Assembly: GCA_965216625.1 (NCBI GenBank)
Contig: OZ244186.1
Location: forward strand, 1,347,594 to 1,411,593
Source of the DNA: Alphaproteobacteria bacterium
Lineage (GTDB): Bacteria; Pseudomonadota; Alphaproteobacteria; JABAAW01
DNA: 64,000 nucleotides
Direction of reading: 5' to 3'
Shown here: piece after piece, positions 1 to 64,000 of the stretch
How positions within the stretch are numbered: position 1 is the stretch's first letter
How the letters are laid out: every line of letters starts with the position of its first letter
Translations under genes and position numbers: made by a program
The notes under the pieces: generated by a model
What the model was told of the DNA's origin: nothing
Database searches by the model: none
What the model saw: only the letters and a program-made list of their open reading frames with translations

Positions 1-1079
1 CTCGGATCACCCCATAAGCTCAAGTCCGCCTTGCGCGCCTGCGCCTCGGCAGAAAGCAGAAAGTTTGCAACTACCTGCGCTCCCTCCTTCGCTCGTGCGT
101 TGTAAGGGATGGCGACAAAGTGAGCGTTGCCAATCGTGCCTTTCTTGAATACAAAGCCGCGCGAGCTGTCAGGCAGCGTGCCATCGGCAATCGAGGAGGC
201 GACATCGCCGGGGTTGAAGGTGAGCGAGAAATAAATCTCTCCGTCCGACAGCAGACGATTTTGATGCGGCCAGTTCTTCGGAAAACTGCGCCCTCCCTGC
301 CACAGCGATGGATGCAGCGCATCCAAGAAATCCCACAGAGGCTTTGTCGTCCGCTCGAAGTTAGCAGCCGTGGCAGGCTGCGCGAGCGTCTCCTTGTCCG
401 CGCCCAAATCGTAGAGGGCCTGTTTCAGAAAGGTCACTCCCACGAAATCAGGCGGCGCAGGATAGGTGAGGCGACCTTGATTTTTCTTCGCATAAGCAGC
501 CAACTGCTTGAGCGAGCGCGGTGCTTTTGCAACCCGCGCCGTATCCCTAATCAGCACCAGTTGCGCCATTCCCCATGGCGATTCGTAACCCTCGGTCGGG
601 ATCGTGAAGTCCATCGTTGTCGCGGGTTTGTTCTTCGTATCGACATATTTCCAGTTCGGAAGACGTGTCGCAAATGGACCGAACAACAGCTTCTGCTCCT
701 TCATGGTGCGGAAGTTCTCGCCGTTGATCCAAATCAGATCTATGCCGCCACCCGTGTTTTTGCCCGCGCTCTTTTCTGCCAGCACGCGCTTGACGGCATC
801 GGCGGTGCTCTCCAGCTTGAAATGCTTGAGCGTGATGCCATAACGCGCTTGCACCTGCTCGGCTGTCCAGTGCAAGTAGGCGTTGATTTTCTCCGAGCCT
901 GCCCAAGCTGCGAACCACACCGTTTGCCCTCGCGCCTTGTCCTCAGTTTTGTGAAAAGCGCCGTGATCGGCGTGCGCCTCCAACGACAGAGGAAACAAGA
1001 GCAGCATAACAGCCACACCAAACGACAAGGTCAGGCGAGACAAGGCTCGCGTCAAGAAGGGGGAGGGGGAGGAGGTCAT
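1..1079 (-). CDS. ABC transporter periplasmic substrate-binding protein (YnjB-like); C-terminus lies outside the window
   Basis: Manual reverse-complement translation from the ATG at 1077-1079 stays open to position 1. It begins MTSSPSPFLTRALSRLTLSFGVAVMLLLFPLSLEAHA (signal peptide) and contains TGGGIDLIWINGENFRTMKEQKLL. The ORF track omits it because there is no in-window stop. The + strand ORF 120..1112 is its antisense shadow. Confidence 0.55.
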   Translation of the reverse strand, partial: MTSSPSPFLTRALSRLTLSFGVAVMLLLFPLSLEAHADHGAFHKTEDKARGQTVWFAAWAGSEKINAYLHWTAEQVQARYGITLKHFKLESTADAVKRVLAEKSAGKNTGGGIDLIWINGENFRTMKEQKLLFGPFATRLPNWKYVDTKNKPATTMDFTIPTEGYESPWGMAQLVLIRDTARVAKAPRSLKQLAAYAKKNQGRLTYPAPPDFVGVTFLKQALYDLGADKETLAQPATAANFERTTKPLWDFLDALHPSLWQGGRSFPKNWPHQNRLLSDGEIYFSLTFNPGDVASSIADGTLPDSSRGFVFKKGTIGNAHFVAIPYNARAKEGAQVVANFLLSAEAQARKADLSLWGDP

Positions 1080-1145
1080 AAAAAAAAATCCTTATGGGTA
1101 AGAGAGAAATGACAACAACGATAGGATTCACAAACGAGAATCCTC

Positions 1146-1913
1146 TTAAGGTTTTAGACTTTTTAGCATAACGCGCAAGTCTTTTACAACCGCGCTGAGT
1201 CGCAAGGGGTCGGTATCCGAGACGACGATAGCATTTTGCCATGTCGGCGTTGCGATGGTCGCTCTGTTTGGTCGTTCTCCTTTCAAGCGCGGATAGCTTC
1301 CGATCTCGCTTTCGGGATGGCGTTCTTGCACGCCTTGCAGGGCTTCTGCGAACTGGCTCTCGAAGAGGTTTGTTCGCAGAGTTTCGCTGATTCGGGCGTT
1401 TCCGCCTACGATCTTACAGGCGAGCGTTTGCAGCATGGCATCGAAGACCTGCGGCACGCCCGCCAAGACATAGACATTTTGGATACGAAAACCCGGTGCG
1501 ATCGAAAGAGGATTGGCGATTGGCTCTGCGCCGCGCGGCAGACGCACCATTTTCAAGCGCGGTGCGGTCATCGATTCGCCGCGCTCTTTGAAATAGGCGT
1601 TCATCTCCTCGAAATGCTTTTCCGAGATTTCCAGCGGACAGCCGAACTCGGCGGCGATGGCTGCCGTTGTGATGTCGTCGTGCGTGGGACCGATACCGCC
1701 TGAGGTAAACAGCATATCGGCGCGCCGCGCGAGGGCTCTTGCCGCGCTACGAATCTCGCGCATTTGATCCGAGATCAGACGCGCCTCGACGATCCGAATC
1801 CCGCGCGGATTCAGAAACTTCGTCAAGACTTGCAAATTCTTTTCTTGCGTCCGTCCGACCAAGAGTTCGTTTCCGATCGCCAAATAGGCTGCTGTTGCGG
1901 CGTTTGCCACCAT
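1146..1913 (-). CDS. CinA-like competence/damage-inducible protein (molybdopterin-binding MoCF domain)
   Basis: 255 aa. The motifs LAIGNELLVG...TN and LFTSGGIGPTHDDIT are typical of the CinA N-terminal MoCF domain. Confidence 0.7.
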   Translation of the reverse strand: MVANAATAAYLAIGNELLVGRTQEKNLQVLTKFLNPRGIRIVEARLISDQMREIRSAARALARRADMLFTSGGIGPTHDDITTAAIAAEFGCPLEISEKHFEEMNAYFKERGESMTAPRLKMVRLPRGAEPIANPLSIAPGFRIQNVYVLAGVPQVFDAMLQTLACKIVGGNARISETLRTNLFESQFAEALQGVQERHPESEIGSYPRLKGERPNRATIATPTWQNAIVVSDTDPLRLSAVVKDLRVMLKSLKP

Positions 1914-1994
1914 TGCCTTTTTTCTCGTGTTTTGTGAGTTTTTCGAGATTTTCGTTACTATAGCAAAAGAAACGCCCCGTGCGTGCGGAGATGC

Positions 1995-2108
1995 TCTATG
2001 GTGTCTGCGGGGAACGGGTGCGGGCGAGGCGTTCTGCCAACCCGGTCAGGTTCGAGAGAGCGCAGCCGTAACAGAGTGCTTCGGGTCGCGCCCGTCCCTG
2101 CAGAGGGG
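1995..2108 (+). ncRNA. ffs: Probable signal recognition particle RNA (4.5S/ffs) just upstream of dnaX
   Basis: The segment CCGGTCAGGTTCGAGAGAGCGCAGCC resembles the conserved SRP RNA domain IV (CCAGGUCAGGUCCGGAAGGAAGCAGCC). The flanks ctgcggggaacgggtgcg and cgcgcccgtccctgcag can pair as a long helix. An ffs gene immediately upstream of dnaX is a common arrangement. Confidence 0.45.
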
Positions 2109-2176
2109 GTAAATTCCTCTGTAGCAAGGCAAGCACTTAAGGCAAACACTTAAGAAAAATCCTTAAGCAAGACACC

Positions 2177-3613
2177 ATGAGCGACATCAAGAACGACACG
2201 AACGACAGCAGCGACAGCACGGACGAGACGACACGACAAGTCGATCCGCCGACCCTTCTGCCTGAAGACGCGCCGAAAGACTTGGCGAAAGTCGTGGCTA
2301 CGAAGGGGGAGCGGCTTGTGCTTGCGCGCGCCTATCGTCCGAGGCGATTCGAGGATTTGATCGGACAAGAGCAGGCACGCAGAATTGTCGAGAACGCTTT
2401 ACGCAGCGATCGGTTGCATCACGCGATTCTGCTGTCGGGACCGCGTGGCACGGGCAAGACGACGATGGCGCGCCTGATCGCGCGCGCGGTGAATTGCGTT
2501 GGCAGGGGGGGTGGGGTTGATCCTTGCGGGGTGTGTTCGGCTTGCGAGGCGATGGCGAGGGGGGAGGTGATCGATGTGGTCGAGATCGACGCTGCGTCGC
2601 ACACGGGGGTTGATGGGGTGCGTGAGATTGTCGATGGGGCGGGCTATCGTCCTGTGATGATGTCGTGTCGCGTTTATATTATTGACGAGGTTCACATGTT
2701 GTCGCGCGCTGCTTTCAACGCGTTGCTGAAGACTTTGGAGGAGCCTCCGCCGCACTTGCGGTTTTTGTTTGCGACGACGGAGGTTGAGAAGGTTCCTCTG
2801 ACTGTATTGTCGCGTTGTTTGCGGTTAGAGTTGAAGCGATTAGACAGCGAGACTTTGGCAAAGCACTATACTTTTGTGAGCGAGCAGGAGGGGTGGCAGA
2901 TCGAGCGTGAGGCGGCGTTGGCGATTGCGCGTGCGGCGGAGGGATCTGTGCGCGATGGGTTATCGTTGTTGGATTGCGCGATGGTAGAGAGCGAGGGGAA
3001 GAGCATTGTGTTGGAGCGGGTTCGAGAGATGTTGTTTCTTTCGGATGGGCATGCTTTGTATGATTTGTTGGGGTCGATTGTGGATGGAGATTTATCGGTA
3101 GCGTTGGGGCATTTGGATACTTTGATGTTGAAGGGTGCTCAGGCGGAGCGATTGTTGCGCGAGATGATGGAGCGGTTGCATCGTTTATCGAGGATGAAGG
3201 TTGCGGATGGTAGCAGGGGGGTTGCGAATGCGGAGACTGATTCGTCTGTGGATATGGATGCTTTGATATTGGAGCCTAGCGATCGGGAGCGTGGGGGGAA
3301 GTTAGCGGAGGGGTTATCTTTGGCGTCGTTGTCGAGGTTGTGGCAGATTGCTTTACGGGGTTATGAGGAGTTGCGATTGGCGCCGCATCCTCGCTCGGCG
3401 TTGGATATGGTTGTTGTGCGGTTGGTGGGGGCGGCGGGCATGCCTTTACCGCAGGAGATTTTGGCGAGGTTGGCGCGGGGAGAAGAAGGAGCGCGGGGAG
3501 CTAACGAAGAGAAAAAAGAAGAAGAAAAGAAGGAAGAAAAGCAGGGTGGTGGATATGAGGAAAAGTTGCGGGAGACTTTTCCGGGGGCGACCATTGAGGA
3601 GCGTTTTGAATAA
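2177..3613 (+). CDS. dnaX: DNA polymerase III subunit gamma/tau; short, roughly gamma-length form with a charged low-complexity tail
   Basis: Walker A GPRGTGKTT, then CGVCSACEAM and VYIIDEVHML. It is 478 aa and ends in EEKKEEEKKEEKQGGG. Confidence 0.9.
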   Translation: MSDIKNDTNDSSDSTDETTRQVDPPTLLPEDAPKDLAKVVATKGERLVLARAYRPRRFEDLIGQEQARRIVENALRSDRLHHAILLSGPRGTGKTTMARLIARAVNCVGRGGGVDPCGVCSACEAMARGEVIDVVEIDAASHTGVDGVREIVDGAGYRPVMMSCRVYIIDEVHMLSRAAFNALLKTLEEPPPHLRFLFATTEVEKVPLTVLSRCLRLELKRLDSETLAKHYTFVSEQEGWQIEREAALAIARAAEGSVRDGLSLLDCAMVESEGKSIVLERVREMLFLSDGHALYDLLGSIVDGDLSVALGHLDTLMLKGAQAERLLREMMERLHRLSRMKVADGSRGVANAETDSSVDMDALILEPSDRERGGKLAEGLSLASLSRLWQIALRGYEELRLAPHPRSALDMVVVRLVGAAGMPLPQEILARLARGEEGARGANEEKKEEEKKEEKQGGGYEEKLRETFPGATIEERFE

Positions 3614-3765
3614 GAGGCTACGCATATCGCGCTACGCGCGAAATGCGTAGAAGGCGCTTACGCGCCCCGCTGACGCGGGGTCTTTTGCGGGGGGACTGCG
3701 TCCCCCCACACCCCCCATGCGCAAAACTCGCTGCGCCTACGGCTCGCTCGTCTTGCGTTTCCATC
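3614..3765. repeat. Mosaic palindromic intergenic repeat, copy 1 (REP/RIME-like)
   Basis: It contains three modules that recur elsewhere: ctacgcat...atgcgtag, ccccgctgacgcgggg and ggggggactgcgtcccccc/catgcgcaaaac. Copies lie at about 21620, 30510-31000, 31940-32500, 46575-47100 and 49655-50235. Confidence 0.8.
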
Positions 3766-3859
3766 GATACTCAAGTCCCGTTTTTGTAGCAAGGGGCAGT
3801 CCCGTACCCCCCTGCTTCCCTAAATTCACACAAAACAACCCGCAAATCAACCTCTTTAT

Positions 3860-4342
3860 TCACACCGCAGTCATGCCCTCCCCCAACTCCGCAACCCCAT
3901 GCACAACAATAATCACATGCGTCAACCCCCCCTCATCACTAGTGCTCATCTCCAAACAAGCAACACAACCCAATCCCCCCGCACGAGCCAAAATAATCCC
4001 CCGCGCACCCCCGCTCAATCGAACACAAGGCTTCCCACTCCTAAAACGAACGCTCTCAATATCACGCCAATAAACCGCCGCATTGCCAACCCCAACACCC
4101 AGCCGCCTAATCCCCGTCCCTAACGCCTTCCCAATACACTCCTTCGCAGCAAAACAACTCGCTAAATAACTAACCCCACGACACCCCATACCATCTCCAA
4201 TACCACCCCCCATGCCCCGACGACGCGCCTCCGCAACCTCGCCCTCCGCAAAAACACGCGATAAAAAACGACCGCCATAACGCTCAACTAACCGAGCAAT
4301 ACGAGCATGATCACACAAATCCGTGCCAATCCCCAAAATCAC
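3860..4342 (-). CDS. acpS: Holo-[acyl-carrier-protein] synthase
   Basis: The N-terminus MILGIGTDLCDHARIARL and the later FAAKECIGKALGTG match the AcpS 4'-phosphopantetheinyl transferase pattern. Confidence 0.75.
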   Translation of the reverse strand: MILGIGTDLCDHARIARLVERYGGRFLSRVFAEGEVAEARRRGMGGGIGDGMGCRGVSYLASCFAAKECIGKALGTGIRRLGVGVGNAAVYWRDIESVRFRSGKPCVRLSGGARGIILARAGGLGCVACLEMSTSDEGGLTHVIIVVHGVAELGEGMTAV

Positions 4343-5100
4343 AACTCAACTCCCTCTCTACTTCCCTCTCCGATTCCCTCTCTTGCCTCGCGCATCAACC
4401 CCCTCATCTTTGCGACAACCCCGCCCAAAGAATCGAACAACGCCTGACACACAAGAAAATAACCGATGTTCAACTCCTCGATCTGCTCGATCCGCGCCAC
4501 CGCCACAACATTGTCAAAGTCCAAGCCATGCCCCGCATGGCAGGCCAACCCCACCCCCTCCGCAATCCTTGCCGCCTCGCGCAACCTCTCCAGCTGCCCC
4601 GCGTCGTCGTCAGGACGCAACGCATAACTGCCCGTATGCAACTCAACCGCCTTCGCACCCGTCTGCCGCGCCGCTTTGATCTGATCCCCATCAGGCTCGA
4701 CAAACAACGAAACCTCAATCCCTACCGCACCCACCCTCTCGACAAAAGAACGCAACCCCTGCCCGCTACCCCCAACAACATCCAATCCCCCCTCCGTCGT
4801 CTGCTCCTCTCGCCGCTCCGGCACGAAACACACGGCAGCAGGACGAAGCCGCTCGGCAATCACCACCATCTCCTCGCACGCCGCCATCTCCAAATTCAAC
4901 CGCACCCCCGCCGCAAGCAACGCCTCGACATCGCCGTCTCGAATATGTCGCCGATCCTCGCGCAGATGAACCGTGATGCTGTCCGCTCCATGCGCACACA
5001 CAACCCCCGCCGCCGCAACAATATCAGGATGATCGCCGAAACGCGCGTTGCGTAAAGTCGCAACATGATCAATGTTAACCCCCAAACGAAGAGGACGCAT
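4339..5100 (-). CDS. pdxJ: Pyridoxine 5'-phosphate synthase
   Basis: LGVNIDHVATLRNARFGDHPD, HLREDRRHI and ELHTGSYA are PdxJ hallmarks. Confidence 0.9.
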   Translation of the reverse strand: MRPLRLGVNIDHVATLRNARFGDHPDIVAAAGVVCAHGADSITVHLREDRRHIRDGDVEALLAAGVRLNLEMAACEEMVVIAERLRPAAVCFVPERREEQTTEGGLDVVGGSGQGLRSFVERVGAVGIEVSLFVEPDGDQIKAARQTGAKAVELHTGSYALRPDDDAGQLERLREAARIAEGVGLACHAGHGLDFDNVVAVARIEQIEELNIGYFLVCQALFDSLGGVVAKMRGLMREAREGIGEGSREGVEL

Positions 5101-5145
5101 TAAAAGCCCCCCCCAACAACCGCAAAAATAACCGCAAAAATAACC

Positions 5146-5652
5146 TCAGCTGCTCTCCTCGTCCGCAACCTCGACATCGCCAGCCTCGCCAGCAGCCTCG
5201 CCGCCAGCAGCAACAGCCTCGACATCGCCAGCAGCCTCGCCGCCAGCCTCGTCAGTAGCCTCTGTCGCCTCGGCCGCCTCTGCTCCGAAGATAGCCTCCG
5301 CATGGATTTCAGGCAGAACCTCGGTGGAATGTCCCTCGAAAGAAACTACCCCTTCCGCAGCTAAACCCGCGCTTACCCCCTCCTCGCCCTCTTCGGCTGC
5401 CGCCTCGATCGGAGAGAATCGCCGATGGTTTCTCACGATCGAATCTTCCAAAGCATCGATATCCAAATTGCCCTGCATGATCTCCCGCAAGGCAATCACA
5501 GCGTTTTTCTCATGCTTGATCACACGATCACGCTCCACCGTAGGCTCGACACCGCTCGCCAACTCGCGCCCGCGCTGTGCGCCGCACATCACCAGCCGAA
5601 AACGATTCGCTATTAAATCAACACTGTCTTCTATCGATACACGCGCCATCAC
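5146..5652 (-). CDS. rpoZ: DNA-directed RNA polymerase subunit omega with a long acidic C-terminal tail
   Basis: MARVSIEDSVDLIANRFRLVMCGAQRGREL matches the RpoZ N-terminal consensus. The last ~60 residues are an Ala/Glu/Gly acidic repeat. Confidence 0.8.
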   Translation of the reverse strand: MMARVSIEDSVDLIANRFRLVMCGAQRGRELASGVEPTVERDRVIKHEKNAVIALREIMQGNLDIDALEDSIVRNHRRFSPIEAAAEEGEEGVSAGLAAEGVVSFEGHSTEVLPEIHAEAIFGAEAAEATEATDEAGGEAAGDVEAVAAGGEAAGEAGDVEVADEESS

Positions 5653-5662
5653 AACACCTCAC

Positions 5663-7249
5663 TCACGAAGTTTTAGTTTTAAAAGGGATACCAATGTAAA
5701 GGTCGCGCTTGCCTTGCAAGTCGGAAACCCTCAACAACACAACTTTACGCCCCGCCTTCTTCGCCTTCGCCAAGACACGTCCCGCCTCCTCGACAGAGGC
5801 AACCTTGACACCATTGATCTCGCGAATCACATTACCGCGCTGCAAACCCTTCTCGGCAGCCTCGATGCCCGCCTTCACAACAACGAGCCCCTCGACCGAG
5901 CGCGGAACCTTGTTGCGCGAGCGCACCAAAGCGGTCAAGGCAACAACCTCGACCTCGATCAAAGACAAGGATGCCGTCTTAACCTGCTTATCCGCAACAA
6001 CGCCGTTGCGAGAACCTTCGCTCTTTTTGCTCCCCCCCTTACTTCCTCCGCGCGTGCTGGCAAGCCGCTGCTCGCTCTGACGCGCCACCTTCAGCGACAA
6101 AACAAGCCGCTTGCCGTCGCGCAAAACCTCGACGGGAACTGTCTTGCCGATCGGCGTTTGGGCTACCATCCACGGCAGGCGATCGTCGCGCGTCACTTTT
6201 TTGCGATTGTAAGAAACGATCACGTCGCCGCTTTGTAAGCCTGCGCGCGCTGCGGGACTTTTAGGAGCAATGCCTGAAACGATAACTCCCGCTGGCTTAC
6301 GAGACCCCTTCCATCCCAAGCCTGCTGCGATATCTTCTGTGACGGGCTGAAAGGCTATTCCCATCCACGCGCGTTGCGCTTCGCCGTGCTGTCCGAGTTG
6401 CTCTACGATCGTGCGCGCTACTCGCGAGGGAATGGCGAATCCGATTCCGATCGATCCTCCGCTGGGCGAGACGATCGCCGTGTTGATGCCGATCACGCGC
6501 CCGGAGAGGTCAAACAGGGGCCCTCCTGAGTTGCCGCGATTGATCGGCGCGTCCGTCTGAATAAAGTCGTCGTAGGGACCTGCGCGAATATCGCGTCCGC
6601 GTGCGGAGACGATTCCTGCGGTCACGCTACCGCCAAAGCCGAGCGGGTTTCCGATCGCCATGACCCAATCTCCTACTCGCGTCCTATCCGAATCGCCCCA
6701 CGACACGGCGGGCAGGTCTTTGTGGTGCTTGACGCGCAACAGCGCTAGGTCGGTTTGAACGTCCTTGCCGACCACTTCTGCCGCCATTTTTGTTCCGTCT
6801 TGTAGCACGACAACGATGCTCTCTGCCTTGTCGATCACATGGTTGTTTGTGACGATCAGCCCTTTGGCGTCGATCACGAAGCCCGACCCTTGCGAGCGAG
6901 GACGCCTGCGTTGTTGCGGGGTGCCTTGTCCTTTTTGTCCTTGTTGCTCGCGGAATTGTCGAAAGAGTTCTTCTAGTTGCGAGCCAGGCGGTGCGCGAAA
7001 CTCGAACTGCAAACCGCTACGCCGCTTGCTTTCGCTGACGGCGTGGCGCGCCTGAATATTGACGACGGACGGAGAGAGTTTCTCGGCGAGGTCGGCGAAG
7101 GAGCTCGGACGCGCGCGCGCATCCGCTGTTGTGACAACGCCGCACGAAAGCAGGAGCAAGGAAAAAATTGCAACCGCAGGCACATTTGCCGACAGCACAC
7201 GCGAGAGGATAGACATACGAGACGAGGAAGAGACGAGGAGTCGAAACAA
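5663..7249 (-). CDS. htrA: Periplasmic serine endoprotease DegP/HtrA (Do family) with PDZ domains
   Basis: Signal peptide present. Catalytic motifs are TNNHV, DLALL and GNSGGPL, followed by PDZ-like segments. Confidence 0.9.
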   Translation of the reverse strand: MFRLLVSSSSRMSILSRVLSANVPAVAIFSLLLLSCGVVTTADARARPSSFADLAEKLSPSVVNIQARHAVSESKRRSGLQFEFRAPPGSQLEELFRQFREQQGQKGQGTPQQRRRPRSQGSGFVIDAKGLIVTNNHVIDKAESIVVVLQDGTKMAAEVVGKDVQTDLALLRVKHHKDLPAVSWGDSDRTRVGDWVMAIGNPLGFGGSVTAGIVSARGRDIRAGPYDDFIQTDAPINRGNSGGPLFDLSGRVIGINTAIVSPSGGSIGIGFAIPSRVARTIVEQLGQHGEAQRAWMGIAFQPVTEDIAAGLGWKGSRKPAGVIVSGIAPKSPAARAGLQSGDVIVSYNRKKVTRDDRLPWMVAQTPIGKTVPVEVLRDGKRLVLSLKVARQSEQRLASTRGGSKGGSKKSEGSRNGVVADKQVKTASLSLIEVEVVALTALVRSRNKVPRSVEGLVVVKAGIEAAEKGLQRGNVIREINGVKVASVEEAGRVLAKAKKAGRKVVLLRVSDLQGKRDLYIGIPFKTKTS

Positions 7250-7433
7250 GGTGAGCGTTAACTAAATTCTATGCTGTCTATAATATGGTATTTTTCTTTC
7301 CAAAAGCAAGGTCTTTGGCAAGATTTTTCGCAAGATTTTTTGTGTGAAAAAATAAATTGCGATAGAAGCAAAAAAAGACAAGAATAGCGATAGAAACAGC
7401 TTGCAAGAATGACATAGCAGGGAGGTTGTTGAG

Positions 7434-9011
7434 ATGGCACAAGAAACGGCAGAAGTTTCTACGGATGTTTCTTCGGAGCGTCGTCGTGGTGGCGGTCGAG
7501 AGGGTCGTCGTGCGCTCCGTGCGCAAGCGGCGGTTGATCGGCGTGACACGGCTGCGGCGTATATCAAGCGTGGCATGCCTGTCTACAACTACTTCAGCGA
7601 GGAGCAGATCGACCGCATTTGCGACAACGGCGCGAAGATTCTGAAGGACATCGGCTTGGAGTTTCGTGAGGATGAGGAATCGCTCGCCTTGTGGAGGCAA
7701 GCGGGAGCTAAGGTGGAGGGTGAGCGCGTTCGCTGCGACGAATCCACGCTGTTGGATATCGTCAAGAGCGTGCCTTCTCAGTTCACGCTGCATGCGCGCA
7801 ATCCGAAACGCTCGGTACAGATCGGCGGAGATGCGATGGTGTTTTTGCCTACTTATGGACCTCCGTTTGTGCGCTCGCTGAAGGAGGGACGACGCTATGC
7901 GACGATCGAGGACTTTCGCAATTTTTCAAAGTTGACCTACTTATCGCCGGCGCTGCACCACAACGGCGGCACGCTGTGCGAGCCTACCGATCTTCCCGTC
8001 AACAAGCGGCACTTGGAGATGCTCTACAGCCACGTGCGCTATTCGGACAAGGGCTTTCTCGGCTCTGTGACGGCGCCTGAGCGAGCGCAAGATTCCGTCG
8101 ACTTTGCCAAAATCATCTTCGGCGAAGAGTTCACCGACAACAACGCTGTTATCAGCGCGATCATCAATGTCAACTCGCCGCTCGTCTTCGACAACACGAT
8201 GACGGGCGCACTGAAGGTCTATGCGCGCGCGAACCAGCCTTGCATCGTCTCGCCTTTCATCTTGTCGGGAGCCATGGGACCCGTCACCGTGGCAGGCACG
8301 CTTTCGCAAATCTACGCCGAGAGTCTGCTGGGCGCAGCTCTCGTACAGCTCTACCGCAAGGGAGCGCCGCACATCATGGGAACATTTGCGACCTCGCTCT
8401 CGATGCTCTCAGGCGCGCCTTGCTTTGGGACTGCCGAATCCAGCATGGTGCAGCTCGGCTGTGGGCAGATTGCGCGCAGGTTGGGCTTTCCGTTGCGCTC
8501 TAGCGGTGCTTTGTGTGGCTCTAAAATCATGGACGCGCAGGCAGCTTACGAATCGGCGATCTCTATGCAAACGAATCTGTTTGCGGGCAACAATGTCGTC
8601 ATGCACACGGCGGGATGGCTGGAGGGAGGCTTAGTGATGGACTACGAAAAATTCGTGTTAGACGCAGACCAAGCCATGGCTTTCGTCAGGTTGGCTACTC
8701 CTCCTGATACGGACGAGAACCAACTGGCTTTCGATGCGTTGCAAGAGGTCGGACCTGGCGGACACTACTTGGGCTGCGCGCACACGCAAGCCAACTTCGA
8801 GAGCGCCTTCCACAACTCGCCCTTCGTTGACAACGAGTCCTTCGAGCGATGGAAAGCCGAGGGAGAAAAGGACATGGTTGCGCGCGCTGCGGACAAGGTC
8901 GAGCGTATGTTGAACGAGTACGAGGCGCCGCCGATCGACGAGGCACTCGATGAAAACCTGCTCGAATTCATCAAGCGGCGTAAGGAGTCTATGCCTGATT
9001 CATGGATTTAG
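7434..9011 (+). CDS. MttB-family (trimethylamine/glycine betaine) methyltransferase, non-pyrrolysine type
   Basis: 525 aa with MttB superfamily features (COG5598), including GLEFREDEE. An RBS ggagg sits upstream of the ATG at 7434. Confidence 0.8.
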   Translation: MAQETAEVSTDVSSERRRGGGREGRRALRAQAAVDRRDTAAAYIKRGMPVYNYFSEEQIDRICDNGAKILKDIGLEFREDEESLALWRQAGAKVEGERVRCDESTLLDIVKSVPSQFTLHARNPKRSVQIGGDAMVFLPTYGPPFVRSLKEGRRYATIEDFRNFSKLTYLSPALHHNGGTLCEPTDLPVNKRHLEMLYSHVRYSDKGFLGSVTAPERAQDSVDFAKIIFGEEFTDNNAVISAIINVNSPLVFDNTMTGALKVYARANQPCIVSPFILSGAMGPVTVAGTLSQIYAESLLGAALVQLYRKGAPHIMGTFATSLSMLSGAPCFGTAESSMVQLGCGQIARRLGFPLRSSGALCGSKIMDAQAAYESAISMQTNLFAGNNVVMHTAGWLEGGLVMDYEKFVLDADQAMAFVRLATPPDTDENQLAFDALQEVGPGGHYLGCAHTQANFESAFHNSPFVDNESFERWKAEGEKDMVARAADKVERMLNEYEAPPIDEALDENLLEFIKRRKESMPDSWI

Positions 9012-9026
9012 TGGGTATAGTCGGGC

Positions 9027-9512
9027 TTGCTTGCTTGTTTTGTCTTTCTGCGCGCGGAGGGTTGTAGCCAAAAAGACGAGATGGCGGATATTTCTTCTCA
9101 GAAGGATTTATGGCGACGTTTGTGTGCTTCGTTGCGCGCGTGGGTTATCGATCATTGGCGCGGAGATTTGTCGCTTATCGAGTCTTTTTGGATCAACTGT
9201 TTTTTCGTCAACTTGGGAGCGGGCATTCTGTTGCGTCGCCTTGCGCTTTCGCCTGCGGGGGTGATGGTGTTCGGCGTGTTATCGGTGGGAGTTTCTGTGT
9301 GGCAGTTGGTGGGCTTGTGGCGATCGGCGCACAAGAACAGCAGGAAGCAGCCGATTTGGTCGGCGATTGTGAAGGGAGTGTGCGTGATGAATGTCGTCGT
9401 CTTTGGGATGGTGGTGCTGGCGGCGTTGTTCGGAGGATTCGGAGAGGGAGACATCAACTTGCCCGTAGATTTACCCGCGCAGAGCATACCGAGCAGATTT
9501 CTCAAAACTTGA
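9027..9512 (+). CDS. Hypothetical small inner-membrane protein
   Basis: ORF with 3-4 predicted hydrophobic helices (GAGILLRRLALSPAGVMVFGVLSVGVSVWQLVGLW, CVMNVVVFGMVVLAALFGG). The true start is possibly the M at about 9080. No recognisable family. Confidence 0.3.
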   Translation: MLACFVFLRAEGCSQKDEMADISSQKDLWRRLCASLRAWVIDHWRGDLSLIESFWINCFFVNLGAGILLRRLALSPAGVMVFGVLSVGVSVWQLVGLWRSAHKNSRKQPIWSAIVKGVCVMNVVVFGMVVLAALFGGFGEGDINLPVDLPAQSIPSRFLKT

Positions 9513-9545
9513 CAAAAATTTGACCAAGATTTGACGAAAATTTGA
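9483..9545 (+). promoter_or_regulatory. Four tandem ~12-nt repeats (atttgacNaaNa) upstream of the OMP gene
   Basis: The sequence atttgaccaaga atttgacgaaaa atttgacgaaga atttgcgaaaac is visible directly. It contains repeated TTGAC, which is -35-like. Confidence 0.4.
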
Positions 9546-9756
9546 CGAAGATTTGCGAAAACTTTTTTTAACACCGAGCCTTGACGAGCAGAGAAGGAGG
9601 TGCTAGAAAGTCCTCTTGTTGCGCTTAAGGGCTGAAGTGAGGGGGTTTGGAGCGGGGGGGCTAGAGCAAACAAATAGGGGGGAAACATGGGGGGACAATC
9701 GTTTTTTACAAACAACAACAACACACTAACAACATCACACTAAGGAGTTTCCTCTG

Positions 9757-10539
9757 ATGAGAAAAGGAATTATTGTTTCCCTCGCCGCGCTGGCGATGGG
9801 TTTGACGGGCTTGTATGCGTCTCCTGCGAAGGGGCTGCAGTTTGGCTTTAATGCGGGTTACACTTCGGTGGGCCTTAATTTGCATGGCATGGGCGGAGAG
9901 TTTCTGTTCGGCTTTCAGGGCAAGGACGAGCATCGTCCGCAAGGCTCGGTGATACGCATCGGCTTGGCGGGTGCTTCAGGAGAGGGCGAATCCGACCTCA
10001 CTGCAGCAACATGGGACGGAGTGAGCTATGACGTTTACACAGCAGCAGCTCAGGCTCAAGTGACTGCTGCCATCACAGCGTTGGCGACATTGGGGGCGAC
10101 AGGTGCTGCTCTAGCAGCAGGCACTGCGGCAATACAAGCTGCAGCAGCAGCTCCAGGGGAAGCTTATGGTATTGCCGATAAAGCTTCGGCATCCGCTGCG
10201 AAGGGCAAGGGTACGGCCTTCCTCGTTTCGGCTGCTTACGAGTATGTCTTGCCGCAAGGTGCGCCGGGGCTTGGCTTCATCGTCGGTGGCGAGCTGTATG
10301 TTTCGCAAGGCGGCTTTGCAAGTTCTAATCCTGCCTATCCTAGCGTCTCGACCGATGGAGGCATCGGAGGGGGCGGTGTTGTTGGCATCAGCTACTACAC
10401 GAAGAATGGCTTCAACCTCTCGATCAAGACGGGAGTTGGCATCGTCAGTCCTGGAGAAGTGACTTTGCTTGGAGTGACAGTCGTGCCTGAGTCGGTGCTT
10501 TATGTCAGCCCGACTTTCTCGATTGGCTTCATTCACTAG
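9757..10539 (+). CDS. Outer-membrane beta-barrel protein (OmpA-like/porin-like), Ala-rich
   Basis: Signal peptide MRKGIIVSLAALAMGLTGLYASPA. The body alternates hydrophobic residues and is Gly/Tyr-rich. The C-terminus is TFSIGFIH. Confidence 0.5.
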   Translation: MRKGIIVSLAALAMGLTGLYASPAKGLQFGFNAGYTSVGLNLHGMGGEFLFGFQGKDEHRPQGSVIRIGLAGASGEGESDLTAATWDGVSYDVYTAAAQAQVTAAITALATLGATGAALAAGTAAIQAAAAAPGEAYGIADKASASAAKGKGTAFLVSAAYEYVLPQGAPGLGFIVGGELYVSQGGFASSNPAYPSVSTDGGIGGGGVVGISYYTKNGFNLSIKTGVGIVSPGEVTLLGVTVVPESVLYVSPTFSIGFIH

Positions 10540-10556
10540 TTCTAATCAACAAAAAT

Positions 10557-10594
10557 GAGGACGCGGGCTTTCGTTGCTCGCGTCCTCTTTTTTT
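10557..10594 (+). terminator. Rho-independent terminator after the OMP gene
   Basis: Stem gaggacgcg...cgcgtcctc followed by a T-run of 7. Confidence 0.7.
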
Positions 10595-10635
10595 GCTTGC
10601 GGATTGGTGCAGAGAAGGGTTAGGATTGGTGTGTT

Positions 10636-10926
10636 ATGCGTTCTTTGATCGAGTTAGTGTTGTTGCTGTTGCGTTTGTACGGATGGTGTCTGATTGCGGT
10701 TGCGATCATGAGTTGGATGTTGGCGTTTGGGGTTATCAACGCTTACTCGCCTGTGGTGCGCTCGATTTTGGAGATTTTGTATCGATTGACCGAGCCGTTA
10801 TTGCGTCCGATAAGGCGAGTGATTCCGTCGGTTGCGGGGGTTGATTTCTCGCCGGTGATTGCTCTGCTGGGGTTGTGGTTTGTCGGGCAGTTGATCAGGG
10901 AGTATGCGTTTAAGCTGTTGCTTTGA
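10636..10926 (+). CDS. yggT: YggT-family membrane protein
   Basis: 96 aa with two TM helices. The YggT/Ycf19-like segment is RLTEPLLRPIRRVIP...DFSPVIALL. Confidence 0.75.
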   Translation: MRSLIELVLLLLRLYGWCLIAVAIMSWMLAFGVINAYSPVVRSILEILYRLTEPLLRPIRRVIPSVAGVDFSPVIALLGLWFVGQLIREYAFKLLL

Positions 10927-10960
10927 GCCATAAGAGAAGAGAGAGAGGGAGTAGGGGCGA

Positions 10961-12322
10961 GTGACTGAAAAGAAGCAGAGGATTGATCCTATTCGGCGGG
11001 TACGCGGGATGCAGGATTTTCTACCTGAGCGCGCGGCGGGGATGCGGAGGATTGCGGGGATTGCGGAGGATGTTGCGAGGCTGTATGGGTTTGAGCGGAT
11101 AGAGATTCCTATATTAGAGAGGGCGAGTTTGTATCGGAGGTCGTTGGGATTGGGGAGCGATGTTGTGATGAAGGAGATGTATGCGTTTCAGGATAAGAAA
11201 GATAAAAATGACAATAGCGAGGAGTTGTGTTTGCGTCCTGAGGGGACGGCGGGGGTGATGCGGATGTTGATCGAGGAGGGATTGACGCAGACGCTACCGC
11301 AGAGATGGTTTTACGAGGGGGCGATGTTTCGCAGGGAAAGACCTCAAAAAGGTAGGTTTCGGCAATTTCATCAGTGCGGAATAGAGTTGCTACATAAGTC
11401 CGCGCGTTATGTCTACAATATAGACAAAGAATTAGAGATTGTTGCTTGCGCTTGGTATTTTCTTAGGGAGTTAAGGTTAACAGATACGATTGAGCTTAAA
11501 GTTAATTGGCTTGGGAACGCAGAGGAGAGGATGCTTTATGGTGAAACTTTAAAAAAGCATTTTCAACGATATGCGAAGGATGAATCTCTTTCGGATGAGA
11601 GTATAGAGCGATTGAAACGCAATCCTTTACGCATCCTTGATTCTAAAGACCCTCTCGATCAGGAGGCAATAAGTAAAGTTCCTCCATTGGAATTAAATAA
11701 AGTTTCACAAGATAAATTTAATGATGTTCAAGAATCTCTTAAAGTTTTAGGTATTTCATTTTCTTACGACTCAAGGCTTGTGCGTGGGTTAGATTATTAC
11801 AACGGGTTTGTTTTTGAATTCGTAGAAAAAGACACGGAACGAGCGCAGGCGACGATATTGGCGGGAGGACAATACGATGGGTTATGCGAGGAGTTAGGAG
11901 GAAAAAATCCTGTTGCTGCTATCGGATGGGCTGCGGGGTTGGAGCGTTTATTGGAACTGCAGGAAAACAAAAAAAATCAAAGCGTTAGCTCTCATATAAC
12001 AAAAATGTGTGTATTAGGGGATGATACTTTTAGAGGAGTTGAGTTTGGAGGCGAACTTGTTGATTTAATTGAGGACATAAGAAATAAATTTTATAAAAAC
12101 AATGATCTTTCTAGTGTTGCTTTTTTTACAGCTTCTTCTTACGAAGAGGCAGAAAAAACAAAAGCAAATTGGATTGTTATTATTTGTAGATTAGGGTTGG
12201 AAAGTTATTATTTCCGTATAATAAACGCATCTAATGGGAAAGAACTTGATGCAAATATTGAGCCGCATGAGTTTGATCAATGGTTGGAATCTAGTTTTGG
12301 TGATGAGGACGAAGACTTATAA
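10961..12322 (+). CDS. hisS: Histidine--tRNA ligase; the 5' half is G+T-rich and the 3' half is A+T-rich
   Basis: Class II aaRS motifs are present (RGMQDFLPE, LRPEGTA, FRRERPQKGRFRQFHQ, GGQYDGL). Composition shifts abruptly at about 11400. Confidence 0.9.
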   Translation: MTEKKQRIDPIRRVRGMQDFLPERAAGMRRIAGIAEDVARLYGFERIEIPILERASLYRRSLGLGSDVVMKEMYAFQDKKDKNDNSEELCLRPEGTAGVMRMLIEEGLTQTLPQRWFYEGAMFRRERPQKGRFRQFHQCGIELLHKSARYVYNIDKELEIVACAWYFLRELRLTDTIELKVNWLGNAEERMLYGETLKKHFQRYAKDESLSDESIERLKRNPLRILDSKDPLDQEAISKVPPLELNKVSQDKFNDVQESLKVLGISFSYDSRLVRGLDYYNGFVFEFVEKDTERAQATILAGGQYDGLCEELGGKNPVAAIGWAAGLERLLELQENKKNQSVSSHITKMCVLGDDTFRGVEFGGELVDLIEDIRNKFYKNNDLSSVAFFTASSYEEAEKTKANWIVIICRLGLESYYFRIINASNGKELDANIEPHEFDQWLESSFGDEDEDL

Positions 12323-12325
12323 CCC

Positions 12326-12533
12326 CCTGATAGAAAAAACAATACTATCGGCATGGTGGGCGTTCGTATGATGCATGTAGAGGCGACATGGCACTTGGCA
12401 GATTAAAACATGCGCATAGGCACGACGATAGGCAGTATGGTCTGCCAAGTTGGGGATAAATTCCCCTGCCATGCCGAATCTACATGCATCATCTAAACAT
12501 CTCCCGCGTCGATAGAATTTTCTTTCTATCAGC
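12326..12533. mobile_element. MITE-like ~208-bp palindromic element with imperfect terminal inverted repeats
   Basis: The left arm is cctgatagaaaaaacaatactatcggcatgg...gatgatgcatgtagaggcgacatggcacttggcagat. The right arm is its near reverse complement (atctgccaagttggggataaattcccctgccatgcc...ttctttctatcag). It contains the recurrent ggggataaattcccc hairpin and has no ORF. Confidence 0.55.
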
Positions 12534-12596
12534 AAGAAAAAAATGGGTTAGCGTTATTGTCTTGTTTCTTTTATCGTAATAAGTTACACTAATACC

Positions 12597-13772
12597 ATGA
12601 GTGCACAAGACGAGTTCTGGCGTGAAAGATTCGCAACCTCCCTCCATCAAGAGGAAACAACCCAACTCGCCCTAAATAACCCCAAAATCCCCAACCCCGA
12701 ACGCATAACCCTCGCAAAAACACTCGCATCCCTAACCCCCCTCTGTAACGAAATCCGCTCCTACAATAACCTAACCCAACAAAAAATCTCCGCACAAAAC
12801 ATCCTCGCCGAAGAACCCGACGCAGATCTAGATCTATCTAAAGAACTCAAAGCACTCGCCTCAGAAGAAATTATAACCCTAGAAAAACAACGCGCCTCAA
12901 TCCTAGATAAAATCCAAAACCTCATGCTAGACTCATCAGAAGAAGAAATAAATACCGCCATCCTAGAAATAAGACCAGGTACAGGCGGCGAGGAAGCCGC
13001 CCTCTTCGCAGCCGACCTCCTAACTATGTACCAACGATACTCCGCAAATAATTCCTACAAGTTCGAGACTATCTCCATACAACAAACCCAACAAGGCGGT
13101 ATCAAAGAAGCCATCGCTACCATCGAAGGACCCCGCGCCTTCACAAGACTCTCCGTAGAATCAGGCGTCCATCGCGTCCAACGAATTCCCGAAACCGAAA
13201 CACAAGGCAGGATCCATACCTCCGCCGCAACCGTCGCAATCCTCCCCCAAACATCCAATATACAACACCCCCTCCGCGAACAAGACCTCCGAACCGAAAC
13301 CTTCCGCGCGCAAGGCGCAGGAGGACAACACGTAAATACAACCGACTCCGCCGTGCGTATAACCCATATACCCTCAGGACAAGTCGTCCAATGCCAAGAC
13401 GAAAAATCTCAACACCGAAACCGCGAAAAAGCACTCAAAGTCCTAACCGCACGAGTGCAACAACATATCCAAGAATCACAAAATGCCGAACGCTCCGCAA
13501 CACGCAACGCACAAATAGGTAGCGGAGACCGCTCAGAGCGAATCCGTACCTATAACTTTCCCCAAAACAGAATCACCGACCACCGCATCGCGCTAACCAT
13601 CTACAAACTAGACCGCATCATGCAAGGCGACGGGCTAGAACTGCTCCTCAATCCTCTCGAAGCCGCCCGAAAATCCGAGCGTATAACACAACTCCAAGAA
13701 CAAAACACAATCCCCAAAACAAACCCCTCATCCCCAAACAAGCAAACAAACAAAAAAAATGCCTCTTCTTGA
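12597..13772 (+). CDS. prfA: Peptide chain release factor 1 with N- and C-terminal extensions
   Basis: GGQHVN motif and RIHTSAATVAILP. The low-complexity tail is NTIPKTNPSSPNKQTNKKNASS. Confidence 0.9.
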   Translation: MSAQDEFWRERFATSLHQEETTQLALNNPKIPNPERITLAKTLASLTPLCNEIRSYNNLTQQKISAQNILAEEPDADLDLSKELKALASEEIITLEKQRASILDKIQNLMLDSSEEEINTAILEIRPGTGGEEAALFAADLLTMYQRYSANNSYKFETISIQQTQQGGIKEAIATIEGPRAFTRLSVESGVHRVQRIPETETQGRIHTSAATVAILPQTSNIQHPLREQDLRTETFRAQGAGGQHVNTTDSAVRITHIPSGQVVQCQDEKSQHRNREKALKVLTARVQQHIQESQNAERSATRNAQIGSGDRSERIRTYNFPQNRITDHRIALTIYKLDRIMQGDGLELLLNPLEAARKSERITQLQEQNTIPKTNPSSPNKQTNKKNASS

Positions 13773-14691
13773 GATTCATAAGCTCCGCGAACTCTATAAA
13801 AATTGGCTACTTCGTCTGAAAGACGCCGACCTCGAAGACCCCCAAGCAGAACTCAACGCGCTATGGAGAACAACAACAAACGATCCCCTACCCTTACTCG
13901 CCTCCTCTGAAATTACCCCCCTCCTCGCACAACGCCTGACGCATCTCGTCGAACGCCGAGCCGCGCGCGAACCCCTCGCCAGAATCACCAACCATCGCGA
14001 GTTCGCCTCCCTCCCCTTCCGTCTTAACAAAGCCTGCCTCATTCCCCGAGCCGACAGCGAAACGCTACTAGAAGCCGTCCTCCACCTCATCGCCTCGAAG
14101 CACCCCGTCCGCAGCATCCGAGAACTCGGTTGCGGTAGCGGATGCATCGTCCTCGCCCTCGCCGTAGACATGTTCGACAAAACTCACCGACCCCGCCTAC
14201 AAGCCTGCGACACCTCCGCCCAAGCCCTCATAGCCGCCAGACTTAACGCACAAAGCCTACAAAAAAAACTGCCCGTCCAGTTCTTCCTCGAAAACTGGAG
14301 CGATAAAAAACATCGCAGAAGAGATAACGGAAAACATCGCAGAAGAGATAGCAGAAGAAAACACCTCGACCTGCTCTTCGCGAACCCCCCCTACATTCGT
14401 CGCCGCGAGCGCATCACCCTATCGCGCGAAGTTGCCCGCTTCGATCCTCCGCTCGCGCTAGACGGCGGCTTCGATGGCATGTACTCCTTTCGCCAGATCC
14501 TTCTCTACGCGCAACAAACGCTACGCTGCGGAGGCTTTCTGCTACTCGAACACGCTCCGCACCAAACGCGCGTTCTCAAACCCCTCGCGCGACGAAAACA
14601 ATTCCGATACCTCCGAACGCTCCGCGACCTAGCAGGCAGAGACAGAGTCTCGGTTCTCAGGAAGCATTCTTCGCAAAAAGTCCTTGCTTGA
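13759..14691 (+). CDS. prmC: Release factor glutamine N5-methyltransferase (HemK/PrmC)
   Basis: NPPY motif (LLFANPPYI) and GCGSGCIVLALA. It overlaps the prfA stop (operon). It carries an in-frame tandem duplication giving KKHRRRDNGKHRRRDSRRKH. Confidence 0.85.
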   Translation: MPLLEIHKLRELYKNWLLRLKDADLEDPQAELNALWRTTTNDPLPLLASSEITPLLAQRLTHLVERRAAREPLARITNHREFASLPFRLNKACLIPRADSETLLEAVLHLIASKHPVRSIRELGCGSGCIVLALAVDMFDKTHRPRLQACDTSAQALIAARLNAQSLQKKLPVQFFLENWSDKKHRRRDNGKHRRRDSRRKHLDLLFANPPYIRRRERITLSREVARFDPPLALDGGFDGMYSFRQILLYAQQTLRCGGFLLLEHAPHQTRVLKPLARRKQFRYLRTLRDLAGRDRVSVLRKHSSQKVLA

Positions 14692-14759
14692 TGCCTGCCG
14701 CCTCGCCTATCCTTGTTTTAAGAATTACCCCCTCCCTTTGTACGAGCCCATAAATATCC

Positions 14760-15395
14760 ATGTATACCCAACGAAGACCCTCCTCCCGCCCGCCCCGTAA
14801 CGGCGGCTACTCCCAACGCGGACGCGGTCCCTCCTCTTCAGGACGCAACTTTGAATCGAATGGTCCTGCGAACTTTCGCGTGCGCGGCAAACCCATCCAA
14901 ATTCACGACAAGTATGTGCAGCTCGCCCGCGACTCGGCTGCCAACGGAGACAAGATTCTGACAGAAGGTCTTCTTCAGCACGCAGAGCATTACTTGCGCA
15001 TGCAAACCCTCGAGCGAGACAGAAGCGCGCCCGATCGCTCCGTAGAACGAGGCAACGATTCTTCCGAAGAGGGCGATGGCGGCTATCGTCGTTTTGCGCC
15101 ACGCGCAGGCGGCACGCGCCGTCGCTGGGCGGTTTCGCCTGAGGGACCTGCGCGCCAAGAAGCACAACAAGAATCGCAAAACCAAGAATCGCAGAACGAT
15201 GGCTACGCCTCATCTTCCGAGCCGACCAGCGTCGGCGGAGGTAGCGAGAACATCGACCAATCCTCAGATGCTATCGAAGAGCAGGCGCAAGTCGAGCAAC
15301 GACGTCCCCTCTCTGAGGGAGGGCTTGCCACCAACGATGCTCCCGACAATGCGAGCGGAGACGGAAGCTATGGGTCGGATGCCTCCTACGAGTGA
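14760..15395 (+). CDS. DUF4167-domain protein
   Basis: NFESNGPANFRVRGKPIQIHDKYVQLARDSAANGDKILTEGLLQHAEHY matches the alphaproteobacterial DUF4167 N-terminal signature. The C-terminus is acidic and low-complexity. Confidence 0.65.
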   Translation: MYTQRRPSSRPPRNGGYSQRGRGPSSSGRNFESNGPANFRVRGKPIQIHDKYVQLARDSAANGDKILTEGLLQHAEHYLRMQTLERDRSAPDRSVERGNDSSEEGDGGYRRFAPRAGGTRRRWAVSPEGPARQEAQQESQNQESQNDGYASSSEPTSVGGGSENIDQSSDAIEEQAQVEQRRPLSEGGLATNDAPDNASGDGSYGSDASYE

Positions 15396-15402
15396 AGGGT
15401 TG

Positions 15403-16683
15403 CTAGCTGGCCTGCTCCTGTTGTTGGCGTTGCTGCGCCTGCTCGGCAAGACGATCGAGCCAATACTGCTGTCCTTCCAAATCGTTGTGCGCCTCTTTAG
15501 CCAGACGTGCGCGCAGGACGTTGTAAGAAAGCCACTCCGCCTGCGCAGCAGAATTGTCCGCGGCAGGATTGTCCGCGAGTGGTCTGTAGTTTTCTTCCAT
15601 CTTTAGCGCTAGGTCGTCGAGCATCTGTGTTGCGCGCGCCCAGACTTTAGCGTCCAACAGCATTTCGCACAAAAGGAGTCGAGATTTCAACGATGGCTGC
15701 TTTGTGCATAAGCTCTCTAGCAGTCGAGCGCGCTCGATAGGTTCGGTCGCGTTGTGCAGACGGAAGAAGGCTTCGGCGAGTGCGCGCCCTTCGAACTCTG
15801 CCCAATGCGTGCGGACGAGTTTTCGTCCCTGCGCCCTTAAAGCCACTCCGCCGTCGGCGAGTCGTTGGGCGTAGGCGACGATGCCGCGTTGTTTTGATGC
15901 GAGGAAAGCCAGCTGCGCTTGTCGCACGGCATCTTTTTCGTCTCCCGCCTCCAAGGCTTTTCGCATGGCGTCGATTCGCAACCCCGCTTCCAGCAGCTGA
16001 AAGGTCGAGGGCAGGGTTGTACCGCGCCGTCGTATTTTGTCCAAGATGGCGAGAGCAGCTTCGGGAGAATCGCCTTGTCGAGCGATCTCGATTTGCTCGA
16101 CCCACAGCTGCAACGACGATGGGCGCAACGCCTCTGCTTCGCGCGCATAGATTTGAGCCCGCCCGTAGTCGCCGTTGTTGCGGAAGAGCCGTGCGAGCGA
16201 GAGCAGGGCTACGAAGCGCATATCGGGAGATCGTTGCAATCTTCCGTAGAGCATCTGCGCCTGCTCGACATTGGAGGATGCTTCGGCGACCTGAGCGGCG
16301 ATCAAAGTCGAGAGGCTATCTTTGTTCAACAGCTTGCGTGCTTCCAAAGCTTTTTCCAAACGTGCGTTAGCAGCGTGAGCAGTTTCCCCTTCCATCGCCG
16401 CTCCGCCGCCGCTCAATGCTTGTAGCAATGCGCGATAACCCGCATCGCGTCTCCGCGTTCGTCTCCACAAACCGACATGGCGTGGCAAGAGCCATAGTTC
16501 TCGCAAGAGTCGCCCTCCCCACAGCAGGAGAAACAACGTCAAGAGCAACAAGACGAGCAGCGCACCTGGTCTTGCTGTGAGCTGCCATTCTCCCCACGCG
16601 ATGTCGAGTTGTCCGCGTGCGGTCGCCATCCACGCCGCTACGAGTGCTAGCAGCGCGAGTTTGACGGTTGTCCAAAACATCAA
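15403..16683 (-). CDS. hemY: HemY-like TPR membrane protein
   Basis: N-terminal TM helices, then TPR-like repeats. It sits downstream of hemC-hemD-hemX on the same strand. Confidence 0.7.
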   Translation of the reverse strand: MMFWTTVKLALLALVAAWMATARGQLDIAWGEWQLTARPGALLVLLLLTLFLLLWGGRLLRELWLLPRHVGLWRRTRRRDAGYRALLQALSGGGAAMEGETAHAANARLEKALEARKLLNKDSLSTLIAAQVAEASSNVEQAQMLYGRLQRSPDMRFVALLSLARLFRNNGDYGRAQIYAREAEALRPSSLQLWVEQIEIARQGDSPEAALAILDKIRRRGTTLPSTFQLLEAGLRIDAMRKALEAGDEKDAVRQAQLAFLASKQRGIVAYAQRLADGGVALRAQGRKLVRTHWAEFEGRALAEAFFRLHNATEPIERARLLESLCTKQPSLKSRLLLCEMLLDAKVWARATQMLDDLALKMEENYRPLADNPAADNSAAQAEWLSYNVLRARLAKEAHNDLEGQQYWLDRLAEQAQQRQQQEQAS

Positions 16684-16687
16684 CGGA

Positions 16688-18268
16688 TCAGGACGAGGGT
16701 CGGCGAGGTGTTGTGTCGCCTATCTCGCTGCTACTCAGGAGGGTGCGAATTTCGTGCAACGCTACGAAGATGCCGTTGCGGGAGGACAGTGCCGCACGAA
16801 AAGCCTGCAGTCGGGCGGAGACATCTTCGCCCAGCTGCTCGCGCGTCTGTGCGCTGGAGGAGGAGAGGGAGGGGAAGAGAGAGGGGAAGGTTTGCGCGAG
16901 GCGCTCTTCTGCCTGTTGGAAGCGTCCGTCTTCGAGCATGCGTTCGACGGTGAGAAACGCGGATTCGTCGCCATCGCCATCGCCGTCGCCATCTCTTGCG
17001 CCGTAGCGTCGTCGCAAGGAGAATATTCCGAACATCTGCGCGCGCAATTTTTGAGCAAAGCGTGCGGCAAGCCCTCGCCCTTCCGCCCCCTTCGCTGCCT
17101 TGTCCGCAGCCTGCCATACGAGCAATTCGGGAAGCAAACGGCGGTAATCGGCGAGCAGTCGCTGCGGGGAGGAGAGATTGTTCGCTCGCCGCAAGAGTGC
17201 CAAGGCACCCTCCAGCTGCTCGCGTTCTTGGAGGCTCAAGGAGGACTCCAGCTGCTGCAACGAGAATGGGCTGCGTTGCGCGATCGCATAGGCGATGTTC
17301 TCCAGCTGGAACAGAGCATTCAAACGCCGCGACAAGCGTTCGGTCGCGCGATTCTGCTCTAGGCGTTCGACTTGCAAGCGCAACTGCGACAGAGCCTCAG
17401 CGCGCCGCTGCAACAGCTCGGAAAGCGAATCCAAGCGCGCCGACTGGTTGTCGAAGGCGGCTGCCAACGCGTCGCTCTCGCTTTTCAGACGACGCAGTTC
17501 CGCCACAGCGGGCGCAGACTGCTGCGCGCTCACCCCCGCCATGTCGCGCTCCAATCCCTCTAGGCGCACAAGCAAGTCGTGCGGCAAGGCAGAAAAATTA
17601 ACCGAAGAAGAATCGTGCGCGGCATCGTCTTTGTTTTTGTCATCACCATCGCTCGCGTGCGACTCTGACGACGATGCATCGTGACCCTCGGCGAAAGTGC
17701 CCATCAGCTTTGTATCGATCGGTCCCGCCCAAAGAGGGCGCGTGAGAACACCGACAAGGGCAATCAGCGAGAGCAGCATCGCCCACTGACCGCTCGTGCT
17801 ACGCGGCAGAGCGGCGTGTTCCCATACCTCGCTGGAAATATCCAAATTCTCCTCGTCGCTGCTAGTGAAATCGTCGCTGCTCGTAAATGCACTGACGATC
17901 CCCTCCTCCATGGCGACCTCCTCCATGGCGACCTCCTCCTTCGCGGCGGAGTCCGCTTTACCCTTTTGTTCTTGTCCTTTCTTCTGGTCTTCTTTCTCTT
18001 CCCCCTTTTGCGCCATAATATTTTCTGGGAGCTGTTCTTGTACTTGTGTGGTCGAAGTGCTTGCGTCCTCCAAGGAGGGGGTGCTTAAGAGCGCGCGTAT
18101 TTTCTGTTGGTGGGCGAGAGGGATCGATCCTCGTTTTTTCCATCCTTGAACCGTGCCGACAGCGAGCCCGAGCCGTGCAGCGCAGGGACGCAAACCCCCT
18201 AGGCGAGCGACGAGTGCCTCGACGCCTGAGCGTTTGTCGAAATCTATATCGAGGTCAGCGTCCGTCAT
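16688..18268 (-). CDS. hemX: HemX-like (mitofilin-type) coiled-coil membrane protein
   Basis: It has one TM segment (WAMLLSLIALVGVLT) followed by a long coiled-coil region. Placement between hemD and hemY supports the call. There are in-frame tandem repeats (EEVAMEEVAMEE, GDGDGDGD). Confidence 0.5.
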   Translation of the reverse strand: MTDADLDIDFDKRSGVEALVARLGGLRPCAARLGLAVGTVQGWKKRGSIPLAHQQKIRALLSTPSLEDASTSTTQVQEQLPENIMAQKGEEKEDQKKGQEQKGKADSAAKEEVAMEEVAMEEGIVSAFTSSDDFTSSDEENLDISSEVWEHAALPRSTSGQWAMLLSLIALVGVLTRPLWAGPIDTKLMGTFAEGHDASSSESHASDGDDKNKDDAAHDSSSVNFSALPHDLLVRLEGLERDMAGVSAQQSAPAVAELRRLKSESDALAAAFDNQSARLDSLSELLQRRAEALSQLRLQVERLEQNRATERLSRRLNALFQLENIAYAIAQRSPFSLQQLESSLSLQEREQLEGALALLRRANNLSSPQRLLADYRRLLPELLVWQAADKAAKGAEGRGLAARFAQKLRAQMFGIFSLRRRYGARDGDGDGDGDESAFLTVERMLEDGRFQQAEERLAQTFPSLFPSLSSSSAQTREQLGEDVSARLQAFRAALSSRNGIFVALHEIRTLLSSSEIGDTTPRRPSS

Positions 18269-19053
18269 GGGAGGGCTTTGTCAAGAGCTTGGAGCAAACT
18301 CGCCTCCGAAGGCACAGCAGCGCACACGATGCGGGCGTGCGGAAATCTTTGCTGCAAGCGTACGCCTACGCTCGGCGCAAGGCAGAAGAAACGCAAGCGG
18401 GCAGCGAGCAAGGAAGGCTCGCCGAAGGCTTGCGCGTACAGCGTTGCAAAAATATCCGCCGTGCGCGGCGAGTAGAACATCGAAGCGTACAGGGGAGGTT
18501 GTGAAGGAGATTGCGATTTCATGGAAGCGTTCAAGAGTCTGTAAGCAGAAGAAGGCAATTTTTGTACCGAAACCGCCTCGTACAAGACAGCTCTTTCAGC
18601 AGAATAGCCCACTTTTTGCAAGGATTCTACAAGATTTCCTCGACGATGCAAGCCGCAGAGATGCAGCACGGGCGTACTTTGAGGATGGTGTTGGCGAATC
18701 TCTTCGAGCAGGCTTACAAGCGTTCCTTGCGCGGCGCGTACGCTTGCAAAGCCTAGGCGTTTTGCCAAGGCTGCGCTTTCCTCTCCCACCGCCAGCACCG
18801 ACAAGGCGCGCGTAGCAGGGTTGTGCGACGGCGAGGATACACGCGTACGCGCGAGCATACGCAAGGCACTTTTCGAGGTTACGACCAGCGTAGGTTTTTT
18901 TTTCAGCTTTTCGGCAAGGTCAGGCGCAGGCAACGCTTCGAGTGAGAGTAGGGGTGCGCGAAAAACAGACCAACCACGACGGCGTAGCGTCAAGGCGCTC
19001 GCGTGCGATTCTTCGCGCAAGCGCGTGAGCAGCAAGGCACCTAGATCATGCAC
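18265..19053 (-). CDS. hemD: Uroporphyrinogen-III synthase
   Basis: 262 aa with HemD-like topology, placed between hemC and hemX. Confidence 0.65.
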   Translation of the reverse strand: MHDLGALLLTRLREESHASALTLRRRGWSVFRAPLLSLEALPAPDLAEKLKKKPTLVVTSKSALRMLARTRVSSPSHNPATRALSVLAVGEESAALAKRLGFASVRAAQGTLVSLLEEIRQHHPQSTPVLHLCGLHRRGNLVESLQKVGYSAERAVLYEAVSVQKLPSSAYRLLNASMKSQSPSQPPLYASMFYSPRTADIFATLYAQAFGEPSLLAARLRFFCLAPSVGVRLQQRFPHARIVCAAVPSEASLLQALDKALP

Positions 19054-19079
19054 CTAGATTATGCACTTAGCATCTCTTG

Positions 19080-20078
19080 TTAGAATCTCTCGACCGCCTC
19101 CTCTGATAGAGGGGGTTGCAGCGAGGTTTGCGGTGGAGTTTTCGACAAGGATGTTAGCAAGCGTTGAGCGAGCGCGCGTCCCAGCGTTTCTGCGTCCTGC
19201 TCTTTGCCTGCGATTGTGTCTTGCTTCTTCTGCCCTCCTTCGATGACGAACGCTGTCAGGGTGAGCGTGTCCTCGCGCAAGTGTGCGGATGCGCCCAACG
19301 GGGTATAGCAGCTTCCTGAGACGGCTTTGAGAAATGCGCGTTCGGCAGAAACCTCTGCGTGGCTTGTTATGTCGGAGATTTCGCGCAATAGCGCGAGCAT
19401 CTCGGCATCGTCGCTACGCGCGACCAAAGCGATTGCGCCTTGTCCTGCTGCGGGGAGGAATTTTTTTTCGTCCAGCATGCACAAAGGCACAGTGATGCCG
19501 AGTCTTTGCAAGGCGCAGCGAGCCATGACGATTGCATCGTTTTTTCCTTCGTCGAGGCTTCGGAGTCTTCGCTCGATGTTTCCGCGCAAGGTTTGAATGT
19601 TGAGATCGGGTCGGATCGTCTTGACGAGCGCTTCGCGGCGCGGCGACGATGTGCCGATGGTAGCGGCGCGCGCGAGGCTAGCTAGCCCTCCTCCGTCGGG
19701 GTTGCGCATCACGAGACAATCGCGTCGTTCGCCACGCGGCAGGTATGCTGCGATCGCCGTTCCCGTTGCGAGCGTCGATTCCATGTCCTTTGCCGAGTGC
19801 ACTGCCAAATCGATCGTGCCGTCGAGCAGCGCGCGATCGAGCTCTTTGGTAAAGAGCCCCTTGCCGCCTATCTCGGCGAGCGGGCGATCGAGAACACGGT
19901 CGCCGCTTGCGACGAAGTGCTGCAGGCTTAGCGAGGGCATCTCTGCGCTTCCTCTTGAAGCAAGGACGCGCGGGAGGGCGGAGCGTAGAAAACGCTGTGC
20001 GAGCGAAGCCTGCGCGCGCGAAAGGGGCGAGCGGCGCGTGCCGAGACGCCAAGCGGCAGAAGGCGCAGCAGAGGTCAT
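19080..20078 (-). CDS. hemC: Porphobilinogen deaminase (hydroxymethylbilane synthase)
   Basis: LGTRRSPLSRAQASLA..., GGKGLFTKELDRALLDGTIDLAVHSAKD and the cofactor Cys region GSCYTPLGA. Confidence 0.9.
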   Translation of the reverse strand: MTSAAPSAAWRLGTRRSPLSRAQASLAQRFLRSALPRVLASRGSAEMPSLSLQHFVASGDRVLDRPLAEIGGKGLFTKELDRALLDGTIDLAVHSAKDMESTLATGTAIAAYLPRGERRDCLVMRNPDGGGLASLARAATIGTSSPRREALVKTIRPDLNIQTLRGNIERRLRSLDEGKNDAIVMARCALQRLGITVPLCMLDEKKFLPAAGQGAIALVARSDDAEMLALLREISDITSHAEVSAERAFLKAVSGSCYTPLGASAHLREDTLTLTAFVIEGGQKKQDTIAGKEQDAETLGRALAQRLLTSLSKTPPQTSLQPPLSEEAVERF

Positions 20079-20237
20079 GGAAGCAACAATCCTAGTACGA
20101 TTTTTTTTGGCAGAATAAAAACTTCAAGTCAAACAAAAGCCAAACAACAGCGTGAAATAAAAACTCTCCGCAACGATAGAGCAAGCGAGGCGATGTGTCT
20201 ATATTGCGCGCTGTCTATTGTGCGCTTGTTTTGGGGT

Positions 20238-21476
20238 TTAATTTTCGACCACCTCGATGGCGAGCGCGAGGGCTTCTCCGCCGCCGATACAAATCGCTGC
20301 CATGCCGCGCTTCAGGTTTCTTGCGCGCAGGGCGGAGAGGAGGGTGATGAGAATGCGTGCGCCCGATGCGCCGATGGGGTGTCCGAGCGCGCACGCGCCG
20401 CCATTCACATTGACGCGCTCGGCTGGCAGGCGCAGGGTTTGCATCGTTGCCAGGGTGACGATGGCGAAGGCTTCGTTGATTTCAAACAGATCGACATCCT
20501 CAAAGTTCCAACCGCAGGCTTGTTCGAGTTTTTGCAACGCTTGGATAGGGGCGAGCGTGAATCGTTGGGGTTCGCGCGCGTGCGAGGCGGAGGCTTTGAT
20601 TTCGGCGAGGATGCGCCAGCTTTGTTTTTCGGCAAACGATCTTCGAGCGAGGACGAGCATCGCAGCCCCGTCGGAGATCGAGGAAGAGTTGGCGGCGGTG
20701 ACGCTGCCGTCTTTTACAAATGCGCCTTTCAGAAGTGGAATCTTGGCGATATCCGACTTGAAGGGTTGTTCGTCTTGCTGCACGAGCGTCTCTTTTTTGC
20801 GCGAGGAGATTGTTACGGGAACGATTTCTTCCTTGAAACTGCCGTCTTCATTAGCACGCCGCGCTTCGGTGAGCGAGCGGATGGCGAAGTCGTCCATCTG
20901 CTTACGCGAGATCTGCAACTCTTGCGCGGTCTCTTCGGCGAAGACTCCCATACTTTTATTTTGCCCACCTGCTTGCGAATAGGCGTCTTCCAAGCCGTCG
21001 CACAGCATGTGGTCGATGAGGTGCGCGTGTCCCATACGCAAGCCGCCGCGCGCGTTGGGGAGGATGTAGGGAGCGTTGCTCATGCTTTCCATGCCGCCTG
21101 CGAGAATGGCGGTGTTGGCGGTGTTGGCGTTGTGCTGTAGCGCATCGCCCGCCATCATCACTGTCTTCAGCCCTGAGCCGCACATTTTGTTGATTGTCGT
21201 TGCGCCCACGCTATCTGGGAGTTTTGCGGCTCGTGTAGCTTGACGCGCGGGGGCTTGTCCGATGCCTGCGGATAGCACGCAGCCGATGAGGCTTTCGGAG
21301 AAAATGTTGTTGATGGGGTCGTTATTGTAGTTGATGTCTTGCAGGCAGGCTTGGATGCAGCGGGAGGCGAGGTAGGGGGCGGAGGCGGGTGCGAGGCAGC
21401 CTTGGAAGCTACCGATGGGGGTACGACGGGCGGCGACGATGACGACGGGGTCTTTTGGATCGAGGGCTTGCGACAT
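20238..21476 (-). CDS. Acetyl-CoA C-acetyltransferase (thiolase II)
   Basis: Active-site motifs NKMCGSGLK, the NGGACALGHPIGASGAR region and CIGGGEALALAIEV. The track start at 21587 overlaps tRNA-Val. The biological start is MSQALDPKDPVVIVAARRTPIG at 21476. Confidence 0.85.
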   Translation of the reverse strand: MSQALDPKDPVVIVAARRTPIGSFQGCLAPASAPYLASRCIQACLQDINYNNDPINNIFSESLIGCVLSAGIGQAPARQATRAAKLPDSVGATTINKMCGSGLKTVMMAGDALQHNANTANTAILAGGMESMSNAPYILPNARGGLRMGHAHLIDHMLCDGLEDAYSQAGGQNKSMGVFAEETAQELQISRKQMDDFAIRSLTEARRANEDGSFKEEIVPVTISSRKKETLVQQDEQPFKSDIAKIPLLKGAFVKDGSVTAANSSSISDGAAMLVLARRSFAEKQSWRILAEIKASASHAREPQRFTLAPIQALQKLEQACGWNFEDVDLFEINEAFAIVTLATMQTLRLPAERVNVNGGACALGHPIGASGARILITLLSALRARNLKRGMAAICIGGGEALALAIEVVEN

Positions 21477-21517
21477 GGGAATTGGTGAGGAGGCAAAGGG
21501 GGCAAAGAGGGGAGGCG

Positions 21518-21589
21518 TGGGTACGGTTGGGATTGAACCAACGACTTCTGCCGTGTGAAGGCAACGCTCTACCGCTGAGCTACGCACCC
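21518..21589 (-). tRNA. tRNA-Val (anticodon CAC)
   Basis: Reverse complement GGGTGCGTAGCTCAGCGGTAGAGCGTTGCCTTCACACGGCAGAAGTCGTTGGTTCAATCCCAACCGTACCC. It folds as a cloverleaf with anticodon loop TTCACAC. Confidence 0.8.
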
Positions 21590-21617
21590 TTATCAGAATT
21601 TTTTCGGGGGAGGGGAG

Positions 21618-21775
21618 GTCGCTACAGGTAGCCTAGCCGATGGCGGGCGAAAGGTCAATTTACGAAACGCGCGTAGAAGGCGCTATCGCGCCCCGCTGAC
21701 GCGGGGTCTTCGTGGGGGGAATTTATCCCCCCACACCCCCCCGCGTGCTACGCACGCGATGTTTTGCGCCCGTAA
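21618..21775. repeat. Mosaic palindromic intergenic repeat, copy 2
   Basis: It shares gcgcgtagaaggcgctatcgcgccccgctgacgcggggtctt...ggggggaatttatcccccc with the other copies. Confidence 0.8.
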
Positions 21776-21795
21776 AGACTACCCACTCCCATCAT

Positions 21796-22302
21796 TTACT
21801 CCCAAGCCCCCACCCTCTCAATCTTCCCCCCATCCCCCCCCAGTCGCACCACCAACTCCCCAATCGAACACCCCAACGCCGGATCACAAAAATTCGACGC
21901 AATCTCCTCAAGCGGCAACAAAACAAAAGCTCGCTCCCCACGACAAGGATGAGGAACAACTAACCCATCCCCAACAATAATCCGCTGCTCGTAATACAAT
22001 AAATCTAAGTCAATCACACGCGAAGCATAACGACGACTCGATACAACCCTCCCTAACCCCCGCTCCAAATCCTTCAGCCGAACAAGCAACGCCTCAGGCG
22101 ACAAACGCGTCCGACAACAACAAACCGCGTTGAGAAAATCAGGCTGGGCAGAGTCATACATCGCACAACTCCGATACAACGACGAAAAACGCTCGACAAC
22201 AATATCCCCCCCCGAACCCAAAGCCTCGCGCGCCGCCAACAAGTGAAACCTCTTGTCACCAAGGTTACTGCCCAAAGCAACAAAAATAGGAGAATGCCAC
22301 AT
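21796..22302 (-). CDS. folK: 2-amino-4-hydroxy-6-hydroxymethyldihydropteridine pyrophosphokinase (HPPK)
   Basis: IFVALGSNLGD, the NAVCCC..RLSPEALL region and ERFSSLYRS..., then DLDLL. Confidence 0.85.
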   Translation of the reverse strand: MWHSPIFVALGSNLGDKRFHLLAAREALGSGGDIVVERFSSLYRSCAMYDSAQPDFLNAVCCCRTRLSPEALLVRLKDLERGLGRVVSSRRYASRVIDLDLLYYEQRIIVGDGLVVPHPCRGERAFVLLPLEEIASNFCDPALGCSIGELVVRLGGDGGKIERVGAWE

Positions 22303-22345
22303 CCTTCCCTCGAAAATATGCCGCAGAAATATGCCGCCAGAAGTA

Positions 22346-22417
22346 TGCCGAAGGGGAGATTCGAACTCCCGGCCTACTGATTACGAATCAGTTGCTCTAC
22401 CCCTGAGCTACTTCGGC
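22346..22417 (-). tRNA. tRNA-Thr (anticodon CGT)
   Basis: Reverse complement GCCGAAGTAGCTCAGGGGTAGAGCAACTGATTCGTAATCAGTAGGCCGGGAGTTCGAATCTCCCCTTCGGCA, with a perfect 7-bp acceptor stem. Confidence 0.85.
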
Positions 22418-22561
22418 TCTATCGAACACGCTCCGATAACATGCTAGCAAACTTTTCCCCCCTCTCTCGCACAATATATTGCACACGACAACTCTGATGC
22501 TTTATACGCGAGCCGTTTTGCACTATCATGCATCGCGTCTCCCTTTGTTTTCACAGGATGC

Positions 22562-23695
22562 ATGCGCGTTCTCGATCGCCATATTTTTTCTTCCCTGACG
22601 GCTGTCTTTTTGCTCGCCTTAGCGAGCCTCTTGTTGCTGTTCTTCTCGGTGCTGATTCTGCGCTACAGCAGCCTGATTTCGGAACACCACCAAGTTCTCT
22701 CTGCGGTTGTCATCACTTGCATTGTAGGCATCCCGATGCATGTGAGCTTTTTTATTCCCCCCGCCTCAGGGATTGCAACCTTCTTATGCATGCGCAACTG
22801 GCAACGCGAGGGCGCATGGTTGGGTAGCGTTGCCTCCGGCTACGACATTCGCCGATGGCGCTTTCCCTTCCTGCTATTCGCGCTTTTTTGCTCGGTGATG
22901 GGTTGGGTGTTCACGCTTTGGATCGGTCCCTACGGAGCAAGGGATTATTTTGCTCGGGTCGGCAATCTCTACGCGGATCGCTTCTTCCTCTCGACAGAGC
23001 CGAAACGCTTTGTCGAGCTGACCGACGGGGTGAGGCTGTGGGTCGAATCGAAACCCTCACAAGACGATCTGCGCAACCTAGTGCTGACGATCAAAAAGGA
23101 CGATCGCCACACCCTCTTGGCAGCGCAATCAGGACGGCTGTTGCGAAGCGAGGGCGGAATGATGCTGGAAGCGCGCAACGGCACTGTATCGATTTTCGAG
23201 AAAAAAGTTTCTCAAACGATCCGCTTTGAGAAGTTTTACTACGGCTTGGAAAGCCTTCTCAACCCACAGCGAAACTGGCAAACGCGCTGGAAGAATTGGA
23301 CACGCCTGGAAATACCGACCGCATTGCTCTTAGAACGAATAGCGCTCGCACGACAGACGAATGCCGACAACCTTGAGGCGCAGAAACGCGAGACGCTGCT
23401 GCAAGGAGAACGAGCAAGGCGCGAGTTTGTGTTGCGCCTCGCCTATCCGTTACTCTCTCCTGTGTATGTTTTGGCGATCTTTGCCCTCGCTGCCCCGAGG
23501 AGGGCGCGCGGAGAAAATCGCTGGAACGGACTTGCCGCCTTCTCGTTTGTGATCGTCTACAGTACGGCTCATATCTACGCGGTCACACTCTCGGAACGAG
23601 GAGGATGGGCGACGGGTGCCGTGTTCGCTCTGAGCGCTGCGGTTTGTGCGGGTGCCTACGCGCTGACAGAGCGCAAAGTCGAAGCGCAAGCATGA
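22562..23695 (+). CDS. lptF: LPS export ABC permease LptF (YjgP/YjgQ family)
   Basis: Six-TM permease with the pattern MRVLDRHIFSSL. lptG and lptD follow it. Confidence 0.7.
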   Translation: MRVLDRHIFSSLTAVFLLALASLLLLFFSVLILRYSSLISEHHQVLSAVVITCIVGIPMHVSFFIPPASGIATFLCMRNWQREGAWLGSVASGYDIRRWRFPFLLFALFCSVMGWVFTLWIGPYGARDYFARVGNLYADRFFLSTEPKRFVELTDGVRLWVESKPSQDDLRNLVLTIKKDDRHTLLAAQSGRLLRSEGGMMLEARNGTVSIFEKKVSQTIRFEKFYYGLESLLNPQRNWQTRWKNWTRLEIPTALLLERIALARQTNADNLEAQKRETLLQGERARREFVLRLAYPLLSPVYVLAIFALAAPRRARGENRWNGLAAFSFVIVYSTAHIYAVTLSERGGWATGAVFALSAAVCAGAYALTERKVEAQA

Positions 23696-24756
23696 GCCTT
23701 TTGGGAAGATTTCTTTTTAAACACCTCGCGCTGCACTTGGGAGGCGTGTGGGCAGTTCTCACGCTCAGCGTCTTCGTCTTGGGGGTCGTCGAGCTCTCGA
23801 TGAACCGACTCAGCTATGCCGTCGGACGAGAAACGAGCTCCGTCTTCGCACAGACCCTGCGCGACCGAGGCAACGATCTGCCCGAATACGCATCCGAAAC
23901 AATGGCTTACGCTGTCTTGGCGGGATTCCTCTTAGGCTTTTGGACGCTATGGCGACGCAGAGAGTTCCTGCAATACCAACTGCTCGGGGCCAGAGGCATC
24001 CTGTGGCGCTACGCTGTCCTCGCAGGATTGCTCTGCGGAACGCTGCACATGACAGTCGTTGAGAACTGGAAACACCAACAAGACACAAGCAGCACCAAAA
24101 TCGTCCGCCACAACCTCAAGATCATACGCGACACGCAACAGGGAGAAAAAATCATGCTGTTTGCCGATCGCTATCATCCGCACAACGGCGCACTAGAAAA
24201 AGTGCATGTCATCAAAGCCAACGAGACCTTTCGAGTACAAGCCGTCTTCTTGGCAGAGAGCGGACGCATCGAACCCACCGCTTGGGTGATCCGAAAGGGA
24301 GCGAGCTTAGACGCAGCAGGAAAAAAAACGCCTTTCCTCCAAAAACAATTCGCCATCGATACCGATTTGGCAGCGCTCGCTCACGCATTGCAACCCAACC
24401 CGCAAGTCTTGTCGCTCTTGAAACTGCCGCAAGCCTTCCGCGCCGCACGAGCGAACGCACGCAACACCAAGCCCTTCGTCGACCGCGCGCTGTTCCTGCT
24501 GAGCCTGCCCCTCTTCTACGCCAGTTTCGGCGTGCTCGCCTACGCCCTGTGTCTCACGCTGCCGCATCGCACTACGGGAGCGCGCATGGCATTACTCATC
24601 GTGCTTCTGCCTAGCAGCATCGAGTTCCTGCGACATATTGCCTGGTCGCGCGTCTACGCCGACAGCCTGCATGGAATCCTTCCCGCTCTCGGCATTCCGC
24701 TCGCCTTCGCTTGCGCGACAGCTTTTCTCGTGCGCAACGAACGCCTGTTCTCGTAA
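23692..24756 (+). CDS. lptG: LPS export ABC permease LptG
   Basis: MSLLGRFLFKHLALHLGGVWAVLTLSVFVLG is the YjgQ-family N-terminus. The ATG overlaps the lptF stop (ATGA). Confidence 0.7.
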   Translation: MSLLGRFLFKHLALHLGGVWAVLTLSVFVLGVVELSMNRLSYAVGRETSSVFAQTLRDRGNDLPEYASETMAYAVLAGFLLGFWTLWRRREFLQYQLLGARGILWRYAVLAGLLCGTLHMTVVENWKHQQDTSSTKIVRHNLKIIRDTQQGEKIMLFADRYHPHNGALEKVHVIKANETFRVQAVFLAESGRIEPTAWVIRKGASLDAAGKKTPFLQKQFAIDTDLAALAHALQPNPQVLSLLKLPQAFRAARANARNTKPFVDRALFLLSLPLFYASFGVLAYALCLTLPHRTTGARMALLIVLLPSSIEFLRHIAWSRVYADSLHGILPALGIPLAFACATAFLVRNERLFS

Positions 24757-24766
24757 AAACACTGCC

Positions 24767-27166
24767 ATGCAACAGGCACGAGCCATACGCGCGCCAGCCC
24801 TTCGCACCACCCGCCTTGTTGCGCTCGTCCTCTGCGCCGCGCTGCTCGCCATGAAATGCTCGAAGCCTGCCCAAGCTCAGCAACAAGACGAGCCGAACGA
24901 CGATCGCATGTGGGCAGACAAAATCTTCTACGAAAGCACGCCGAGACATTTCCGCGCACAAGGAGACGTACGATTGCGCATACACCGCGACGATGGGCGA
25001 ATTCTCATTCTAACCGACCGCCTCGAGTACGACAAAACGACAGGAACCGTTCGCGCTCAAGGAGGGCACTTCGGCAAAGGGCGCAACCGCAGGACGCAAG
25101 GTGCCTTGCGCCTAACCTCAGGTGATGTCTTCTTTTTTCAACGCTTGGAAACAGACGACAACCTGCAACCCCTGAAAGGCGAAGGATTGGGATGGCGCGA
25201 AGCAGAAAAGCACGGCGGACTCAGCGCCGCAACCTTTCGCCAAAGCAAGCGCGTCGATAACAAGAAGCAAAACAAGAAGACACACAAGCAAGACGACTGG
25301 ATCTTTCGCGACATACGCTACACCCGTTGTCCCATCTGCGCGGATGCGCGGGCAAAACAAGAACTAGCGGTGCTTGAGCTAGCAAAGCAGGCAAAAAAGG
25401 GTGACGGCAAAGGGGCAGCAGCGACAGAAGCACAACGAACCTTATCACAACGAACTTTTCCTCCGCTGTGGCGAATCGATGCCACGCGCATGCGTTGGGA
25501 GCGTTTCGAGGGCAAGACGCAAGGATGGTTTGCCGATGTACCGCGCATCCACCTGCGCCACCCGCGCTTGAGCCTCTACGGAGTGCCTATCTTCTACACG
25601 CCCTATTTGTCATTTCCGCGCGATGGCGTGCGTGCGTCCGGGCTGCTGTCGCCACGCTACGGGCAGAGCAGCCAGCGAGGATGGTATACAGCCTTACCGC
25701 TCTACTGGGCACCGCACCGCAGCTGGGATATGACCTATGTTCCCATCTTCACGACAGACAACAAGGACGCAAGTCGTTTTGAAACTCGCGCCGCTTGGAG
25801 CGTCGGGGGAAAAGACGAAAAAGCTGCGAAAAAGCAAGCAGCACACCTATTCGACATAACGGCAGCGTGGAGCTTGCCGCACAAAACTATCGGAACTGGC
25901 TCTGACGCACAATTCTTTGCATACGGCAAGGCGAGCTGGCAAGCACCTTGGGGATTGCGCGCCGATGGTATCTATCACGGATTGGGCGACCGACGCTATC
26001 TCAATAACTACGGGCAAGGCGTGAACCTCTTTTCGACGAGCGCACCAGAAAGCCTGACCGACCGCGCGCGCATCGAACATTTCTCAAGAAACGGATACGC
26101 GCGCCTGACGCTGGAAGAACAGCGCGAACTGCTAGCTACACCGCGTGCGGATGCAAGGTTGCTGCCGGAACTCGTCTACAACAACGGCGGCGTTTTTGCA
26201 CGCTCGCGACGAGGCGGCGGATCGTGGAAGATCGAGGGCTTGTGGAGAAGGGCAGAGCAGGACGAGCAAAAAGGCTTTTCTGAAGACTTCTTGCGCCAAG
26301 ACACGGTGAGCGCGGCGGTCTCGCTCGGTTGGCTGCAGAACCTGCCGTTGAGTTTCGTCAGTCAATCGGCGCTCAAGCTTGCAACAACATACCGCCGCGA
26401 TACGCAAGAAGGAGATGTCGTCGTTCCCTTCCCCGAATTTCAGCAGAGCCTAGAAGGGCTTTTTGCCCAAAACTTCCGAAAAGGCAAACGCACCCTGTAC
26501 TTGCGTCCCTTGCTCGAGCTTTACGCTACGCTCGACGAGAACGACAACACGAAATTTAACGAAAGTTTTGGCGGCAAATCTACCTTCTACGAAACGGGAG
26601 CAAGGTTGGGCGATCGTTTAGCTTTCGACAGCGCGCTGGAAAGCGGACAGAGACTGCTCGTAGCAGCAGAGCTCGGGGTGAGGGGGGCGCAAGAAAGCTC
26701 AGCAGCTCTGTTCGCAGCCCCCACCCTGCTGCGACAGAAGGGGGAGGATCTGTCAGGACGGCTATGGACAGGTGCACGCGCCAGCTGGAAAGATCGCCTC
26801 TTGTTTGCGTACGATACAACATGGCTGCTGCCACGCTTGCACCCCCTCAGCCATCGCGCAGAAGCAGAAGTGAGGGGAGAGGACGCCGCCTTGTCGCTCG
26901 CTTACAAAGAATTTCGCGACCCCGACGACCCCCCTTCGCACTACGAGCAAGACATCATCGTCAAGGGCAACCTACGCCTGAAACAGCGATGGAACTTGGA
27001 CATGTCCGCAGGCTACGGCTTCTTGGGAAAGAAGGTGCCGATAGGCTTTTCCTTGACCTACGGGGGCAGTTGTGTCACTCTCAAATTCTCCTATGATCGC
27101 ACTTTCTACAGCGACGGCGAAGACAGCGAAAGCTTCAACGCTTCTCTACGCTTCGAGTTCTCCTAA
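24767..27166 (+). CDS. lptD: LPS-assembly protein LptD (OstA)
   Basis: Signal peptide MQQARAIRAPALRTTRLVALVLCAALLA. About 800 aa, beta-rich. It sits in the conserved lptD-surA-pdxA-rsmA cluster. Confidence 0.8.
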   Translation: MQQARAIRAPALRTTRLVALVLCAALLAMKCSKPAQAQQQDEPNDDRMWADKIFYESTPRHFRAQGDVRLRIHRDDGRILILTDRLEYDKTTGTVRAQGGHFGKGRNRRTQGALRLTSGDVFFFQRLETDDNLQPLKGEGLGWREAEKHGGLSAATFRQSKRVDNKKQNKKTHKQDDWIFRDIRYTRCPICADARAKQELAVLELAKQAKKGDGKGAAATEAQRTLSQRTFPPLWRIDATRMRWERFEGKTQGWFADVPRIHLRHPRLSLYGVPIFYTPYLSFPRDGVRASGLLSPRYGQSSQRGWYTALPLYWAPHRSWDMTYVPIFTTDNKDASRFETRAAWSVGGKDEKAAKKQAAHLFDITAAWSLPHKTIGTGSDAQFFAYGKASWQAPWGLRADGIYHGLGDRRYLNNYGQGVNLFSTSAPESLTDRARIEHFSRNGYARLTLEEQRELLATPRADARLLPELVYNNGGVFARSRRGGGSWKIEGLWRRAEQDEQKGFSEDFLRQDTVSAAVSLGWLQNLPLSFVSQSALKLATTYRRDTQEGDVVVPFPEFQQSLEGLFAQNFRKGKRTLYLRPLLELYATLDENDNTKFNESFGGKSTFYETGARLGDRLAFDSALESGQRLLVAAELGVRGAQESSAALFAAPTLLRQKGEDLSGRLWTGARASWKDRLLFAYDTTWLLPRLHPLSHRAEAEVRGEDAALSLAYKEFRDPDDPPSHYEQDIIVKGNLRLKQRWNLDMSAGYGFLGKKVPIGFSLTYGGSCVTLKFSYDRTFYSDGEDSESFNASLRFEFS

Positions 27167-28463
27167 GCGAGCGAGCAAGTGCCTGCTTGCAAGCATCCTC
27201 CAACGGACGAGAATTCTTGTATTGCCTAATCCGTTTTTCTGTGTGTTTTTCCTGCTGTTTTTCGGTCTGCAAGCCTGCTTGCCCATGGGAGACACGAGGG
27301 CTATGGCGGCGGAGATCGTCGCACGCATCGACGGCGCGATCATCACCGAACGCGATGTCTCAAAGCGTAGCACCGTGTGGCGAAAAAGGCTTGGGCAGCT
27401 GCTACCCAACTTACGCATCGGGAGAAAAGACCTTCAAGCCCTTGCGCTCGACCTGTTGTTACAAGAGAAATTGCAACAACAGCATTTAATCGTAGAGCGC
27501 GCCCTCCCCGTAACAGATGTAGCGGTGAAGAAGAGGCTGTCGCGCTTGAAAACAAAAATTAGCAACAAAACAGAACGGCTGTTTTGGGAAGCGTTTGCAC
27601 GACAAGAACTCACTTGGGAGGGCTATGTCGGGCGTGTAGCAGAGTTCAACTCTCCCGTCACCCCCGAAGACGCGCTCGACGAGCGCGCACGTTTGCGCGT
27701 CAGTGCTAGTGCTGCCGAGCCGCGCTATCGCCTCGAAGAGATATTTCTGCCGCGCTTGGAGGCAGGAGAAAGAACACGCAACGTCGCCGATGCGCTTTAT
27801 CGTTCATTAAGCAGAGGAGGCTCCTTCGCACGCGTTGCCAACGTCTTACCCGCCCCTTATGCGCACGAAGTGCGAGCAAGGCGGCTTCTGTACAGGAGTC
27901 ATTTGCCGCCCGCCGTGCTCGACGCCCTTGAGCGAGGGCGTGTCGGGACAAGAGGCATCGTTCCGCCCGTAACCTCTCCGTACGGCGTTCATCTCTACCG
28001 CATCACGAGACAAGGCTCTAACAAAACGATCCTGCGCTACAGCTTCGTGCAAACCTTCTTTTTGCAAAGCGGGTTCGGAGCAAGTCAGGCTTCGATTCTC
28101 GCCAATCCCGAATTCTGCGACGCGCCGCGAGAGGCCTCGTTGTCTTTGCAAGCCTACGACTTGGAAACCTTCGACGATATTCCCGAAGCCGACCTCAACG
28201 CCAATTTGAAGCTGAGCTTGTCTGCAATGTCGCTTTTTGAGACGGCGGGACCTTTTCCCTTCACGCAAGGCTTGGTCGTGCTGATAACCCTGTGCGACAA
28301 GCAGAAAGCCCCTGATCGCGGCGATTCGTTCGCAGAACTCAAGAACGAACTGCGTCGGAAGCGCGCACGAGCCCTTTCGTTACGGCTTGTCGAAAGCCTG
28401 CGCACGCAAGCCAGCATCGACAAGCAGGGGGACGAAAGCTTGTCTGCCTTGCCTGCTCGATAA
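27072..28463 (+). CDS. surA: Periplasmic chaperone/peptidyl-prolyl isomerase SurA; start codon uncertain
   Basis: It shows the SurA N-terminal domain (AAEIVARIDGAIITERDV...) and parvulin-like regions. The hydrophobic stretch ILVLPNPFFCVFFLLFFGLQA is probably the signal peptide. The true start may be a non-ATG codon downstream of 27072. Confidence 0.65.
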   Translation: MSLSNSPMIALSTATAKTAKASTLLYASSSPKRASKCLLASILQRTRILVLPNPFFCVFFLLFFGLQACLPMGDTRAMAAEIVARIDGAIITERDVSKRSTVWRKRLGQLLPNLRIGRKDLQALALDLLLQEKLQQQHLIVERALPVTDVAVKKRLSRLKTKISNKTERLFWEAFARQELTWEGYVGRVAEFNSPVTPEDALDERARLRVSASAAEPRYRLEEIFLPRLEAGERTRNVADALYRSLSRGGSFARVANVLPAPYAHEVRARRLLYRSHLPPAVLDALERGRVGTRGIVPPVTSPYGVHLYRITRQGSNKTILRYSFVQTFFLQSGFGASQASILANPEFCDAPREASLSLQAYDLETFDDIPEADLNANLKLSLSAMSLFETAGPFPFTQGLVVLITLCDKQKAPDRGDSFAELKNELRRKRARALSLRLVESLRTQASIDKQGDESLSALPAR

Positions 28464-28486
28464 CGCCCGACAAAGAGAATACTACC

Positions 28487-29542
28487 ATGCCTCAACCTCC
28501 GTTGGTCGTCACCGCGGGCAGCCGAGAGAGCATCGGTGCAGAGATTCTTGCTACGGCGTGGAAGATTTGGGCGCAGCGGCATCAAGACAAGCATCCAAAT
28601 AAACTTGGAGAAGAATCGCCGTGCTTTCTTTCGCTCGGCGGTAGCAAGAAAGACTTCGAGGCTTTCGCTGTACCTTGTCGCCGCATCTCGACGATCGAGG
28701 AGACGAGTGCCATCTTTCCGCTCGCCTTACCCTTGTTGGACGAGGGGTTGGAGGCACGCGATTCGATCGACGCAGCCTTAAAGTTATGCACTGAGGGCAA
28801 GGCTTGTGGAATCGTCACGCTTCCTGTCGAAAAGAAAGTGTTTTCCGATAACCCTCTCCTGCAAAACTCGACGACAGCCTCTAAAAACGAGTCTGTCCTT
28901 TGGGGACATACGGAATATATCGCAGCCTCGTTGGGGATTGAGGAATACGGCATGCTGCTCGCTTGGCGCGGGCTGCGCACGTTGCCGATCTCACGCCATG
29001 TCGCGCTACGCCACGCGGTGGAGATACTGGACGAGGAAGGCATCGTAGCGGCGGCGCGGCTTGCTCACAAAGCATTGAGGCAGGATTTCGCCATAAGAAA
29101 GCCTCGGTTGGCGGTCGCGGGGTTGAACCCTCACGCGGGAGAGGGAGGATTGTGCGGGCATGAGGAAAAAACAATTCTACAGCCCGCCATCGATCGTTTG
29201 TGCGAGGAGGGAATCGCAGCGACAGGACCGCATCCGTCGGACAGTCTTTTTCTCCCCCAGATGCGCAAAACTTTCGACTGCGCCTTGACGCTCTACCACG
29301 ACCAGGGATTGATTCCCTTGAAGCTTTTGTCCAACCAGCGAGCGGTCAACATCACGCTGGGCTTACCTGTCGTGCGCTGCTCGCCCGACCATGGCACGGC
29401 GCGCGACCTTGTCGGACGAGGGATCGCCGATGCGGGCAGCCTTATCTCCGCCTTGGAGACGGCGTGGCAGATGGCGAAACAGAGGCAGAAGCATGGAGAA
29501 GATAGAAAGGAGAAAGCTGTCCGTTGCGAGCATGCAGCGTGA
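28487..29542 (+). CDS. pdxA: 4-hydroxythreonine-4-phosphate dehydrogenase
   Basis: PLVVTAGSRESIGAEI, GPHPSDSLF and YHDQGLIPLK are PdxA motifs. Confidence 0.85.
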   Translation: MPQPPLVVTAGSRESIGAEILATAWKIWAQRHQDKHPNKLGEESPCFLSLGGSKKDFEAFAVPCRRISTIEETSAIFPLALPLLDEGLEARDSIDAALKLCTEGKACGIVTLPVEKKVFSDNPLLQNSTTASKNESVLWGHTEYIAASLGIEEYGMLLAWRGLRTLPISRHVALRHAVEILDEEGIVAAARLAHKALRQDFAIRKPRLAVAGLNPHAGEGGLCGHEEKTILQPAIDRLCEEGIAATGPHPSDSLFLPQMRKTFDCALTLYHDQGLIPLKLLSNQRAVNITLGLPVVRCSPDHGTARDLVGRGIADAGSLISALETAWQMAKQRQKHGEDRKEKAVRCEHAA

Positions 29543-30476
29543 GCCACAAAACTTGGCAAAGATAGACTTAAGACTAGACGGGGGATTAAACGCGGACGAG
29601 GACATTGTTGCTCGGTTGCGCGAGGCGGGCTTGTTGCGCACGAGCGCTTTGCAAAAAAGTCGCGGACAGAACTTTCTGAGGGATACGAATTGCGCGAGAC
29701 GTATTGCAAGGTGTTGTGATGTTGGGGGGGGGCTGTCCGCCTCGATGATTGTGGAGATTGGCGCGGGTGCGGGGGCTTTGACGCGCGCGTTGTTTCACGA
29801 GGGAGCGCGGCGTGTTGTTGCCATCGAGTCGGATGTGCGACTAGCAGACTTCTTAAGACGGGCGAGCGATAGATGGGGGGAGGAAAAAACCTTGCAGGTA
29901 ATCGAGGCGGATGCGAGGACTTTGGATTACGTTGATCTTATCGAGAGGGGGCTTACTGAAGAAGATACGATCATTGTTGGCAATTTACCTTATAGCGTTG
30001 GGACGGTGATTTTGCGAAAGATTTTGGAGGATGGGGTGAGGTATAGGACGATGGTATTGATGTTTCAGCGAGAGGTTGCGGAGCGTATTGTGGCGAATGT
30101 TGGTTCTTCTGCGTATGGTAGATTATCGGTTATGGTTGGGTTGCGATGTTGTGTTGAGCGATGTTTTGATGTTGAGCCGAGTGTTTTTGTTCCTGTTCCT
30201 AATGTTGTTTCTTGTGTGTTGCGTTTTTCAGCAAGGGGGGTTGATGAGGAGTTAGGCGATATTGTTACGGATGCGGAGTATGGGGTTGTTGGGGAGATGA
30301 CGGGGTTATTATTTTCGTATCGAAGGAAGCGGATGTCGACGATTTTGCGGATGGCGGGGCGGGGGGATTGGGGGAGGATTGGGGAGGGGATTGGCATTGA
30401 TTGTTCTAGACGTGCGGGGGAGGTGGGGATTGGGGAGTGGCTACGCTGGGCGAGGGCTGTGATGACTTCGCGGTGA
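29530..30476 (+). CDS. rsmA: 16S rRNA (adenine1518/1519-N6)-dimethyltransferase RsmA/KsgA
   Basis: GQNFLRD, IVEIGAGAGALT and NLPYSVGT. The 3' third of the gene is strongly G+T-rich. Confidence 0.8.
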
Positions 30477-30509
30477 TGGCGACGCGCTATGGCGAGGCAG
30501 ACACGGGCT

Positions 30510-31000
30510 TTGTTGATTAGGTAACATACGCAAGACGAGCGAGCCTTAAGATTAGTTTTGGGCGAAGCGAGTTTTGCGCATGGGGGGGGGGGCGACGGGC
30601 TTTTTGTATTGACGGGCGGAAAACATCGCGTGCGTAGCACGCGGGGGGGTGTGGGGGGATAAATTCCCCCCACGAAGACCCCGCGTCAGCGGGGCGCGAT
30701 AGCGCCTTCTACGCACTCGCGCGAAGCGCGAGATGCGTAGCCTCTTATTCAAAAGCACGTTGCTTGCCTCGCGCAAGGGGAATTTATCCCCAAGCTGACT
30801 CGCAATGCGGTAGAGCGTTTTTAATTTTGCCTAGAATCTAGAGATAAAAAGAATCGCGCGGAGCGCGCCTCTTATTCAAAAGCGCGTTGCTTGCAACGCG
30901 CAAGGGGAATTTATCCCCAAGCTGACTCGTAACACGGTAGAGCGTCTTTAATTTTGCCTAGAATCTAGAGATAAAAAGAATCGCGCGGAGCGCGAAAAAA
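30510..31000. repeat. Array of mosaic palindromic repeats, including two tandem ~125-bp units (30733..30857 and 30858..30982)
   Basis: Directly visible. The units are cctcttattcaaaagcgcg...gcgcaaggggaatttatccccaagctgactcg(t/c)aa(c/t)(a/g)cggtagagcgt...ttgcctagaatctagagataaaaagaatcgcgcggagcgcg. Confidence 0.85.
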
Positions 31001-31082
31001 ATTGCTAGGCTACGCAACAAGTGCTAAAAATAGTATAGATGATTCGCACAAATACACAGATAGCCCAAGAAGGGCGGTAACG

Positions 31083-31655
31083 ATGACCGACTTCAATCAA
31101 TTGCCAAGCAACCTGCCTAAGCCAATAAATGACGGTGCCGCAGATCATCTGCTTGGGCTAAAACTGCCAGAAATTACTCTAACCTCGACTGATGACGAAA
31201 AAATCAATCTCGCAGAACTCAAGGGAAAGGTCGTGATATTTTGTTACCCGAAAACCGGCAGGGATGGTGTCACAATGCCAGAAGGATGGGATCAAATACC
31301 AGGCGCAAGAGGTTGCACGCCGCAAACTTGCTCCTACAGAGATAATTACCAAGAGATAAAACAGCTTGGCGCGAAAATCTTCGGGCTGAGCACACAGAAA
31401 ACCGATTACCAAAAAGAATTGGCAGATAGGCTAAATCTACCTTTTTCCATACTCAGCGACGAAAAAATGCAGCTGACTAAAGCTCTCTCTTTGCCAACGT
31501 TCGCCATAGACGATATGTTGTTACTCAAGCGTTGCGCAATGATTACAGAAAACGCCAAGATAATAGCTCTGAAGTATCCTGTCTTTCCTAGCAATAGCGA
31601 TGCTAGTTGGGTCATCGATTATCTAGCGCAAATACAATCTAGACTCGCGTCATAG
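31083..31655 (+). CDS. Peroxiredoxin-like (AhpC/TSA-Redoxin family) protein encoded in an A+T-rich segment
   Basis: VVIFCYPKTGRDGVTMPEGW...GCTPQTCSYRD is a thioredoxin-fold peroxiredoxin pattern. GC content is far below the neighbouring genes. Confidence 0.6.
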   Translation: MTDFNQLPSNLPKPINDGAADHLLGLKLPEITLTSTDDEKINLAELKGKVVIFCYPKTGRDGVTMPEGWDQIPGARGCTPQTCSYRDNYQEIKQLGAKIFGLSTQKTDYQKELADRLNLPFSILSDEKMQLTKALSLPTFAIDDMLLLKRCAMITENAKIIALKYPVFPSNSDASWVIDYLAQIQSRLAS

Positions 31656-31939
31656 CGCGAGACAAAGCCTTTCTGTCGCGCTCGCGCTTGTGCTTTTTAA
31701 AAGCACGCACTCGCGCGTCAGATTAAAAAAAACTGCACGAAGATGCTAGTAGCGGCGGCAGCAGCGATGGCAAGATTTCTGATGATCTCAGAGGCTTGGA
31801 CTAGACATTTCATACCTATATTATGAGACACACCTCCTGACAAATCATGCCGAAGTTTTTCCCCCTGTAAGGAGGCTGACTCTGTCGCTGTCTTCTGTGA
31901 GAGAGCGGGCAGAGTCTCGCGCCAACAACCTTGCGTCAC

Positions 31940-32500
31940 AAAAGCAGCTTGCCGTGTTACGAGTCAGCTTGGGGATAAATTCCCCTTGCGCGTTTCTGCG
32001 AAACGCGCTTTTGAATAAGAGGCGCACTTCGTGCGTTCTTTTTTCCTCTATCTTCTAGGCAAAATTAAAAACTCTCTACCGTGTTACGAGTCAGCTTGCG
32101 CACGCCTTCGGCGTGCGCTTTTGAATACGAGGCGCGCTACGCGCGATTCTTTTTATCTCTAGGACGAGGAAAACAATCTCGCCGTACCATGTTACGAGTC
32201 AGCTCGGGGATAAATTCCCCTTGCGCACGGCAAGCCGTGCGCTTTTGAATAAGAGGCTACGCATCTCGCGCTTCGCGCGAAATGCGTAGAAAAGCGCACT
32301 GCGTGCGCGAGGGGATAAATTCCCCCCGCTGACGCGGGGTCTTTTGCGAGGGATTACTCCCTCGCGCTCCCCGCGTGCTACGCACGCGATGTTTTGCATC
32401 CGTCAATATAAAAAGCGCGTCAAGACAAAAAGCCCGTCAAGACAAAAAGCCCGTCAAGACAAAAAGTCCGTTACGCATCCGTAGTTCTGCTACAATCCCC
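31940..32500. repeat. Array of the same mosaic repeats in the inverted orientation relative to 30510..31000, followed by three tandem 17-nt units gtcaagacaaaaagccc (32417..32467)
   Basis: The units cgctctaccgtgttacgagtcagcttggggataaattcccc..., gcttttgaataagagg and ccccgctgacgcgggg are reverse complements of those in the left array. Confidence 0.85.
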
Positions 32501-32507
32501 CCACCCC

Positions 32508-33962
32508 ATGACCATCCGCGTACGATTTCCCCCCAGCCCCACAGGAAGCCTGCACCTCGGCGGCGCACGCACCGCCCTCTACAACTTCCTCTACGCTAAA
32601 AAACACAACGGAAACTTCCTCGTCCGTATCGAAGATACCGACAAAAATAACCCCAACGCCACCGCCAACACAAAAAACATCCTCAACGACCTGCAATGGC
32701 TCGGTATCAACCCCGATGGCAAATATACCCTCCAATCACAAAATATCGTCCGCCACAAAGAAGTAGCCGCCCTCCTCCTGAAAGCAGGTAAAGCCTTTCG
32801 CTGCTACGACAGCCTCAAACACGACAACAAAAACGCAGCCCACTCAGAAGCACGCTCCCGTAGCAATGTCTTCAGAAGTCCATGGCGAGATAAATGGAGC
32901 GATAAAACTCCCACAGACGCTCCCAAAGATGCCGACTCCGTCGTTCGCCTCAAAGTGCCGCTCGAAGGAACCCTGACCATCGACGATAAAGTCAAAGGAA
33001 AAGTCACCTCCCCAAACACGCAAATCGACGACTTCGTCCTGCTCCGCTCCGACGACTCCCCCACCTACATGCTATCAGTCGTCGTAGACGACTACGATTC
33101 CCAAATCACCCACATCATCCGCGGCGACGACCACCTCACCAATACCTTCCGCCAACAAACCCTCTACAACGCTTGCGTCAGCGCAGGAATTTTCTCCAAC
33201 CAACAACCAAAGCCCCTCTACGCGCACATTCCCATGGTGCTGGACGAAGAAGGAAACCGCCTCTCGAAACGCAAAGGCTCGCGCAGTATCAACGACTTTC
33301 AAACCGACGGCATCCTACCCGAAGCATTGCTGAACTTCTTACTCCGCCTCGGTTGGGGACACAAAGACATGGAGATTTTCTCGCTACAACAAGCCATCGA
33401 CCTGTTCGACCTCGAAGGCTTGAACTCCGCACCCGCACGCATCTCCTACGCACGCCTCGAAAACCTGAACGCGCACTATCTGCGCACGCTGCCGCTCAGC
33501 GAGCTGCAATCTCGTCTACAACCCTTCCTGCCCGACTCCGCAGACGCACAAGCTCGCAAGCGATTCTTCCAAGGACTCGAAGGCTTGCGACAACGCGCGA
33601 CAACCCTACGCAACCTTGTCGCACGCGGCGAGTTTTACTTCCAACCCCCTCGCCTCCCGTTGCCCGATGCCAAGGCGCAAAAAATTTGGGACGAAGCACG
33701 CCTCAACCTTCCTCCTCAAGCCCTGCCACAACTCAGCGAAAGGTTGGCAGGAACCCGCGACGCAGATTGGAAAGCCGACACCCTCGCCCAAACGATGCGC
33801 GAGGCAGCACAAAGCTTAAAGCTCGGCTTCGGCGACCTCGCCAAACCCCTGCGCGCCGTCTGCACAGGACGCATGGATTCGCCCGACCTCAGCGAAGTGC
33901 TTGCCGTGCTAGGAAAACAACAAACCCTAGAGCGACTGCAACAAGCCCTCGCGCAACGCTAG
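32508..33962 (+). CDS. gltX: Glutamate--tRNA ligase
   Basis: The HIGH-region motif here is PSPTGSLHLGGARTA, followed by KMSKS-like LSKRKGS. Confidence 0.9.
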   Translation: MTIRVRFPPSPTGSLHLGGARTALYNFLYAKKHNGNFLVRIEDTDKNNPNATANTKNILNDLQWLGINPDGKYTLQSQNIVRHKEVAALLLKAGKAFRCYDSLKHDNKNAAHSEARSRSNVFRSPWRDKWSDKTPTDAPKDADSVVRLKVPLEGTLTIDDKVKGKVTSPNTQIDDFVLLRSDDSPTYMLSVVVDDYDSQITHIIRGDDHLTNTFRQQTLYNACVSAGIFSNQQPKPLYAHIPMVLDEEGNRLSKRKGSRSINDFQTDGILPEALLNFLLRLGWGHKDMEIFSLQQAIDLFDLEGLNSAPARISYARLENLNAHYLRTLPLSELQSRLQPFLPDSADAQARKRFFQGLEGLRQRATTLRNLVARGEFYFQPPRLPLPDAKAQKIWDEARLNLPPQALPQLSERLAGTRDADWKADTLAQTMREAAQSLKLGFGDLAKPLRAVCTGRMDSPDLSEVLAVLGKQQTLERLQQALAQR

Positions 33963-33971
33963 CTCGAAGTA

Positions 33972-34865
33972 CTACGAGCGCGCAGCCGTCCATCCGTGCA
34001 ACACAAGCGCGTGGAACTCTGCGAAAAGACGCCCATCTTTGCGAGGATACAAGCTGTCCGCAAGCTCGATCACCTCTCTCGACAAAGGCGTCGTCTCGGC
34101 GACCACCCCCGATTCGCCCATCGTCTGCACATCGCGTAGCAAATCCCACAGGTTCTCGTAGTCCGCCTCGACATAAAAACTCTCGGCAAAGGGCTGGCGC
34201 AAAAAAGGCAGATCGCGCATGGCGTTGCCGACACGCTCCAAAGAAGGGAAAGGAGGAACGCGCAAACAAACACGACTTCGCAACCGCGATTCGGCTTGCA
34301 ACAAGGTTTGCGCCAAAACACTCAGCGTCCCATCGCCAAAAATGACGGCGTAAAAAGGCGCGTCCGCCCTCAACAAAGCCGCCAGTCCCGTCAAGGCACG
34401 CGACAAATCCTGCTCCCAATGCAACGAAAAAAAAGACAGAGCCGCGTCAAACGACTCCGTCTCATCCGCAAGCGAAGCCTTGATGCATACCTTCGCGCGC
34501 AACTCCGCGTGCAACTTTTGCGATTCAAGCCTCGCCGCGTTTTGCTCCAGCAACATCGTCAAACGCCGAGAAGGCTCGCACAGCGTAAGCTCCCCCATGC
34601 GCTGCAAAGCTCCTCCGTCCGCCAAAGCCTGCAACAAAGCCCCGTCGCGCGGCGTGAGCGCAACAACACGCCGAAAAGGCTTTTTCAAATCAAGCCACTT
34701 GTCCGCCAACACATCCCCCGCATGGCGAAAAAGAAACTCGGCATCCCTACCCCATAACATTCGCCGAGAAACAATGCGCTCGCGCAACGCCAAACGTCTG
34801 CGCAACGAAACTCCAAACCCTGCTTCCACACCTCTCCCCCCATCGCAACCAGCCCCATCGCTCAC
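33972..34865 (-). CDS. Putative SAM-dependent methyltransferase (NDUFAF5/COG0500-like, degenerate motifs)
   Basis: Its length and the pattern LFRHAGDVLADKWLDLKKPFRRVVALTPRDGALLQAL resemble alphaproteobacterial NDUFAF5-like methyltransferases. The motif I glycines are not conserved. Confidence 0.4.
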   Translation of the reverse strand: MSDGAGCDGGRGVEAGFGVSLRRRLALRERIVSRRMLWGRDAEFLFRHAGDVLADKWLDLKKPFRRVVALTPRDGALLQALADGGALQRMGELTLCEPSRRLTMLLEQNAARLESQKLHAELRAKVCIKASLADETESFDAALSFFSLHWEQDLSRALTGLAALLRADAPFYAVIFGDGTLSVLAQTLLQAESRLRSRVCLRVPPFPSLERVGNAMRDLPFLRQPFAESFYVEADYENLWDLLRDVQTMGESGVVAETTPLSREVIELADSLYPRKDGRLFAEFHALVLHGWTAARS

Positions 34866-34871
34866 CTGACG

Positions 34872-36575
34872 CTACTCTTTCAAAGGCAGCACAACAGCCC
34901 ACCCCACCAACGGCGCAGGAATGCCGCGCACTCGGCTCACCTCCACCCCGAAAATCCTACGCCACGGCACAGCGAAGGGCGGTGGCAACGCATAAGACCT
35001 GTCACGCAAAACTTGACGATAACGAAACGGCAAGCCCTCGTCCGCGTTGCGCGCAAACCACAACAGAACGCCTCCCTTCTCGCGCCACTCCTCACGGCGA
35101 TCAGCAACCCACGCCCTCCTCTCGTCGTCGAGCAGCGTGACAACATTAGGGCGCGAAGGCGCAAAAAACGCAACGTTGTCAGCAAGCCATCCGCCGCCAA
35201 CGATCGACAAGGGCCGATAACCCTCTTGCCTCCAGCCGTCTGCAACCTTCCTCGCCAAAAGCTTGCCGTCGAAAAAAGGACGCAAACTGGGAGGCAGACC
35301 AACCCGCAACGGCGTGCGCGACGACTCCTCTCCCGCCTCCTCAGCACGATTTTGCGCATCGACATCCGAACGCATCGAAGCAACAGGCTTAGTCGTCACC
35401 TGATAGGGACCGTCGAACAACCACGCCTGTCGTGGCGAGGCGACAAAAGGCAAGGCTAACACCCCCGCCGTCGTCAACAAAACAAGACCACTCCACACAG
35501 CAAAGAAAATCGGCACCCTTCTGCGGATCGTGTTCTGATCGATCGCGTTCCTGCAAAAATAGAAGAGCGCAATCCCCGTTAAATTCCAATAGAACAAACC
35601 CCACAAGCTGTGAATGTAGCGCTGCCCGAACATCGACAAGGCAATCGAGACAGCAAATGGCAACAATCCGATCGTCAGCAAAAAGACTTTCTTGTCGTGC
35701 GCGAAACAAACCCGCTCGGAGGAGGGTTGCGGCTTGTCGCGCCGCGGCAGAAAGACAGCGAAACACAAGAACACAGGGAGCATATTGACGATCTGCCCGT
35801 AGGTGAAGCGCAAGGGAAAGTAGAGCGCGGGCAAGAACGGCGCAGTGAGTTTTTGCGATATCTGCGTCGTTGCGTAAGCGAAGGTTGCATAGTCGTTGTG
35901 TATGACCCACCACCCGTGCGGCAGGATGAGAATTCCGAAGAGCGTCATTGCCGCGTACGGCTTGTAGGTCTTGAGATATGCTCTCCAATGTGGACGCATC
36001 AGGATCGTCGCTAGGCTTGCCAGCAACAACAACACGGCGGCGTATTTCGTCAGGATAGCTACCGCCGCCGCCGCCGCGAGTGCCATCCACCATCGAGCGC
36101 GCCCGTCGTTGAGAGCTTTCCACAAAAAGAAGTTAAAGGCAGCCCACGAAAGCAACGACACGGTGTTGGCGTTGTAGGTGAGGCTGTAAAAGCTGTAGAA
36201 GAGGCCGCAGGCAAGAATCAGCGTCGCAAGCAGAGCAGACAGGGGCGCGAGAAATTCTTGAGCCAAGCGCCAAACAAAAAAGTAGGTTGCAAGCAGCGTT
36301 ATTTGTCCGACAAGATAATACGAAGCGATGGTGTCGGGAAGAAAGAACAAAAAAGCCTTGAGTATCCACGACGGCATGGCGGGATGCTTTTGCCCGCTCC
36401 ATTGCAACTCGCGCGACCATTGGAGAATCTCCGCTGCATCCGCTTGCAAGCCCGGATGCAGCCAGGTAAAAACACCGACAAGAACAACAGCTTTGAGCGT
36501 TAGGAGAATTAAAAGAAGAGCCCCAAGGTTTTCCTGCTTAAGAAAACTTTGAGAACTTTTTTGTTTTGAGTTCAC
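34872..36575 (-). CDS. Glycosyltransferase family 39 / ArnT-like dolichyl-phosphate-mannose-type membrane glycosyltransferase
   Basis: About 12 TM helices with an N-terminal GT-C fold signature (DTIASYYLVGQ). 567 aa. Confidence 0.65.
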   Translation of the reverse strand: MNSKQKSSQSFLKQENLGALLLILLTLKAVVLVGVFTWLHPGLQADAAEILQWSRELQWSGQKHPAMPSWILKAFLFFLPDTIASYYLVGQITLLATYFFVWRLAQEFLAPLSALLATLILACGLFYSFYSLTYNANTVSLLSWAAFNFFLWKALNDGRARWWMALAAAAAVAILTKYAAVLLLLASLATILMRPHWRAYLKTYKPYAAMTLFGILILPHGWWVIHNDYATFAYATTQISQKLTAPFLPALYFPLRFTYGQIVNMLPVFLCFAVFLPRRDKPQPSSERVCFAHDKKVFLLTIGLLPFAVSIALSMFGQRYIHSLWGLFYWNLTGIALFYFCRNAIDQNTIRRRVPIFFAVWSGLVLLTTAGVLALPFVASPRQAWLFDGPYQVTTKPVASMRSDVDAQNRAEEAGEESSRTPLRVGLPPSLRPFFDGKLLARKVADGWRQEGYRPLSIVGGGWLADNVAFFAPSRPNVVTLLDDERRAWVADRREEWREKGGVLLWFARNADEGLPFRYRQVLRDRSYALPPPFAVPWRRIFGVEVSRVRGIPAPLVGWAVVLPLKE

Positions 36576-36633
36576 GGCAGGATTTTCCTTAGATTTGGAT
36601 ATTGGTCTTGTCGTTTTGTTTCCGTGCAGAGAA

Positions 36634-36755
36634 GGGACGGCAACGCCCTACTCTTCCACGCCACGAGGACGCAGTACCATCGGCGCAGGAGGCTTTCACG
36701 TTCGAGTTCGGAAAGGGATCGGGTGTTGAGCCCTCCGCTATGATCGCCGCCCCGT
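36634..36755 (-). rRNA. rrf: 5S rRNA
   Basis: Reverse complement ...GGCGGCGATCATAGCGGAGGGCTCAACACCCGATCCCTTTCCGAACTCGAACGTGAAAGCCTCCTGCGCCGATGGTACTGCGTCCTCGTGGCGTGGAAGAGTAGGGCGTTGCCGTCCC. Confidence 0.85.
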
Positions 36756-37018
36756 CACTGCACGGAAACAAATCATGGATTTTTTTCGACAAGTTTGTTT
36801 GTCGTTTTTGTTTTGAGAACGCTTTTCAATTTTTAGTAATTTCTGTCACAGCATTATCTATGCGCTGAGGCGCTGCTTGCGTTTTGTCGAAGCAAAGAGC
36901 GTTAAGGTCAATCGAGAGATTAGTACCGGTCGGCTCCACATGTTACCATGCTTCCACCTCCGGCCTATCGACGTGGTGTTCTTCCACGGCTCTGATAGCG
37001 ATATCTATTTTCGAGGTT

Positions 37019-37051
<33 letters not shown>

Positions 37052-37219
37052 AGACCGTACTTGGCTACCCGGCACTGCCACTGGCGTGACAACCGGTACA
37101 CTATAGGTACGTCCACTCCGGTCCTCTCGTACTAGGAGCAGCTACTCTCAGATATCGAACACCCACGGCAGATAGGGACCGAACTGTCTCACGACGTTCT
37201 AAACCCAACTCACGTACCA

Positions 37220-37270
<51 letters not shown>

Positions 37271-37326
37271 TGATGAGTCGACATCGAGGTGCCAAACACC
37301 CCCGTCGATGTGAACTCTTGGGGGGT

Positions 37327-37380
<54 letters not shown>

Positions 37381-37808
37381 TCGGGACCACCGGATCACTA
37401 TGACCGACTTTCGTCTCTGTTCGGCCCGTCGGCCTTACAGTCAGGCAGGCTTGTGCCATTGCGCTCATCGGCTGATTTCCGACCAGCCTGAGCCTACCAT
37501 TGCGCGCCTCCGTTACTCTTTGGGAGGCGACCGCCCCAGTCAAACTACCCACCACGCAGGGTTCCGGCTCCTCCACGGAGTCGGTTAGATGACAAATACA
37601 GCAAGGGTGGTATCTCAAGGTTGCCTCCACCTCGACTAGCGTCGAGGTTTCTCAGGCTCCCACCTATCCTGCACGTGATGCATCTGGCATCACTGCGAAG
37701 TTGTAGTAAAGGTGCACGGGGTCTTTCCGTCTAACCGTGGGAACTCCGCATTTTCACGGAGAGTTCAATTTCGCTGAGTCTGTGTTGGAGACAGTGGGGA
37801 GATCGTTG

Positions 37809-37897
<89 letters not shown>

Positions 37898-37974
37898 TTC
37901 AGGAGCTTTCACCCCATCCCTTAACCTTCCGGCACCGGGCAGGCGTCAGACCCTATACTTCGTCTTACGACTTT

Positions 37975-38007
<33 letters not shown>

Positions 38008-38493
38008 CCCCTGATTTCGTGCCCCCCGCGACGGCTTGCGCCGCTGCGGGGCCTCCTTTTCCCGAAGTTACGGAGGTAATTTGCCGAGTTCCTTCAACAC
38101 AGTTTTCTCACGCGCCTTGGTATGCTCAACCGATCCACCAGTGTCGGTTTAGGGTACGGTCTAAAGCTGGGGTTCTTTCCAGGAACGACTTCCCCTGCCT
38201 TCGCAATCCGATCAGCGAAGACAAGAAAGGTCATCCGTCACCTCCAGCAGGCTCAGGAATATTAACCTGATTCCCATCGTCTACGGCTTTCGCCCTCGAC
38301 TTAGGGGCCGGCTCACCCTACGCGGACGAGCCTTGCGTAGGAAACCTTGGATTCTCGGCGGGGGTGATTCTCACACCCCTTGACGCTACTCATGTCAGCA
38401 TTCTCACTTCCGATACCTCCACGACACCTTACGACGCCGCTTCACAGGCTTACGGAACGCTCCGCTACCGATGCAACAGAATCTGTCCGTCGT

Positions 38494-38998
38494 CAATTAA
38501 TCATCATTTAAATTGCGCTCCTATCCCTTCTATAAGCCAACTAGGGATGGAGTCAGAATCTCCATCCCCGTTAGCAATGTCAAATCGTTTTGACTAGTTC
38601 GCTCTTTTGCAAGCCCCATCCTCACAAGAATAAATTTGGGGAGACAAAGGGATGCCGAAAACATGACGAGGAATCGCCAGATAACCTGCTGGCGCATCAA
38701 TTGTGTCGGTACTGCCTCCAAAATAGATCCCGCCAGTGGTACATCCACCCAAGGCAAATATTCCCACAAGAGCCACAGCTACGATAAGAGATTTTTTCAT
38801 GTCATCCTCCTACAAGGATTGTTGAGAAACTGCCTCTCGCGCTCGTGCGCGGAGGCACTGCCTTATCGGCAGGTGGAGCGATGATAGTATGAAAAAAGGC
38901 TTTGACAACCTTTTTTGCTTTTCACCATCTCCTCCTCGTGTTTCTTTTTTCCCTTGAAGGAGGGACATGAAATTGACGACGCACAGATTCTGTTACAT
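38494..38998 (-). other. ~505-nt intervening sequence replacing 23S helix 45; long (~28 bp) closing inverted repeat
   Basis: The rRNA sense reads GAAGCTGCGGG|ATGTAACAGAATCTGTGCGTCGTCAATT...AATTGACGACGGACAGATTCTGTTGCAT|CGGTAGCGGAGCGTTCC. The flanks match E. coli positions about 1160-1190, where helix 45 IVSs are known. Confidence 0.75.
38594..38800 (-). CDS. Small lipoprotein (68 aa; ~48-aa mature peptide with a C-terminal Cys pair) encoded inside the 23S IVS, in the rRNA sense
   Basis: MKKSLIVAVALVGIFALGGC is a lipobox, followed by ...YSCEDGACKRAN. The RBS is aggagga. A conserved hairpin ccgcgcacgagcgcg lies upstream. It is A+T-richer than the flanking rRNA. Confidence 0.5.
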   Translation of the reverse strand: MKKSLIVAVALVGIFALGGCTTGGIYFGGSTDTIDAPAGYLAIPRHVFGIPLSPQIYSCEDGACKRAN

Positions 38999-39059
38999 CC
39001 CGCAGCTTCGGTATACGGCTTGAGCCCCGTTACATCTTCGACGCAGGAAGGCTTGATTA

Positions 39060-39123
<64 letters not shown>

Positions 39124-39680
39124 TGGCTTTCCCACATTCTTTCCCACTTAGCCGTAATTTAGGGACCTTAGCTGGCGGTCAGGGCTGTTTCCCTTTTGAC
39201 GACGGACCTTAGCACCCGCCGTCTGTCTGCCGTGCTGAATCCTACAGTATTCGGAGTTTGGTTAGGTTTGGTAAGGCTCGCGCCCCCCTAGCCCATCCAG
39301 TGCTCTACCCCTGCAGGAGATCACACGACGCACTACCTAAATAGTTTTCGCGGAGAACCAGCTATTTCCGAGTTTGATTGGCCTTTCACCCCTAGCCACA
39401 GATCATCCGAAGATTTTGCAACATCTAACGGTTCGGCCCTCCAATGCGTGTTACCGCATCTTCAGCCTGTCCATGGCTAGCTCACTCGGTTTCGGGTCTT
39501 ATACTACGAACTAACGCGCCCTTTTAAGACTCGCTTTCGCTACGCCTACGCCTCACGGCTTAAGCTTGCTCGTAACACAAAGTCGCTGACCCATTATGCA
39601 AAAGGTACGCGATCACCGCACGAAGCGGCTCTCGCAGGTTGTAGGCACTCGGTTTCAGGGACTCTTTCACTCCCCGCATT

Positions 39681-39726
<46 letters not shown>

Positions 39727-40613
39727 GTCGAGGAGTATTTAGGCTTGGAGGGTGGTCCCCCCACATTCAGGCAAGATGTCACGTGTCCCGCCCTACTCTA
39801 GAACAAATCATGCAGATTCGTGTACGGGGCTATCACCCTCTATGGCGCGTCGTTCCAGACGTCTTCCTCTTCAAGCATAATCAGCTACTGGCCTCTTCCG
39901 CGTTCGCTCGCCGCTACTAACGGAATCTCGGTTGATGTCTCTTCCTCCGGCTAATGAGATGTTTCAGTTCGCCGGGTTCGCTTCGCTGTACTTGCGTACA
40001 ACGATTCCCCACTAAGGGGAGGGTTTTCCCATTCGGATATTTTCGGATCACAGTGTGCTGGCAACTCCCCGAAACTTTTCGCAGCCTGCCACGTCCTTCA
40101 TCGCCTCTCGACGCCAAGGCATTCGCCAAGCGCCCTTTGCTACCTTTCGCTCTTTGCTGACAATTCGCAAGCAGCGCCTCAACTCATAGAGGGCTGCTGT
40201 TGACAGAAATTGTGCGTTCTTTCCGATTTCACAAAACTCCGTGCGCAACGCGCCGACAGAGCCAGAAAATCGAATTCTTACAAACGATGGACTTGTTCAA
40301 TAGTTCCCCCCGAAACGCCTCTCGTATTGCAAATACAAGCAGCGCGAAGCCCATAATAGCCGAGCCAGTACTAGAGCGCAAGAAAAAAAACACAAAAAAC
40401 GCATCAGAGATAAAAAAACACGCAAGCGAAAATTTTCCCATCCTCCCCTCTTTTGCTCCCTCTTTTTCTCTTTGTGCGCCTTGCCTCAAAGCACGCCTTG
40501 CGTAGAAAACGACGCTCTCATGTCAGCATTCTCACTTCCGATAACGCTTCTCATTCTTGCGGAACGCTCCGCTAGCGATGCAACAGAATCTGTCCGTCGT
40601 CAATTTTTTTCTT

Positions 40614-41030
40614 TTATTTAAATGGTGCTTCTACAGCACCAGGTTTCAACCTCCAGCCAGTGATAGGACTGCGTTTCCCTATCACTTTTTGCGTATAAAC
40701 TTCTCCCGTCTCAGGATGCGTAATCTCAACACGATATCTAGCACGCTTGAGATATCCCACCTTGCGCTGAAGAGGTATCGTATCGGGCGTGAGACCGCTT
40801 GCCAGCGTTTTTCCAGATGTCTCTGAAATCACAACATATTTTGCTCTCAACTCCCCAGCTCTTATGGAGATCGACTGAGGCTCATGCCCACTCGCCATCA
40901 GCGCACACCCACCAACAAACAACAGCGGGCAAACGCCAACAGCAATAAATATTAACAGCTCTCTCTTCACAACACCCTCCCGCCTAGCGTCTGGATTGGT
41001 ATGGTAGGGAGTGGGAGGCATAATGCCCAA
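40614..41030 (-). CDS. Putative lipoprotein (mature part ~100 aa); start probably the internal GTG/ATG preceding LLIFIAVGVCPLLFVGGC
   Basis: Lipobox LFVGGC, then HEPQSISIRAGELRAKYVVISETSGK.... No family assignment was possible. Confidence 0.35.
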   Translation of the reverse strand: MGIMPPTPYHTNPDARREGVVKRELLIFIAVGVCPLLFVGGCALMASGHEPQSISIRAGELRAKYVVISETSGKTLASGLTPDTIPLQRKVGYLKRARYRVEITHPETGEVYTQKVIGKRSPITGWRLKPGAVEAPFK

Positions 41031-41057
41031 TACCCCACTCCCTATCCATTTAAGTCG

Positions 41058-41258
41058 TTAATTGACAGAAGGACATACAGTTCCGCTAGAACAATCGTAG
41101 ACCTTAGGTTTCAAAGGAATCGGAATCGTAAAGATCCATAACGTCCGAGCGGCCGCAACTTTGTCATCTTTCAAAGTTGTTAATCCCATGTTTGTCACGC
41201 ACCCCCCAAGTGTAACAACAGCAACAAGAGCCACAGCTGCAATAAGAGATTTTTTCAT
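41058..41258 (-). CDS. Small lipoprotein paralogous to the IVS-encoded one (66 aa from MKKSLIAAV...; C-terminal Cys pair)
   Basis: MKKSLIAAVALVAVVTLGGC...YDCSSGTVCPSVN. Its upstream region is homologous to that of 38594..38800. The track start at 41273 includes the RBS. Confidence 0.45.
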   Translation of the reverse strand: MKKSLIAAVALVAVVTLGGCVTNMGLTTLKDDKVAAARTLWIFTIPIPLKPKVYDCSSGTVCPSVN

Positions 41259-41510
41259 GTCATCCTCCTTCAAGGATTGTTAAAAAACTGCCTCTCGCGC
41301 TCGTGCGCGGAAGCACCGCCTTTAAGCACTCCATAAGAGGCACACTTATCGGCAGGTGGCGCAATAATAGCATTAAAAAAAGTTTTATCAACCTTTTTTT
41401 GCTTTTTTTTCCGCGTCTTCTTTTTCCTTATTTGTGCGCGCGTTGGAGTTGGGAACAGACAACTCGACGTGCGCCTTGCCTCAAAGCACGCCTTGCGCCA
41501 TAGTGGAGGG

Positions 41511-42185
41511 ATGGTCGCGTTCGCTCCCTCGCTCTTGTCGGCTTCTTTTGCAACGCTCGGCGCGACGGTCACCGACTTCGAGGCTGCCGCGCCTGCCTCG
41601 CGCCCTGACCTGCTGCACTTCGACCTGATGGACGGACACTTTGTCCCCAACCTCACCTTCGGCACGCAGGTCATGAGGGATCTGCGAGGCTTGACCTCTA
41701 TCCCCTTCGACGCGCACCTCATGGTCGAGAATCCCGAACGCTACATCGATGCTTGCGCGCAAGCCAAGGTCGAGCGCGTCACCATCCACGCCGAGGCGAC
41801 GCACCACCTACCGCGCCACCTTGCGCAGATACGAGAGCAAGGCATGCTCGCAGGGGTTGCGCTCAACCCCTCGACATCGCTGGAGACCTTGCGATGGGTC
41901 AAGGAGGACTTACAATTCCTTCTCGTCATGGGGGTTAATCCTGGCTTCAGCGGACAAGCCTTCCTTCCGCAGACGATCGAGAAGGTCGCAGCAGCACGAG
42001 AAATGCTACCCGCAACCTGCGTCATCGGCGTCGACGGCGGCGTAGCTACAGACAACGCGGCGCAACTCGTGCGCGCAGGAGCCGCTATGCTGGTCGCAGG
42101 CAGCAGCCTGTTCGATTGCGGAGGAGGCAGCCCCTTGGAGGCGCTGCAAACCTTGCGCAAGGTCGTCGCAGCGACAGAGCATTAA
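41511..42185 (+). CDS. rpe: Ribulose-phosphate 3-epimerase
   Basis: MVAFAPSLLSA..., HFDLMDGHFVPN and GVDGG are Rpe motifs. The right-hand 29-bp direct repeat lies in its 5' leader. Confidence 0.9.
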   Translation: MVAFAPSLLSASFATLGATVTDFEAAAPASRPDLLHFDLMDGHFVPNLTFGTQVMRDLRGLTSIPFDAHLMVENPERYIDACAQAKVERVTIHAEATHHLPRHLAQIREQGMLAGVALNPSTSLETLRWVKEDLQFLLVMGVNPGFSGQAFLPQTIEKVAAAREMLPATCVIGVDGGVATDNAAQLVRAGAAMLVAGSSLFDCGGGSPLEALQTLRKVVAATEH

Positions 42186-43546
42186 TGCTCGCACGATACG
42201 CCAAGCCTGAGATGGTCGCCCTTTGGTCGGAGCAGCGACGGCAAGAATTGTGGTGTCGTGCCGAGATTGCTCTCGCGCAGGCGCAAGGCGAGCAGGGAGT
42301 CATTCCGCAAGCTGCTGCGGCGGTGATCGCAAAGCATGCGTTTGCAGACGAGGCGCTCGTGCAGCGCAGCTTTGAGCTGGAAAAAGAGACGCGACACGAT
42401 GTCACAGCCTTCCTGCGCGCGATCGAAGAGAGAATCGAACAGCAGGAGGAGGAAGAAAATAGCGACGCCGCACGCTTCCTCCACTTCGGAGCAACCTCGT
42501 CCGACATCCTCGACTCTGCCTTCGCCATGCAGCTGCTGCAAGCGACGCATGCTATAGAGCAGGATCTGATGGGGCTACTGAAGGCACTGCGCGCGAAAGC
42601 CATCGAGCATAAGCACACGCTTTGCCTCGGACGTAGCCACGGCATGGCGGCGGAGCCTACGACCTTCGGTCTCAAGTTGCTGGGCTTTTACGCCGAGTGT
42701 GCGAGGGCAGAGCAGCGTCTGCAGCGCGCGCGGCGCGAGATTGCCAGCGTCTCGTTTTCCGGCACGGTCGGACAGCACGCCTTCGTAAGCCCTGCGACCG
42801 AGCGACGCACGGCAGAAATTCTCACCGAAAAACACAGCGCGGAGTGGGGCGGGATGGCGCTTGCTTGCGAGCCTTGTGCGACCCAGGTTATTCCTCGCGA
42901 TCGGCACGCCATGCTTTTTGCAACCTATGCTATCACGGCATCCTTCTTGGAGCGACTCAGCATCGAGATACGCCACTTGCAGCGCAATGAAATAGCCGAG
43001 GTGCGCGAAGCCTTTGGCGAAGGACAGACAGGCTCTTCCGCAATGCCGCACAAGCAGAACCCCATCTTGAGCGAGAACATCACAGGATTGGCACGACTCC
43101 TGCGTATGCCTTTGCAAGCAGCCTTGGAAAACATCGCTCTGTGGCACGAACGTGATATTTCTCATTCCTCCGTCGAGCGCGTGATTGCTCCCGATAGTTG
43201 CATCACGCTCGATTTCGCCTTGCAGCGTATGACCTCTGTCATCGAGGGCTTGCAAGTCTTCCCGCAGCGCATGCGCCGCAACATGGAGGCAACGCACGGT
43301 ACGATCTTCTCGCAAGGGCTGTTGATCACGCTCGTGCAAAAAGGGCTTTCGCGCAAACGAGCCTACGGTATCGTGCAACGCGCCAGCCATCGTGCAACGT
43401 CAGACGAAACCCATCTCTTCGAGGCTTTGAAAGACGACGAGCAAGCCAACACGCTGCTCGACGCGCACGATTTGAAAGAACTCGAAGACCTCACACCCTA
43501 TACGCGCCATGTCGATACTCTGTTTGAACGCGTGCTTGCACGATAG
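42185..43546 (+). CDS. purB: Adenylosuccinate lyase
   Basis: Fumarate-lyase signature GSSAMPHKQNP. N-terminus MLARYAKPEMVALWSEQ. Confidence 0.9.
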   Translation: MLARYAKPEMVALWSEQRRQELWCRAEIALAQAQGEQGVIPQAAAAVIAKHAFADEALVQRSFELEKETRHDVTAFLRAIEERIEQQEEEENSDAARFLHFGATSSDILDSAFAMQLLQATHAIEQDLMGLLKALRAKAIEHKHTLCLGRSHGMAAEPTTFGLKLLGFYAECARAEQRLQRARREIASVSFSGTVGQHAFVSPATERRTAEILTEKHSAEWGGMALACEPCATQVIPRDRHAMLFATYAITASFLERLSIEIRHLQRNEIAEVREAFGEGQTGSSAMPHKQNPILSENITGLARLLRMPLQAALENIALWHERDISHSSVERVIAPDSCITLDFALQRMTSVIEGLQVFPQRMRRNMEATHGTIFSQGLLITLVQKGLSRKRAYGIVQRASHRATSDETHLFEALKDDEQANTLLDAHDLKELEDLTPYTRHVDTLFERVLAR

Positions 43547-43598
43547 AAACCCCTCAATTCTCGCGTGGATTCGCGCGCGTTCTTTTGCCGCTCTGTTG

Positions 43599-45446
43599 GG
43601 ATTCGCCATGTTGGGGTTGGTTGGAGCAAACGGGCTTTTCGCGCCCCAAGCCGAAGCGCAGCGTCTGGAGCCTGAGGAGGGAGGGCTTTCACCCGAAGAG
43701 CTGCTGCTTGCTCCCGACAGGTTGGAGGCAGGAGAAGGTGGCATCGTCGAGCGATGGCGAGCGATCAGATCCTTCATGGAGAAGGGTTTGCAAAACTTCG
43801 AGCGCGGCATCGCGCAAGTGTCGCTCACGCGCGCCCTGCTACAAGCGCAAGGCTGGCAAGCGGCGCAGGACTTTGCCTCCTCGATCGACGAGCCAGTTTG
43901 GCGTGCGCGCGCGTTGATGGCGGTCGCCGCAGCGCAGTTTGCCACGCCCAACGGACAGCGATTCGGACGGCTCAATTTGGAATCTGCCTTCTCCATCCTG
44001 CGAAGCATTCCCGAAAGGCAGCTGAGCGACGATGGCGAAGAGGGCTTTCGCCTAGCAGGAGCGCTCTACGCGAGGCAGGGATTTTTCCAACAAGTCTCCC
44101 AGTATCTAAAGTCAGAACAGCAAGTTCGACCTCGAACGCGCTTTTTGGAAGGCGCGTTGCCGTACCTCTCGGCGAGCGCGCTCGGCTTAGTGCAAGGCGA
44201 GCACGACACCTTCATCAACGACCTGCTGTTGCAAGCAACCCGCCGTAGCCGTTTGGAAGACCTCTTACGCCTCTCCGACTATTCGCAGCAACAGGGCAGG
44301 ACGCGCTCGGCGAACCGCTTGCTGTTCGAGGCTTACCGTCGCACCCTACTACTGCCGCCCAGCGAGAAGCGCAACGCCGATCTTGTGCGCGTGGCGAGAC
44401 ACATGCTTGCCAGCAACGCCTTTCGTGATGCGCTCAGAGCTATTCGCCGTGTCGAAAATCCCTTTCTGCAAAGCGGACTGCTCGCCGAGACGGGAAGAAG
44501 GATGATCCAAAACAAGATGGAATACGCAGGACAACCCCTCATGTCGCTTGCCAACGACTTGGCGGGAACGCTGGAGGACGAACAGCAACGCCGAGCATTT
44601 ACAAGAATCGCTGTCGAATACGCCTTGGCAGGAGATCTCGAACGAGCGTGGGAAGTCTTGCAAGCAATCCAACTTCCCTACGCACGCGCAAAAGGCATCT
44701 TGGCGATCGCGCTTGTGCTTACCGAAAGCAACGACATCGAACGCGCGCTCGATTTATTGAGGTTCATCCCCGATGCAAACCTGCGCGCGCGCTTTGTCAT
44801 CCACGCTGCCTCGCAGATCGAAAAGAGGCAGGGCAGTCGAAAGCTGACCGACCTATTGTTGACATTGATCGACGCGACAGACTTTTTGCCAGAAGCAGGA
44901 TTGACCTCCCTCTCGCCGCGCAATGTCGAGGGGCTGTTGGAAGCGCAACTCGATTACGGACACGGGCGTAGAAACAGAGTCTTGTTCGACAGAATCCACG
45001 CGCGTGTGCTCTCGCCTGACCAATCGCCCTTTGCCCGCATGCGCGCCGAAGTGCGATTCCTGAATATCAACGCGCGGCGGAGCGAACGACACGCCGCAGA
45101 CGCGCGCAAGAGAATCGATACGCTTTTGCGCGGCTTGTGGGTCTATCACAACGAGCCACAATACGTTTCGATCGTCGAGACAGCCGTCGACTTCTTCATC
45201 GCGCAAGGCGATCTGACACGCGCCTTCACGCTCGTGCGCTTGCTGACTACAGGAAATGGAAATGGAAATGGAAATAGAAATGGCGATCAAGACCGTCAAG
45301 ACCGCCTGCTCGCTGCCATCGCTTTTCAAGCGACTCGCAGAGCCAACGAGAACATTGCGTTACGCGCTGTTGCCAGCATCCGAACAAAAAAGAGCAAGGC
45401 CGCGACCTTGGCAAAGGTTATAGACATCGCCGCCAACCTTCCCTAA
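43599..45446 (+). CDS. Hypothetical secreted all-alpha (TPR/HEAT-like) protein; start uncertain (track ORF starts at 43509)
   Basis: Signal-like MLGLVGANGLFAPQAEAQ. It is long and Ala/Leu/Arg-rich, with no recognisable catalytic motifs. It contains a (GGAAAT)n tract giving NGNGNGNRNG. Confidence 0.35.
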   Translation, partial: GFAMLGLVGANGLFAPQAEAQRLEPEEGGLSPEELLLAPDRLEAGEGGIVERWRAIRSFMEKGLQNFERGIAQVSLTRALLQAQGWQAAQDFASSIDEPVWRARALMAVAAAQFATPNGQRFGRLNLESAFSILRSIPERQLSDDGEEGFRLAGALYARQGFFQQVSQYLKSEQQVRPRTRFLEGALPYLSASALGLVQGEHDTFINDLLLQATRRSRLEDLLRLSDYSQQQGRTRSANRLLFEAYRRTLLLPPSEKRNADLVRVARHMLASNAFRDALRAIRRVENPFLQSGLLAETGRRMIQNKMEYAGQPLMSLANDLAGTLEDEQQRRAFTRIAVEYALAGDLERAWEVLQAIQLPYARAKGILAIALVLTESNDIERALDLLRFIPDANLRARFVIHAASQIEKRQGSRKLTDLLLTLIDATDFLPEAGLTSLSPRNVEGLLEAQLDYGHGRRNRVLFDRIHARVLSPDQSPFARMRAEVRFLNINARRSERHAADARKRIDTLLRGLWVYHNEPQYVSIVETAVDFFIAQGDLTRAFTLVRLLTTGNGNGNGNRNGDQDRQDRLLAAIAFQATRRANENIALRAVASIRTKKSKAATLAKVIDIAANLP

Positions 45447-45506
45447 CATTCTCTGAAAATTAGAATCTACTTTTTCCATTTTTTCTCTTCCACGGAGGCA
45501 TTTTCC

Positions 45507-46559
45507 ATGAATCGCTGTTTGACTTGTTGTTTGGCTCGCGCGGGGTTTATCGTGCTTGCGCTCGTTTTTTGTTTCGAGCCGTTTGTGCTGATAGCGACGG
45601 CTCAGCAGGAGAATTTTGTTAATGTTTATAGTTATCGTTCTCGTTTTCTGACGAAGCCTGTCTTCGATTTGTTTACGGCAGAGACGGGCATTGCTGTGCG
45701 CGTCGTGTCTGCTAAGGAGGGATTGATCGAGCGCATCGCGCAGGAGGGAGAAAACTCTCCTGCCGATCTGTTGATTTCGAACGATGCGACGCGCTTGATA
45801 CAGGCAAAAAAACGAAACATTACTGTTGCCGTGAGGGATAGGAACTTTGTTGGCAGCAGCTTGCCGCGCCATTTGCGTGACAAGGAGCGGCATTGGTTTG
45901 CTCTGACGCGACGCGCGCGAATCCTTTATGTCGCGCAGGAGCGGTTGGGCGAAGAGAAGATCCGACGTTATGAGGACTTGAGCTTACCGCAATGGAAGGG
46001 ACGCATCTGCACGCGCTCGGCTGTGCATGATTACAACTTGGATCTTGTTGCTGCTGTCATGGTGCATAATGGTCGCAAGAAGACGCATGCGTGGCTTTCG
46101 GGGTTGCGAGACAATTTGGCACGCAAGCCGCAGGGCAACGATCGTGCGCAGATACGCGCTGTTGCGGAGGGCATCTGTGATGTTGCCATTGGCAATAGTT
46201 ACTACTTCGGCATTATGCAGGCGGATCCTGCTCAGCGGATTTGGACTAAGGGGGTGACTCCTGTTTTTCCCAATCAGAATGATTATGGGACGCATATGAA
46301 TCTGACGGGCATGGCGTTGATTAGGACGGCTCCGAATCGCACTGAGGCGTTGCAATTAATGTATTTCCTTCTTTCTTTCGAGGCGCAGAGTTTGTTTGCG
46401 CAAAAAAACTATGAGTATCCGGCTTTAGATGGGGTACCGCCGACGGAGTTATTGCAGCTATGGGGTGTTTTCAAGCAGGATGTTGTTGATCCTGCGCGAA
46501 TTGCGGAAAGGAGACGTGAGGCGATTGAGATGGTGCATGCTATCGACTTCGATCGATGA
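45507..46559 (+). CDS. Fe(3+) ABC transporter periplasmic substrate-binding protein (FbpA/AfuA family)
   Basis: Signal peptide present. Size and patterns (NVYSYRS...LISNDATRL...GNSYYFG) fit iron(III)-binding SBPs. Confidence 0.6.
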   Translation: MNRCLTCCLARAGFIVLALVFCFEPFVLIATAQQENFVNVYSYRSRFLTKPVFDLFTAETGIAVRVVSAKEGLIERIAQEGENSPADLLISNDATRLIQAKKRNITVAVRDRNFVGSSLPRHLRDKERHWFALTRRARILYVAQERLGEEKIRRYEDLSLPQWKGRICTRSAVHDYNLDLVAAVMVHNGRKKTHAWLSGLRDNLARKPQGNDRAQIRAVAEGICDVAIGNSYYFGIMQADPAQRIWTKGVTPVFPNQNDYGTHMNLTGMALIRTAPNRTEALQLMYFLLSFEAQSLFAQKNYEYPALDGVPPTELLQLWGVFKQDVVDPARIAERRREAIEMVHAIDFDR

Positions 46560-46574
46560 TAATTGAGCGCAAGG

Positions 46575-47100
46575 CTGTTGCGCTCGCGTAACACAGACGG
46601 GCTTTTTGTATTGACGGGTAAACGCAAGACGAGCGAGCCGTAGGCGAAGTGAGTTTTGCGCATGGGGGGTGTGGGGGGACGAAGTCCCCCCGCAAAAAGC
46701 GCGCCGCGAGCGGGCGCGTAAGCGCCTTCTACGCAGTTCGCGCGTAGCGCGAGATGCGTAGCCTCTTATTCAAAAGCGCGTTTCGCAGAAACGCGCAAGC
46801 TGACTCGCGTCACAAAATCTGCTTGCCGTGTCACGAGTCAGCTTGCGCGAGGCAAAGCCTCGCGCTTTGGTACAAGAGGCTACGCACTTCGCTTCGCTCG
46901 TGCGTAGATAAAGCGCGCTTACGCGCGCTCCGCTGACGCGGGGTCTTTTGCGGGGGGACTGCGTCCCCCCCCTCCCCCCATGCGCAAAACTCACTTCGCC
47001 TTACGGCTCGCTCGTCTTGCGTATGTTACCTAATCAATAAGGGGAATTTATCCCCTCGCCCGCTCCTCATAAAGCGCAAGCCCCCCGCGCCCACACGCCA
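46575..47100. repeat. Array of mosaic palindromic repeats (copy 5)
   Basis: It contains gcaagacgagcgagccgtaggcg...gttttgcgcatggggggtgtgggggg, the ctacgcat/atgcgtag module, aagctgactcg, ccgctgacgcgggg and ggggaatttatcccc. Confidence 0.85.
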
Positions 47101-47108
47101 AGCCCGCG

Positions 47109-47663
47109 CTACAACTTCGGCAAAGTAATCCCCTGCTGCTTCTGATACTTGCCCGCACGCGCCGCATAAGTCGTCTCGCAAGACGAATCACCCTTCAGAA
47201 AAATAAACTGACACGCCCCCTCGTTCGCATAAATACGAGCAGGTAAAGGCGTCGTGTTGGAAAACTCTAAAGTCACATGCCCCTCCCAAGCAGGCTCCAA
47301 CGGCGTGACATTAACAATAATCCCACAACGCGCATAAGTCGATTTGCCAACACAAACAACTAAAACATCCTCAGGAATACGGAAATACTCCACCGTCCGA
47401 GCAAGCGCAAACGAATTCGGAGGAATCATACAAGTCTCCCCCCTCTTGCGAATAAACGCACTCTCGTCAAATGCCTTCGGATCAACAACCGCCGAATTCA
47501 CATTGGTGAATACCATGAACTCATCCGCAACACGCGCATCATAACCATAAGAAGAAAGTCCATAAGAAATAACCGAACCCCCACGCTGACCATCCGTATA
47601 AGGAGCAATCATCCCACGCTCGGTAGCTTGCGCGCGAATCCAATGGTCAGGCATGACAGGCAT
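47109..47663 (-). CDS. dcd: dCTP deaminase
   Basis: [13 protein letters not shown]..., [10 protein letters not shown] and [22 protein letters not shown]. Confidence 0.85.
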
Positions 47664-47705
47664 GACGAGAGACTAAAGAGGATCACACAAAAACGCAACA
47701 TGCCA

Positions 47706-47779
47706 TCGGAGTGGCAGGATTTGAACCTACGGCCCCTGCCTCCCGAAGGCAGTGCTCTACCGGGCTGAGCTACACTCCG
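47706..47779 (-). tRNA. tRNA-Pro (anticodon CGG)
   Basis: Reverse complement CGGAGTGTAGCTCAGCCCGGTAGAGCACTGCCTTCGGGAGGCAGGGGCCGTAGGTTCAAATCCTGCCACTCCGA. Confidence 0.85.
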
Positions 47780-47802
47780 TTACAATCCCGATCAAGCCCC
47801 CT

Positions 47803-48393
47803 CTAGAGATCGACGGCAATCCCCGTCCTAACTTCCTTCCGTGACTCCTTATCGGCAACAACAGACTCGCCAGCAACAGACGCTTCGGCAGGTAGCGCAG
47901 ACGCTTCGCTTCTTTTTTCGTCTCCCTCGTTCTGCTCCGTTTTGTTCGTCTCGTCGGATTCGGTTTTGGCGTAAGCCTGCATGATCACCTTCTGCTCGGC
48001 ATCGCTCAGATGCTCTCCGCGCAAGCCCTGTCCCAAATGCATGTTGATGTCGATAAGAACCTGCACCCTCGATGCGTCCGGAGAACCCAACAACTGCGCG
48101 CTATGCTTGTCGATAAAGGCGCACAGCGTCAGCAAATCGCCGCGCAACTCAGGCGACATAGGGTTGGACTCGTCGAGCAAGGAGGATTGAATAACCGTCC
48201 AAGCTCTCCAGTTCAAGCGTACGATCTCTGACAGCGCGGAGGGATTTTTTTCTTGCTCCTGCTCTCTGCGAACGCGATCCAAGCGTTTAGCCAGCTCCAA
48301 CAATGCCCAAGATTCTACCTCGCGGCTACCCGCCCCTACGACAGAAAGTCGATCTGCCTCTTCGTAAGGATTCACACTCATCGCCAGACTCAT
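47803..48393 (-). CDS. flaF: Flagellar biosynthesis regulator FlaF with an acidic C-terminal extension
   Basis: RLNWRAWTVIQSSLLDESNPMSPELRGDLLTLCAFIDKHSAQLL...LIDINMHLGQGL aligns with the FlaF (PF07309) core. Confidence 0.65.
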   Translation of the reverse strand: MSLAMSVNPYEEADRLSVVGAGSREVESWALLELAKRLDRVRREQEQEKNPSALSEIVRLNWRAWTVIQSSLLDESNPMSPELRGDLLTLCAFIDKHSAQLLGSPDASRVQVLIDINMHLGQGLRGEHLSDAEQKVIMQAYAKTESDETNKTEQNEGDEKRSEASALPAEASVAGESVVADKESRKEVRTGIAVDL

Positions 48394-48488
48394 CGAAAAA
48401 ACCTATAACAACTCATCGTAGCACACAACAACGAGAAATGCGAAAGCGAGGGGAATTTGTCCCCGAGGAGAATTTATCCTCATCTTGC

Positions 48489-49643
48489 TCACAGCAATCT
48501 TGCGAGGCTGAGACTGTTTCGTGTTTCGATCGTCTGCAGTGTCGCGGAGAATTGTTGCGATAGTGCCGACAACTCGATGCCTGCCCTTGTCGTATCTGCG
48601 GCGACCAGCCTGTCGACGAGGCTTTGAGTTGTTATTTCTATTTCCTGCTGCCGCTCCTGCGAGACCAACAGGGTTGCCACCGTACCTGATGCGGATTGGC
48701 GCAAGTTTCGCAATCCGTCGCGCGCGAAATCGAAGAGTTCCTGCGCGTCTAACAGCAGCGTTCTGCGATCGGCGAGCGTTGTCGTTGTGGTATCCAAAGC
48801 TTGCTTGACGAGCCTGACAGCTAGCAAAAGCTGGTTGATAGGCTCGGCGTTGCTGGAAATACCGTACTCGATGAGTTGATTTTGCTCGACTTGTAGGACG
48901 CTCGTTCTGCGTGCGCGCACGACGAGTTCTCCCACGGCGGTTGAGGGAGCATCTGCCGCGTCGCGATCGTGGTCGGCTACTCTGTCGGCGTTGGCGTTGG
49001 CGATGGGAAATGTTGGCGCGATCGACAGGACATCGATCAGGGCGTTGTTGGCATCCGTTGCGGTTGCGGGCAGGTTGCGGAGCAGAAACGCTTCGTAGTC
49101 TGCGGCGGAGGACGGCAGGGGAGCGTTGGTCAAGCCTGCGAGATCGCGCACGGGTGCACCCTCTCGATAGCGTCTGCCTGCGAATATGTAGCGGTTTCCC
49201 ACTTTTGTATTCAGCAGAGATTCGATTGCGCGGAGGCTATTATCGAAATCATCGCCGCTGTATTTTTCGCGCCATGCGGTTGCGTCGAGACTGGGTTGAA
49301 GTCCTTCGCGCACGATTTCGGAGAACGGCTCGATATAGCTCTGCAGGCCGCCTGCGTTGTTGCTTCCTATGCTGCCTGGGTTTGTTGCTCGCAGGGTGAG
49401 TTCGAAGGTTTGGGTGATGGTCAGGACTTTCGAGATACGGGCGGAATCTTTCTCGGCTCGATCGACGACGCGACGATAGGTCAGCACATCGGTCAAGTCT
49501 GAGCGATAGGCGGAGAGGGTTGAAAACTTGCGACCGCTCGACAGGCGTTCGCTCGCGAGATTATATTGCGCGCTTTTCTCCGAGACTGTCCGTAGGGAGT
49601 CGAAGGTTGTGGCGTAATGGCTAGTGCGTCCGACGTAGGTCAT
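48489..49643 (-). CDS. Flagellin-family protein (flagellin or hook-associated FlgL)
   Basis: N-terminal helical segment ...NLASERLSSGRKFSTLSAY. C-terminal helical segment ...LSALSQQFSATLQTIETRNSLSLARLL. The central region is variable. Confidence 0.55.
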   Translation of the reverse strand: MTYVGRTSHYATTFDSLRTVSEKSAQYNLASERLSSGRKFSTLSAYRSDLTDVLTYRRVVDRAEKDSARISKVLTITQTFELTLRATNPGSIGSNNAGGLQSYIEPFSEIVREGLQPSLDATAWREKYSGDDFDNSLRAIESLLNTKVGNRYIFAGRRYREGAPVRDLAGLTNAPLPSSAADYEAFLLRNLPATATDANNALIDVLSIAPTFPIANANADRVADHDRDAADAPSTAVGELVVRARRTSVLQVEQNQLIEYGISSNAEPINQLLLAVRLVKQALDTTTTTLADRRTLLLDAQELFDFARDGLRNLRQSASGTVATLLVSQERQQEIEITTQSLVDRLVAADTTRAGIELSALSQQFSATLQTIETRNSLSLARLL

Positions 49644-49654
49644 GATTGTTGAAA

Positions 49655-50235
49655 CATTTTCTTCTGCTGGTGTCTCTGCATTTACGGAGCAAGAATAGTG
49701 CCAACTTCGCGTGCAGAAACGCGCTTTTTATGTTGACGGACGCAAAACATTGCGTGCGCTTGCGTGTGTTGACGGCAAAACGCAAGACGAGCGAGCCGTA
49801 GGCGCAGCGAGTTTTGCGCATGGGGGGAGGGGGGGGACGCAGTCCCCCCGCAAAAGACCCCGCGTCAGCGGAGCGCGCGTAAGCGCGCTTTATCTACGCG
49901 CGTAGCGCGTAGCCTCTTATTCAAAAGCGCGTTTCGCAGAAACGCGCAAGCTGACTCGTAACATGGTACGGCGATTCTGTTTTGTCTCTATCTTCTAGGC
50001 AAAATTAAAGACGCTCTACCGCGTTGCGAGTCAGCTTGCGCGAGGCAAGCCTCGCGCTTTTGAATAAGAGGCTGTGCGTTTCGCTTCGCTCACGCACAGA
50101 AAAGCGCACTGCGTGCGCTCCGCTGACGCGGGGTCTTTTGCGAGGGATTACTCCCTCGCGCTCCCCGCGTGCTACGCACGCGATGTTTTGCATCCGTCAT
50201 CATACAAAGCCCGTCTGTTGTGCAAGCGCGTACCT
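49655..50235. repeat. Array of mosaic palindromic repeats (copy 6)
   Basis: Same modules as copy 5, in partly rearranged order. Confidence 0.85.
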
Positions 50236-50507
50236 TTAAAAAGCGCAAGCAAGCCCCCAAAATTCCCAAAATTGTTCTTGACAACAACCAACCCCTCCCC
50301 CAAAATACCCCCATGAAAGTCAGCTCCTCCCTGAAAACCCTAAAAAACCGCGACCGACACTGCCAAGTCGTCCGCCGTAAAGGAAGACTCTACGTCATCA
50401 ATAAACGAAATCCTCGCTTCAAAGCACGTCAAGGATAACCCAAATCTCCCCCCGCTACTCTCCGCAGTAGCTAGCCTCCCGAAGATCACCTAACTAGGTA
50501 GCCTCCC

Positions 50508-51017
50508 TTGCAATCCCTGAGGCATCTCGTCGAAAAAACCACGCAAGTCTGGGCATGGCTCGGTGCCACAACACTAGCCGCCATCGCCGCCATGACAACC
50601 CTCAGCGTCATCGGACGAACCCTCCTCGCTAAACCCCTGCTCGGCGATTTCGAAATCACAGAACTCGCCTGCGCCACAGCAATCTTTATGTTCCTGCCTC
50701 TCGCACAATGGCACCTCGACCACACAACCGTCGATATCTTCACCCAAAACACCTCCAAACGCTTTAAATTTTTCTGCCAAAAAATAGCACAGAGCGCAAC
50801 GCTCCTCATAACCCTCCTGCTCCTATGGCGCATGACGCTCGGCGCACAACAACTCCAACAAGCACAAGAGGTGACCACAATACTAGGACTGCCGCGATAC
50901 CTCCCCTTCCCCATAATCCTCCTCTCCCTCATCCTGCTCGCCTGCGTGCTGCTCGTCCAACTAACCCACAAAGACAAAAAAGACGACCCCAACAATAACC
51001 CCTCCTCCGCAGCATGA
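50508..51017 (+). CDS. dctQ: TRAP transporter small permease (DctQ family)
   Basis: 169 aa with four TM helices. It overlaps dctM by 4 nt. Confidence 0.7.
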   Translation: MQSLRHLVEKTTQVWAWLGATTLAAIAAMTTLSVIGRTLLAKPLLGDFEITELACATAIFMFLPLAQWHLDHTTVDIFTQNTSKRFKFFCQKIAQSATLLITLLLLWRMTLGAQQLQQAQEVTTILGLPRYLPFPIILLSLILLACVLLVQLTHKDKKDDPNNNPSSAA

Positions 51018-52342
51018 CGATCGCCCTCGTCCTCACAACCCTGCTGCTTTTGCTCGTCCTACGCCTGCCTGTCGCGGTCGCCATGATAGCAAGCGCAAGC
51101 CTCGGCTTTGCCCTGCTAGGCGCCTTTTCCAACATGCTCTCATACTGGAAAACCGCCGGCTTTTGGCTTTTCTCCTCCTACGACCTCTCGGTTATCCCGC
51201 TTTTTATTCTGATGGGACAATGCGCAGCACGCTCCGGCTTGAGCCAAAGCCTCTTTCGCGCAGCGCGCTCCGCCATCGGACACAAACGCGGAGGACTGGC
51301 AATGGCAGCCATCGCAGGCTGCGCAGGCTTTGCCGCCATGTGCGGCTCGTCGCTAGCAACCGCCGCAACAATGGGACGCGTCGCTCTGCCCGAACTGCGA
51401 GCTAACAATTACGAAGGAGGCTTCGCCGCCGCTACCCTCGCTATCGGAGGAACGCTGGGAATCCTTATTCCTCCCTCCATCGTGCTTGTCATCTTCGCCA
51501 TCATCACCGAGGCGAATATCGCCAAACTCTTCGCCGCAGCTCTCATCCCCGGCATGCTCGCCGCCGCCCTCTACATGACGACAGCCGCCCTCTACGCACG
51601 CAAGAATCCGCAGAACGCTCCCCCCGCGCCGCGCGCCTCCCGCGCCGAGCAACGACACGCGCTGCTGCAAGTCCTGCCCGCCTTCGCCGTCATCGCGCTC
51701 GTCATCGGAGGGCTCTACGCAGGTTGGACAACGCCGAGCGAAGCCGCCGCACTCGGCTGTAGTGCCGTCTTCTGTCACTTCCTCATCACCGCATACAGAA
51801 AAAAAACCCAACACCGAATCGGCACAGACTTGCTCGCCATCCTCTCCGAGACCGCACGCGCGAGCGCAATGATTTTCTTCATCCTGCTCGCCGCCGACCT
51901 GTTGAGCGCCTTCCTCGCGCTCGCAGGATTGCCACAAGCCCTCGCGCACACGCTTGCCTCTAACGCGCTCGCTCCCTACAGCCTTCTGCTGCTCACCATG
52001 CTTTTGTTGGTGCTGCTCGGCTGCTTTCTCGATAGCCTCTCGATCGTCGTCCTGACGATGCCCCTGCTCTGGCCCGTGCTGAGCGGCTTGGACTTCGGCA
52101 TGCCGCCCGAACACTTCCAGCTGTGGTTCGGCATCCTCGCGCTCATTCTCGTCGAGGTCGGACTCATTACCCCACCCGTAGGACTGAACTGCCTCATCAT
52201 CCACCGTATCGCGCAAACCGTGCCACTACAGCGTATCTTTCGCGCCTCCATCCCCTACCTCTCGGCAGACTTGCTCCGCATCGCGCTGCTGTTGCTCTTT
52301 CCGCAAATCGTCCTGTGGCTGCCGAAATTTCTCAATCTCTAG
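51014..52342 (+). CDS. dctM: TRAP transporter large permease (DctM family)
   Basis: 442 aa, polytopic, with DctM-like conserved glycines. No dctP substrate-binding gene is adjacent. Confidence 0.8.
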   Translation: MTIALVLTTLLLLLVLRLPVAVAMIASASLGFALLGAFSNMLSYWKTAGFWLFSSYDLSVIPLFILMGQCAARSGLSQSLFRAARSAIGHKRGGLAMAAIAGCAGFAAMCGSSLATAATMGRVALPELRANNYEGGFAAATLAIGGTLGILIPPSIVLVIFAIITEANIAKLFAAALIPGMLAAALYMTTAALYARKNPQNAPPAPRASRAEQRHALLQVLPAFAVIALVIGGLYAGWTTPSEAAALGCSAVFCHFLITAYRKKTQHRIGTDLLAILSETARASAMIFFILLAADLLSAFLALAGLPQALAHTLASNALAPYSLLLLTMLLLVLLGCFLDSLSIVVLTMPLLWPVLSGLDFGMPPEHFQLWFGILALILVEVGLITPPVGLNCLIIHRIAQTVPLQRIFRASIPYLSADLLRIALLLLFPQIVLWLPKFLNL

Positions 52343-53490
52343 AACGCTCCTATAACCGCCGCCACAACTTCCTCCTGTTGCGCAAGCGTCAAATACGGAT
52401 GCATCGGCAGGCTGATAACCTCCGCCGCCGCGCGCGTAGCTTCAGGAACACCACCGCCAACGACAGGACAATGCCGAAAAGCCTCCTGAGCGCATAACGC
52501 AAGAGGGTAGTGGACAAGCGTAGCAACCCCCGCAGCCGCACAACTCTCGCGAATGGCATCGCGTCGCGCACTCCGCAGCGTGTATTGTCCCCACACGCAA
52601 GCTCGCCCCGCAAGAACGCGCGGCAAACGCAACAAAGACTTGTCTCCCAGCTCGTTCTTTTGTCGCAACGCCTGTTGAAAAAGCTTTTCATAAGTTTCTG
52701 CCACCGCTTGTCGTTGCAACAGCTCACTCTCGAAGATGGTCAGTTTTGCCAACAAAATAGCCGCTTGCAGCGTATCCAAGCGCGAGTTCGTCCCAAGCCT
52801 GCGGTGACGATAACGATGTCCTGCCTGCTGCCCGTGGTTTGCAATCTCGCGCACGATCCGCGCACGCTCTGCATCGTCCGAAAAAACAGCACCGCCGTCG
52901 CCGTAGCAGCCCAAGGTCTTTGTCGGGAAGAAGCTCGTGATCGCCGCATCGCCCAAAGAGACGGTCGAGCGTCCATCGTAACGCGCGCCCAAGCTCTGGG
53001 CTGCGTCGATCAAAAAGAACAACTCCTCCTCCCGCGCCACAGCGAGCAGACTCTCGTAATCGCAAGGAAGCCCGTACAGCTCGACCGCCATGACGGCTTT
53101 GGCAGCAAGCCCTTGCCCACGCGCATCGAGCAGCGCGCGTTTCAAAGAGCCCACATCGAGCGTGAAGTCCTCGTCGATATCGACAAAGAAAGGCATCGCT
53201 CCGCATAACAGCACCGCCTCTGCGCTCGCGGCAAAGGTGAAGGCGGGGACGAACACGGCATCGCCCGCGCCGATCCCCTCTGCCCGCAAGGCAATGGCTA
53301 AGGCATCTGTGCCGTTTGCACAGGCGATCGTGTGCGCAACCCCGTTCTGCTCAGAGAGCCTCGCCTCCAACGCCCCAACCTCAGGTCCCAAGACGAACTG
53401 CCCATGCGCAAGCACGCGCTCGATCCCCTCTGCAAGCGTTACCTCGATGCGCGCACGCTGCGCCGCCAGGTCGATAAATAAAACCGCCAT
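52339..53490 (-). CDS. DegT/DnrJ/EryC1/StrS-family PLP-dependent sugar aminotransferase
   Basis: GPEV..LE, IACANGTDAL and the PLP lysine context SFFPTKTLGCYGDGGAV. Confidence 0.8.
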   Translation of the reverse strand: MAVLFIDLAAQRARIEVTLAEGIERVLAHGQFVLGPEVGALEARLSEQNGVAHTIACANGTDALAIALRAEGIGAGDAVFVPAFTFAASAEAVLLCGAMPFFVDIDEDFTLDVGSLKRALLDARGQGLAAKAVMAVELYGLPCDYESLLAVAREEELFFLIDAAQSLGARYDGRSTVSLGDAAITSFFPTKTLGCYGDGGAVFSDDAERARIVREIANHGQQAGHRYRHRRLGTNSRLDTLQAAILLAKLTIFESELLQRQAVAETYEKLFQQALRQKNELGDKSLLRLPRVLAGRACVWGQYTLRSARRDAIRESCAAAGVATLVHYPLALCAQEAFRHCPVVGGGVPEATRAAAEVISLPMHPYLTLAQQEEVVAAVIGAF

Positions 53491-53593
53491 GTTGCAGCCG
53501 CGCTAACTAACTCACTAAAGCTCAACAGCCTGTCTGCTTGATCTGTCTGCTTGATCTGTCTTTTGGCAGGAACACTTTCTACAACGCGTTGAT

Positions 53594-54538
53594 CTACAGG
53601 TACTTGCGCGCAAACGGATGCGGCTCGCCCATATTCACTTGCAGAGCGTGTTCGCGGATCTCGCTGACAATTTGAATCGAAGGACGCGCCTCCTCGATAC
53701 CCAAACCCTTGCCCTCCATCACGCTACGATAGACCTCCGAGTGCAAGTCGGTGAAGCCGTCGGAAAACTCGATCGCGCGCTTGTCCAAACGAATGTTTCG
53801 ATACGGCTGATCCGCCGCGCTGCCCTCAGGCAAGTCGTTGCGATCGATCGACAAATACCACCGCACGCGCGCGCGCTCCAACTCCATATAACCCGCGACA
53901 CGCTGCTTGTCTCGAACATGCACGATGTTCAGCGAAACCTTTCCAAACAGCACATGCAGCATGTCGAAGAAATGAATTCCGATCGTCGTCGCCAATCCGC
54001 CGGACTTGCTCTCCTCGCCCTTCCACGAGGTCTGAAACCACGGGCCGCGCGGCGTAATATAGGTGAGCTCCACATCGTGAACCTTGTCGGAAGATACCAG
54101 CTCATCGCGCAGCTTCATGATGTCAGGATGCAAGCGCAACTGCAACACAACATAAACACGACGCCCTGTCTCGTGTTCCAACTCCTGCAAGCCGTCCAAG
54201 TTCGAGGGGTTCAGCACTAATGGCTTCTCGCAGATCGCATCGGCGCCCGCGCGCAAGGCGTAGCGAATGTGCGAATCGTGAAGGTAATCGGGAGAAACAA
54301 TACCCATATAGTTAACATGCTCGCCGCGACGGTTGCACTGATCGATGAACCTCTCAAAGCGCTCGAACTCCTTGAAGAACCGAGCATCGGGGAAGTAGCG
54401 ATCCATAAACCCAATTGCGTCGTTCGGGTCCATCGCCGCCAGCAGGTCTCCGTCCACCTCCTTGATCGCCTTCATGTGACGCGGGGCGACATAGCCCGCC
54501 GCCCCGATCAACGAGAAGGTTTTTTTCCGTGCGCTCAC
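53594..54538 (-). CDS. Gfo/Idh/MocA-family NAD-dependent sugar oxidoreductase
   Basis: Rossmann start FSLIGAAGYVAPRHMKAI and the EKP motif (AICEKPL). Confidence 0.75.
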   Translation of the reverse strand: MSARKKTFSLIGAAGYVAPRHMKAIKEVDGDLLAAMDPNDAIGFMDRYFPDARFFKEFERFERFIDQCNRRGEHVNYMGIVSPDYLHDSHIRYALRAGADAICEKPLVLNPSNLDGLQELEHETGRRVYVVLQLRLHPDIMKLRDELVSSDKVHDVELTYITPRGPWFQTSWKGEESKSGGLATTIGIHFFDMLHVLFGKVSLNIVHVRDKQRVAGYMELERARVRWYLSIDRNDLPEGSAADQPYRNIRLDKRAIEFSDGFTDLHSEVYRSVMEGKGLGIEEARPSIQIVSEIREHALQVNMGEPHPFARKYL

Positions 54539-55836
54539 GCTCTGCCCTCCCCGCCGTCCTGCTTCGGCAAAAGCAGCGCACCGCCCAACAGAAACAGCAA
54601 GATCGGCAGCAAGCCCAATCTGTTATCGGCAAGGAGGATTGTTGCGGCAGAGACTGACAAGGGTCCCAAGAATGCCGTCGCCTTCCCTGAAAGCGCGTAC
54701 CATCCGAAGGCTTGTCCTGCCGCTTCTTGCGGCACGAGGCGAGAAAGAATCACACGGCTGGAGGATTGCAGCGGTCCGAAGAAGACCCCCATCGTCAGAG
54801 CGCAAAGCCAAAAGAGCGGCTTGCCTGGCAAGGCTATCAAGCCCAAGCCCAACAGCAAGACGGCGATCACCGAGAAGCGGACGATTCTGATCGCTCCCAC
54901 GCGATTTTCGATCAACCCGCCGACCATCGCTCCGAGCGCGGCCGTGATGTTCAGCAAGATACCGAACAGCAAAACGCCCTGAAGCGAAAAGCCATGCACG
55001 CCGACAGCAAAGATACCTCCGACGGCAAAGATCGTCGTGACGCCGTCGCTGTAGAGCATGCGCGCGAGCAGGAAGCGTCCTGTGCGCGACAAACCGCGAC
55101 CTTGCCAAAGCAAGAGTTTAGGCACCTTATCTTTACCTTTGCGACGCTCCACTTTTGCCAGTCCTTGCCTGCGGAACAAGATCCAAAAAAACGGCAGGGA
55201 GAAAATAAAAAACCATAATCCCGCCAGCACAAACACGGCACGCACATGTTCTGCTCCCTCATGGGTCAATCCGAATGGAGGCTGTTCGGGTTGAATGAAA
55301 AACAGCAATGCGATGAGCAACGCGGACAAGCCTCCCAAATAGCCTAGCCCCCAAGCCACCCCCGACAGCAAGCCTCGCTGCTTGTCGGGTAGCAGCGATG
55401 GGATCAAGGCGTTGTACAGAAACGCCGAAAGCTCAAAGGCAACATTCGCCAAACCCACGACGAGCAGCACGCTCCACAGCGCGCGTTCGCCTGGCACGGC
55501 AAACCATAACAGCGCGCACAGCACCATCGTTGCCACCGAGAAGAACAACAGCAAGCTGCGCATTGTTCCCGTTCGATCGGCAATCCGCCCCAACAACGGA
55601 GCTGCCACTGCGACGAGCAACGCCGACCACCCTATCGCTTGCGTCCAATAGACTTGTCCTAACACGGCATCGCCGACGATGGCTTTTGCAAAAAAAGCGG
55701 GAAAGACAAAGGTCACGATCAGCGTTGGGAAGGCAGAATTTGCCCAATCGAAGCTGCACCAAGCCCACATGGCTTGCTTGCTAGAAAAAACGCGTTTGTT
55801 ATTTTTTGCGTCGTTTTTTGCGTCTTTTTTTGCCAT
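54535..55836 (-). CDS. MFS transporter (UMF1/Atg22-like family)
   Basis: 12 predicted TM helices and the MFS signature GRIADRTG. It overlaps the preceding gene by 4 nt. Confidence 0.7.
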   Translation of the reverse strand: MAKKDAKNDAKNNKRVFSSKQAMWAWCSFDWANSAFPTLIVTFVFPAFFAKAIVGDAVLGQVYWTQAIGWSALLVAVAAPLLGRIADRTGTMRSLLLFFSVATMVLCALLWFAVPGERALWSVLLVVGLANVAFELSAFLYNALIPSLLPDKQRGLLSGVAWGLGYLGGLSALLIALLFFIQPEQPPFGLTHEGAEHVRAVFVLAGLWFFIFSLPFFWILFRRQGLAKVERRKGKDKVPKLLLWQGRGLSRTGRFLLARMLYSDGVTTIFAVGGIFAVGVHGFSLQGVLLFGILLNITAALGAMVGGLIENRVGAIRIVRFSVIAVLLLGLGLIALPGKPLFWLCALTMGVFFGPLQSSSRVILSRLVPQEAAGQAFGWYALSGKATAFLGPLSVSAATILLADNRLGLLPILLFLLGGALLLPKQDGGEGRA

Positions 55837-55988
55837 GCTTTTGTTCTCCTCGAAGTGTCTCTGTTGTTGCGTTGTCGTTTCTCTTTATTGATTTTTACTC
55901 CTCGAAGCCACTCTTCGTCTTACTCTTCGTCCTCAGCTAAGTCCTGCTCTTGCGCGGAGAGGAAGGTTCGTCTAGAGTGTTTCGAGAT

Positions 55989-56063
55989 GCGGGCGTAGCT
56001 CAGGGGTAGAGCGCAACCTTGCCAAGGTTGAAGTCGAGGGTTCGAATCCCTTCGCCCGCTCCA
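55989..56063 (+). tRNA. tRNA-Gly (anticodon GCC), CCA encoded
   Basis: GCGGGCGTAGCTCAGGGGTAGAGCGCAACCTTGCCAAGGTTGAAGTCGAGGGTTCGAATCCCTTCGCCCGCTCCA. Confidence 0.9.
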
Positions 56064-56259
56064 ACGATACGCACCACAAGAGGCTTGGGGGAGGCTTGGG
56101 GAGGCTTGCCATCGCCAACGCTTACAACCTAGCATATCCTAAGGCTTTGTAAAGGAAGAAACACCCCCGTGCCTTATGCTCGCTTGTTCCGTCCCCCCTT
56201 CGCGCCAAACCCAACGCGCGCGCCGCAGCTTGCCGAGCGCCTTGAACATCGCCATAGGC

Positions 56260-56745
56260 ATGATTTTGGGCATGATCTTGTGCCTGCTCTCCGCGCTGTA
56301 TTGCGTCAACGATGCGATGGGACAAACGCCACTCAAACCCTTCGAACCCTATTTTCTGAGTCTGCGCTTCAACGAAACCTACATGCGCTCAGGTCCTGGT
56401 CGTCAGTATCCCGCTCTGTGGGTCTATCGACGCTTGGGGATGCCTATAGAAATCATCGGACACTTCGACGACTGGCGCAAAGTGCGCGACTTCCAAGGCG
56501 ATGTCGGCTGGATGCTGTCGAACCAACTGCAACGCCGCCGCGCCGTGATCGTGCTGCTGCCTGAAGTGGGGCTCTACAAAGAGCCTGACACGAAGAGCGT
56601 GAAGATCGCGCGCCTCGGCAAGGAGGTGGTCGCGCGCGTGCAACGCTGCGACCACGAGTGGTGTCGGCTGTTGATCGACAGGCACGAAGGATGGACACGA
56701 CGCGGAGGATTGTGGGGGCTTGCCGAAGAGGAAACTTTGCCATGA
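56260..56745 (+). CDS. Secreted bacterial SH3-like domain protein (track ORF starts at 56176)
   Basis: Signal peptide MILGMILCLLSALYCVNDA. The SH3b-like pattern is LRFNETYMRSGPGRQYPALWVYRRLGMPIEIIGHFDDWRKVRDFQGDVGWM. Confidence 0.45.
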   Translation: MILGMILCLLSALYCVNDAMGQTPLKPFEPYFLSLRFNETYMRSGPGRQYPALWVYRRLGMPIEIIGHFDDWRKVRDFQGDVGWMLSNQLQRRRAVIVLLPEVGLYKEPDTKSVKIARLGKEVVARVQRCDHEWCRLLIDRHEGWTRRGGLWGLAEEETLP

Positions 56746-58106
56746 CAAAAAACAACAGCAAAGAACGACGCTACTTCGGCACCGACGGCATGCGCGGCAC
56801 AGCGAACAGCGCGCCGATCACGCCTGAACTCGTGCTGCGGCTCGCGGAAGCGGCTGCTGTTTTCTTCCGCAAAGGCACGCGACGCCATGGGGTCGTCATC
56901 GGCAAGGACACACGCCTTTCCGGCTACATGCTCGAGCCCGCGCTGACGGCGGGTTTTGTCTCGATGGGCTTTGATGTCACCCTCGTCGGCCCCATGCCGA
57001 CCCCTGCCGTCGCCATGCTGACCCGCTCGATGCGCGCCGATTTGGGCGTCGTCATCTCGGCGTCGCACAACCCCTACTGCGACAACGGCATCAAGCTCTT
57101 CGCCCAAGACGGCTTCAAACTCGACGACAGCAGCGAGCAGCGAATCGAAGAACTCATGCACGACACGACGCTCAAACGCGCGCGTCCCGAACGGCTGGGA
57201 CGCGCACAACGAATCGAAGACGCACCAGGGCGTTATATCGAGTTCGTCAAAAACTCCTTTCCACGCAACCTAGATCTGAAGGGGTTGAAGATCGCGCTCG
57301 ATTGCGCGCACGGCGCCGCCTATCGCGTGATGCCGCCGATTATAACCGAGCTCGGCGCAAAGATCGTAAAGCAGGTCGGAACTAACCCCGACGGAACGAA
57401 CATCAACAAGAACTGCGGCGCAACAGTGCCGAGCCGTATCGCCGAAATCACTCTAGCCTCAGGTGCCGACATCGGCATCGCCGTCGACGGCGACGCCGAC
57501 CGCTTGCTCGTCGTCTCGAAGCAGGGACGTGTCGTCGACGGCAATCACCTGCTGGCTGCCATCGCAACGCACCTGCTCGAAGCCGACGAAATACGCGGCG
57601 GCAGCGTCGTCTCTACCATCCTCGCCAACTTGGGCTTGGAGCGATACCTGGAAAGAAAAAATCTCTCTCTGCTGCGCACCGAGGTCGGAGACCGCTATGT
57701 CGTCGAACGCATGCGACAAACGCACTGCAACATTGGCGGAGAACCCTCAGGACACATCGTCCTCTCCGACTACGCAACGACAGGCGACGCGCTCGTCGCA
57801 GCCTTGCAAGTTTGCGCTATCGTCGTGCGGAGCGGACACAGCGTCGACTCCTTCTCGCAACTCTTCGAACTCGTGCCGCAACAATCCATCAGCATACCCC
57901 TGCCCAATCCACGCGAAATACTCGCCGACGAAACGCTACAAAAAACTCTCGCCAAAATGAAACAGCACATCGCGCAACAAAAAGGAAGGCTCGTCGTGCG
58001 CGCCTCGGGAACAGAGAAGGTCGTGCGAGCAATGGCGGAAGCCGAAGACGAAGGGTTGATAGTGGAAACCCTAGAGGCTTTGAAAAAAGCGCTGCTCGCC
58101 GCATGA
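56742..58106 (+). CDS. glmM: Phosphoglucosamine mutase
   Basis: RYFGTDGMRG, the active-site SASHNP and GGEPSGH. Confidence 0.9.
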   Translation: MTKNNSKERRYFGTDGMRGTANSAPITPELVLRLAEAAAVFFRKGTRRHGVVIGKDTRLSGYMLEPALTAGFVSMGFDVTLVGPMPTPAVAMLTRSMRADLGVVISASHNPYCDNGIKLFAQDGFKLDDSSEQRIEELMHDTTLKRARPERLGRAQRIEDAPGRYIEFVKNSFPRNLDLKGLKIALDCAHGAAYRVMPPIITELGAKIVKQVGTNPDGTNINKNCGATVPSRIAEITLASGADIGIAVDGDADRLLVVSKQGRVVDGNHLLAAIATHLLEADEIRGGSVVSTILANLGLERYLERKNLSLLRTEVGDRYVVERMRQTHCNIGGEPSGHIVLSDYATTGDALVAALQVCAIVVRSGHSVDSFSQLFELVPQQSISIPLPNPREILADETLQKTLAKMKQHIAQQKGRLVVRASGTEKVVRAMAEAEDEGLIVETLEALKKALLAA

Positions 58107-59170
58107 CGCAGCTCTTTACCGTCTCGAACGAAACTATGTCTGAAAGCTTCGCCGAAAGCTTCTCCGCACAACAATGCCGACACGCCAGCATCGCCATCGG
58201 AAACTTCGACGGGCTGCACCGAGGACACCTCGCCCTGTTGCGCACCATGCGTGACAAAAACCTGCCTCGCCCGTGGGTCTTCCTCACCTTCGAACCCCAT
58301 CCGCGACAATTCTTCGCGCCCGATGCTCCTCCCTTTCGCCTCTCCCACAGCGCGCAAAAGCGACGCTGGCTTGCCGAGCACAAGGTCGATGCCTTGCTGG
58401 TCGCCACCTTCGAGCAAAGCCTCGCCGCGCTCGCACCCCACACCTTCGTCGAGCGATTTCTCGTGCAAGGCTTGCAGGCGCGCGACATCGTCGTCGGAGA
58501 AAACTTCGTCTTCGGACACAAACGACAAGGCACGCTGGCAACGCTACGCGACTTCGAAATGCGCGACGCCTTTCGTGTGCACGCCGTTCCTCTTTTGAGC
58601 TTGGGCAAAACCCTCTACGCTTCCTCGCGCGCACGAGCGGCGATACGCGAGGCACAACTCGACGAGGCGCGTAGCGTCTTGGGACGCAGTTTTGAAATCG
58701 AGGGCGTCGTGCAAAAAGGAAAAGGACTGGGGAGTCGGCTCGGCTTTCCCACCGCCAACATCGACCCCGTCGACTACTGTCAGCCTCGGTTTGGCGTCTA
58801 CGATGTTTCGGTCCTCCGCGGGCAGGAGCGCTGGGATGCCGTTGCCAGCTTCGGCAAGCGTCCGACGCTGGGAGAGGGACTTTCGCCTTTGTTGGAGTTG
58901 CATTTCTTCGACCGCTCCGAGACGCTCTACGGCGAGACGCTACGCGTCAGCTTCGAGCGGTTTCAGCGTCCCGAACAGCACTACGAATCGCTTGCCGCCT
59001 TGCAAGCGCAAATCGCCAAGGATGTCGCCTCGTCGCGAGCCTACTTCGCCAAACGAATCCTGAAGCGCAACCCCTCCTCCGTTTCCTCTGCTCCCTCCGC
59101 GCCTGAGCGAGAATCGCTGCAGAGGCGAGGAGACGAAAAGCAACAGATCGCCTCGCAACCCTTGCGATGA
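58103..59170 (+). CDS. ribF: Bifunctional riboflavin kinase / FMN adenylyltransferase
   Basis: IAIGNFDGLHRGH, then the riboflavin kinase region GKGLGSRLGFPTANI. Its start overlaps the glmM stop (ATGA). Confidence 0.85.
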   Translation: MTQLFTVSNETMSESFAESFSAQQCRHASIAIGNFDGLHRGHLALLRTMRDKNLPRPWVFLTFEPHPRQFFAPDAPPFRLSHSAQKRRWLAEHKVDALLVATFEQSLAALAPHTFVERFLVQGLQARDIVVGENFVFGHKRQGTLATLRDFEMRDAFRVHAVPLLSLGKTLYASSRARAAIREAQLDEARSVLGRSFEIEGVVQKGKGLGSRLGFPTANIDPVDYCQPRFGVYDVSVLRGQERWDAVASFGKRPTLGEGLSPLLELHFFDRSETLYGETLRVSFERFQRPEQHYESLAALQAQIAKDVASSRAYFAKRILKRNPSSVSSAPSAPERESLQRRGDEKQQIASQPLR

Positions 59171-59985
59171 CAAAAACAGTTGCAGAAGTAACGCTTGCCG
59201 TTCTCGGCGCAGGAGGACGCATGGGACAAGCGGTGCTCGACGAGGGAGAGCGCGAGCCGCGCGTGTCGACGATGCTCGCGGTCTTCTCGCAAGACGCGGA
59301 GGTCTCGCAAGCTGCGCTACGCTGGAGCAAGGCTCGTGTGGCGAAGGATGCGGAAGCTGCGTTGGACGAGGTTGTCTCGTGTGGAGGAGCGGCTATCGAT
59401 TTCACCGCTCCTGAAGCTTCGGCAAGGTACGCGCGAATGGCGGCGAAGGTGGGATGTCCTTTTGTGTGCGGGACAACGGGCTTGGCGGAGCAAGAGATGC
59501 TGGCGTTGCGCGAGGCGAGCACGGATTGTGCGCTTGTCTATGCGGCAAACTTTTCTTTGGGGGTTGCCTTGCTTGCAACCTTGGTGGAGCGAGCGGCGGC
59601 ATTTTTGTCTGGGGAAGAGTTCGACGCGGAGATTTTCGAGATGCACCATCGGGAGAAAAAGGACGCTCCCTCTGGGACGGCATTGCGTTTGGGAAAGGCG
59701 GTCGAGCGGGGGAGGGGGCAGCAGAAGATCGGGGAGGCAAAAGGCGACAGGGGGGGGGTACGCGAGCGCGGCGAGGTAGGTTATGGCGTTTTGCGGGGAG
59801 GGGGTGTTATAGGCGAGCATCGCGTTTTCTTTGCTGGCAGGGACGAGCGCATCACGTTGGGACACGAGTCTTTTTCGCGCGCGCTTTTTGCAACGGGAGC
59901 TGTGAAGGCAGCCTTATGGGCGTGCGAACAAAAACCAGGTTTTTATTCCGTTGACGATATATTGAACCTTGACACCAAATGTTAA
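59167..59985 (+). CDS. dapB: 4-hydroxy-tetrahydrodipicolinate reductase
   Basis: LAVLGAGGRMGQAV and EIFEMHHREKKDAPSGTA (the DapB HHxxKxDxPSGTA motif). Confidence 0.85.
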   Translation: MTKTVAEVTLAVLGAGGRMGQAVLDEGEREPRVSTMLAVFSQDAEVSQAALRWSKARVAKDAEAALDEVVSCGGAAIDFTAPEASARYARMAAKVGCPFVCGTTGLAEQEMLALREASTDCALVYAANFSLGVALLATLVERAAAFLSGEEFDAEIFEMHHREKKDAPSGTALRLGKAVERGRGQQKIGEAKGDRGGVRERGEVGYGVLRGGGVIGEHRVFFAGRDERITLGHESFSRALFATGAVKAALWACEQKPGFYSVDDILNLDTKC

Positions 59986-60052
59986 CATTGATTCAAGATG
60001 ATAGAGAATATTTGTTGACCTACCCTACAAAAAATTAACAACACCATCCATG

Positions 60053-60547
60053 CTAAGTTTTTTCTTTGTAGACAACCTTTCCATTGCCCAAAGCCCATTG
60101 TTCCGAAAATCCTACATGCGAAATAACATTCTTGCTGTTATTAAGCTGGCGTTCTGTTTCTTCTACAGATTTTGAAACGTCCAGCTCGTAAATAGTTTTT
60201 ATTTTTGTTTGATTATCTGCATAAAAAACAATGAAGAAAATCTTGTGATTACGCGTAAGGCGACGCAGAGATTTGGCACGTCTTTCTGGCGGCGATTTAA
60301 ACATTCTGTCCAATTGTCCGGAGCCACCCTCCTTACAAGACAAATACTCGTACAGCAAAGACGAGTTATTCGGGTCGCAAGCATCCGCATGCCTCTTGGA
60401 AGTTAAAACTCTGTGTCCCAAACAATCGGCTATAATAATTTCTTTGACGAGACCAGGCTGAAACAGATTCGCGACACCAAGGTTTTTTGCAAGATGAGAG
60501 GCTTGCAAAATTAAATCAATGATTTTACTGTAAGGATTAAAAACCAT
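60053..60547 (-). CDS. Putative Type II restriction endonuclease (called from context; weak PD-(D/E)xK-like segment)
   Basis: 164 aa. A+T-rich. It overlaps the stop of the upstream methyltransferase by ~11 nt. The segment ADACD...EYLSCK may be a nuclease core. No family was recognised. Confidence 0.35.
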   Translation of the reverse strand: MVFNPYSKIIDLILQASHLAKNLGVANLFQPGLVKEIIIADCLGHRVLTSKRHADACDPNNSSLLYEYLSCKEGGSGQLDRMFKSPPERRAKSLRRLTRNHKIFFIVFYADNQTKIKTIYELDVSKSVEETERQLNNSKNVISHVGFSEQWALGNGKVVYKEKT

Positions 60548-61355
60548 GAGCCAAATCTAACGAAGGATGTTCGTCCAAAGAACAATCCATCTGTTCCAAT
60601 CGTCTTGTGGCAGCTGCTGCAAAAGATGCGTTGATCTCAAACGCAATGAAACGACGAGAATGACGCTTGCAAACAACGGGGCAAGTGCCTACTCCTGAAA
60701 AAGGATCAAGAACTAAATCTCCTTCGCAAGAACTTGCCAACACCAGTCTCTCTATCAATCGTTCAGGTTTCTGAACAGTGTTGAGTGCTCGGCGATCAAC
60801 GAGCTCTTTCGAACGATATGTCAGCGCTTTTATATCGCCCCATACATCTCCAGGATTTTTTCCCTTGTTGTTAAATTTCGTCTTGCCGTAACGACCGCTC
60901 ACAACAGAAGGCACTCTTTCACACCTAAAACGATGATCCAATTCAACCAACTGCGGAACCCTGACGCTATCCAAATTAAAACACCGTGCTTTTTCTCCTT
61001 TCACAAAATAAAAAATTGTATCGTAATTGTTTGTGTAGTTAATTCTTCCCTGAGAAAGTCTGCTTGGCAAATACCAAACAATTCTTGTTCTAAGATGTAG
61101 ATATTTCCTGTAATCAACAAAGTCAACAGAATCGTGCTTGCCGAAAAGATACAAAACTCCTCCCTGTTTTAATTTTTTTGAAAAAATTTCTATAAGATGG
61201 AAATTAAATTCCTGCACCGAAGAAATTTTATCCCAAGCATTGTTGGTCACGCCGTAAGGACCATCGCAAACGATCAAGTCGATCGAATTATCTTCGATCT
61301 CCTTGACAAGCTCAAAGGTGTTGCCACAAACAATTTTGTTTTCAAATTCTTGCAC
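60537..61355 (-). CDS. Beta-class DNA methyltransferase (N6-adenine or N4-cytosine; CcrM/HinfI-like architecture)
   Basis: Motif IV-like IDLIVCDGPYG lies near the N-terminus and motif I LVLDPFSGVGT near the C-terminus (beta-class order). The coding sequence is A+T-rich. Confidence 0.7.
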   Translation of the reverse strand: MQEFENKIVCGNTFELVKEIEDNSIDLIVCDGPYGVTNNAWDKISSVQEFNFHLIEIFSKKLKQGGVLYLFGKHDSVDFVDYRKYLHLRTRIVWYLPSRLSQGRINYTNNYDTIFYFVKGEKARCFNLDSVRVPQLVELDHRFRCERVPSVVSGRYGKTKFNNKGKNPGDVWGDIKALTYRSKELVDRRALNTVQKPERLIERLVLASSCEGDLVLDPFSGVGTCPVVCKRHSRRFIAFEINASFAAAATRRLEQMDCSLDEHPSLDLAHGF

Positions 61356-61420
61356 AACAACACTCCTCTTGTTTTTTGTACGCTCAAATCAAGACAAAGC
61401 AGAAGCAAAGAAGTTAAACG

Positions 61421-61491
61421 CTGGGGTGGTAGGATTCGAACCCACGATCACGAGACCAAAACCCGTTGCCTTACCACTTGGCTACACCCCA
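61421..61491 (-). tRNA. tRNA-Gln (anticodon TTG)
   Basis: Reverse complement TGGGGTGTAGCCAAGTGGTAAGGCAACGGGTTTTGGTCTCGTGATCGTGGGTTCGAATCCTACCACCCCAG. Confidence 0.85.
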
Positions 61492-61507
61492 ACAATACCT
61501 CCACACT

Positions 61508-62608
61508 CTACACATTCTCCCCCGCCTTGTCGACTCCCTCTCCTGCCTCGCTTTTACGGAAGCGCGTCGCAATCACCCCCCGCCAGCCGCGCGCGCGCAA
61601 GCACTCCGCCACATCCTCCTCACAACCCAGCTCCGTCAAGCCGAAACAGGCAGAGCCGCTCCCCGTCATCCGAGCGCAAAAAACTTCCTCGCAAGAACGC
61701 AACGCCGACAGCCGCTCGACGATAGAGCCATCCAACGCACAAGCCGCCGCAAGTAAGTCGTTCCCCCCCGCCTCCAACAACGCCGTCAACTTTGAGAACT
61801 TTGATGCTGACGAAAAAGTCTTTGAAAAAGTCTCAGCCTCAGTCGCGCTGTATGCTCTCCCCTCCGCTCGATCACGAGCATAACGCTCATAGACCGCTTT
61901 CGTGGAAAGTTCCGCTCCACAAAGAAGAACCACGCCGCAGACAGGCAACGCAGCTTGCTCTAATACTCGCTCGCCATAACCCGAGACGAAAACACTATTG
62001 CTCTTCGCGCGCAAAAAAAACAACGCGACATCCGAGCCAACCGCACGAGCAACAGAAAGCCACTCGGCAGCGGAAAGAGATACGCTATTTTTATTAAATC
62101 CCCGCATAGAATTCTTGGAGCTAATTTTTTCACGCGCATAACGCAAGAAAGACGCGGCATCGCTCGACCCTCCGCCCAAGCCCGCGCCCGCAGGGATCGC
62201 CTTTTGAACAACGATATTCCAAGCGCACTCGAAAGATTCAACGCCGTCTTTAACACTACCCTCGACACTCTTCGATTGCACGGTTGCCGCAAGCGCACGC
62301 GCCGCGCGCGCTAGCGAGTGATCTTCGCACACAGGAAAAGTCTCCTCCGCAGAGTGAGCCTTAAAATGAGTCTTGCAATGAGTCTTGGAGTTTGCCTTGT
62401 AAAATTCTACGGCAAGCCCTCCGCCGTCTTCTCTGTCATGCACCTCCAGTTGATCGTGCAGCTCCAAGAAGACGATGTGACTTTCCAACGCGTGCAGCCC
62501 GCAATCGTTTCTACCGCCGACGCGCAACGAGAGGTTCACCTTGGCAGGCGCAAACAAAAGAGGCGACGCAGACTCCAAAGGCATGACTAATGGCATGGCT
62601 AAGGACAC
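61508..62608 (-). CDS. ispE: 4-(cytidine 5'-diphospho)-2-C-methyl-D-erythritol kinase with internal insertions
   Basis: FAPAKVNLSLRV and the GHMP kinase motif PAGAGLGGGSSDAA. Confidence 0.8.
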   Translation of the reverse strand: MSLAMPLVMPLESASPLLFAPAKVNLSLRVGGRNDCGLHALESHIVFLELHDQLEVHDREDGGGLAVEFYKANSKTHCKTHFKAHSAEETFPVCEDHSLARAARALAATVQSKSVEGSVKDGVESFECAWNIVVQKAIPAGAGLGGGSSDAASFLRYAREKISSKNSMRGFNKNSVSLSAAEWLSVARAVGSDVALFFLRAKSNSVFVSGYGERVLEQAALPVCGVVLLCGAELSTKAVYERYARDRAEGRAYSATEAETFSKTFSSASKFSKLTALLEAGGNDLLAAACALDGSIVERLSALRSCEEVFCARMTGSGSACFGLTELGCEEDVAECLRARGWRGVIATRFRKSEAGEGVDKAGENV

Positions 62609-62610
62609 GA

Positions 62611-63918
62611 CTATTCGCTATCGAGAGGCAATCCGACTTCCAGTTTTTTCTGTACGCGCTTGCGCAGTTTTTGATCCGCCTCCTCGAAGGCGAGCACTCG
62701 CGACCACTGATATCGAGCTTCCAACTCTCTTCCTACTCGCCAATAGACGTCTCCCAAGTGATCGTTGATGGTTGTGTCGTCGGGAGCAAGAGCGATAGCT
62801 TGCTCTAAAGTTTCCAATGCATCGCCGTATGCCTTGAGTCGATAGTAAGCCCATCCCAGCGAATCGATCACGGCACCGCTTTTGTTGCGCAATTCGACGG
62901 CGCGCTGCAACATCGAGAGTGCCTCTTGGTAGTGCTCGTCCTTCCCCAAGTCGAGCCAAGTGTAAGCGAGGTAGTTCATGACCATCGGCTGTTCGGGAGA
63001 GAGCAGCAACGATGTTTGGAAGTCTTCCTCTGCCTCGTCCCACTTTCCTACGCGTTCGAAAGCGATTCCGCGCTCGTAGTACAGACGCCACGCGGAAGCG
63101 CGCACCTCTTCGGGGAGAAGATCAGCGCGCGACAGGTACATCTCGATCGCCTTTCCGAAATAAGGCAATGCTTTCTCGGACTGCTCTGCGACGCGGAGAA
63201 AGGAGCCTGCCTGCCACCAAGCGAGCAGATCGTCAGGACGCAGTTCCTGCAGGTTTTTCAAGAGTGCCAAAGATTCTTCCAATTGAGATTCTGCAAGGTG
63301 AGATTCTTCAAGACGCGATTCTTCAAGTCGACTTGGTTTGCGCAAAATCTCGGCGCGTGAGTATAGACTCTGTCGGTAGAACAAGGAGCGAGTAGGAATC
63401 AGCTCTAGCGTAGCCAAGGCTGCATCGTCCTGCCCATAATCTCGAAGCGCGTCGCTCAAGACAATGCGCGCGAAGGATGACGAGGGGTCTGTCTCTACAG
63501 CCAATCGTGCGAACAGCAGTTTCGCCGCCGCGCTCCCCTCCCGCGCCGCCAGGTCGGCAAGCGAGCGCGCGAGGAAGAATCGTACCTGCTCGATCGATTC
63601 GTCGCCGCGCGCGTCAGGAGCCAAGTCCTTGATTCCGTCGCCCTCGATGCGTCGCGCCAGCTCGTCCAAGAAGAGCACTTGCACGCGCAGTTGGCTCCTC
63701 ACGGGTTTCAACAATGCCAACGCCGTCTGCTTTCCTCGACCTTGCGCGCTACCCGCGTGATGCAAGGCTTGCACCCACTGCTGCGACAGATCGCCCGACA
63801 GAGCCTCCGTCTCGCGCAACAGCTGTTGGGTTGTGCGAAACTCTCCGCGCGCGAAGGCAGCGTATAGACGCAACAAATGGGCGAAATCCTCCATGGACTC
63901 GCGTTCTATTTCCTGCAA
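62611..63918 (-). CDS. Tetratricopeptide-repeat protein (N-terminus may extend beyond the listed M, toward the window edge)
   Basis: It has multiple TPR-like W-LG-Y-A-P patterns (e.g. AIEMYLSRADL, YYERGIAFERVGKWDEAEEDFQ, DSLGWAYYRLKAYGDALETLEQAI). A TPR gene upstream of ispE is a common alphaproteobacterial arrangement. Confidence 0.6.
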   Translation of the reverse strand: MQEIERESMEDFAHLLRLYAAFARGEFRTTQQLLRETEALSGDLSQQWVQALHHAGSAQGRGKQTALALLKPVRSQLRVQVLFLDELARRIEGDGIKDLAPDARGDESIEQVRFFLARSLADLAAREGSAAAKLLFARLAVETDPSSSFARIVLSDALRDYGQDDAALATLELIPTRSLFYRQSLYSRAEILRKPSRLEESRLEESHLAESQLEESLALLKNLQELRPDDLLAWWQAGSFLRVAEQSEKALPYFGKAIEMYLSRADLLPEEVRASAWRLYYERGIAFERVGKWDEAEEDFQTSLLLSPEQPMVMNYLAYTWLDLGKDEHYQEALSMLQRAVELRNKSGAVIDSLGWAYYRLKAYGDALETLEQAIALAPDDTTINDHLGDVYWRVGRELEARYQWSRVLAFEEADQKLRKRVQKKLEVGLPLDSE

Positions 63919-64000
63919 CGCCTCCTGCTCGGCGCGTGCGTCGCCTTGTGCGAATGCGAGCCAAAAGCGGTATGTCGGCGCGCCGTAGCGAGCGAAATCG

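Follow-up and report, generated by a model that had tools for sequence, protein, structure and literature searches.

Strand-polar base composition around palindromic intergenic repeats in an uncultured alphaproteobacterium

Genes and Base Composition of the Window

The window, the 64-kb stretch of DNA analyzed here, contains dnaX, acpS, pdxJ, rpoZ, htrA, hisS, prfA, prmC, a thiolase gene, folK, rsmA, gltX, a solute-binding protein (SBP) gene, dcd, dctQ, dctM, dapB and ispE, among others. The open reading frames are intact, and the compositional bias described here is concentrated at third codon positions. GC skew in 300-nt sliding windows over the whole window has its extremes at +0.55 (3001-3300) and -0.64 (3901-4200), so that ±0.6 is reached. 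In shuffled sequence, the largest skew is 0.39. Skew beyond |0.25| is seen in 97 of the 300-nt windows, versus 1.9 expected from shuffles, so that chance does not explain the pattern. The strand-polarized mosaic claimed in an initial annotation of this DNA is therefore real, and segmentation places the blocks close to the coordinates given there (Table 1).

In some genes, about 90% of the third positions are either G/T or A/C. On the coding strand, the third positions are A8 C9 G69 T75 in acpS, A8 C17 G73 T87 in dcd, A162 C171 G20 T39 (0.41, 0.44, 0.05 and 0.10) in prfA, and A123 C254 G63 T45 in gltX. The blocks are paired. On the plus strand, the left block is G/T-rich and the right block is A/C-rich, and this polarity is invariant. 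Every polarity flip falls within an intergenic spacer. The switches formerly seen inside htrA, rsmA and hisS are distal fade-outs into balanced or A+T-rich sequence, not flips, and the region 21200-21520, taken for the 3' end of the thiolase gene, is the 5' end of this minus-strand gene. As the initial annotation claimed, polarity is independent of gene orientation, which does not explain the blocks; neither replication skew nor inversions explain them. The pairing with invariant polarity, the palindromic centres and the decay with distance had been overlooked.

Within the blocks, one strand has lost most of its free C and, along with it, most of its free A. One-strand C-to-T change had been proposed for the two-letter blocks. 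Polarized substitutions confirm that the blocks are mutational, strand-coordinated and C>T-dominated; the depletion of A alongside C indicates that the change is more than C-to-T alone. C-to-T change on both strands had been proposed for the A+T-rich blocks. The block at 60000-61400 is a low-GC DNA-methylase cassette beside tRNA-Gln, and that at 31000-31700 is a Redoxin gene between inverted repeat arrays. The inner 1 kb of the G/T arm of centre 2 is also A+T-rich (GC 0.32-0.41 at 11400-12300). Being A+T-rich on both strands, it is outside the reach of a one-strand model.

Palindromic Repeats between Paired Blocks

The strong block pairs each meet at a palindromic, multi-hairpin intergenic repeat, and there are six such centres (Table 1). 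Skew peaks beside the repeat and fades across 0.5-3.5 kb. The third-position G+T fraction on the plus strand (keto3) in the nearest 500 nt is 0.57-0.88 to the left and 0.10-0.31 to the right of the repeats, and it is back to about 0.5 by 1.5-3 kb. No repeat copy without flanking arms was found in the window.

For each of 46 junctions, the left-minus-right difference in third-position keto (G+T) fraction, D, was calculated and ranked. The six centres correspond to seven repeat-bearing spacers, as centre 4 is counted with two arrays. These seven are the top seven of the 46 junctions (D 0.27-0.63), and all other junctions show D of at most 0.10. The chance of such a ranking is 1.9 × 10⁻⁸. Among the junctions in the window, long spacers without repeats show no keto switch.

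The repeats of centres 1, 2 and 5 are strongly predicted to fold in comparison with shuffles (z in Table 1). Copies of a repeat family remain up to 97% identical, as seen for I1 between the spacer of centre 3 and 30606-30714.

Table 1. Blocks, repeat centres and arms in the window. G/T and A/C refer to the plus strand; D1-D20 and I1-I22 are repeat families; z is the fold score against shuffles.
Feature	Position	Strand or orientation	Description
G/T blocks (segmentation)	2501-3500, 9001-9450, 10551-11300, 21051-21550, 29701-30650, 45501-45750, 59451-59850		
A/C blocks (segmentation)	3801-6000, 12651-14400, 21801-22350, 32401-35650, 47051-47700, 50251-51050, 61451-62050		
Centre 1, dnaX-acpS spacer	3601-3760		GC-rich hairpin-module cluster, half-copy of repeat family; D1, D13, I3, I5, I6; z = -4.0; D = +0.63
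G/T arm of centre 1	2400-3600	+	3' two-thirds of dnaX; GC skew +0.33 to +0.55; keto3 0.81-0.82 within 1 kb of element
A/C arm of centre 1	3761-6200	+	acpS, pdxJ, rpoZ, htrA 3' part (all minus-strand); skew -0.64 falling to -0.14; keto3 with growing distance 0.10, 0.23, 0.24, 0.37, 0.50
Centre 2, hisS-prfA spacer	12322-12545		Decayed A+T-rich palindrome of about 210 nt, includes GGGGATAAATTCCCC; I22, D8; z = -7.0; D = +0.44
G/T arm of centre 2	8850-12321	+	Small ORFs, yggT-like gene, hisS; GC skew +0.25 to +0.52
A/C arm of centre 2	12546-15000	+	prfA, prmC, start of DUF4167 gene; GC skew -0.47 to -0.21
Centre 3, tRNA-Val/thiolase-folK spacer	21660-21790		Half-copy of repeat family; D1, D16, I1; D = +0.55
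G/T arm of centre 3	20400-21550	+	5' part of minus-strand thiolase gene; peak 21051-21550
A/C arm of centre 3	21791-22345	+	folK (minus strand); abrupt stop at tRNA-Thr
Centre 4, left repeat array	30510-30995	reverse	2 x 127-nt tandem; D3, D4, D5, I4, I7-I10
Redoxin/AhpC-TSA gene, between inverted arrays of centre 4	31002-31655	+	Pfam PF08534, PF00578; low GC, GC skew nil
Centre 4, right repeat array	31930-32471	forward	D2, D6, D8, D10, D12, I4 (101 nt, 87%)
G/T arm of centre 4	29500-30509	+	rsmA 3' part; skew up to +0.46 to +0.49; keto3 0.88 in nearest 500 nt
A/C arm of centre 4	32472-35700	+	gltX (plus), two minus-strand genes including PMT_2/ArnT-like; keto3 by distance 0.19, 0.18, 0.30, 0.28, 0.26, 0.43
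Centre 5, SBP-dcd spacer	46596-47070		Composite near-perfect palindrome of about 470 nt; I2, I11; dG -213.7 kcal/mol, z = -25.6; D = +0.54
G/T arm of centre 5	45507-46595	+	SBP gene
A/C arm of centre 5	47071-47700	+	dcd (minus strand); ends at tRNA-Pro
Centre 6, orf384-rpmJ spacer	49719-50230		Composite palindromic array, reverse and forward halves; D5, D7, D10, D20, I2, I3, I13, I14; D = +0.48
G/T arm of centre 6	48700-49718	+	5' part of minus-strand orf384; moderate, keto3 0.65-0.70 within 1 kb
A/C arm of centre 6	50231-52500	+	rpmJ, dctQ, dctM (plus-strand); GC skew -0.43 to -0.2; weak tail to about 55800
Weak, ambiguous seventh pair	59100-62300		dapB G/T-rich, ispE A/C-rich; D +0.10 to +0.18
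Low-GC methylase cassette	60053-61355		Flanked by dapB and ispE
tRNA-Gln	61420-61491		Flanked by dapB and ispE

Repeats and Blocks in Relatives

Metagenome-assembled genomes of relatives carry the same block pairs. Independent assemblies, at least five in number and drawn from four ENA analyses and one NCBI metagenome-assembled genome, show the same blocks, which argues against assembly chimerism. They are orthologous, syntenic and vertically shared among the relatives, and this argues against mosaic recombination with divergent donors. Both had been considered in the initial annotation.

At centres 3, 5 and 6, relatives without the repeat are also without the skew, and the gain of the one falls on the same branch as the gain of the other. 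The window and L001 have the element of centre 3 and its arms; L002 has neither. The third positions of folK are A20 C71 G51 T26 in the element-free L002 versus A7-8 C12 G79 T70 on the coding strand in the window. L088 lacks the thiolase/folK arms and shows no match to the repeats of the window anywhere.

The repeats and arms of centres 5 and 6 are found in the window, L093 and L091, and neither is found in L092, where the gene order is the same. The SBP-dcd spacer of L092 is 70 bp with one hairpin only, and a blast search of L092 for the repeat of centre 6 gave no match. The third-position G+T fraction of the SBP gene is 0.73 in the window, 0.73 in L093 and 0.66 in L091, versus 0.46 in the element-free L092. 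On the coding strand of dcd it is 0.86, 0.86 and 0.79 where the repeat is present, versus 0.46 in L092 and 0.38 in L084. That of dctQ is 0.20-0.21 with the repeat versus 0.50 in L092.

A repeat copy is also found in the spacer of centre 1 in both L001 and L002, and the inverted repeat CCCCCTGATA...TATCAGGGGG of centre 2 is also found in L002. The G/T arm of centre 4 is shared with L086, L087 and L088. The Redoxin gene is present in the close strain L086 and absent from L087 and L088. Between rsmA and gltX, L088 has the arms and an unrelated hairpin repeat. Because the repeats of centre 4 differ between lineages, the site itself might attract repeats.

Substitution Spectrum

On the G/T-enriched strand, the long-term spectrum is directional: C>T 137 versus T>C 13, A>G 66 versus G>A 22, and C>G 48 versus G>C 4. 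Recent changes were counted at four-fold sites between the window and a strain about 97.5% identical to it, polarized with an outgroup. The strand considered exposed would be the plus strand to the left of a repeat and the minus strand to the right. C>T is found at 19/439 on this strand versus 13/1322 on the protected strand (p = 3 × 10⁻⁵), A>G at 7/224 versus 2/687 (p = 0.001), and G>T at 31/1322 versus 3/439 (p = 0.03). These alignments show that the polar mutation process is still active. In the arms, four-fold sites are scarcely more divergent overall (0.039-0.043 versus 0.035).

Possible Mechanism

Based on the sequence comparisons, the mosaic is probably the footprint of local strand-polar mutation centred on the palindromic multi-hairpin repeats. 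Exposure of single-stranded DNA, already suggested in the initial annotation, is the most economical cause. We infer hairpin extrusion in vivo, followed by breakage or polymerase stalling and a single-stranded intermediate. The repeat clusters would repeatedly leave their flanks single-stranded, with the 3' end of the surviving strand facing the repeat. The hairpin or cruciform could be broken and the ends then resected 5' to 3'. Alternatively, a polymerase moving 3' to 5' on its template could stall at a template hairpin and leave an unfilled daughter-strand gap beyond it, which would be valid for either fork direction. Both routes would yield exactly the observed geometry.

On the exposed strand, the putative lesions are deamination of C to U (C>T), conversion of A to hypoxanthine (A>G) and oxidation of G (G>T). 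Exposure would be less likely farther out, so the bias would decay over the observed distance. As purifying selection would remove most amino-acid changes, synonymous sites would drift to a two-letter alphabet, which would be G/T on the exposed strand and, right of the repeat, would appear as A/C when the plus strand is read. Proteins under less constraint might shift in composition as well. The repeat-flanking polarity in this uncultured alphaproteobacterium points to fragile palindromes as sites that expose single-stranded DNA and thereby reshape neighbouring genes.

Several observations count against this model or are not predicted by it, among them the A+T-rich inner left arm of centre 2, the differing repeats of centre 4, the small excess of divergence in the arms, and the joint gain of repeat and skew at the three lineage-specific centres, which is compatible with either order. 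No palindromic repeat was found at the weak dapB-ispE pair, which is seen with the methylase cassette (the window, L092 and L093) and without it (L091). Some arms (folK, dcd and SBP) do not fade but stop abruptly where a tRNA gene or a gene start lies. Part of the bias stems from below-background rates on the complementary strand, an effect outside the model's predictions.

Comparison with Known Systems

The repeats can be likened to REP/BIME, RIME and similar mosaic palindromic elements of proteobacteria by organization rather than by any demonstrated sequence relationship. They are multi-copy, strictly intergenic and composed of modular short GC-rich hairpins; both orientations occur, and larger inverted pairs are frequent. 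We know of no REP/BIME/RIME-type family reported with kilobase-scale strand-polar flanks, and no earlier description of such repeat-flanking composition was found in the literature.

Strand asymmetry in vertebrate mitochondrial DNA and GC skew between leading and lagging strands of bacteria are replicon-wide and organized by replication origins. The window resembles these systems, in which the strand that is at times single-stranded undergoes C>T as well as A>G, a G/T-rich strand lies opposite an A/C-rich one, and the gradient follows exposure. Unlike them, its asymmetry is local (0.5-3.5 kb), bipolar and organized by intergenic palindromes, and the amplitude, a GC skew of 0.4-0.6, exceeds the usual value of bacterial chromosomes several-fold. 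Damaged single-stranded DNA at resected breaks in yeast and cancer genomes carries strand-coordinated mutation clusters, C-coordinated to one side and G-coordinated to the other. The geometry in the window is the same, with the mutated C on what would be the 3'-ended strand to either side and the polarity switching at the putative break. Those clusters are single events of a handful of mutations, often APOBEC-driven with TC context, whereas the pattern in the window has built up over evolutionary time, shows no 5' context and takes in A>G as well.

[quoted passage not shown] 2013, PMC3681665). As there, genes on both sides are affected over kilobases, and the effect tracks the presence of the repeat and weakens farther out. 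The yeast effect is an experimental, Pol zeta-dependent mutation rate in eukaryotic reporter genes (PMC3681665). The window, in contrast, shows a bacterial evolutionary footprint in composition, near saturation at synonymous sites, with defined polarity and a deamination/oxidation-type spectrum.

Alternative Explanations

Transcription-associated mutagenesis is an unlikely alternative. Here the non-template strand would be deaminated in units converging on terminator-rich spacers, coding strands would become G/T-rich, and the repeats would be merely bidirectional terminators. Four of seven centres indeed sit between convergent genes, one repeat module has the form of a canonical terminator, a hairpin with a T-run behind it, the majority of strongly skewed genes have G/T-rich coding strands, and the ends of some arms coincide exactly with gene or tRNA boundaries. 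The polarity is, however, opposite in prfA, prmC, gltX, rpmJ, dctQ, dctM, the thiolase 5' end and orf384; the genes in the A/C arm of centre 2 are all on the plus strand, so their coding strand is A/C-rich. Antisense read-through from downstream minus-strand genes could in principle span gltX and dctQM, but the hem operon, the would-be antisense source for prmC and prfA, is itself unskewed. The skew decays outward from the spacer and has no sharp start at promoters. Three convergent junctions without a repeat (15395/15403, 33962/33972 and 52342/52339) show no switch, which indicates that transcription is not the organizer. The dcd and SBP genes of L092 are also convergent, yet unskewed without the repeat.

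It is doubtful that causation is reversed or common, with spacers that were already hot spots of recombination, breakage or single-strandedness generating the skew and then attracting palindromic mobile elements. Such attraction would fit the lineage-specific repeat families and arrangements of centre 4, the dapB-ispE pair with its inserted methylase island beside a tRNA gene and no repeat, and the fact that repeat and skew arose jointly at centres 3, 5 and 6. Against it, no independent hot-spot feature is visible at the six strong centres, and nothing is seen at long repeat-free spacers. Three insertions of a single mobile repeat family, with copies still 97% identical, are a more economical account than three unrelated spacers turning hot on one branch.

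A sequence-specific form of the deaminase raised in the initial annotation does not agree with the spectrum. A cytosine-deaminating enzyme acting on DNA exposed at the centres, whether an interbacterial toxin, an APOBEC-like enzyme of a host or an endogenous one, is quite improbable, even though C>T leads the spectrum and the directional C>G is reminiscent of abasic-site processing after uracil removal. C>T shows no strong preference by 5' neighbour (T 0.62, A 0.59, C 0.58 and G 0.40), and its 3'-neighbour effect, in which C before A is spared, fits TpA avoidance. The same strand also shows raised A>G and G>T, neither of which results from a cytosine deaminase, and repeat-centred exposure of single strands would still be required.

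Mosaic recombination or horizontal transfer from compositionally different donors, or an assembly or sequencing artefact, is largely excluded. The block boundaries are sharp at the kilobase scale, and the A+T-rich Redoxin gene and methylase cassette do look acquired. We know of no donor whose codon usage is of such a two-letter kind, whichever the polarity. Against this explanation stand the syntenic blocks common to independent assemblies, the intact reading frames with bias mostly at third positions, and the polarized substitutions, which indicate change in place.

Strand-Polarized Blocks and Codon Third Positions

GC skew in 1-kb windows reaches +0.45 at 2501–3500 and −0.49 at 4001–5000, and the extremes in 300-nt windows are +0.55 and −0.64. 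An absolute skew of 0.25 is exceeded in 97 of the 300-nt windows; shuffled sequence gives 1.9 such windows on expectation and peaks at 0.39. The AT skew is opposite in sign, so that plus-strand blocks are either G+T-rich or A+C-rich. The kilobase-scale polarized blocks proposed in the initial annotation are real: three-state segmentation recovered their coordinates, and sliding windows show blocks of 0.5–3.5 kb with balanced sequence between them. In the segmentation the strong blocks are paired, G/T-rich on the left and A/C-rich on the right of a short spacer, and long balanced stretches separate the pairs. Replication-linked GC skew flips sign only at the origin, the terminus or inversions, and is modest in amplitude and uniform over a replichore. 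The 64-kb window has 12 or more sign changes and an amplitude up to 0.64, and skew of that kind is insufficient here, as had been argued before.

Gene identities were checked against NCBIfam and Pfam, and the tRNAs, 5S and 23S rRNAs and SRP RNA were located in the window. Third codon positions use nearly a two-letter alphabet. On the coding strand they are A8 C9 G69 T75 in acpS, A7–8 C12 G79 T70 in folK, A8 C17 G73 T87 in dcd, A162 C171 G20 T39 in prfA, and A123 C254 G63 T45 in gltX. As the initial annotation stated, the polarity is independent of gene orientation, since both polarities are found among coding strands: G/T-rich in dnaX and hisS (plus) and in acpS, pdxJ, folK and dcd (minus), and A/C-rich in prfA, prmC, gltX, rpmJ, dctQ, dctM, the 5' end of the thiolase gene and orf384. 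The small gene rpmJ (ribosomal protein L36), missing from the length-cut-off ORF list, has third positions almost wholly A/C and lies directly right of centre 6, one of the polarity switches.

Intergenic Repeats at the Polarity Switches

By repeat search and the reading of spacers, every strong switch coincides with one intergenic repeat family. It consists of GC-rich hairpin modules: GGGGATAAATTCCCC; CCCCGCTGACGCGGGG followed by a T-run; GGGGGGACTGCGTCCCCCC; and CTACGCAT...ATGCGTAG. Some copies are 97% identical to each other. The predicted ssDNA fold of the copy at 46590–47075 is a near-perfect palindrome of ~470 nt (dG −213.7 kcal/mol, z = −25.6), and z is −7.0 for the hisS–prfA spacer and −4.0 for the dnaX–acpS hairpin cluster. 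The repeats are multi-copy, intergenic, modular in their hairpins and present in both orientations, as are REP/BIME/RIME-like elements. At the gathering score, no Rfam family matched the repeat spacers, and no transposase gene is found within the 64-kb window. The conserved 18-mer CCGCTGACGCGGGGTCTT has 33 single matches in JGI metagenomes; what these have in common is only a generic terminator hairpin, not the repeat family. Comparison of the empty and filled sites of centre 5 showed no clear target-site duplication or terminal repeats.

Coordinates of repeats and other features (window positions unless a related locus is named)
Feature	Position	Strand	Place	Source
Repeat copy	3601–3760		Centre 1, dnaX–acpS	Repeat search
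Decayed A+T-rich palindrome	12322–12545		Centre 2, hisS–prfA	Spacer reading/repeat search
Repeat copy	21660–21790		Centre 3, thiolase/tRNA-Val–folK	Repeat search
Inverted repeat arrays around Redoxin gene	30510–30995 and 31930–32471		Centre 4, rsmA–gltX	Repeat search
Redoxin gene with both arrays	30510–32471		Centre 4
Repeat copy	46596–47070		Centre 5, SBP–dcd	Repeat search
Repeat copy	49719–50230		Centre 6, orf384–rpmJ	Repeat search
rpmJ	50304–50429		Right of centre 6
MTTB-family gene	7434–9011
23S rRNA gene	36898–40149	minus
Insertion in 23S rRNA gene	~38496–38951
Related copy of 23S insertion	40535–41433
Methylase cassette	60053–61355	minus	Adjoins tRNA-Gln
tRNA-Gln	61420–61491
hisS, L001	8345–10000 (window 10961–12322)		Flanks centre 2
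prmC, L001	11148–12117 (window 13759–14691)		Flanks centre 2
Replacement sequence, L083	1–3200		Upstream of htrA

For every junction between annotated features, D was calculated as the plus-strand third-position G+T in the 800 nt to the left minus that in the 800 nt to the right. Of 46 junctions, the seven with repeats rank highest, at D = 0.27–0.63 (others at most 0.10; chance of this ranking, 1.9e-8). Long spacers without repeats show no polarity switch, and neither do the three convergent gene junctions without a repeat (15395/15403, 33962/33972 and 52342/52339). In the nearest 500 nt, third-position G+T is 0.57–0.88 on the left and 0.10–0.31 on the right, and ~0.5 is regained by 1.5–3 kb. 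At the six strong centres the effect is thus bilateral, kilobase-scale and weaker with distance. What had been read as polarity switches inside genes is this distal fade-out of the arms.

A seventh pair, dapB–ispE, is weak (D 0.10–0.18) and has no recognisable repeat, and its status is ambiguous. A cassette of low GC (0.36–0.43) adjoins a tRNA-Gln gene and encodes an N6/N4 DNA methylase (PF01555) and a 164-aa ORF, which has no Pfam match. It is seen also in L092 (80% relative) and L093 (97.5% strain); L091, from a 90% relative, is without it and keeps a ~230-bp A+T-rich remnant. The cassette is probably a restriction-modification island acquired at the tRNA gene. It was rejected as the cause of the seventh pair, because L091 still has the weak pair.

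The Redoxin/AhpC-TSA gene of centre 4 stands between two inverted arrays of ~480 nt, like cargo carried by a composite element. The window and the 97% strain have this gene; the 90% and 80% relatives do not. Its GC content is ~0.47 and it shows no GC skew, as would follow from exposure of both strands in a giant hairpin's loop.

Comparison with Relatives

The PrfA of the window is identical to a protein on a 1.9-Mb contig in NCBI and ENA. The nearest named PrfA relatives are uncultured Alphaproteobacteria (Rhodospirillales, Kiloniellales) at ~50% identity, and a PrfA scan of GTDB species representatives found nothing closer than 55%. Syntenic loci were compared from a strain ~97.5% identical (L086, L090, L093), a 1.63-Mb genome ~90% identical (L001, L087, L091), a clade at roughly 75–85% nucleotide and ~80% PrfA amino-acid identity (L002, L083, L088 (= GCA_014237925.1), L092), and an outgroup with PrfA identity of ~60% (L084). 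The 97%, 90% and 80% groups all carry the blocks at orthologous positions. Across these groups, third-position G+T of acpS is 0.90, 0.87 and 0.92, and third-position A+C of prfA is 0.85, 0.79 and 0.82. Third positions of the outgroup are far less polarized. This recurrence with near-equal composition rules out an assembly artefact and recent foreign import. Assembly chimerism, raised initially, fails on the same ground: the blocks are seen in independent assemblies of four ENA analyses (ERZ25071253, ERZ25071281, ERZ25069837, ERZ26869290) and in GCA_014237925.1, and the ORFs are intact. A bisulfite-type assembly, which would strike all codon positions alike and destroy ORFs, was likewise discarded, given intact ORFs, bias at third positions and several independent assemblies carrying the blocks. 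A synthetic recoded genome was considered because of the run of essential genes, the 57% GC and the odd wobble usage, and was rejected since natural relatives at 97, 90, 80 and 60% in independent metagenomes share the blocks.

Across lineages, repeat and skew at three centres either occur together or are both missing, a correlative observation. At thiolase/tRNA-Val–folK, the window and L001 have the repeat and both arms, and L002 has neither; third positions of the L002 folK are A20 C71 G51 T26. L088 has no folK block and no match to the repeats of the window. Third-position G+T of dcd is 0.86 in the window, 0.86 in L093 and 0.79 in L091, versus 0.46 in L092, which has no repeat. The corresponding values are 0.73, 0.73 and 0.66 versus 0.46 for SBP, the solute-binding protein gene, and 0.20 (window) and 0.21 (L093) versus 0.50 for dctQ. 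In L092, dcd and SBP keep the same convergent order around a spacer of 70 bp with one small hairpin, and no skew is seen. Repeat and skew arose on the same branch at centres 3, 5 and 6. All lineages share the arms at rsmA–gltX, where the central repeat differs: a composite with the Redoxin gene in the window and L086, a single array in L087, and an unrelated 2 × 190-nt hairpin repeat in L088.

In L001, hisS is frameshifted at about residue 231, with its C-terminal third decayed to 28–36% GC, and prmC is frameshifted as well. This suggests either that genes adjoining the centres are prone to pseudogene formation or that the frameshifts are assembly indels. The 197-kb contig L083, which shares its sample with L002, has no dnaX-acpS-pdxJ-rpoZ segment upstream of htrA; in its place are 3.2 kb with a uniform GC content of 31%, a GC skew of about −0.27 and repeated 32-codon ORFs, resembling a tandem satellite.

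Substitution Spectrum

For the long-term spectrum, synonymous third positions of the window were set against those of unskewed orthologues, and changes were counted on the strand now rich in G/T. There are 137 C>T versus 13 T>C, 66 A>G versus 22 G>A, and 48 C>G versus 4 G>C. First and second codon positions shift in the same direction (first-position C of folK from 55 to 32, T from 28 to 47), and amino-acid composition is shifted in less constrained proteins. The G/V/F/C/W/L content of the folK product rises from 0.33 to 0.42, and the P/T/H/Q/N/K content of the dctQ product from 0.17 to 0.32.

Recent changes between the window and the 97.5% strain were polarized by the 90% genome at four-fold sites in three trios. 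Rates higher on the exposed strand, the one that became G/T-rich, than on its protected complement indicate that the mutation process is still running. The predicted excess of C-to-T on one strand is borne out by the polarized substitutions, and C>T is the dominant change; A>G and G>T are raised on that strand too, so the original wording was too narrow.

Recent changes at four-fold sites on the exposed and protected strands
Change	Exposed	Protected	Background	p (exposed vs. protected)
C>T	19/439 = 0.043	13/1322 = 0.010	0.018	3e-5
A>G	7/224 = 0.031	2/687 = 0.003	0.018	0.001
G>T	31/1322 = 0.023	3/439 = 0.007	0.012	0.03

Total four-fold divergence is 0.039–0.043 in the arms and 0.035 in the background, which indicates that the arms are mainly polarized and not strongly hypermutated. 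C before A is spared from C>T, which fits avoidance of TpA.

Possible Mechanism and Alternatives

The polarity never varies: to the left of the repeat it is the plus strand that is affected, to the right the minus strand. This points to the geometry of ssDNA with its 3' end facing the repeat. Probably the palindromes expose flanking ssDNA and mutation follows. The hairpin or cruciform could be broken at the repeat and then resected 5' to 3'. Alternatively, a polymerase, moving 3' to 5' along its template, could stall at a hairpin in that template and leave an unfilled gap beyond it; this route would be valid for either fork direction. On the exposed strand, C and A would be deaminated and G oxidised, and the joint occurrence of C>T, A>G and G>T is the classic signature of such ssDNA damage. 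The polarity would fit resection and polymerase stalling with daughter-strand gaps equally well. Three other geometries were rejected, as each predicts the opposite polarity: divergent forks as at an origin, strand displacement running outward from a nick, and outward transcription accompanied by damage to the non-template strand.

At 0.5–3.5 kb, the arms are comparable in length to resection tracts and to Okazaki or re-priming distances in bacteria. Arms at the clade-restricted centres 3, 5 and 6 are mostly shorter than at the shared, older centres 1, 2 and 4, which fits earlier saturation of proximal sites. The skew is maximal directly beside the repeat. RecJ-type resection or gaps may fit this slightly better than AddAB/RecBCD processing, because the tail of the latter would begin at a distal Chi site. 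The proposed mechanism does not account for the high A+T of the innermost kilobase in the hisS arm, for arms that stop abruptly (at tRNA-Thr, at tRNA-Pro and where the SBP gene starts), for the C>T and A>G rates below background on the protected strand, or for the weak dapB–ispE pair, which has no repeat.

Exposure at the repeats has to be weighed against several alternatives. The hot spots might have come first and the repeats inserted there later; gain of repeat and skew on the same branch and the repeat turnover at centre 4 agree with this, but it demands an unseen cause and is considered unlikely. Transcription-associated asymmetry is tied to the transcription unit, and its polarity should track the direction of the gene, enriching the non-template strand in G/T. 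Deamination of that strand, with G/T-rich coding strands converging on terminator spacers, would account for the convergent centres and some of the sharp arm ends at tRNA genes. It is contradicted by the eight A/C-rich coding strands, by the unswitched convergent junctions without a repeat, and by the unskewed convergent dcd and SBP of L092, and is rather improbable.

A dedicated cytosine deaminase acting on exposed DNA is a still weaker candidate. Tracts of APOBEC, AID or DddA-like enzymes show a strong 5'-base preference (e.g., TC, CC or WRC) and affect cytosine alone. Here the C>T fraction by 5' neighbour is 0.62 for T, 0.59 for A, 0.58 for C and 0.40 for G, with no strong preference, and A>G and G>T on the same strand would be left unaccounted for; the deaminase reading of the initial annotation thus fails on context and on cytosine restriction alike. 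Mosaic recombination with divergent donors, also suggested there, or an assembly or sequencing artefact is hardly credible with orthologous blocks across assemblies. Besides exposure by the palindromes themselves, the repeats could conceivably be acted on in trans by a DNA-processing activity encoded elsewhere in the genome (a transposase/RAYT-like nuclease, a structure-specific nuclease, or a hairpin-recruited ssDNA-modifying enzyme), but this is doubtful. If so, the arms would be footprints of active element-directed breakage or hypermutation remodelling neighbouring genes, a bacterial, germ-line analogue of targeted hypermutation in which a mobile element is a local strand-specific mutator.

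Relation to Known Systems and Implications

Each ingredient is already known: strand asymmetry caused by exposure of single strands, fragile palindromes, and repeats of the REP type. The same ssDNA-damage logic for C>T, A>G and G>T applies to heavy-strand asymmetry in vertebrate mitochondria. Full-text literature searches turned up neither these assemblies nor, for any bacterium, near-saturated bipolar arms of kilobase scale beside palindromic repeats; as an evolutionary footprint, the combination appears to be new. In yeast, palindromes and inverted repeats cause mutagenesis up to 8 kb on both sides, which depends on the repeat, hairpin opening, resection and distance (PMC3681665). This is the closest experimental precedent; the skew in the window is likewise bilateral, kilobase-scale and fading with distance, and at three centres it is correlated with presence of the repeat.

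If exposure by palindromes is correct, the yeast reporter effect would extend to bacterial genome evolution. Mobile non-coding elements would be local mutators that reshape codon usage, and even amino-acid make-up, of adjacent essential genes, and might drive neighbours towards pseudogenes, as with hisS and prmC beside centre 2 in the sister genome. The arms would be a time-integrated natural record of ssDNA reach from a fragile site in an unculturable bacterium, with resection or gap lengths and the ssDNA damage spectrum legible from sequence alone. Such blocks would also mislead methods assuming homogeneous composition: GC-skew origin prediction, horizontal-transfer detection, codon-usage expression indices, dN/dS and phylogenetics.

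Other Observations

The 23S rRNA gene is 3252 nt long versus 2925 nt in the model, and contains an insertion of ~457 nt, which the 90% relative (L087) is without. The insertion duplicates sequence just upstream of the 23S gene, including a ribosome-binding site and the beginning of a short ORF that resembles a signal peptide (MKKSLIVAVAL...). No 16S gene adjoins the 23S gene, indicating a split rRNA operon. The MTTB-family (trimethylamine methyltransferase-like) gene shows 97%, 91% and 76% amino-acid identity to the relatives, versus 93%, 80% and 55–60% in neighbouring genes. This conservation hints that methylamine or glycine-betaine metabolism may be important in the presumed symbiont.

Follow-up and report, generated by a model that had tools for sequence, protein, structure and literature searches.

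Six intergenic regions of a 64-kb window

The window, meaning the whole 64-kb stretch of DNA analysed here, belongs to an uncultured, small-genome alphaproteobacterium whose intergenic DNA contains modular hairpin repeats. A preliminary description had reported six repeat-bearing regions, and all six were recovered, with common modules and long direct and inverted matches. Every region lies wholly between genes, and the shared modules occur far above chance: against shuffled sequences, GCGCTTTTGAATAAGAGGC has 9 matches (0.05 expected), GCAAGACGAGCGAGCCGTAGGCG has 4 (0 expected) and GGGGAATTTATCCCC has 12 (0.05 expected). Direct families match the reference copy over 78–127 nt at 60–100% identity, and inverted arm matches reach 109 nt at 97%. 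Together the regions sum to 2,469 bp (not ∼2.8 kb, as initially claimed), which is 3.9% of the window and, with crude longest-ORF gene calls, ∼41% of its non-genic DNA. The features are listed below, with the module labels described in the next section.

2105–2119, unstranded: degenerate AT-hairpin copy (2 mismatches), directly 3' of the SRP RNA gene (2011–2101)
3604–3765, + strand: solo arm in A orientation, with L, H2, H3, H4, H5, E1 and E1b
12452–12466, unstranded: isolated exact AT-hairpin copy, 130 nt downstream of hisS (10961–12322, Pfam)
21618–21790, + strand: partial solo arm, with the end of H2, then H3, H4, H5 (AT variant), H6 and K
30510–31000, − strand: B-oriented left arm of a cargo-bearing pair, with E1b, E1, K, H6, H5, H4, H3, H2, L, H1, P, T and a second sub-unit
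31083–31655, + strand: cargo gene, redoxin/AhpC-TSA (PrxQ/Bcp-like peroxiredoxin; Pfam)
31940–32500, + strand: right arm, in A orientation, with three P-H1-L sub-units, H2, H3, AT hairpin, H4, H5, H6, K and a tail
46570–47060, unstranded: cargo-free palindromic dimer, B arm 46623–46775, A arm 46830–47021, 54-nt centre
48450–48481, unstranded: two adjacent degenerate AT-hairpin copies, GGGGAATTTGTCCCC and GGAGAATTTATCCTC (starts 48450 and 48467; 1 and 2 mismatches)
49655–50235, unstranded: cargo-free palindromic dimer, B arm 49736–49962, A arm 49994–50197, 31-nt centre

The 3604–3765 arm sits between the convergent dnaX and 4'-phosphopantetheinyl transferase genes. The L linker, with stop codons in two frames, terminates dnaX, the stop codon itself (TAA, 3611–3613) being supplied by the TTTTGAATAA linker of this arm. 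Apart from such gene-end overlap, the repeats are strictly intergenic. The 21618–21790 arm, located between tRNA-Val and folK (HPPK), is 97% complementary to 30606–30714 over 109 nt; its ortholog in the sister genome CBDCGG01 (locus L003) is ∼125 nt longer (P-H1-L-H2), with a GTAGAA repeat at the bounds. The first dimer is flanked by the convergent solute-binding-protein (SBP) gene and dcd, and has a K/M-type outer tail on the left, and ATGTTACCTAATCAA plus an AT hairpin (47041–47055) on the right. The second lies between a flagellin-like gene and rpmJ, and its left half is 97% complementary to 46899–47001 over 103 nt.

The 15-bp hairpin GGGGAATTTATCCCC had also been reported to occur alone at three sites. 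Isolated copies are confirmed downstream of hisS, where the hairpin sits at the tip of a longer, imperfect palindrome (12335–12393 against 12467–12525), and between the weakly flagellin-like 384-aa gene and flaF (48450–48481). The 47041–47055 copy near dcd, however, abuts the outer tail of the 46575–47035 dimer.

The family is dispersed rather than limited to these six copies. At least 34 different 8-kb blocks of the sister genome CBDCGG01 (∼90% nucleotide identity to the window's genome) contain a 19-mer that is also present in a third MAG, JABAAA01; four repeat-derived ORFs map outside the window on its own 1.9-Mb contig, and repeat elements also occur in the independent assemblies ERZ25071253 and ERZ25071281. 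Some neighbouring copies are 97% alike over 103–109 nt, which would suit a duplication within the window or an error of its assembly, but the further copies, in independent assemblies and species and elsewhere on the contig, refute that explanation, which retains a negligible probability. Repeats make up ∼4.4% of the fetched blocks, which were picked in the sister genome by one exact 19-mer and are thus a biased sample. The DNA sampled covers ∼20% of either genome, and most statistics below derive from the sister genome, few from the window's own. Searches of closer-looking relatives, metagenomes, phages, plasmids and Rfam found no member of the family, and sequence searches gave no similarity to known repeats or Rfam families. 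The repeats are biased to gene 3' ends (72 ends against 43), and the gene pairs bearing them are convergent in 20 cases and divergent in 7. The picture of an abundant, dispersed, palindromic and mosaic intergenic family is upheld.

Arm architecture and covarying hairpin stems

The repeat unit is a polar arm of 80–450 bp, in which GC-rich hairpins (H1–H6 and M) form a fixed-order chain. Module order and relative orientation are constant, (T)-P-H1-L-H2-H3-H4-H5, followed by E1/E1b or H6/K(-M); arms differ in the presence or absence of modules, in the hairpin variant, and in the orientation of the whole arm. The modules are therefore not shuffled, as had been proposed. Conserved linkers join the hairpins (T/P, L = TTTTGAATAAGAGGC, TCTTTTGCG and K), with E1/E1b optional, and the 15-bp hairpin GGGGAATTTATCCCC can replace H5, nest in other modules, or stand alone. 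H2 is bounded by CTAC/GTAG, the GTAG belonging to the stem, and a 47-nt insert nested in H2, flanked by the 8-bp duplication GCGCGTAG, is found in four copies.

Stem positions of the hairpins covary, and the changes are strictly Watson-Crick. Overall, 2,225 stem pairs are Watson-Crick, against 96 mismatches. H1 is 98.8% paired and shows 34 double-change cells, a count that none of 500 shuffles attains (11.5±2.6), with zero one-sided changes; the lack of one-sided intermediates suggests a symmetry at the DNA level. G·T mismatches are found on both strands, 23 on the first and 40 on the second, and hence indicate no clear transcribed strand. On the A strand, the H4 stem has 10 U·G and 8 C·G pairs. 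Whole units fold with z-scores of −3.9 to −6.0.

Terminator-like sites are more frequent than expected (22 versus 3.7±1.9; also 17 versus 4.9±2.3), and map to H1+TTTTGAATAA, short H2'+TTCTTTTT and H4+TCTTTTGCG. Their density per kb is 6.06 outward and 2.56 inward, for a background of 0.76 per strand, and the innermost module on either side of the cargo is a hairpin facing outward, followed by TTCTTTTT. Nonetheless, incoming genes meet solo arms in either orientation with equal frequency (15:15; arm orientation in tandem gene contexts is 17:10), and this randomness weakens the case for a selected terminator role. The 15-bp GGGGAATTTATCCCC hairpin, previously suggested to act as a terminator, is a weak candidate: its stem is 5–7 bp, its energy −11 to −13 kcal/mol with context, its z-score −1.3 to −2.2, and a U-tract follows the copy downstream of dcd only.

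Inverted arm pairs bracket accessory genes

Arms are found solo or in inverted pairs whose proximal (T/P) ends point inward: of the adjacent arms separated by at most 2.5 kb, 18 are proximal-inward, 1 distal-inward, and 1 in the same orientation. The paired arms either abut, as closed palindromic dimers of 400–580 bp without coding capacity, or are open around 0.4–3.2 kb of low-GC cargo. Beside the cargo, the inner ends are truncated at differing modules; the outer ends are of several kinds (E1b, K, M, tail variants), and often unequal between partners. Partner arms resemble each other no more than non-partners do (p = 0.62, permutation test); the pairs are therefore not recent unit transpositions, and there is no tie between a given cargo and its arms.

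In the window, the open pair encloses the redoxin gene. Its left arm includes tandem 127-bp sub-units (30740–30866 and 30867–30993, 94% identical) and has as innermost module an outward-facing GC hairpin, then TTCTTTTT. In the right arm the P-H1-L sub-units are spaced by 127 and 108 nt, and a 17-bp tandem tail, CCGTCAAGACAAAAAGC, in 3–4 copies (32400–32467), adjoins gltX on the upstream side. The GC content is 0.44 for the redoxin gene and 0.46 for the cargo segment (30963–31955), against 0.55 for the window, and the closest named homologs of the redoxin beyond this lineage are from Burkholderiaceae and Polynucleobacter (∼58–60% identity). More generally, cargo GC is 0.34–0.46 in 10 of 13 pairs, compared to 0.52–0.56 where chromosomal DNA lies between distal ends. 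Cargo in the sister genome comprises three paralogous coiled-coil genes, two Sel1 genes, a membrane protein, a DNA methylase, a methylase fragment, a type II restriction enzyme and an OmpA-family gene (ZorB2); it also holds a complete Zorya II system (ZorA2 3e-82, ZorB2 5.5e-73, ZorE 2e-52), PDC-S57 and more type II restriction enzymes. The arms bracket imported accessory and defence genes, a peroxiredoxin in the window and anti-phage systems in the sister genome. Cargo orientation is mixed, which fits the prediction from symmetric arms. Cargo paralogs occupy different arm pairs (L008 and L042, 76–79% identity, each between arms). A single arm flanks at least one of the low-GC cargos (L051), and a low-GC R-M island in the window (60053–61355) lacks arms altogether.

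As initially proposed, no transposase was found with the repeats: Pfam detected none among ∼45 window ORFs or in 14 cargo segments, and no multi-copy ORF of the sampled loci encodes one. A phmmer --max search with E. coli TnpA-REP (query sequence verified against PDB 4ER8) gave no match to a REP-associated tyrosine transposase (RAYT) below E = 0.8 in ∼390 kb.

Orthologous sites differ in the module variants present, in how many sub-units they have, and in their cargo. At the ksgA-gltX site, the redoxin pair is present in the window and in two further strains (L048, L049), while L017 has a 280-bp cargo-free element only, and the redoxin gene is absent from this site in the sister genome. The flagellin-rpmJ site has a closed dimer in the window, a ∼440-bp low-GC insert at the dimer centre in the sister genome (L042), and a 281-bp spacer, empty, in a relative (L043). 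The SBP-dcd site, likewise, has a dimer in the window, a different composition in L042, and an empty 98-bp spacer in L043. Orthologous arms are 75–81% identical, versus 94–97% for the flanking genes; the H4-to-K segment is exchanged between left and right arms, and some strains have 2 sub-units where another has 3. Divergence of the spacers at the empty L043 sites precludes their alignment, so that neither a target-site duplication nor clean ends could be defined, and no movement event was seen directly. Strong support for the suggestion that such elements can drive rearrangement and capture of genes comes both from the inverted arms bracketing low-GC accessory genes and from the difference in cargo between orthologous sites.

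Interpretation and comparison with known systems

The best reading of the six regions, which I consider somewhat more probable than even for the explanation as a whole, is that they are copies of one lineage-specific, non-coding and non-autonomous repeat family, foldback- and BIME-like, reshaped by recombination, and serving as landing pads for accessory cassettes. The natural configuration would be the inverted arm pair with proximal ends facing, that is, a foldback-type element, closed or open around cargo. Module-variant replacement, the change in sub-unit copy number and left/right arm exchange suggest that homologous recombination and gene conversion among copies may be the main reshuffling route. 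Closed dimers could then act as portable homology, or landing pads, allowing cassettes to be gained, lost or flipped with no recombinase of their own, much as with Neisseria minimal mobile elements (MMEs), and the outward-facing hairpin-plus-T-tract modules of each arm may terminate transcription exiting the cassette. For an arm to arrive at a new intergenic site, a trans-acting enzyme encoded outside the sampled DNA, or a hairpin-templated process, would be needed.

Inverted doublets as favoured configuration, compensatory stem change and variable spacers as for REPINs (PMC3337134), an H2 bounded by CTAC/GTAG, and extragenic, high-copy elements vertically confined to one lineage with a gene-3'-end bias could all point to a REPIN/RAYT system. 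There, a hairpin such as H2 would be the REP, the inverted dimers REPIN-like doublets, and a single-copy RAYT elsewhere would copy the dimers as single-stranded DNA, the cargo being secondary. RAYTs are typically single-copy, so one could lie in the ∼80% of the genome outside the sample. I nevertheless regard this explanation as unlikely: besides the negative search with TnpA-REP, Pfam found no Y1 transposase between arm pairs, the classic RAYT position; the GTAG of H2 is within the stem, not a single-stranded 5' tetranucleotide; and the units are 80–450-nt chains of at least six different hairpins, while REPs are 20–40 nt and REPINs ∼90 nt. Membership in REP or RIME, to which the repeats were initially likened, is not shown, given the unit size and the absence of a RAYT from the sampled DNA.

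A conventional origin as MITEs or foldback IS derivatives, with the arms as long terminal inverted repeats, a DDE transposase acting in trans, and cargo-bearing pairs as composite or pack-type transposons, would account for the long inverted arms, the variable centre and the non-coding closed dimers, for the same small cargo being found between arms at two sites, and for the duplication flanking the H2 insert. It is very doubtful given the lack of a transposase in the window, in the cargos and among multi-copy ORFs of the sampled loci, the unequal outer ends, the inner ends cut at different modules, the undetectable target-site duplication, and partner arms no closer than non-partners. Selection by the host for an RNA-level function, as terminators or mRNA-stabilising 3' structures multiplied for that function and not by mobility, seems quite improbable. 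The enriched hairpin-plus-T-tract motifs, the bias to 3' ends and convergent pairs, the U·G tolerance of H4 on the A strand and the L linker ending dnaX are in its favour; but solo arms are randomly oriented, stems are almost purely Watson-Crick with G·T on both strands and no one-sided intermediates in H1, and close relatives have empty spacers of 98–281 bp at the same sites. Moreover, termination does not need 4–10 stacked hairpins, palindromic dimers or the bracketing of foreign genes.

The preferred reading, of a non-autonomous family reshaped by recombination, can be placed among known systems. REP/BIME (bacterial interspersed mosaic elements) of E. coli and the REPIN-RAYT systems of Pseudomonas and enterobacteria are extragenic, high-copy, GC-rich imperfect palindromes (PMC3337134, PMC3116915). 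The present family shares with them the mosaic of palindromes and conserved linkers, the favoured inverted doublets with compensatory stem change, the gene-3'-end bias, the restriction to one lineage and vertical inheritance (PMC3337134, PMC3116915). It differs in that a fixed chain of different hairpins replaces the single palindrome, in the lack of sequence similarity to known repeats or Rfam families, and in that the arms bracket foreign genes in the place of a RAYT, of which the sampled DNA shows none. As in Neisseria MMEs (Correia/dRS3 arrays), alternative cargos of 1–3 genes occur at one site between conserved genes, with restriction-modification among the cargo, no recombinase in it, and repeat arrays at the boundaries (PMC1797815); this applies here to the ksgA-gltX and flagellin-rpmJ sites, and to the R-M and Zorya cargo. 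However, MMEs are exchanged via flanking conserved genes after natural transformation, while here the inverted arm pair is what is conserved, at many loci.

Like MITEs and foldback elements, the repeats are non-coding and present in many copies, with long inverted arms at their ends, in which tandem sub-units (127/108 bp) occur, and a centre that is empty or holds unrelated DNA; unlike these, no target-site duplication, defined termini or parent IS was found here, and the arms of one pair are not mutual closest relatives. Rhizobium-specific intergenic mosaic elements (RIME) and Rickettsia palindromic elements (RPE) are alphaproteobacterial precedents; families of this type proliferate in host-associated or small genomes, and RPEs often insert in frame into genes. 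Compared by description only, the present elements resemble both as alphaproteobacterial palindromic mosaics, intergenic or at gene ends, and differ from RPEs in lying outside genes except for gene-end overlap, as at the dnaX stop codon. On the preferred reading the family itself is new and confined to its lineage, and the inverted pairs around imported genes make it an unusual variant of the REP/BIME/MITE-type repeats of other bacteria.

Architecture of the repeat arms

On reading the six intergenic regions in which the preliminary description had placed a repeat family, all of the modules it listed were seen. The regions are:

3604-3765: repeat region
21618-21790: repeat region
30510-31000: repeat region, left of the redoxin gene (31083-31655)
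31940-32500: repeat region, right of the redoxin gene
46570-47060: repeat region, dimer
49655-50235: repeat region, dimer

A repeat search of the window showed that direct families (e.g., repeats of 78 nt and 127 nt) connect all six regions, and that inverted arms across them reach 109 nt with 97% complementarity. In a module search of the window, GCGCTTTTGAATAAGAGGC was matched nine times (0.05 expected), GCAAGACGAGCGAGCCGTAGGCG four times (0 expected) and the 15-bp hairpin GGGGAATTTATCCCC twelve times (0.05 expected). The regions sum to 2,469 bp, or 3.9% of the window, somewhat less than the ∼2.8 kb first estimated, and represent about 41% of its non-genic DNA when genes are called with a longest-ORF heuristic. 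They contain no real genes, and no further copies occur elsewhere in the window, isolated 15-bp hairpins excepted.

I aligned 73 occurrences of the linker L, and mapped eight module probes. The modules had been described as shuffled; in these units, however, order and relative orientation are constant, (T)-P-H1-L-H2-H3-[AT]-H4-H5, followed by E1/E1b or H6/K, and often by a long hairpin M (GTCTG...CAGAC). This polar chain is hereafter referred to as an arm, with its T/P end as the proximal end. Arms differ in the hairpin variant found at each position, in their reach, and in the tandem copies of an inner sub-unit (T-P-H1-L-short hairpin, 108–127 bp). The repeat unit is 80–450 nt long, with at least six distinct hairpins plus linkers, and hairpins of 15–35 nt are never found independent of the chain. 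The one exception is the 15-bp AT hairpin, which occurs at the H5 position, before H4 or H1, nested in the H1 stem, or alone. Module matches in called ORFs lie nearly all in ORFs of 90–200 amino acids wholly within repeats.

Several individual arms show further features. In four units (L022:662-813, L024:2876-3032, L037:7618-7765 and L037 about 6400-6478, by compared locus), a nested insert of ∼47 nt, made of a K-tail/M-like piece and the AT hairpin, lies inside H2; it is bounded by an 8-bp direct duplication, GCGCGTAG, the only TSD-resembling feature of the family. The right arm ends, 40 nt upstream of gltX, in an outermost tail of 3–4 tandem copies of the 17-bp sequence CCGTCAAGACAAAAAGC (32400-32467). 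This tail is kept at the orthologous site in other strains (L048, about 4150-4215), where the rest of the arm is replaced, and it looks like a series of binding sites or, read on the other strand, of -35-like TTGACG boxes. At 3604-3613, the linker TTTTGAATAA supplies the stop codon of dnaX, whose last ∼45 codons are E/K-rich and of low complexity, and whose product is 478 amino acids long, vs 457 in two relatives (L046, L047), suggesting that repeat insertion remodelled the 3′ end of this gene. Relative to its neighbours, the hisS gene (10961-12322) is unusually low in GC (0.42) and strongly positive in skew (+0.37), and on its 3′ side is an imperfect palindrome of 190 bp (12335-12525), with 59-nt arms that are 73% complementary and the AT hairpin at its apex.

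Pfam searches identified an alphaproteobacterial gene content in the window (FlaF, a TRAP transporter, heme and pyridoxal synthesis, aminoacyl-tRNA synthetases), and its RNA genes are five tRNAs, the SRP RNA and a 23S-5S pair without adjoining 16S. Among the ∼45 window ORFs scanned with Pfam, no transposase was found, as first described, and no integrase. The redoxin is 100% identical to P0121, a protein from the window's own 1,902,689-bp contig, and P0249, a repeat-derived ORF of that contig, maps at 100% to 50093-50314.

The 23S gene (36898-40149, minus strand) is 3,252 nt long, vs 2,925 nt in the model. Several hundred nucleotides are inserted (38430-38960, from about 38950) at model position 1218, in a loop that I take to belong to helix 45, where intervening sequences are known to occur. 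The insert duplicates, in shortened form and with 87–93% identity in blocks, the stretch immediately upstream of the 23S gene, and a related copy lies at 40535-41433. A 68-residue ORF within it has a signal of the lipoprotein type (MKKSLIVAVALVGIFALGGC...) and no Pfam match; its paralog is the ORF at 41058-41273. No 16S gene is found in the 1.3 kb (40150-41470) upstream of the 23S-5S genes (36635-41470), which suggests rRNA genes that are not linked, an arrangement shared with several alphaproteobacteria that are reduced or host-associated.

Coding-strand GC skew ranges from -0.39 to +0.60 between genes of the window, regardless of DNA strand, and it coincides with long runs of G or C. Such gene-to-gene swings are unusual for a bacterium. 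Examples are:

3860-4342: positive skew, +0.60
21796-22302: positive skew, +0.44
29391-30476: positive skew, +0.43
12597-13772: negative skew, -0.38
50508-51017: negative skew, -0.39
32508-33962: negative skew, -0.29

Dispersal and base pairing of the arms

One genome per species was scanned for one exact 19-mer from the repeats, which matched in at least 34 separate 8-kb blocks on the 1.63-Mb contig of CBDCGG01, a sister metagenome-assembled genome that is 84–91% identical to the window across syntenic stretches. Among the matches listed were also a 24.8-kb contig of the same genome and a 744-bp contig of another assembly, JABAAA01, as well as two in unrelated phyla that have no neighbouring module. 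Four more repeat-derived ORFs are annotated on the window's own contig, and because they are only 39–90% identical to the window copies, they lie outside the window. When a repeat-derived ORF was used as the query, only 16 similar proteins were found among 5.8 billion, all on contigs of at most 1.9 Mb; several of these contigs proved to belong to this lineage. The 19-mer had four matches in metagenomes, all rejected as chance hits without neighbouring modules, and none in viral contigs; blastn with the repeats against plasmids and phages gave no match, and in 17–20 kb from each relative with a dCTP deaminase of 92% or 78% identity, no trace of a repeat was seen. The copies are thus dispersed and do not represent a local duplication, in line with the dispersed family first proposed. 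No copies were found elsewhere in these searches, and the family is a recent, lineage-restricted expansion. Most of the family statistics that follow come from the sister genome, in blocks chosen for the 19-mer; about 20% of each genome was covered.

The hairpins are well paired. A palindrome scan of 73 units counted 2,225 Watson-Crick pairs, with 23 G·T, 40 A·C and 33 other mismatches, an A·C mismatch on one strand being a G·T on the other. H1 comes in eight or more variants, each with a core that is fully complementary; in an alignment of 18 sequences it is 98.8% paired (27–60% in slid controls), with no one-sided change and 34 double-change cells, vs 11.5 ± 2.6 in shuffles, none of 500 reaching 34. 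Pairing is kept likewise in H2 and M, e.g., CTACGCAC...GTGCGTAG vs CTGTGCGT...ACGCACAG. Covariation was quantified for H1 and H4, and the other stems were scored with a custom palindrome scan, since their variants differ by indels and were poorly aligned by RNAalifold. Folding the units on both strands gave z-scores of -3.9 to -6.0 relative to shuffles, so that the units are far more stable than these.

Such pairing could be maintained in a single transcribed strand. There are 23 G·T mismatches on the A strand and 40 on the B strand, and folding favours the B strand by a mean MFE difference of 4.9 kcal/mol, yet in H4 the U·G pairs are those of the A strand. I rejected these figures as evidence for a single transcribed strand. 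Since wobble intermediates are nearly absent and neither strand is consistently favoured, the data suggest that pairing is kept in the DNA itself, or on both of its strands, and not in a single transcript. The P module, GAGTCAGC, can pair with H4, in its loop and on its 3′ side (GTCAGC with GCTGAC), and in MFE folds this predicted pairing closes a four-way, cloverleaf-like junction around H1–H3 (e.g., 50028-50130). I did not adopt this fold, because both sides are invariant and the pairing is thus beyond the reach of covariation.

Many of the hairpins are followed by a T-tract, as in H1+TTTTGAATAA, H2′+TTCTTTTT, H4+TCTTTTGCG and H6+GATGTTTTGC. I scanned for terminator-like sites, defined by consensus as a GC-rich stem-loop followed by a T/U tract, and found 22 in the region 30400-32600 (3.7 ± 1.9 in shuffles) and 17 in 46400-50400 (4.9 ± 2.3), nearly all inside modules. 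Over 65 arms, their density is 6.06/kb in the proximal-to-distal direction, 2.56/kb in the reverse, and 0.76/kb per strand elsewhere. Because this density is highest proximal-to-distal, an arm can be described as a stack of outward-facing hairpin-plus-T-tract motifs. The 15-bp hairpin itself, for which a role as terminator had been suggested, is modest (-11.5 to -15.5 kcal/mol with context, z -1.3 to -2.2), and has no T-tract except downstream of dcd.

The placement of arms among genes was also analyzed. The 49 arrays with two callable neighbours lie between convergent (20), tandem (22) or divergent (7) genes, and of the array ends, 72 adjoin the 3′ end of a gene and 43 a 5′ end. Arm-end type shows little relation to the type of the adjacent gene end (43:19 vs 29:24), reflecting a general 3′ bias only, and arm orientation is unconstrained by transcription (17:10 in tandem contexts). 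Solo arms facing an incoming gene are co-directional in 15 cases and opposed in 15, and this random orientation argues against a strong general terminator role. Arms are thus not consistently placed co-directionally downstream of genes, and only their relation to enclosed cargo is consistent. A putative insulating role around AT-rich cargo would fit the outward-facing motifs.

Arm pairs, their cargo and its turnover

Where adjacent arms are separated by gaps of at most 2.5 kb, they are inverted, with their proximal ends facing, in 18 of 20 cases, although repeat copies are kin and these counts are not independent events. In the two others, one pair has its distal ends facing, and one has both arms in the same orientation. 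Five of the 18 inward pairs abut as palindromic closed dimers, and 13 enclose 440–1,994 bp, with a GC content of 0.34–0.46 in ten of these; a fourteenth pair encloses 3.2 kb (GC 0.38). For comparison, the genomes average 0.53–0.55, and DNA between distal ends 0.52–0.56. The cargo associated with arms is as follows.

Cargo enclosed by arm pairs, or beside arms
Window: PrxQ/Bcp-like redoxin, GC 0.44
Sister genome: complete Zorya type II system (ZorA2 3e-82, ZorB2 5.5e-73, ZorE 2e-52)
Sister genome: type II restriction-modification pair, PDC-S57 candidate defence gene, methylase fragment
Sister genome: two Sel1-repeat proteins, three paralogous small coiled-coil proteins
Sister genome: two paralogous membrane proteins, small genes of no known type
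A further strain: two more arms beside type II restriction genes; one cargo with a one-sided arm

Cargo genes are found in either orientation, and the same small or paralogous cargo can lie between different arm pairs, at 70–80% nucleotide identity. The inner arm boundary differs from pair to pair, and the first module beside the cargo, on both sides, is usually a short GC hairpin then TTCTTTTT, read outward from the cargo. Pfam searches of the genes between arms identified no transposase, integrase or RAYT (no Y1_Tnp domain), and no IS or transposase was found in the sampled loci. A phmmer search with E. coli TnpA-REP, whose query sequence proved identical to PDB 4ER8, returned nothing below E = 0.8 over ∼390 kb (∼20% of each genome).

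Restriction-modification genes are also seen away from arms. Next to tRNA-Gln (61420-61491), the window has a two-gene island without repeat arms (60053-61355, minus strand, GC 0.40), encoding a type II N6/N4 DNA methyltransferase (Pfam 1e-33; PADLOC MTase_II 5e-50) and a 164-residue ORF with no match, possibly its restriction partner. At least six N6/N4 DNA methyltransferase paralogs, several beside restriction enzymes, occur in ∼280 kb (loci L009, L012, L016, L019, L029, L030 and L033 of CBDCGG01, and L051 of a related strain), a high density for a 1.6-Mb genome.

Orthologous sites were compared between strains. Between ksgA and gltX, the arm-redoxin-arm arrangement of the window is also present in two further strains (L048 and L049, flanks 94–97% identical), and in the sister genome (L017) the site is taken by a 280-bp element that shares the outermost sequences and holds no cargo. 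Between the flagellin-like gene and rpmJ, a closed dimer is seen in the window, arms separated by ∼440 bp of DNA with GC 0.41 in the sister genome (L042), and a 281-bp spacer with no repeat in a relative (L043). Between SBP and dcd, the window has a dimer, the sister genome another module set, and L043 a 98-bp spacer. The tRNA-Val-folK site is occupied in both genomes, with a 125-nt difference bounded by GTAGAA. The outer arm ends are heterogeneous, and the empty sites of L043 are too diverged to align. That inverted arm pairs bracket low-GC accessory genes, and that orthologous sites differ in cargo, strongly supports the initial suggestion of rearrangement and gene capture.

The arms themselves also change. 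Orthologous arms are only 75–81% identical between strains, left arms have two or three sub-units depending on the strain, E1 modules are present in the window only, and H4-H5-H6-K is found in the right arm in the window and the left arm in L048, and the reverse, with the orientation of the cargo constant. Module variants are replaced, and arm segments swapped, between strains. Pairs could have arisen as recent fold-back duplications or unit transpositions, and partner arms would then be expected to resemble each other; they are no more alike than arms elsewhere (p = 0.62), and I rejected this origin. The low identity, varying sub-units and swapped segments would rather reflect recombination or gene conversion, acting frequently among the copies and from one arm of a pair to the other, and the lack of excess similarity between partners is consistent with this. 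Cassettes may be exchanged via the arms.

The family is most likely a new, lineage-specific, non-autonomous intergenic repeat family, with the foldback pair of hairpin-chain arms as its basic form. A more far-reaching reading, which I consider improbable, is that arm pairs are the ends of an undescribed non-autonomous cassette carrier. Its foldback-type ends would derive from the fixed hairpin chain, and its outward terminators would insulate transcription. Zorya II, type II restriction-modification, PDC-S57 and other accessory genes would shuttle between landing-pad dimers, scattered empty in a small symbiont-like genome, mobilised either by a trans-acting, hairpin-recognising enzyme or by RecA-mediated cassette exchange alone.

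Interspersed palindromes are common, but it is seldom clear how they bear on the gain and loss of genes. In this case, a single private family makes up about 40% of intergenic DNA, follows a strict pairing rule and brackets low-GC accessory genes, complete defence systems among them, and orthologous sites differ in cargo and modules between genomes that are 3–10% diverged. If these arms really serve cassette exchange, they would provide a recombinase-free route for the turnover of defence and accessory genes in a reduced genome, and a tractable natural case of two processes at the DNA level, concerted evolution and covariation that preserves structure. In practice, the repeats break short-read assemblies of the lineage (the JABAAA01 copy lies on a 744-bp contig), and generate spurious ORF calls, already present in protein databases.

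Comparison with known systems

Searches against Rfam gave no gathering-level hit in the repeats, and at relaxed E-values only miRNA-precursor hairpin noise (E ≥ 0.01). In kind, the family resembles both MITEs and foldback elements; like MITEs, the dimers at 46570-47060 and 49655-50235 are small and non-coding, with terminal inverted repeats. Integrons have an integrase nearby, and their cassettes and attC sites are in tandem, in one orientation. In contrast, no integrase was found in the DNA sampled, each cassette stands alone between inverted arms, and the inner boundary differs among pairs.

The repeats had been described as REP/RIME-like. They are indeed extragenic, palindromic and mosaic, in many dispersed copies with conserved linkers and alternating orientation, as are REP/BIME elements. 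However, a REP/BIME unit is a short (about 20–40 nt) imperfect palindrome, and the unit here is a chain of 80–450 nt with at least six hairpins. The likeness to the RIME of Sinorhizobium is one of kind only. As in REPIN-RAYT systems, the inverted doublet is the prevalent form (18 of 20 adjacent arm pairs); a cognate RAYT is a HUH/Y1 transposase of about 150–170 amino acids, typically flanked by repeats. REP, BIME and REPIN elements are extragenic, palindromic and mosaic, with favoured doublets and compensatory stem evolution (PMC3337134, PMC3116915), and in kind they are the closest to this family.

In behaviour, the closest are the minimal mobile elements of Neisseria, where small recombinase-free cargos, notably restriction-modification genes, alternate at repeat-bounded sites (PMC1797815). 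Their movement is by transformation and homologous recombination, a route that would have indirect evidence here, in the arm segments swapped and the module variants replaced between strains. Similarly, the arms described here enclose cargo without a recombinase, and one site can hold a differing cargo or none, as seen at ksgA-gltX (redoxin in the window, none in L017) and at flagellin-rpmJ (none in the window, a 440-bp insert in L042).

What the first reader, a model, noticed from the sequence alone, without database searches (positions are those of the whole stretch)
10961..12322. hisS is compositionally chimeric: strongly G+T-rich, C-poor 5' half and A+T-rich 3' half
Up to about 11400 the codons are almost C-free (TTG, GGG, GAG, GTT). 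From about 11400 to the stop the gene is roughly 35% GC with A/T at third positions. The protein remains a recognisable HisS throughout. The switch is abrupt and intragenic. It suggests either a recombination junction with a foreign or divergent allele, or a hypermutation tract affecting both strands.
Basis: seen in the sequence. Interest (0 to 1): 0.55.

Follow-up and report, generated by a model that had tools for sequence, protein, structure and literature searches.

The report
Hypervariable recombining tail of hisS
The essential histidyl-tRNA synthetase gene of this uncultured alphaproteobacterium has a conserved first third joined to an A+T-rich last two-thirds that differs by 20-45% between strains otherwise 97-100% identical, which is unusual for a housekeeping gene.

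Summary
Third-position composition in hisS (10961-12322) steps at nt 11336 (support 11324-11339; 0 of 500 shuffles reach it), from G3 0.59/C3 0.06 to G3 0.20/A3+T3 0.70.

The step coincides with a similarity break. Three strains (L085, L082, L168) are 97-100% identical to the window over about 7 kb of flanks. One of them is also 96-100% identical over a further 22 kb. From about 11330-11390 to 12310 identity falls to 55-80%. Inside this tract the tree topology conflicts with the flanks (chi2=151). Nearest neighbours change block by block. Synonymous divergence rises 5-20 fold even in the catalytic motif 3 region, where dN/dS stays at 0.1-0.2. The C-terminal anticodon-binding-like domain evolves almost neutrally (dN/dS 0.5-1.1). 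A second species pair (L084/L169) shows the same pattern.

The gene is therefore a mosaic: a conserved backbone plus a recombining, hypervariable 3' cassette. It is not one recent foreign import, because every allele in the clade has the same A+T-rich 3' part.

The G+T-rich 5' part is not specific to hisS. It is the left arm of one of seven mirrored strand-skew domains in the window. These are centred on palindromic intergenic elements and are unexplained.

The parts
10961..12322 (+). hisS CDS (histidyl-tRNA synthetase, 453 aa)
   Evidence: ORF. Pfam tRNA-synt_His matches residues 16-330 at E=1.8e-31. Foldseek top hits are all full-length HisRS structures.
10961..11335 (+). Conserved backbone part of hisS, codons 1-125 (motif 1, the LRPEGT histidine-binding motif, and motif 2 up to RERPQ). 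G3 0.59, C3 0.06.
   Evidence: for composition. p-distance over 10961-11270 is 0.03-0.04 to the conspecific strains L085/L082, 0.06 to L004 and 0.13-0.17 to other species. dN/dS is about 0.1.
11324..11339 (+). Compositional change point (best estimate nt 11336, codon 125), coinciding with the left edge of the divergent tract
   Evidence: for the change point. The first differences that separate the window from all other strains are at 11276/11278 (shared by three of the four strains), 11332, 11344, 11353 and 11362. Dense divergence starts at about 11387.
11336..12310 (+). Hypervariable, mosaic, A+T-rich tract (GC about 0.37, GC3 about 0.30)
   Evidence: Identity to strains that are 97-100% identical in the flanks is 55-89% here. 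Topological incongruence gives chi2=151, P=1.6e-33. Nearest neighbours shift block by block. The same pattern appears in the second species pair L084/L169.
11981..12319 (+). C-terminal domain (codons 341-453), anticodon-binding-like alpha/beta fold, evolving almost neutrally
   Evidence: No PF03129 hit at E<=0.01, and none precomputed for any of the clade proteins P0001-P0016. The AF2 model gives beta-alpha-beta-alpha-beta-beta-beta-alpha at pLDDT 60-85. dN/dS is 0.5-1.1. Amino-acid identity within the clade is 14-53%.
12327..12532 (.). Imperfect palindrome of about 206 nt (long hairpin) filling the hisS-prfA spacer. It is the right anchor of the variable tract and the centre of the strand-skew switch.
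   Evidence: RNA fold -107.8 kcal/mol, z=-8.5. Inverted repeats. p-distance 0.10-0.12 to L085, L082 and L004 (86-88% BLAST identity including the 17-nt indel). Positionally equivalent inverted repeats occur in L001 and L084. No Rfam match.
12452..12468 (.). 17-nt mini-hairpin GGGGATAAATTCCCCTG at the apex of the palindrome, a precise insertion/deletion between strains
   Evidence: Present in the window and L004, absent from L085 and L082. The 15-nt core has 9 exact copies in the window against 0.1 expected.
9012..11335 (.). Left arm of the skew domain: + strand G+T-rich (small ORF, OMP-like gene, yggT, hisS 5' part)
   Evidence: Conserved in L084, L002, L004 and L085.
12597..15350 (.). Right arm of the skew domain: + strand A+C-rich although prfA, prmC and the DUF4167 gene are all on the + strand
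   Evidence: Conserved in relatives.

Best explanation
hisS here is a mosaic of two segments with different evolutionary regimes, and the compositional step marks their junction.

Codons 1-125 belong to the species backbone. They are near-identical among strains, under strong purifying selection, and carry the local G+T strand bias of a 3-kb skew arm.

From codon ~126 to about 10 nt before the stop codon lies a cassette-like tract encoding the end of motif 2, the insertion domain, motif 3 and the C-terminal domain. It exists as several deeply diverged alleles. These alleles are exchanged and reshuffled by homologous recombination within and between species of this clade. Crossovers fall in the conserved 5' third of the gene on one side and in the conserved spacer palindrome/prfA on the other.

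Shown here: the step, its coincidence with the similarity break, the phylogenetic incongruence and block mosaicism, preserved purifying selection on the catalytic pieces, near-neutral evolution of the C-terminal domain, and replication in a second species.

Inferred: the alleles persist because recombination cannot homogenise so divergent a tract, and possibly because selection favours diversity. The tract is A+T-rich because its silent sites sit at the genome's A+T-biased mutational equilibrium, like repeat-free intergenic DNA at GC 0.33-0.48. Whatever keeps silent sites G+C-rich elsewhere (biased gene conversion or selection) does not act inside it.
For: The change point at 11336 has a 15-nt support interval.

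p-distances between the window and L085/L082 are 0.02-0.03 in the flanks, 0.19 over 11400-11980 and 0.36-0.40 over 11981-12322. The last two equal the between-species distances.

L168 is a fourth conspecific strain, with flanks 97-100% identical and the tract 55-69% identical. L166, from the same genome as L085, is 96-100% identical to the window over 22 kb, and no other coding tract there behaves like this one.

Informative sites for window/L085/L083 split 193:20:9 outside the tract and 90:109:80 inside it. In 12000-12149 they split 34:9:8 in favour of (window,L083). The window/L004/L084 triplet also flips inside the tract.

By protein, P0010 is 99% identical to the window in residues 1-140 but 55% in 141-340, where it is 71% identical to P0011. 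Nearest neighbours change every 90-nt block.

Between conspecific strains, dS is 0.08-0.09 in codons 1-125 and 0.43-2.0 in the catalytic blocks 126-170 and 271-340, where dN/dS stays at 0.14-0.19.

The second species pair L084/L169 comes from one sample. Its flanks are 99-100% identical and its tract 57-77%.

All alleles share the composition gradient. Intergenic GC is given.
Against: All relatives are metagenome assemblies. Where strains co-occur, consensus contigs could be chimeric inside a variable tract, which would exaggerate the block mosaicism. It would not create the divergence itself.

Only about 29 kb of the 1.9-Mb genome could be compared with a conspecific strain, so how exceptional the tract is genome-wide is unknown.

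No selective agent is identified. dN/dS never clearly exceeds 1, so diversifying selection is not shown.

The explanation for the A+T richness is an inference and was not tested. The nearby hypervariable part of the OMP-like gene (about 10000-10150) is not A+T-rich, so hypervariability alone does not give low GC.
Confidence: 0.72

Rival explanations
1. Local hypermutation in place. The DNA next to the spacer palindrome mutates tens of times faster, for example through error-prone repair of breaks at the palindrome. This drives the 3' part of hisS to A+T richness and high divergence without any allele exchange.
For: The tract abuts a long palindrome that is the centre of a strand-skew switch. 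GC3 falls further toward the palindrome, from 0.38 to 0.16-0.26. Distances among alleles are roughly star-like in the middle part, 0.19-0.25. The C-terminal domain has dN/dS of 0.5-1.1.
Against: Informative sites significantly favour alternative topologies, whereas saturation would support all three equally. Allele types, including shared indels, are shared across species boundaries, as with P0010/P0011. The effect is one-sided: prfA starts 65 nt beyond the palindrome and is 97-99% identical between the same strains. The tract ends about 10 nt before the stop codon, not at the palindrome. L003 has no spacer or palindrome yet still has the A+T dip in the hisS 3' part.
Confidence: 0.1
2. A single recent horizontal transfer. 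This genome alone replaced its hisS 3' part with DNA from a low-GC foreign donor.
For: An abrupt GC3 step at an intragenic point. A+T-rich DNA is typical of acquired segments, such as the restriction-modification genes at 60053-61355 with GC 0.40.
Against: Every clade member has the same 5'-G3-rich, 3'-A+T-rich structure. The middle part is as close to ordinary alphaproteobacterial HisRS as the N-terminal part, 47% each. The closest alleles of the tract all come from the same clade.
Confidence: 0.03
3. No recombination. Composition simply tracks protein constraint, with weakly constrained codons drifting to A+T and strongly constrained ones keeping G-ending codons. The divergence between strains is an artefact of metagenome assembly or binning.
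For: GC3 and amino-acid conservation fall together along the gene. L082 comes from a 2x-coverage contig with a frameshift, and the L004 copy is frameshifted.
Against: The tract was recovered as an intact ORF in six assemblies of four samples plus an NCBI MAG, several on contigs of 0.08-1.6 Mb at 7-117x coverage. Silent-site divergence is raised even in the strongly constrained motif 3 block. A conservation-linked codon-bias effect is not known to move GC3 from 0.6 to 0.2 (own knowledge).
Confidence: 0.08
4. Programmed diversification, either by a diversity-generating retroelement or by gene conversion from silent cassettes as in pilE/pilS or Anaplasma msp2.
For: A sharply bounded variable 3' region within a conserved gene.
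Against: No second copy of the tract exists at the DNA or protein level in the 64-kb window. The differences include many indels and all base types over about 1 kb, whereas retroelement targets are short and vary only at template adenines (own knowledge). Purifying selection on the catalytic blocks is intact.
Confidence: 0.03

Closest known systems
Mosaic essential genes made by interspecies homologous recombination (pbp2x/pbp2b of Streptococcus pneumoniae, penA of Neisseria); from own knowledge
   Same: An essential housekeeping gene carries sharply bounded blocks 15-40% divergent from the rest of the species. They are imported by homologous recombination anchored in conserved flanks, and the reading frame and catalytic motifs are kept.
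   Different: In those genes the selective agent (beta-lactams) is known and the blocks are recent. Here the agent is unknown. The alleles are old, A+T-rich and shared across species. One whole domain evolves almost neutrally.
gnd next to the O-antigen (rfb) cluster of E. coli/Salmonella, a housekeeping gene made hyperpolymorphic by linkage to a locus under diversifying selection; from own knowledge
   Same: A housekeeping enzyme gene has far more allelic divergence and intragenic recombination than the genome average.
   Different: The hisS tract is separated from the nearest variable surface-protein segment (about 10000-10150) by about 1.2 kb of 97-100% identical sequence. Hitch-hiking therefore does not explain it.
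3'-end replacement of icd by prophage e14/phage 21 in E. coli; from own knowledge
   Same: Only the 3' end of a housekeeping gene is replaced by a divergent version, and the gene stays functional.
   Different: No integrase, island or leftover duplicate 3' fragment follows hisS. Only a 274-nt spacer lies before prfA. The replaced part is about 1 kb rather than about 0.15 kb.
Lateral transfer and co-evolution of HisRS with tRNA-His identity in Alphaproteobacteria (Ardell and Andersson 2006; Wang, Sobral and Williams 2007); from own knowledge, not checked here
   Same: An alphaproteobacterial HisRS with an unusual evolutionary history.
   Different: Those cases are whole-gene events deep in the class. 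Here the mosaicism is intragenic and at strain level.
Break repair at chromosomal palindromes (SbcCD cleavage, RecBCD resection, convergent repair synthesis; PMC4752480, PMC4125073) and strand-coordinated mutation clusters on resected ends in yeast (own knowledge). Relevant to the skew arms only.
   Same: The polarity matches. On each side of the palindrome the strand whose 3' end points to the centre is G+T-rich. That is the strand exposed as a 3' tail after resection and the leading strand of converging repair forks.
   Different: No evolutionary imprint of this kind on base composition has been described, as far as two literature searches show. Nothing here demonstrates that breaks occur.

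Membership tests
Class IIa histidyl-tRNA synthetase (HisRS) | Class II catalytic core with motifs 2 and 3 and the histidine-binding motifs | tested here: met
   PF13393 matches residues 16-330 at E=1.8e-31, and PF00587 also matches. LRPEGTAG, FRRERPQKGRFRQFHQ and GGQYDGL...AIGWAAGLERL are invariant or nearly invariant in the clade alignment. Foldseek top 50 hits are all HisRS.
Class IIa histidyl-tRNA synthetase (HisRS) | C-terminal anticodon-binding domain (Pfam PF03129, HGTP_anticodon) | tested here: inconclusive
   No PF03129 hit at E<=0.01 and no BLAST similarity to outgroup C-terminal domains. The AF2 model gives the expected beta-alpha-beta-alpha-beta-beta-beta-alpha order at pLDDT 60-85, and Foldseek alignments span the full length of HisRS structures. 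The fold is probably retained, but the sequence signature is lost.
HisZ (HisRS paralogue, regulatory subunit of ATP phosphoribosyltransferase) | No C-terminal domain, degenerate aminoacylation motifs, partnered with a short-form hisG | tested here: not met
   The protein has a 113-residue C-terminal domain and intact motifs 2 and 3. No hisG lies nearby; the neighbours are yggT and prfA.
Mosaic gene formed by homologous recombination | Sharp change of similarity along the gene between otherwise near-identical genomes | tested here: met
Mosaic gene formed by homologous recombination | Statistically supported conflict of tree topology between segments | tested here: met
   (chi2=151, P=1.6e-33; alternative topologies favoured inside the tract)..
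Mosaic gene formed by homologous recombination | An identified donor lineage | tested here: inconclusive
   The best partners per block are other members of the same clade (L083, L001, L082), at p=0.07-0.3. No near-identical donor was found.
Locus under balancing or diversifying selection | dN/dS above 1, or allele-frequency evidence | tested here: not met
   The maximum block dN/dS is 1.08-1.13, within noise. Most blocks are 0.1-0.9. No population frequency data were available.
Diversity-generating retroelement target | Template repeat plus reverse transcriptase nearby, and variation limited to template adenines | tested here: not met
   No second copy of the tract in the window. Variation includes indels and all substitution types. 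The rest of the genome was not available.
Island or prophage integration with 3'-end replacement | Integrase or island downstream and a duplicated partial gene end | tested here: not met
   A 274-nt spacer and then prfA follow hisS. No duplicate fragment was found.
REP/BIME/REPIN-type intergenic palindromic repeats (for the elements at the skew centres) | Short GC-rich hairpin units in many intergenic copies, often as inverted pairs | tested here: met
   Seven exact copies of an 18-nt core lie in five intergenic regions, three of them as inverted pairs. The 15-nt hairpin has 9 exact copies.
REP/BIME/REPIN-type intergenic palindromic repeats (for the elements at the skew centres) | An associated RAYT (TnpA-REP) transposase gene | not tested
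   Only 64 kb of the genome is available, and no search for it was made.

The most novel reading that the evidence does not exclude
The intergenic palindromes of this clade are chronic break-and-repair sites. Repair imprints a mirrored, distance-decaying strand bias on about 2 kb of DNA on each side, whichever way the genes point. The same sites are entry points for foreign or divergent DNA. Examples are the hisS 3' cassette at 12.4 kb, the presence or absence of the redoxin gene at 31 kb, and the restriction-modification genes at 60 kb. On this reading the hisS chimera is one visible product of a previously undescribed way in which small palindromic repeats shape bacterial genome composition and variability. 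The persistence of deeply diverged HisRS tails may additionally reflect an antagonist, such as a phage or toxin, that targets HisRS.
Probability: 0.2. Interest if true: 0.85.

Novelty: new variant of a known kind. Interest (0 to 1): 0.62.

Why it matters
Aminoacyl-tRNA synthetases are textbook conserved genes and are used as phylogenetic markers. A HisRS whose last two-thirds is as different between 98%-identical co-occurring strains as between species would mislead marker-based strain and species typing.

It also raises two questions. What keeps deeply diverged alleles of an essential enzyme in one population? Is the anticodon-binding domain still needed in this lineage?

The tract offers a natural test of what maintains high GC at silent sites, because one gene holds two silent-site equilibria (GC3 0.6 and 0.3) side by side.

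The mirrored strand-skew domains around palindromic repeats, if general in the 1.9-Mb genome, would be a new kind of local mutational landscape in bacteria.

Tried and rejected
A scan of JGI metagenome contigs with the clade alignment found only distant HisRS, at most 47% identity, and no new alleles.

Exact-protein look-ups of the window's own HisS and of rpmJ (50313-50438) found nothing, so the window's genome is not in the gene-position index.

Cluster look-ups returned no names or accessions. A literature search for the MAG accessions found nothing. The organism is therefore known only as an uncultured alphaproteobacterium related to MAGs bin96p and bin27s.

Rank correlation of N-part against middle-part scores over the outgroups was uninformative. 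The listed outgroups were pre-selected for nearly equal total score, which forces a negative correlation. Only the mean identities, 47% against 47%, were used.

Substitutions were polarised using the window, a conspecific strain and an outgroup, to look for an ongoing strand-asymmetric mutation spectrum in the skew arms. In the right arms, G>A and T>C run at about twice the per-site rate of C>T and A>G, and C>A at five times G>T (P=0.001). That is the expected direction. In the left arms (n=88) there is no asymmetry. The result is inconclusive.

The spacer palindrome has no Rfam match. No silent cassette or template repeat exists in the window.

Transcription-coupled mutation was rejected as the cause of the skew arms. 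Genes pointing away from a centre (prfA, prmC, gltX, rpmJ, 48489-49643) have A+C-rich coding strands, the opposite of that model.

Replication origin or terminus was also rejected. There are seven switches in 64 kb, all of the same polarity.
Full report
**The observation**

hisS is the ORF 10961..12322 on the + strand, 453 aa. In 150-nt blocks, GC3 runs 0.60, 0.64, 0.58, then 0.38, 0.28, 0.32, 0.38, 0.16, 0.26. G3 falls from 0.48-0.58 to 0.08-0.28, and C3 stays at 0.04-0.12 throughout. A likelihood change-point analysis on third positions places one step at codon 125, nt 11336. The 2-lnL support interval is only 11324-11339. The gain is 32.9 against a maximum of 13.4 in 500 shuffles. The C-poverty is common to both halves. 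What changes is G3 to A3/T3.

**Identity of the gene**

Pfam finds the HisRS catalytic domain at residues 16-330 but no anticodon-binding domain (PF03129), even at E<=0.01. In a search of 5.8 billion proteins, the sixteen closest hits (P0001-P0016) all lack a precomputed PF03129 hit. Most ordinary alphaproteobacterial HisRS among the more distant hits carry it, and most align only to the first 70-80% of the query. An AlphaFold model built on ten clade sequences is poor in the N-terminal third. It gives the C-terminal 100 residues a beta-alpha-beta-alpha-beta-beta-beta-alpha order at pLDDT 60-85. Foldseek aligns the whole model to full-length HisRS structures. Motif 2, the histidine-binding motifs and motif 3 are intact. 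This is therefore a real HisRS, not a HisZ, with a sequence-degenerate C-terminal domain.

**Relatives**

Synteny is conserved in all relatives fetched: MTTB, small ORF, OMP-like gene, yggT, hisS, prfA, prmC, DUF4167. All of them have the same G3-rich 5' part and A+T-rich 3' part of hisS. This holds even for species whose flanks differ from the window by about 20%, and for a sister clade (L003) at about 36-41%. The composition contrast is therefore an old, maintained property of the gene in this clade. It is not the footprint of one import into this genome.

**The similarity break**

Sliding identity shows that L085 and L082 are 97-100% identical to the window over 8050-11300 and 12400-15400, and L004 about 90%. 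Identity collapses to 0.60-0.89 (L085, L082) and 0.55-0.68 (L004) between about 11350 and 12400. A fourth strain, L168, shows the same: flanks 97-100%, tract 55-69%.

L085's genome is conspecific over a further 22 kb (L166, 96-100%), and L004's genome is a sister at about 90% (L167). In those 22 kb no coding region behaves like hisS 3'.

p-distances make the point compactly. For the window/L085/L082 trio, flanks are 0.02-0.03, hisS 10961-11270 is 0.03-0.06, 11400-11980 is 0.19-0.21, and 11981-12322 is 0.36-0.40. The last two equal the distances to different species.

The first differences that set the window apart from the other strains are at 11276/11278 (shared by three of the four strains), 11332, 11344, 11353 and 11362. 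Dense divergence starts near 11387. It ends at 12310-12318, just before the stop codon. The compositional change point (11336) thus coincides with the left edge of the divergent tract.

**Recombination or hypermutation**

Informative sites in the window/L085/L083 triplet split 193:20:9 for (window,L085) outside the tract and 90:109:80 inside it (chi2=151, P=1.6e-33). In 12000-12149 they favour (window,L083) by 34:9:8. In the window/L004/L084 triplet the tract favours (window,L084) two- to three-fold, although the flanks favour (window,L004). Saturation would give equal support to all three topologies, not a flip.

At the protein level, P0010 is 99% identical to the window in residues 1-140 but 55% in 141-340. 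There it groups at 71%, with shared indels, with P0011, whose N-part is only 90% identical. The nearest neighbour of each allele changes from one 90-nt block to the next.

Between conspecific strains, dS is 0.08-0.09 in codons 1-125 but 0.43-2.0 in the catalytic blocks 126-170 and 271-340, while dN/dS there stays at 0.14-0.19. The insertion domain has dN/dS 0.16-0.52 and the C-terminal domain 0.5-1.1.

prfA begins 65 nt beyond the spacer palindrome and is 97-99% identical between the same strains. A DNA-level hot zone around the palindrome therefore cannot be the cause. I conclude that the tract is a set of old, diverged alleles exchanged and reshuffled by homologous recombination. Crossovers fall in the conserved 5' third and in the conserved spacer/prfA.

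The pattern is replicated in another species. L084 and L169 come from one sample and are 99-100% identical in the flanks. They are 57-77% identical in the hisS 3' tract and 71-86% identical in part of the OMP-like gene.

**Why the tract is A+T-rich (inference)**

Repeat-free intergenic spacers in the window have GC 0.33-0.48, against GC3 of 0.60-0.74 in ordinary genes. The tract has GC 0.37 and GC3 0.30, so it sits at the level of unconstrained DNA.

The simplest reading is that silent sites in the tract are at the A+T-biased mutational equilibrium. The force that keeps silent sites G+C-rich elsewhere, either GC-biased gene conversion during recombination among similar alleles or selection, does not operate inside a tract too diverged to form heteroduplex. 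I could not test this. The variable part of the OMP-like gene is not A+T-rich, so hypervariability alone is not sufficient.

**Why the 5' half is G+T-rich**

This is not a property of hisS. The + strand is G+T-rich from about 9000 to the hisS tract and A+C-rich from 12597 to about 15350, although prfA, prmC and the DUF4167 gene are also on the + strand (prfA G3 0.05, C3 0.44).

Cumulative keto skew has seven sharp maxima in the window: 3701, 12308-12458, 21724, 30658, 46678-46964, 50149 and 59924-60017. All have + skew on the left and - skew on the right. The skew decays with distance: +0.22, +0.15, +0.07, +0.02 per 500 nt on the left and -0.36, -0.20, -0.15, -0.08 on the right. It is independent of gene direction.

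Five of the seven centres hold all seven copies of a GC-rich hairpin repeat (core CCGCTGACGCGGGGTCTT), three of them as inverted pairs. Exact copies of the 15-nt hairpin GGGGATAAATTCCCC lie within a few nt of three maxima (12452, 21716, 30655), and another lies about 80 nt from a fourth (47041).

The hisS-prfA centre is a 206-nt imperfect palindrome at 12327-12532 (fold z=-8.5). Its p-distance to L085, L082 and L004 is 0.10-0.12. Positionally equivalent inverted repeats occur in L001 and L084. Its 17-nt apex hairpin is a precise indel between strains.

The skew arms are conserved in species whose silent sites are saturated relative to the window, so they are actively maintained. L003 has hisS and prfA overlapping with no spacer, and it has only weak arms.

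The polarity is that expected for 3' tails after resection of a break at the palindrome, or for converging repair forks (PMC4752480). A test on polarised recent substitutions was consistent in the right arms and null in the left arms. I leave the arms as unexplained, with break repair as the leading idea. Two literature searches found no description of such local skew domains.

**Comparison with known cases**

The hisS tract works like the mosaic penicillin-binding-protein genes of pneumococci and Neisseria: blocks imported by homologous recombination into an essential gene. It differs in having no known selective agent, old trans-specific alleles, a neutral domain and a distinct base composition.

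It is not explained by hitch-hiking of the gnd/rfb type, because conserved DNA separates it from the variable OMP segment. It is not explained by prophage-borne 3'-end replacement of the icd/e14 type, because there is no island or duplicate. It is not explained by a retroelement or silent-cassette system, because none is present in the window.

**Verdict**

The hypermutation reading is not supported. The G+T bias belongs to a larger unexplained skew architecture.

**Caveats**

All comparison sequences are metagenome assemblies. Only about 29 kb could be compared between conspecific genomes. Diversifying selection is not demonstrated.

Noticed in passing
window 3701, 12308-12458, 21724, 30658, 46678-46964, 50149, 59924-60017 (centres), with arms of about 1.5-3.5 kb on each side: Seven mirrored strand-skew domains. 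The + strand is G+T-rich to the left and A+C-rich to the right of each centre. The skew decays with distance and is independent of gene orientation. It is conserved at the hisS locus in related species. It is unexplained; break repair at palindromes is one idea.
   Followed up: partly
window 3614-3859, 21588-21795, 30477-30760, 32300-32345, 46560-47108, 49644-50312: A family of GC-rich, terminator-like hairpin repeats (cores CCGCTGACGCGGGGTCTT and CGCAAGACGAGCGAGCC). They often form inverted pairs that make palindromes of 400-500 nt, resembling REPIN/BIME elements. They are found only in the intergenic regions that hold skew maxima.
   Followed up: partly
window 12452, 21716, 30655, 30777, 30904, 31971, 32206, 32311, 47041 (plus near-copies at 2105, 48450 and 48467): The 15-nt mini-hairpin GGGGATAAATTCCCC occurs 9 times exactly, against 0.1 expected. 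At 12452-12468 it is a precise 17-nt presence/absence difference between near-identical strains, which suggests a tiny mobile or recombinogenic unit.
   Followed up: partly
window 9757-10539, variable part about 10000-10150: An OMP-like gene without a Pfam hit has a short hypervariable segment: 75-90% identity to strains that are 97-100% identical around it. The equivalent gene is 71-86% identical between L084 and L169. This looks like a typical surface-protein variable region, and it is not A+T-rich.
   Followed up: partly
window 30477-32507: The ksgA-gltX spacer holds an A+T-rich redoxin gene (31002-31655, GC 0.44) flanked by repeat copies. The gene is 100% identical in the conspecific L166 and absent from the sister genome L167, where the spacer is only 350 nt. 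This is an insertion/deletion hot spot at a skew centre.
   Followed up: partly
window 60053-61355, next to tRNA-Gln at 61420-61491: An A+T-rich (GC 0.40) pair of genes, an N6/N4 DNA methylase and an unknown ORF, lies beside a tRNA gene. It is probably an acquired restriction-modification island.
   Followed up: no
window 36635-40149 and 38500-39000, 40500-41250: The 23S and 5S rRNA genes have no 16S gene within 1.3 kb upstream, so the rRNA genes appear unlinked. The 23S gene is about 330 nt longer than the model. Its segment near 38500-39000 is absent from L167 and variable in L166, which suggests an intervening sequence. The region upstream of 23S (40500-41250) is only 57-77% identical between strains.
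   Followed up: no
L003 3944-5299 and 5296-6432: In the sister clade (MAG bin27s) hisS and prfA overlap by 4 nt with no spacer palindrome, and the skew arms are weak. The A+T dip in the hisS 3' part persists.
   Followed up: partly
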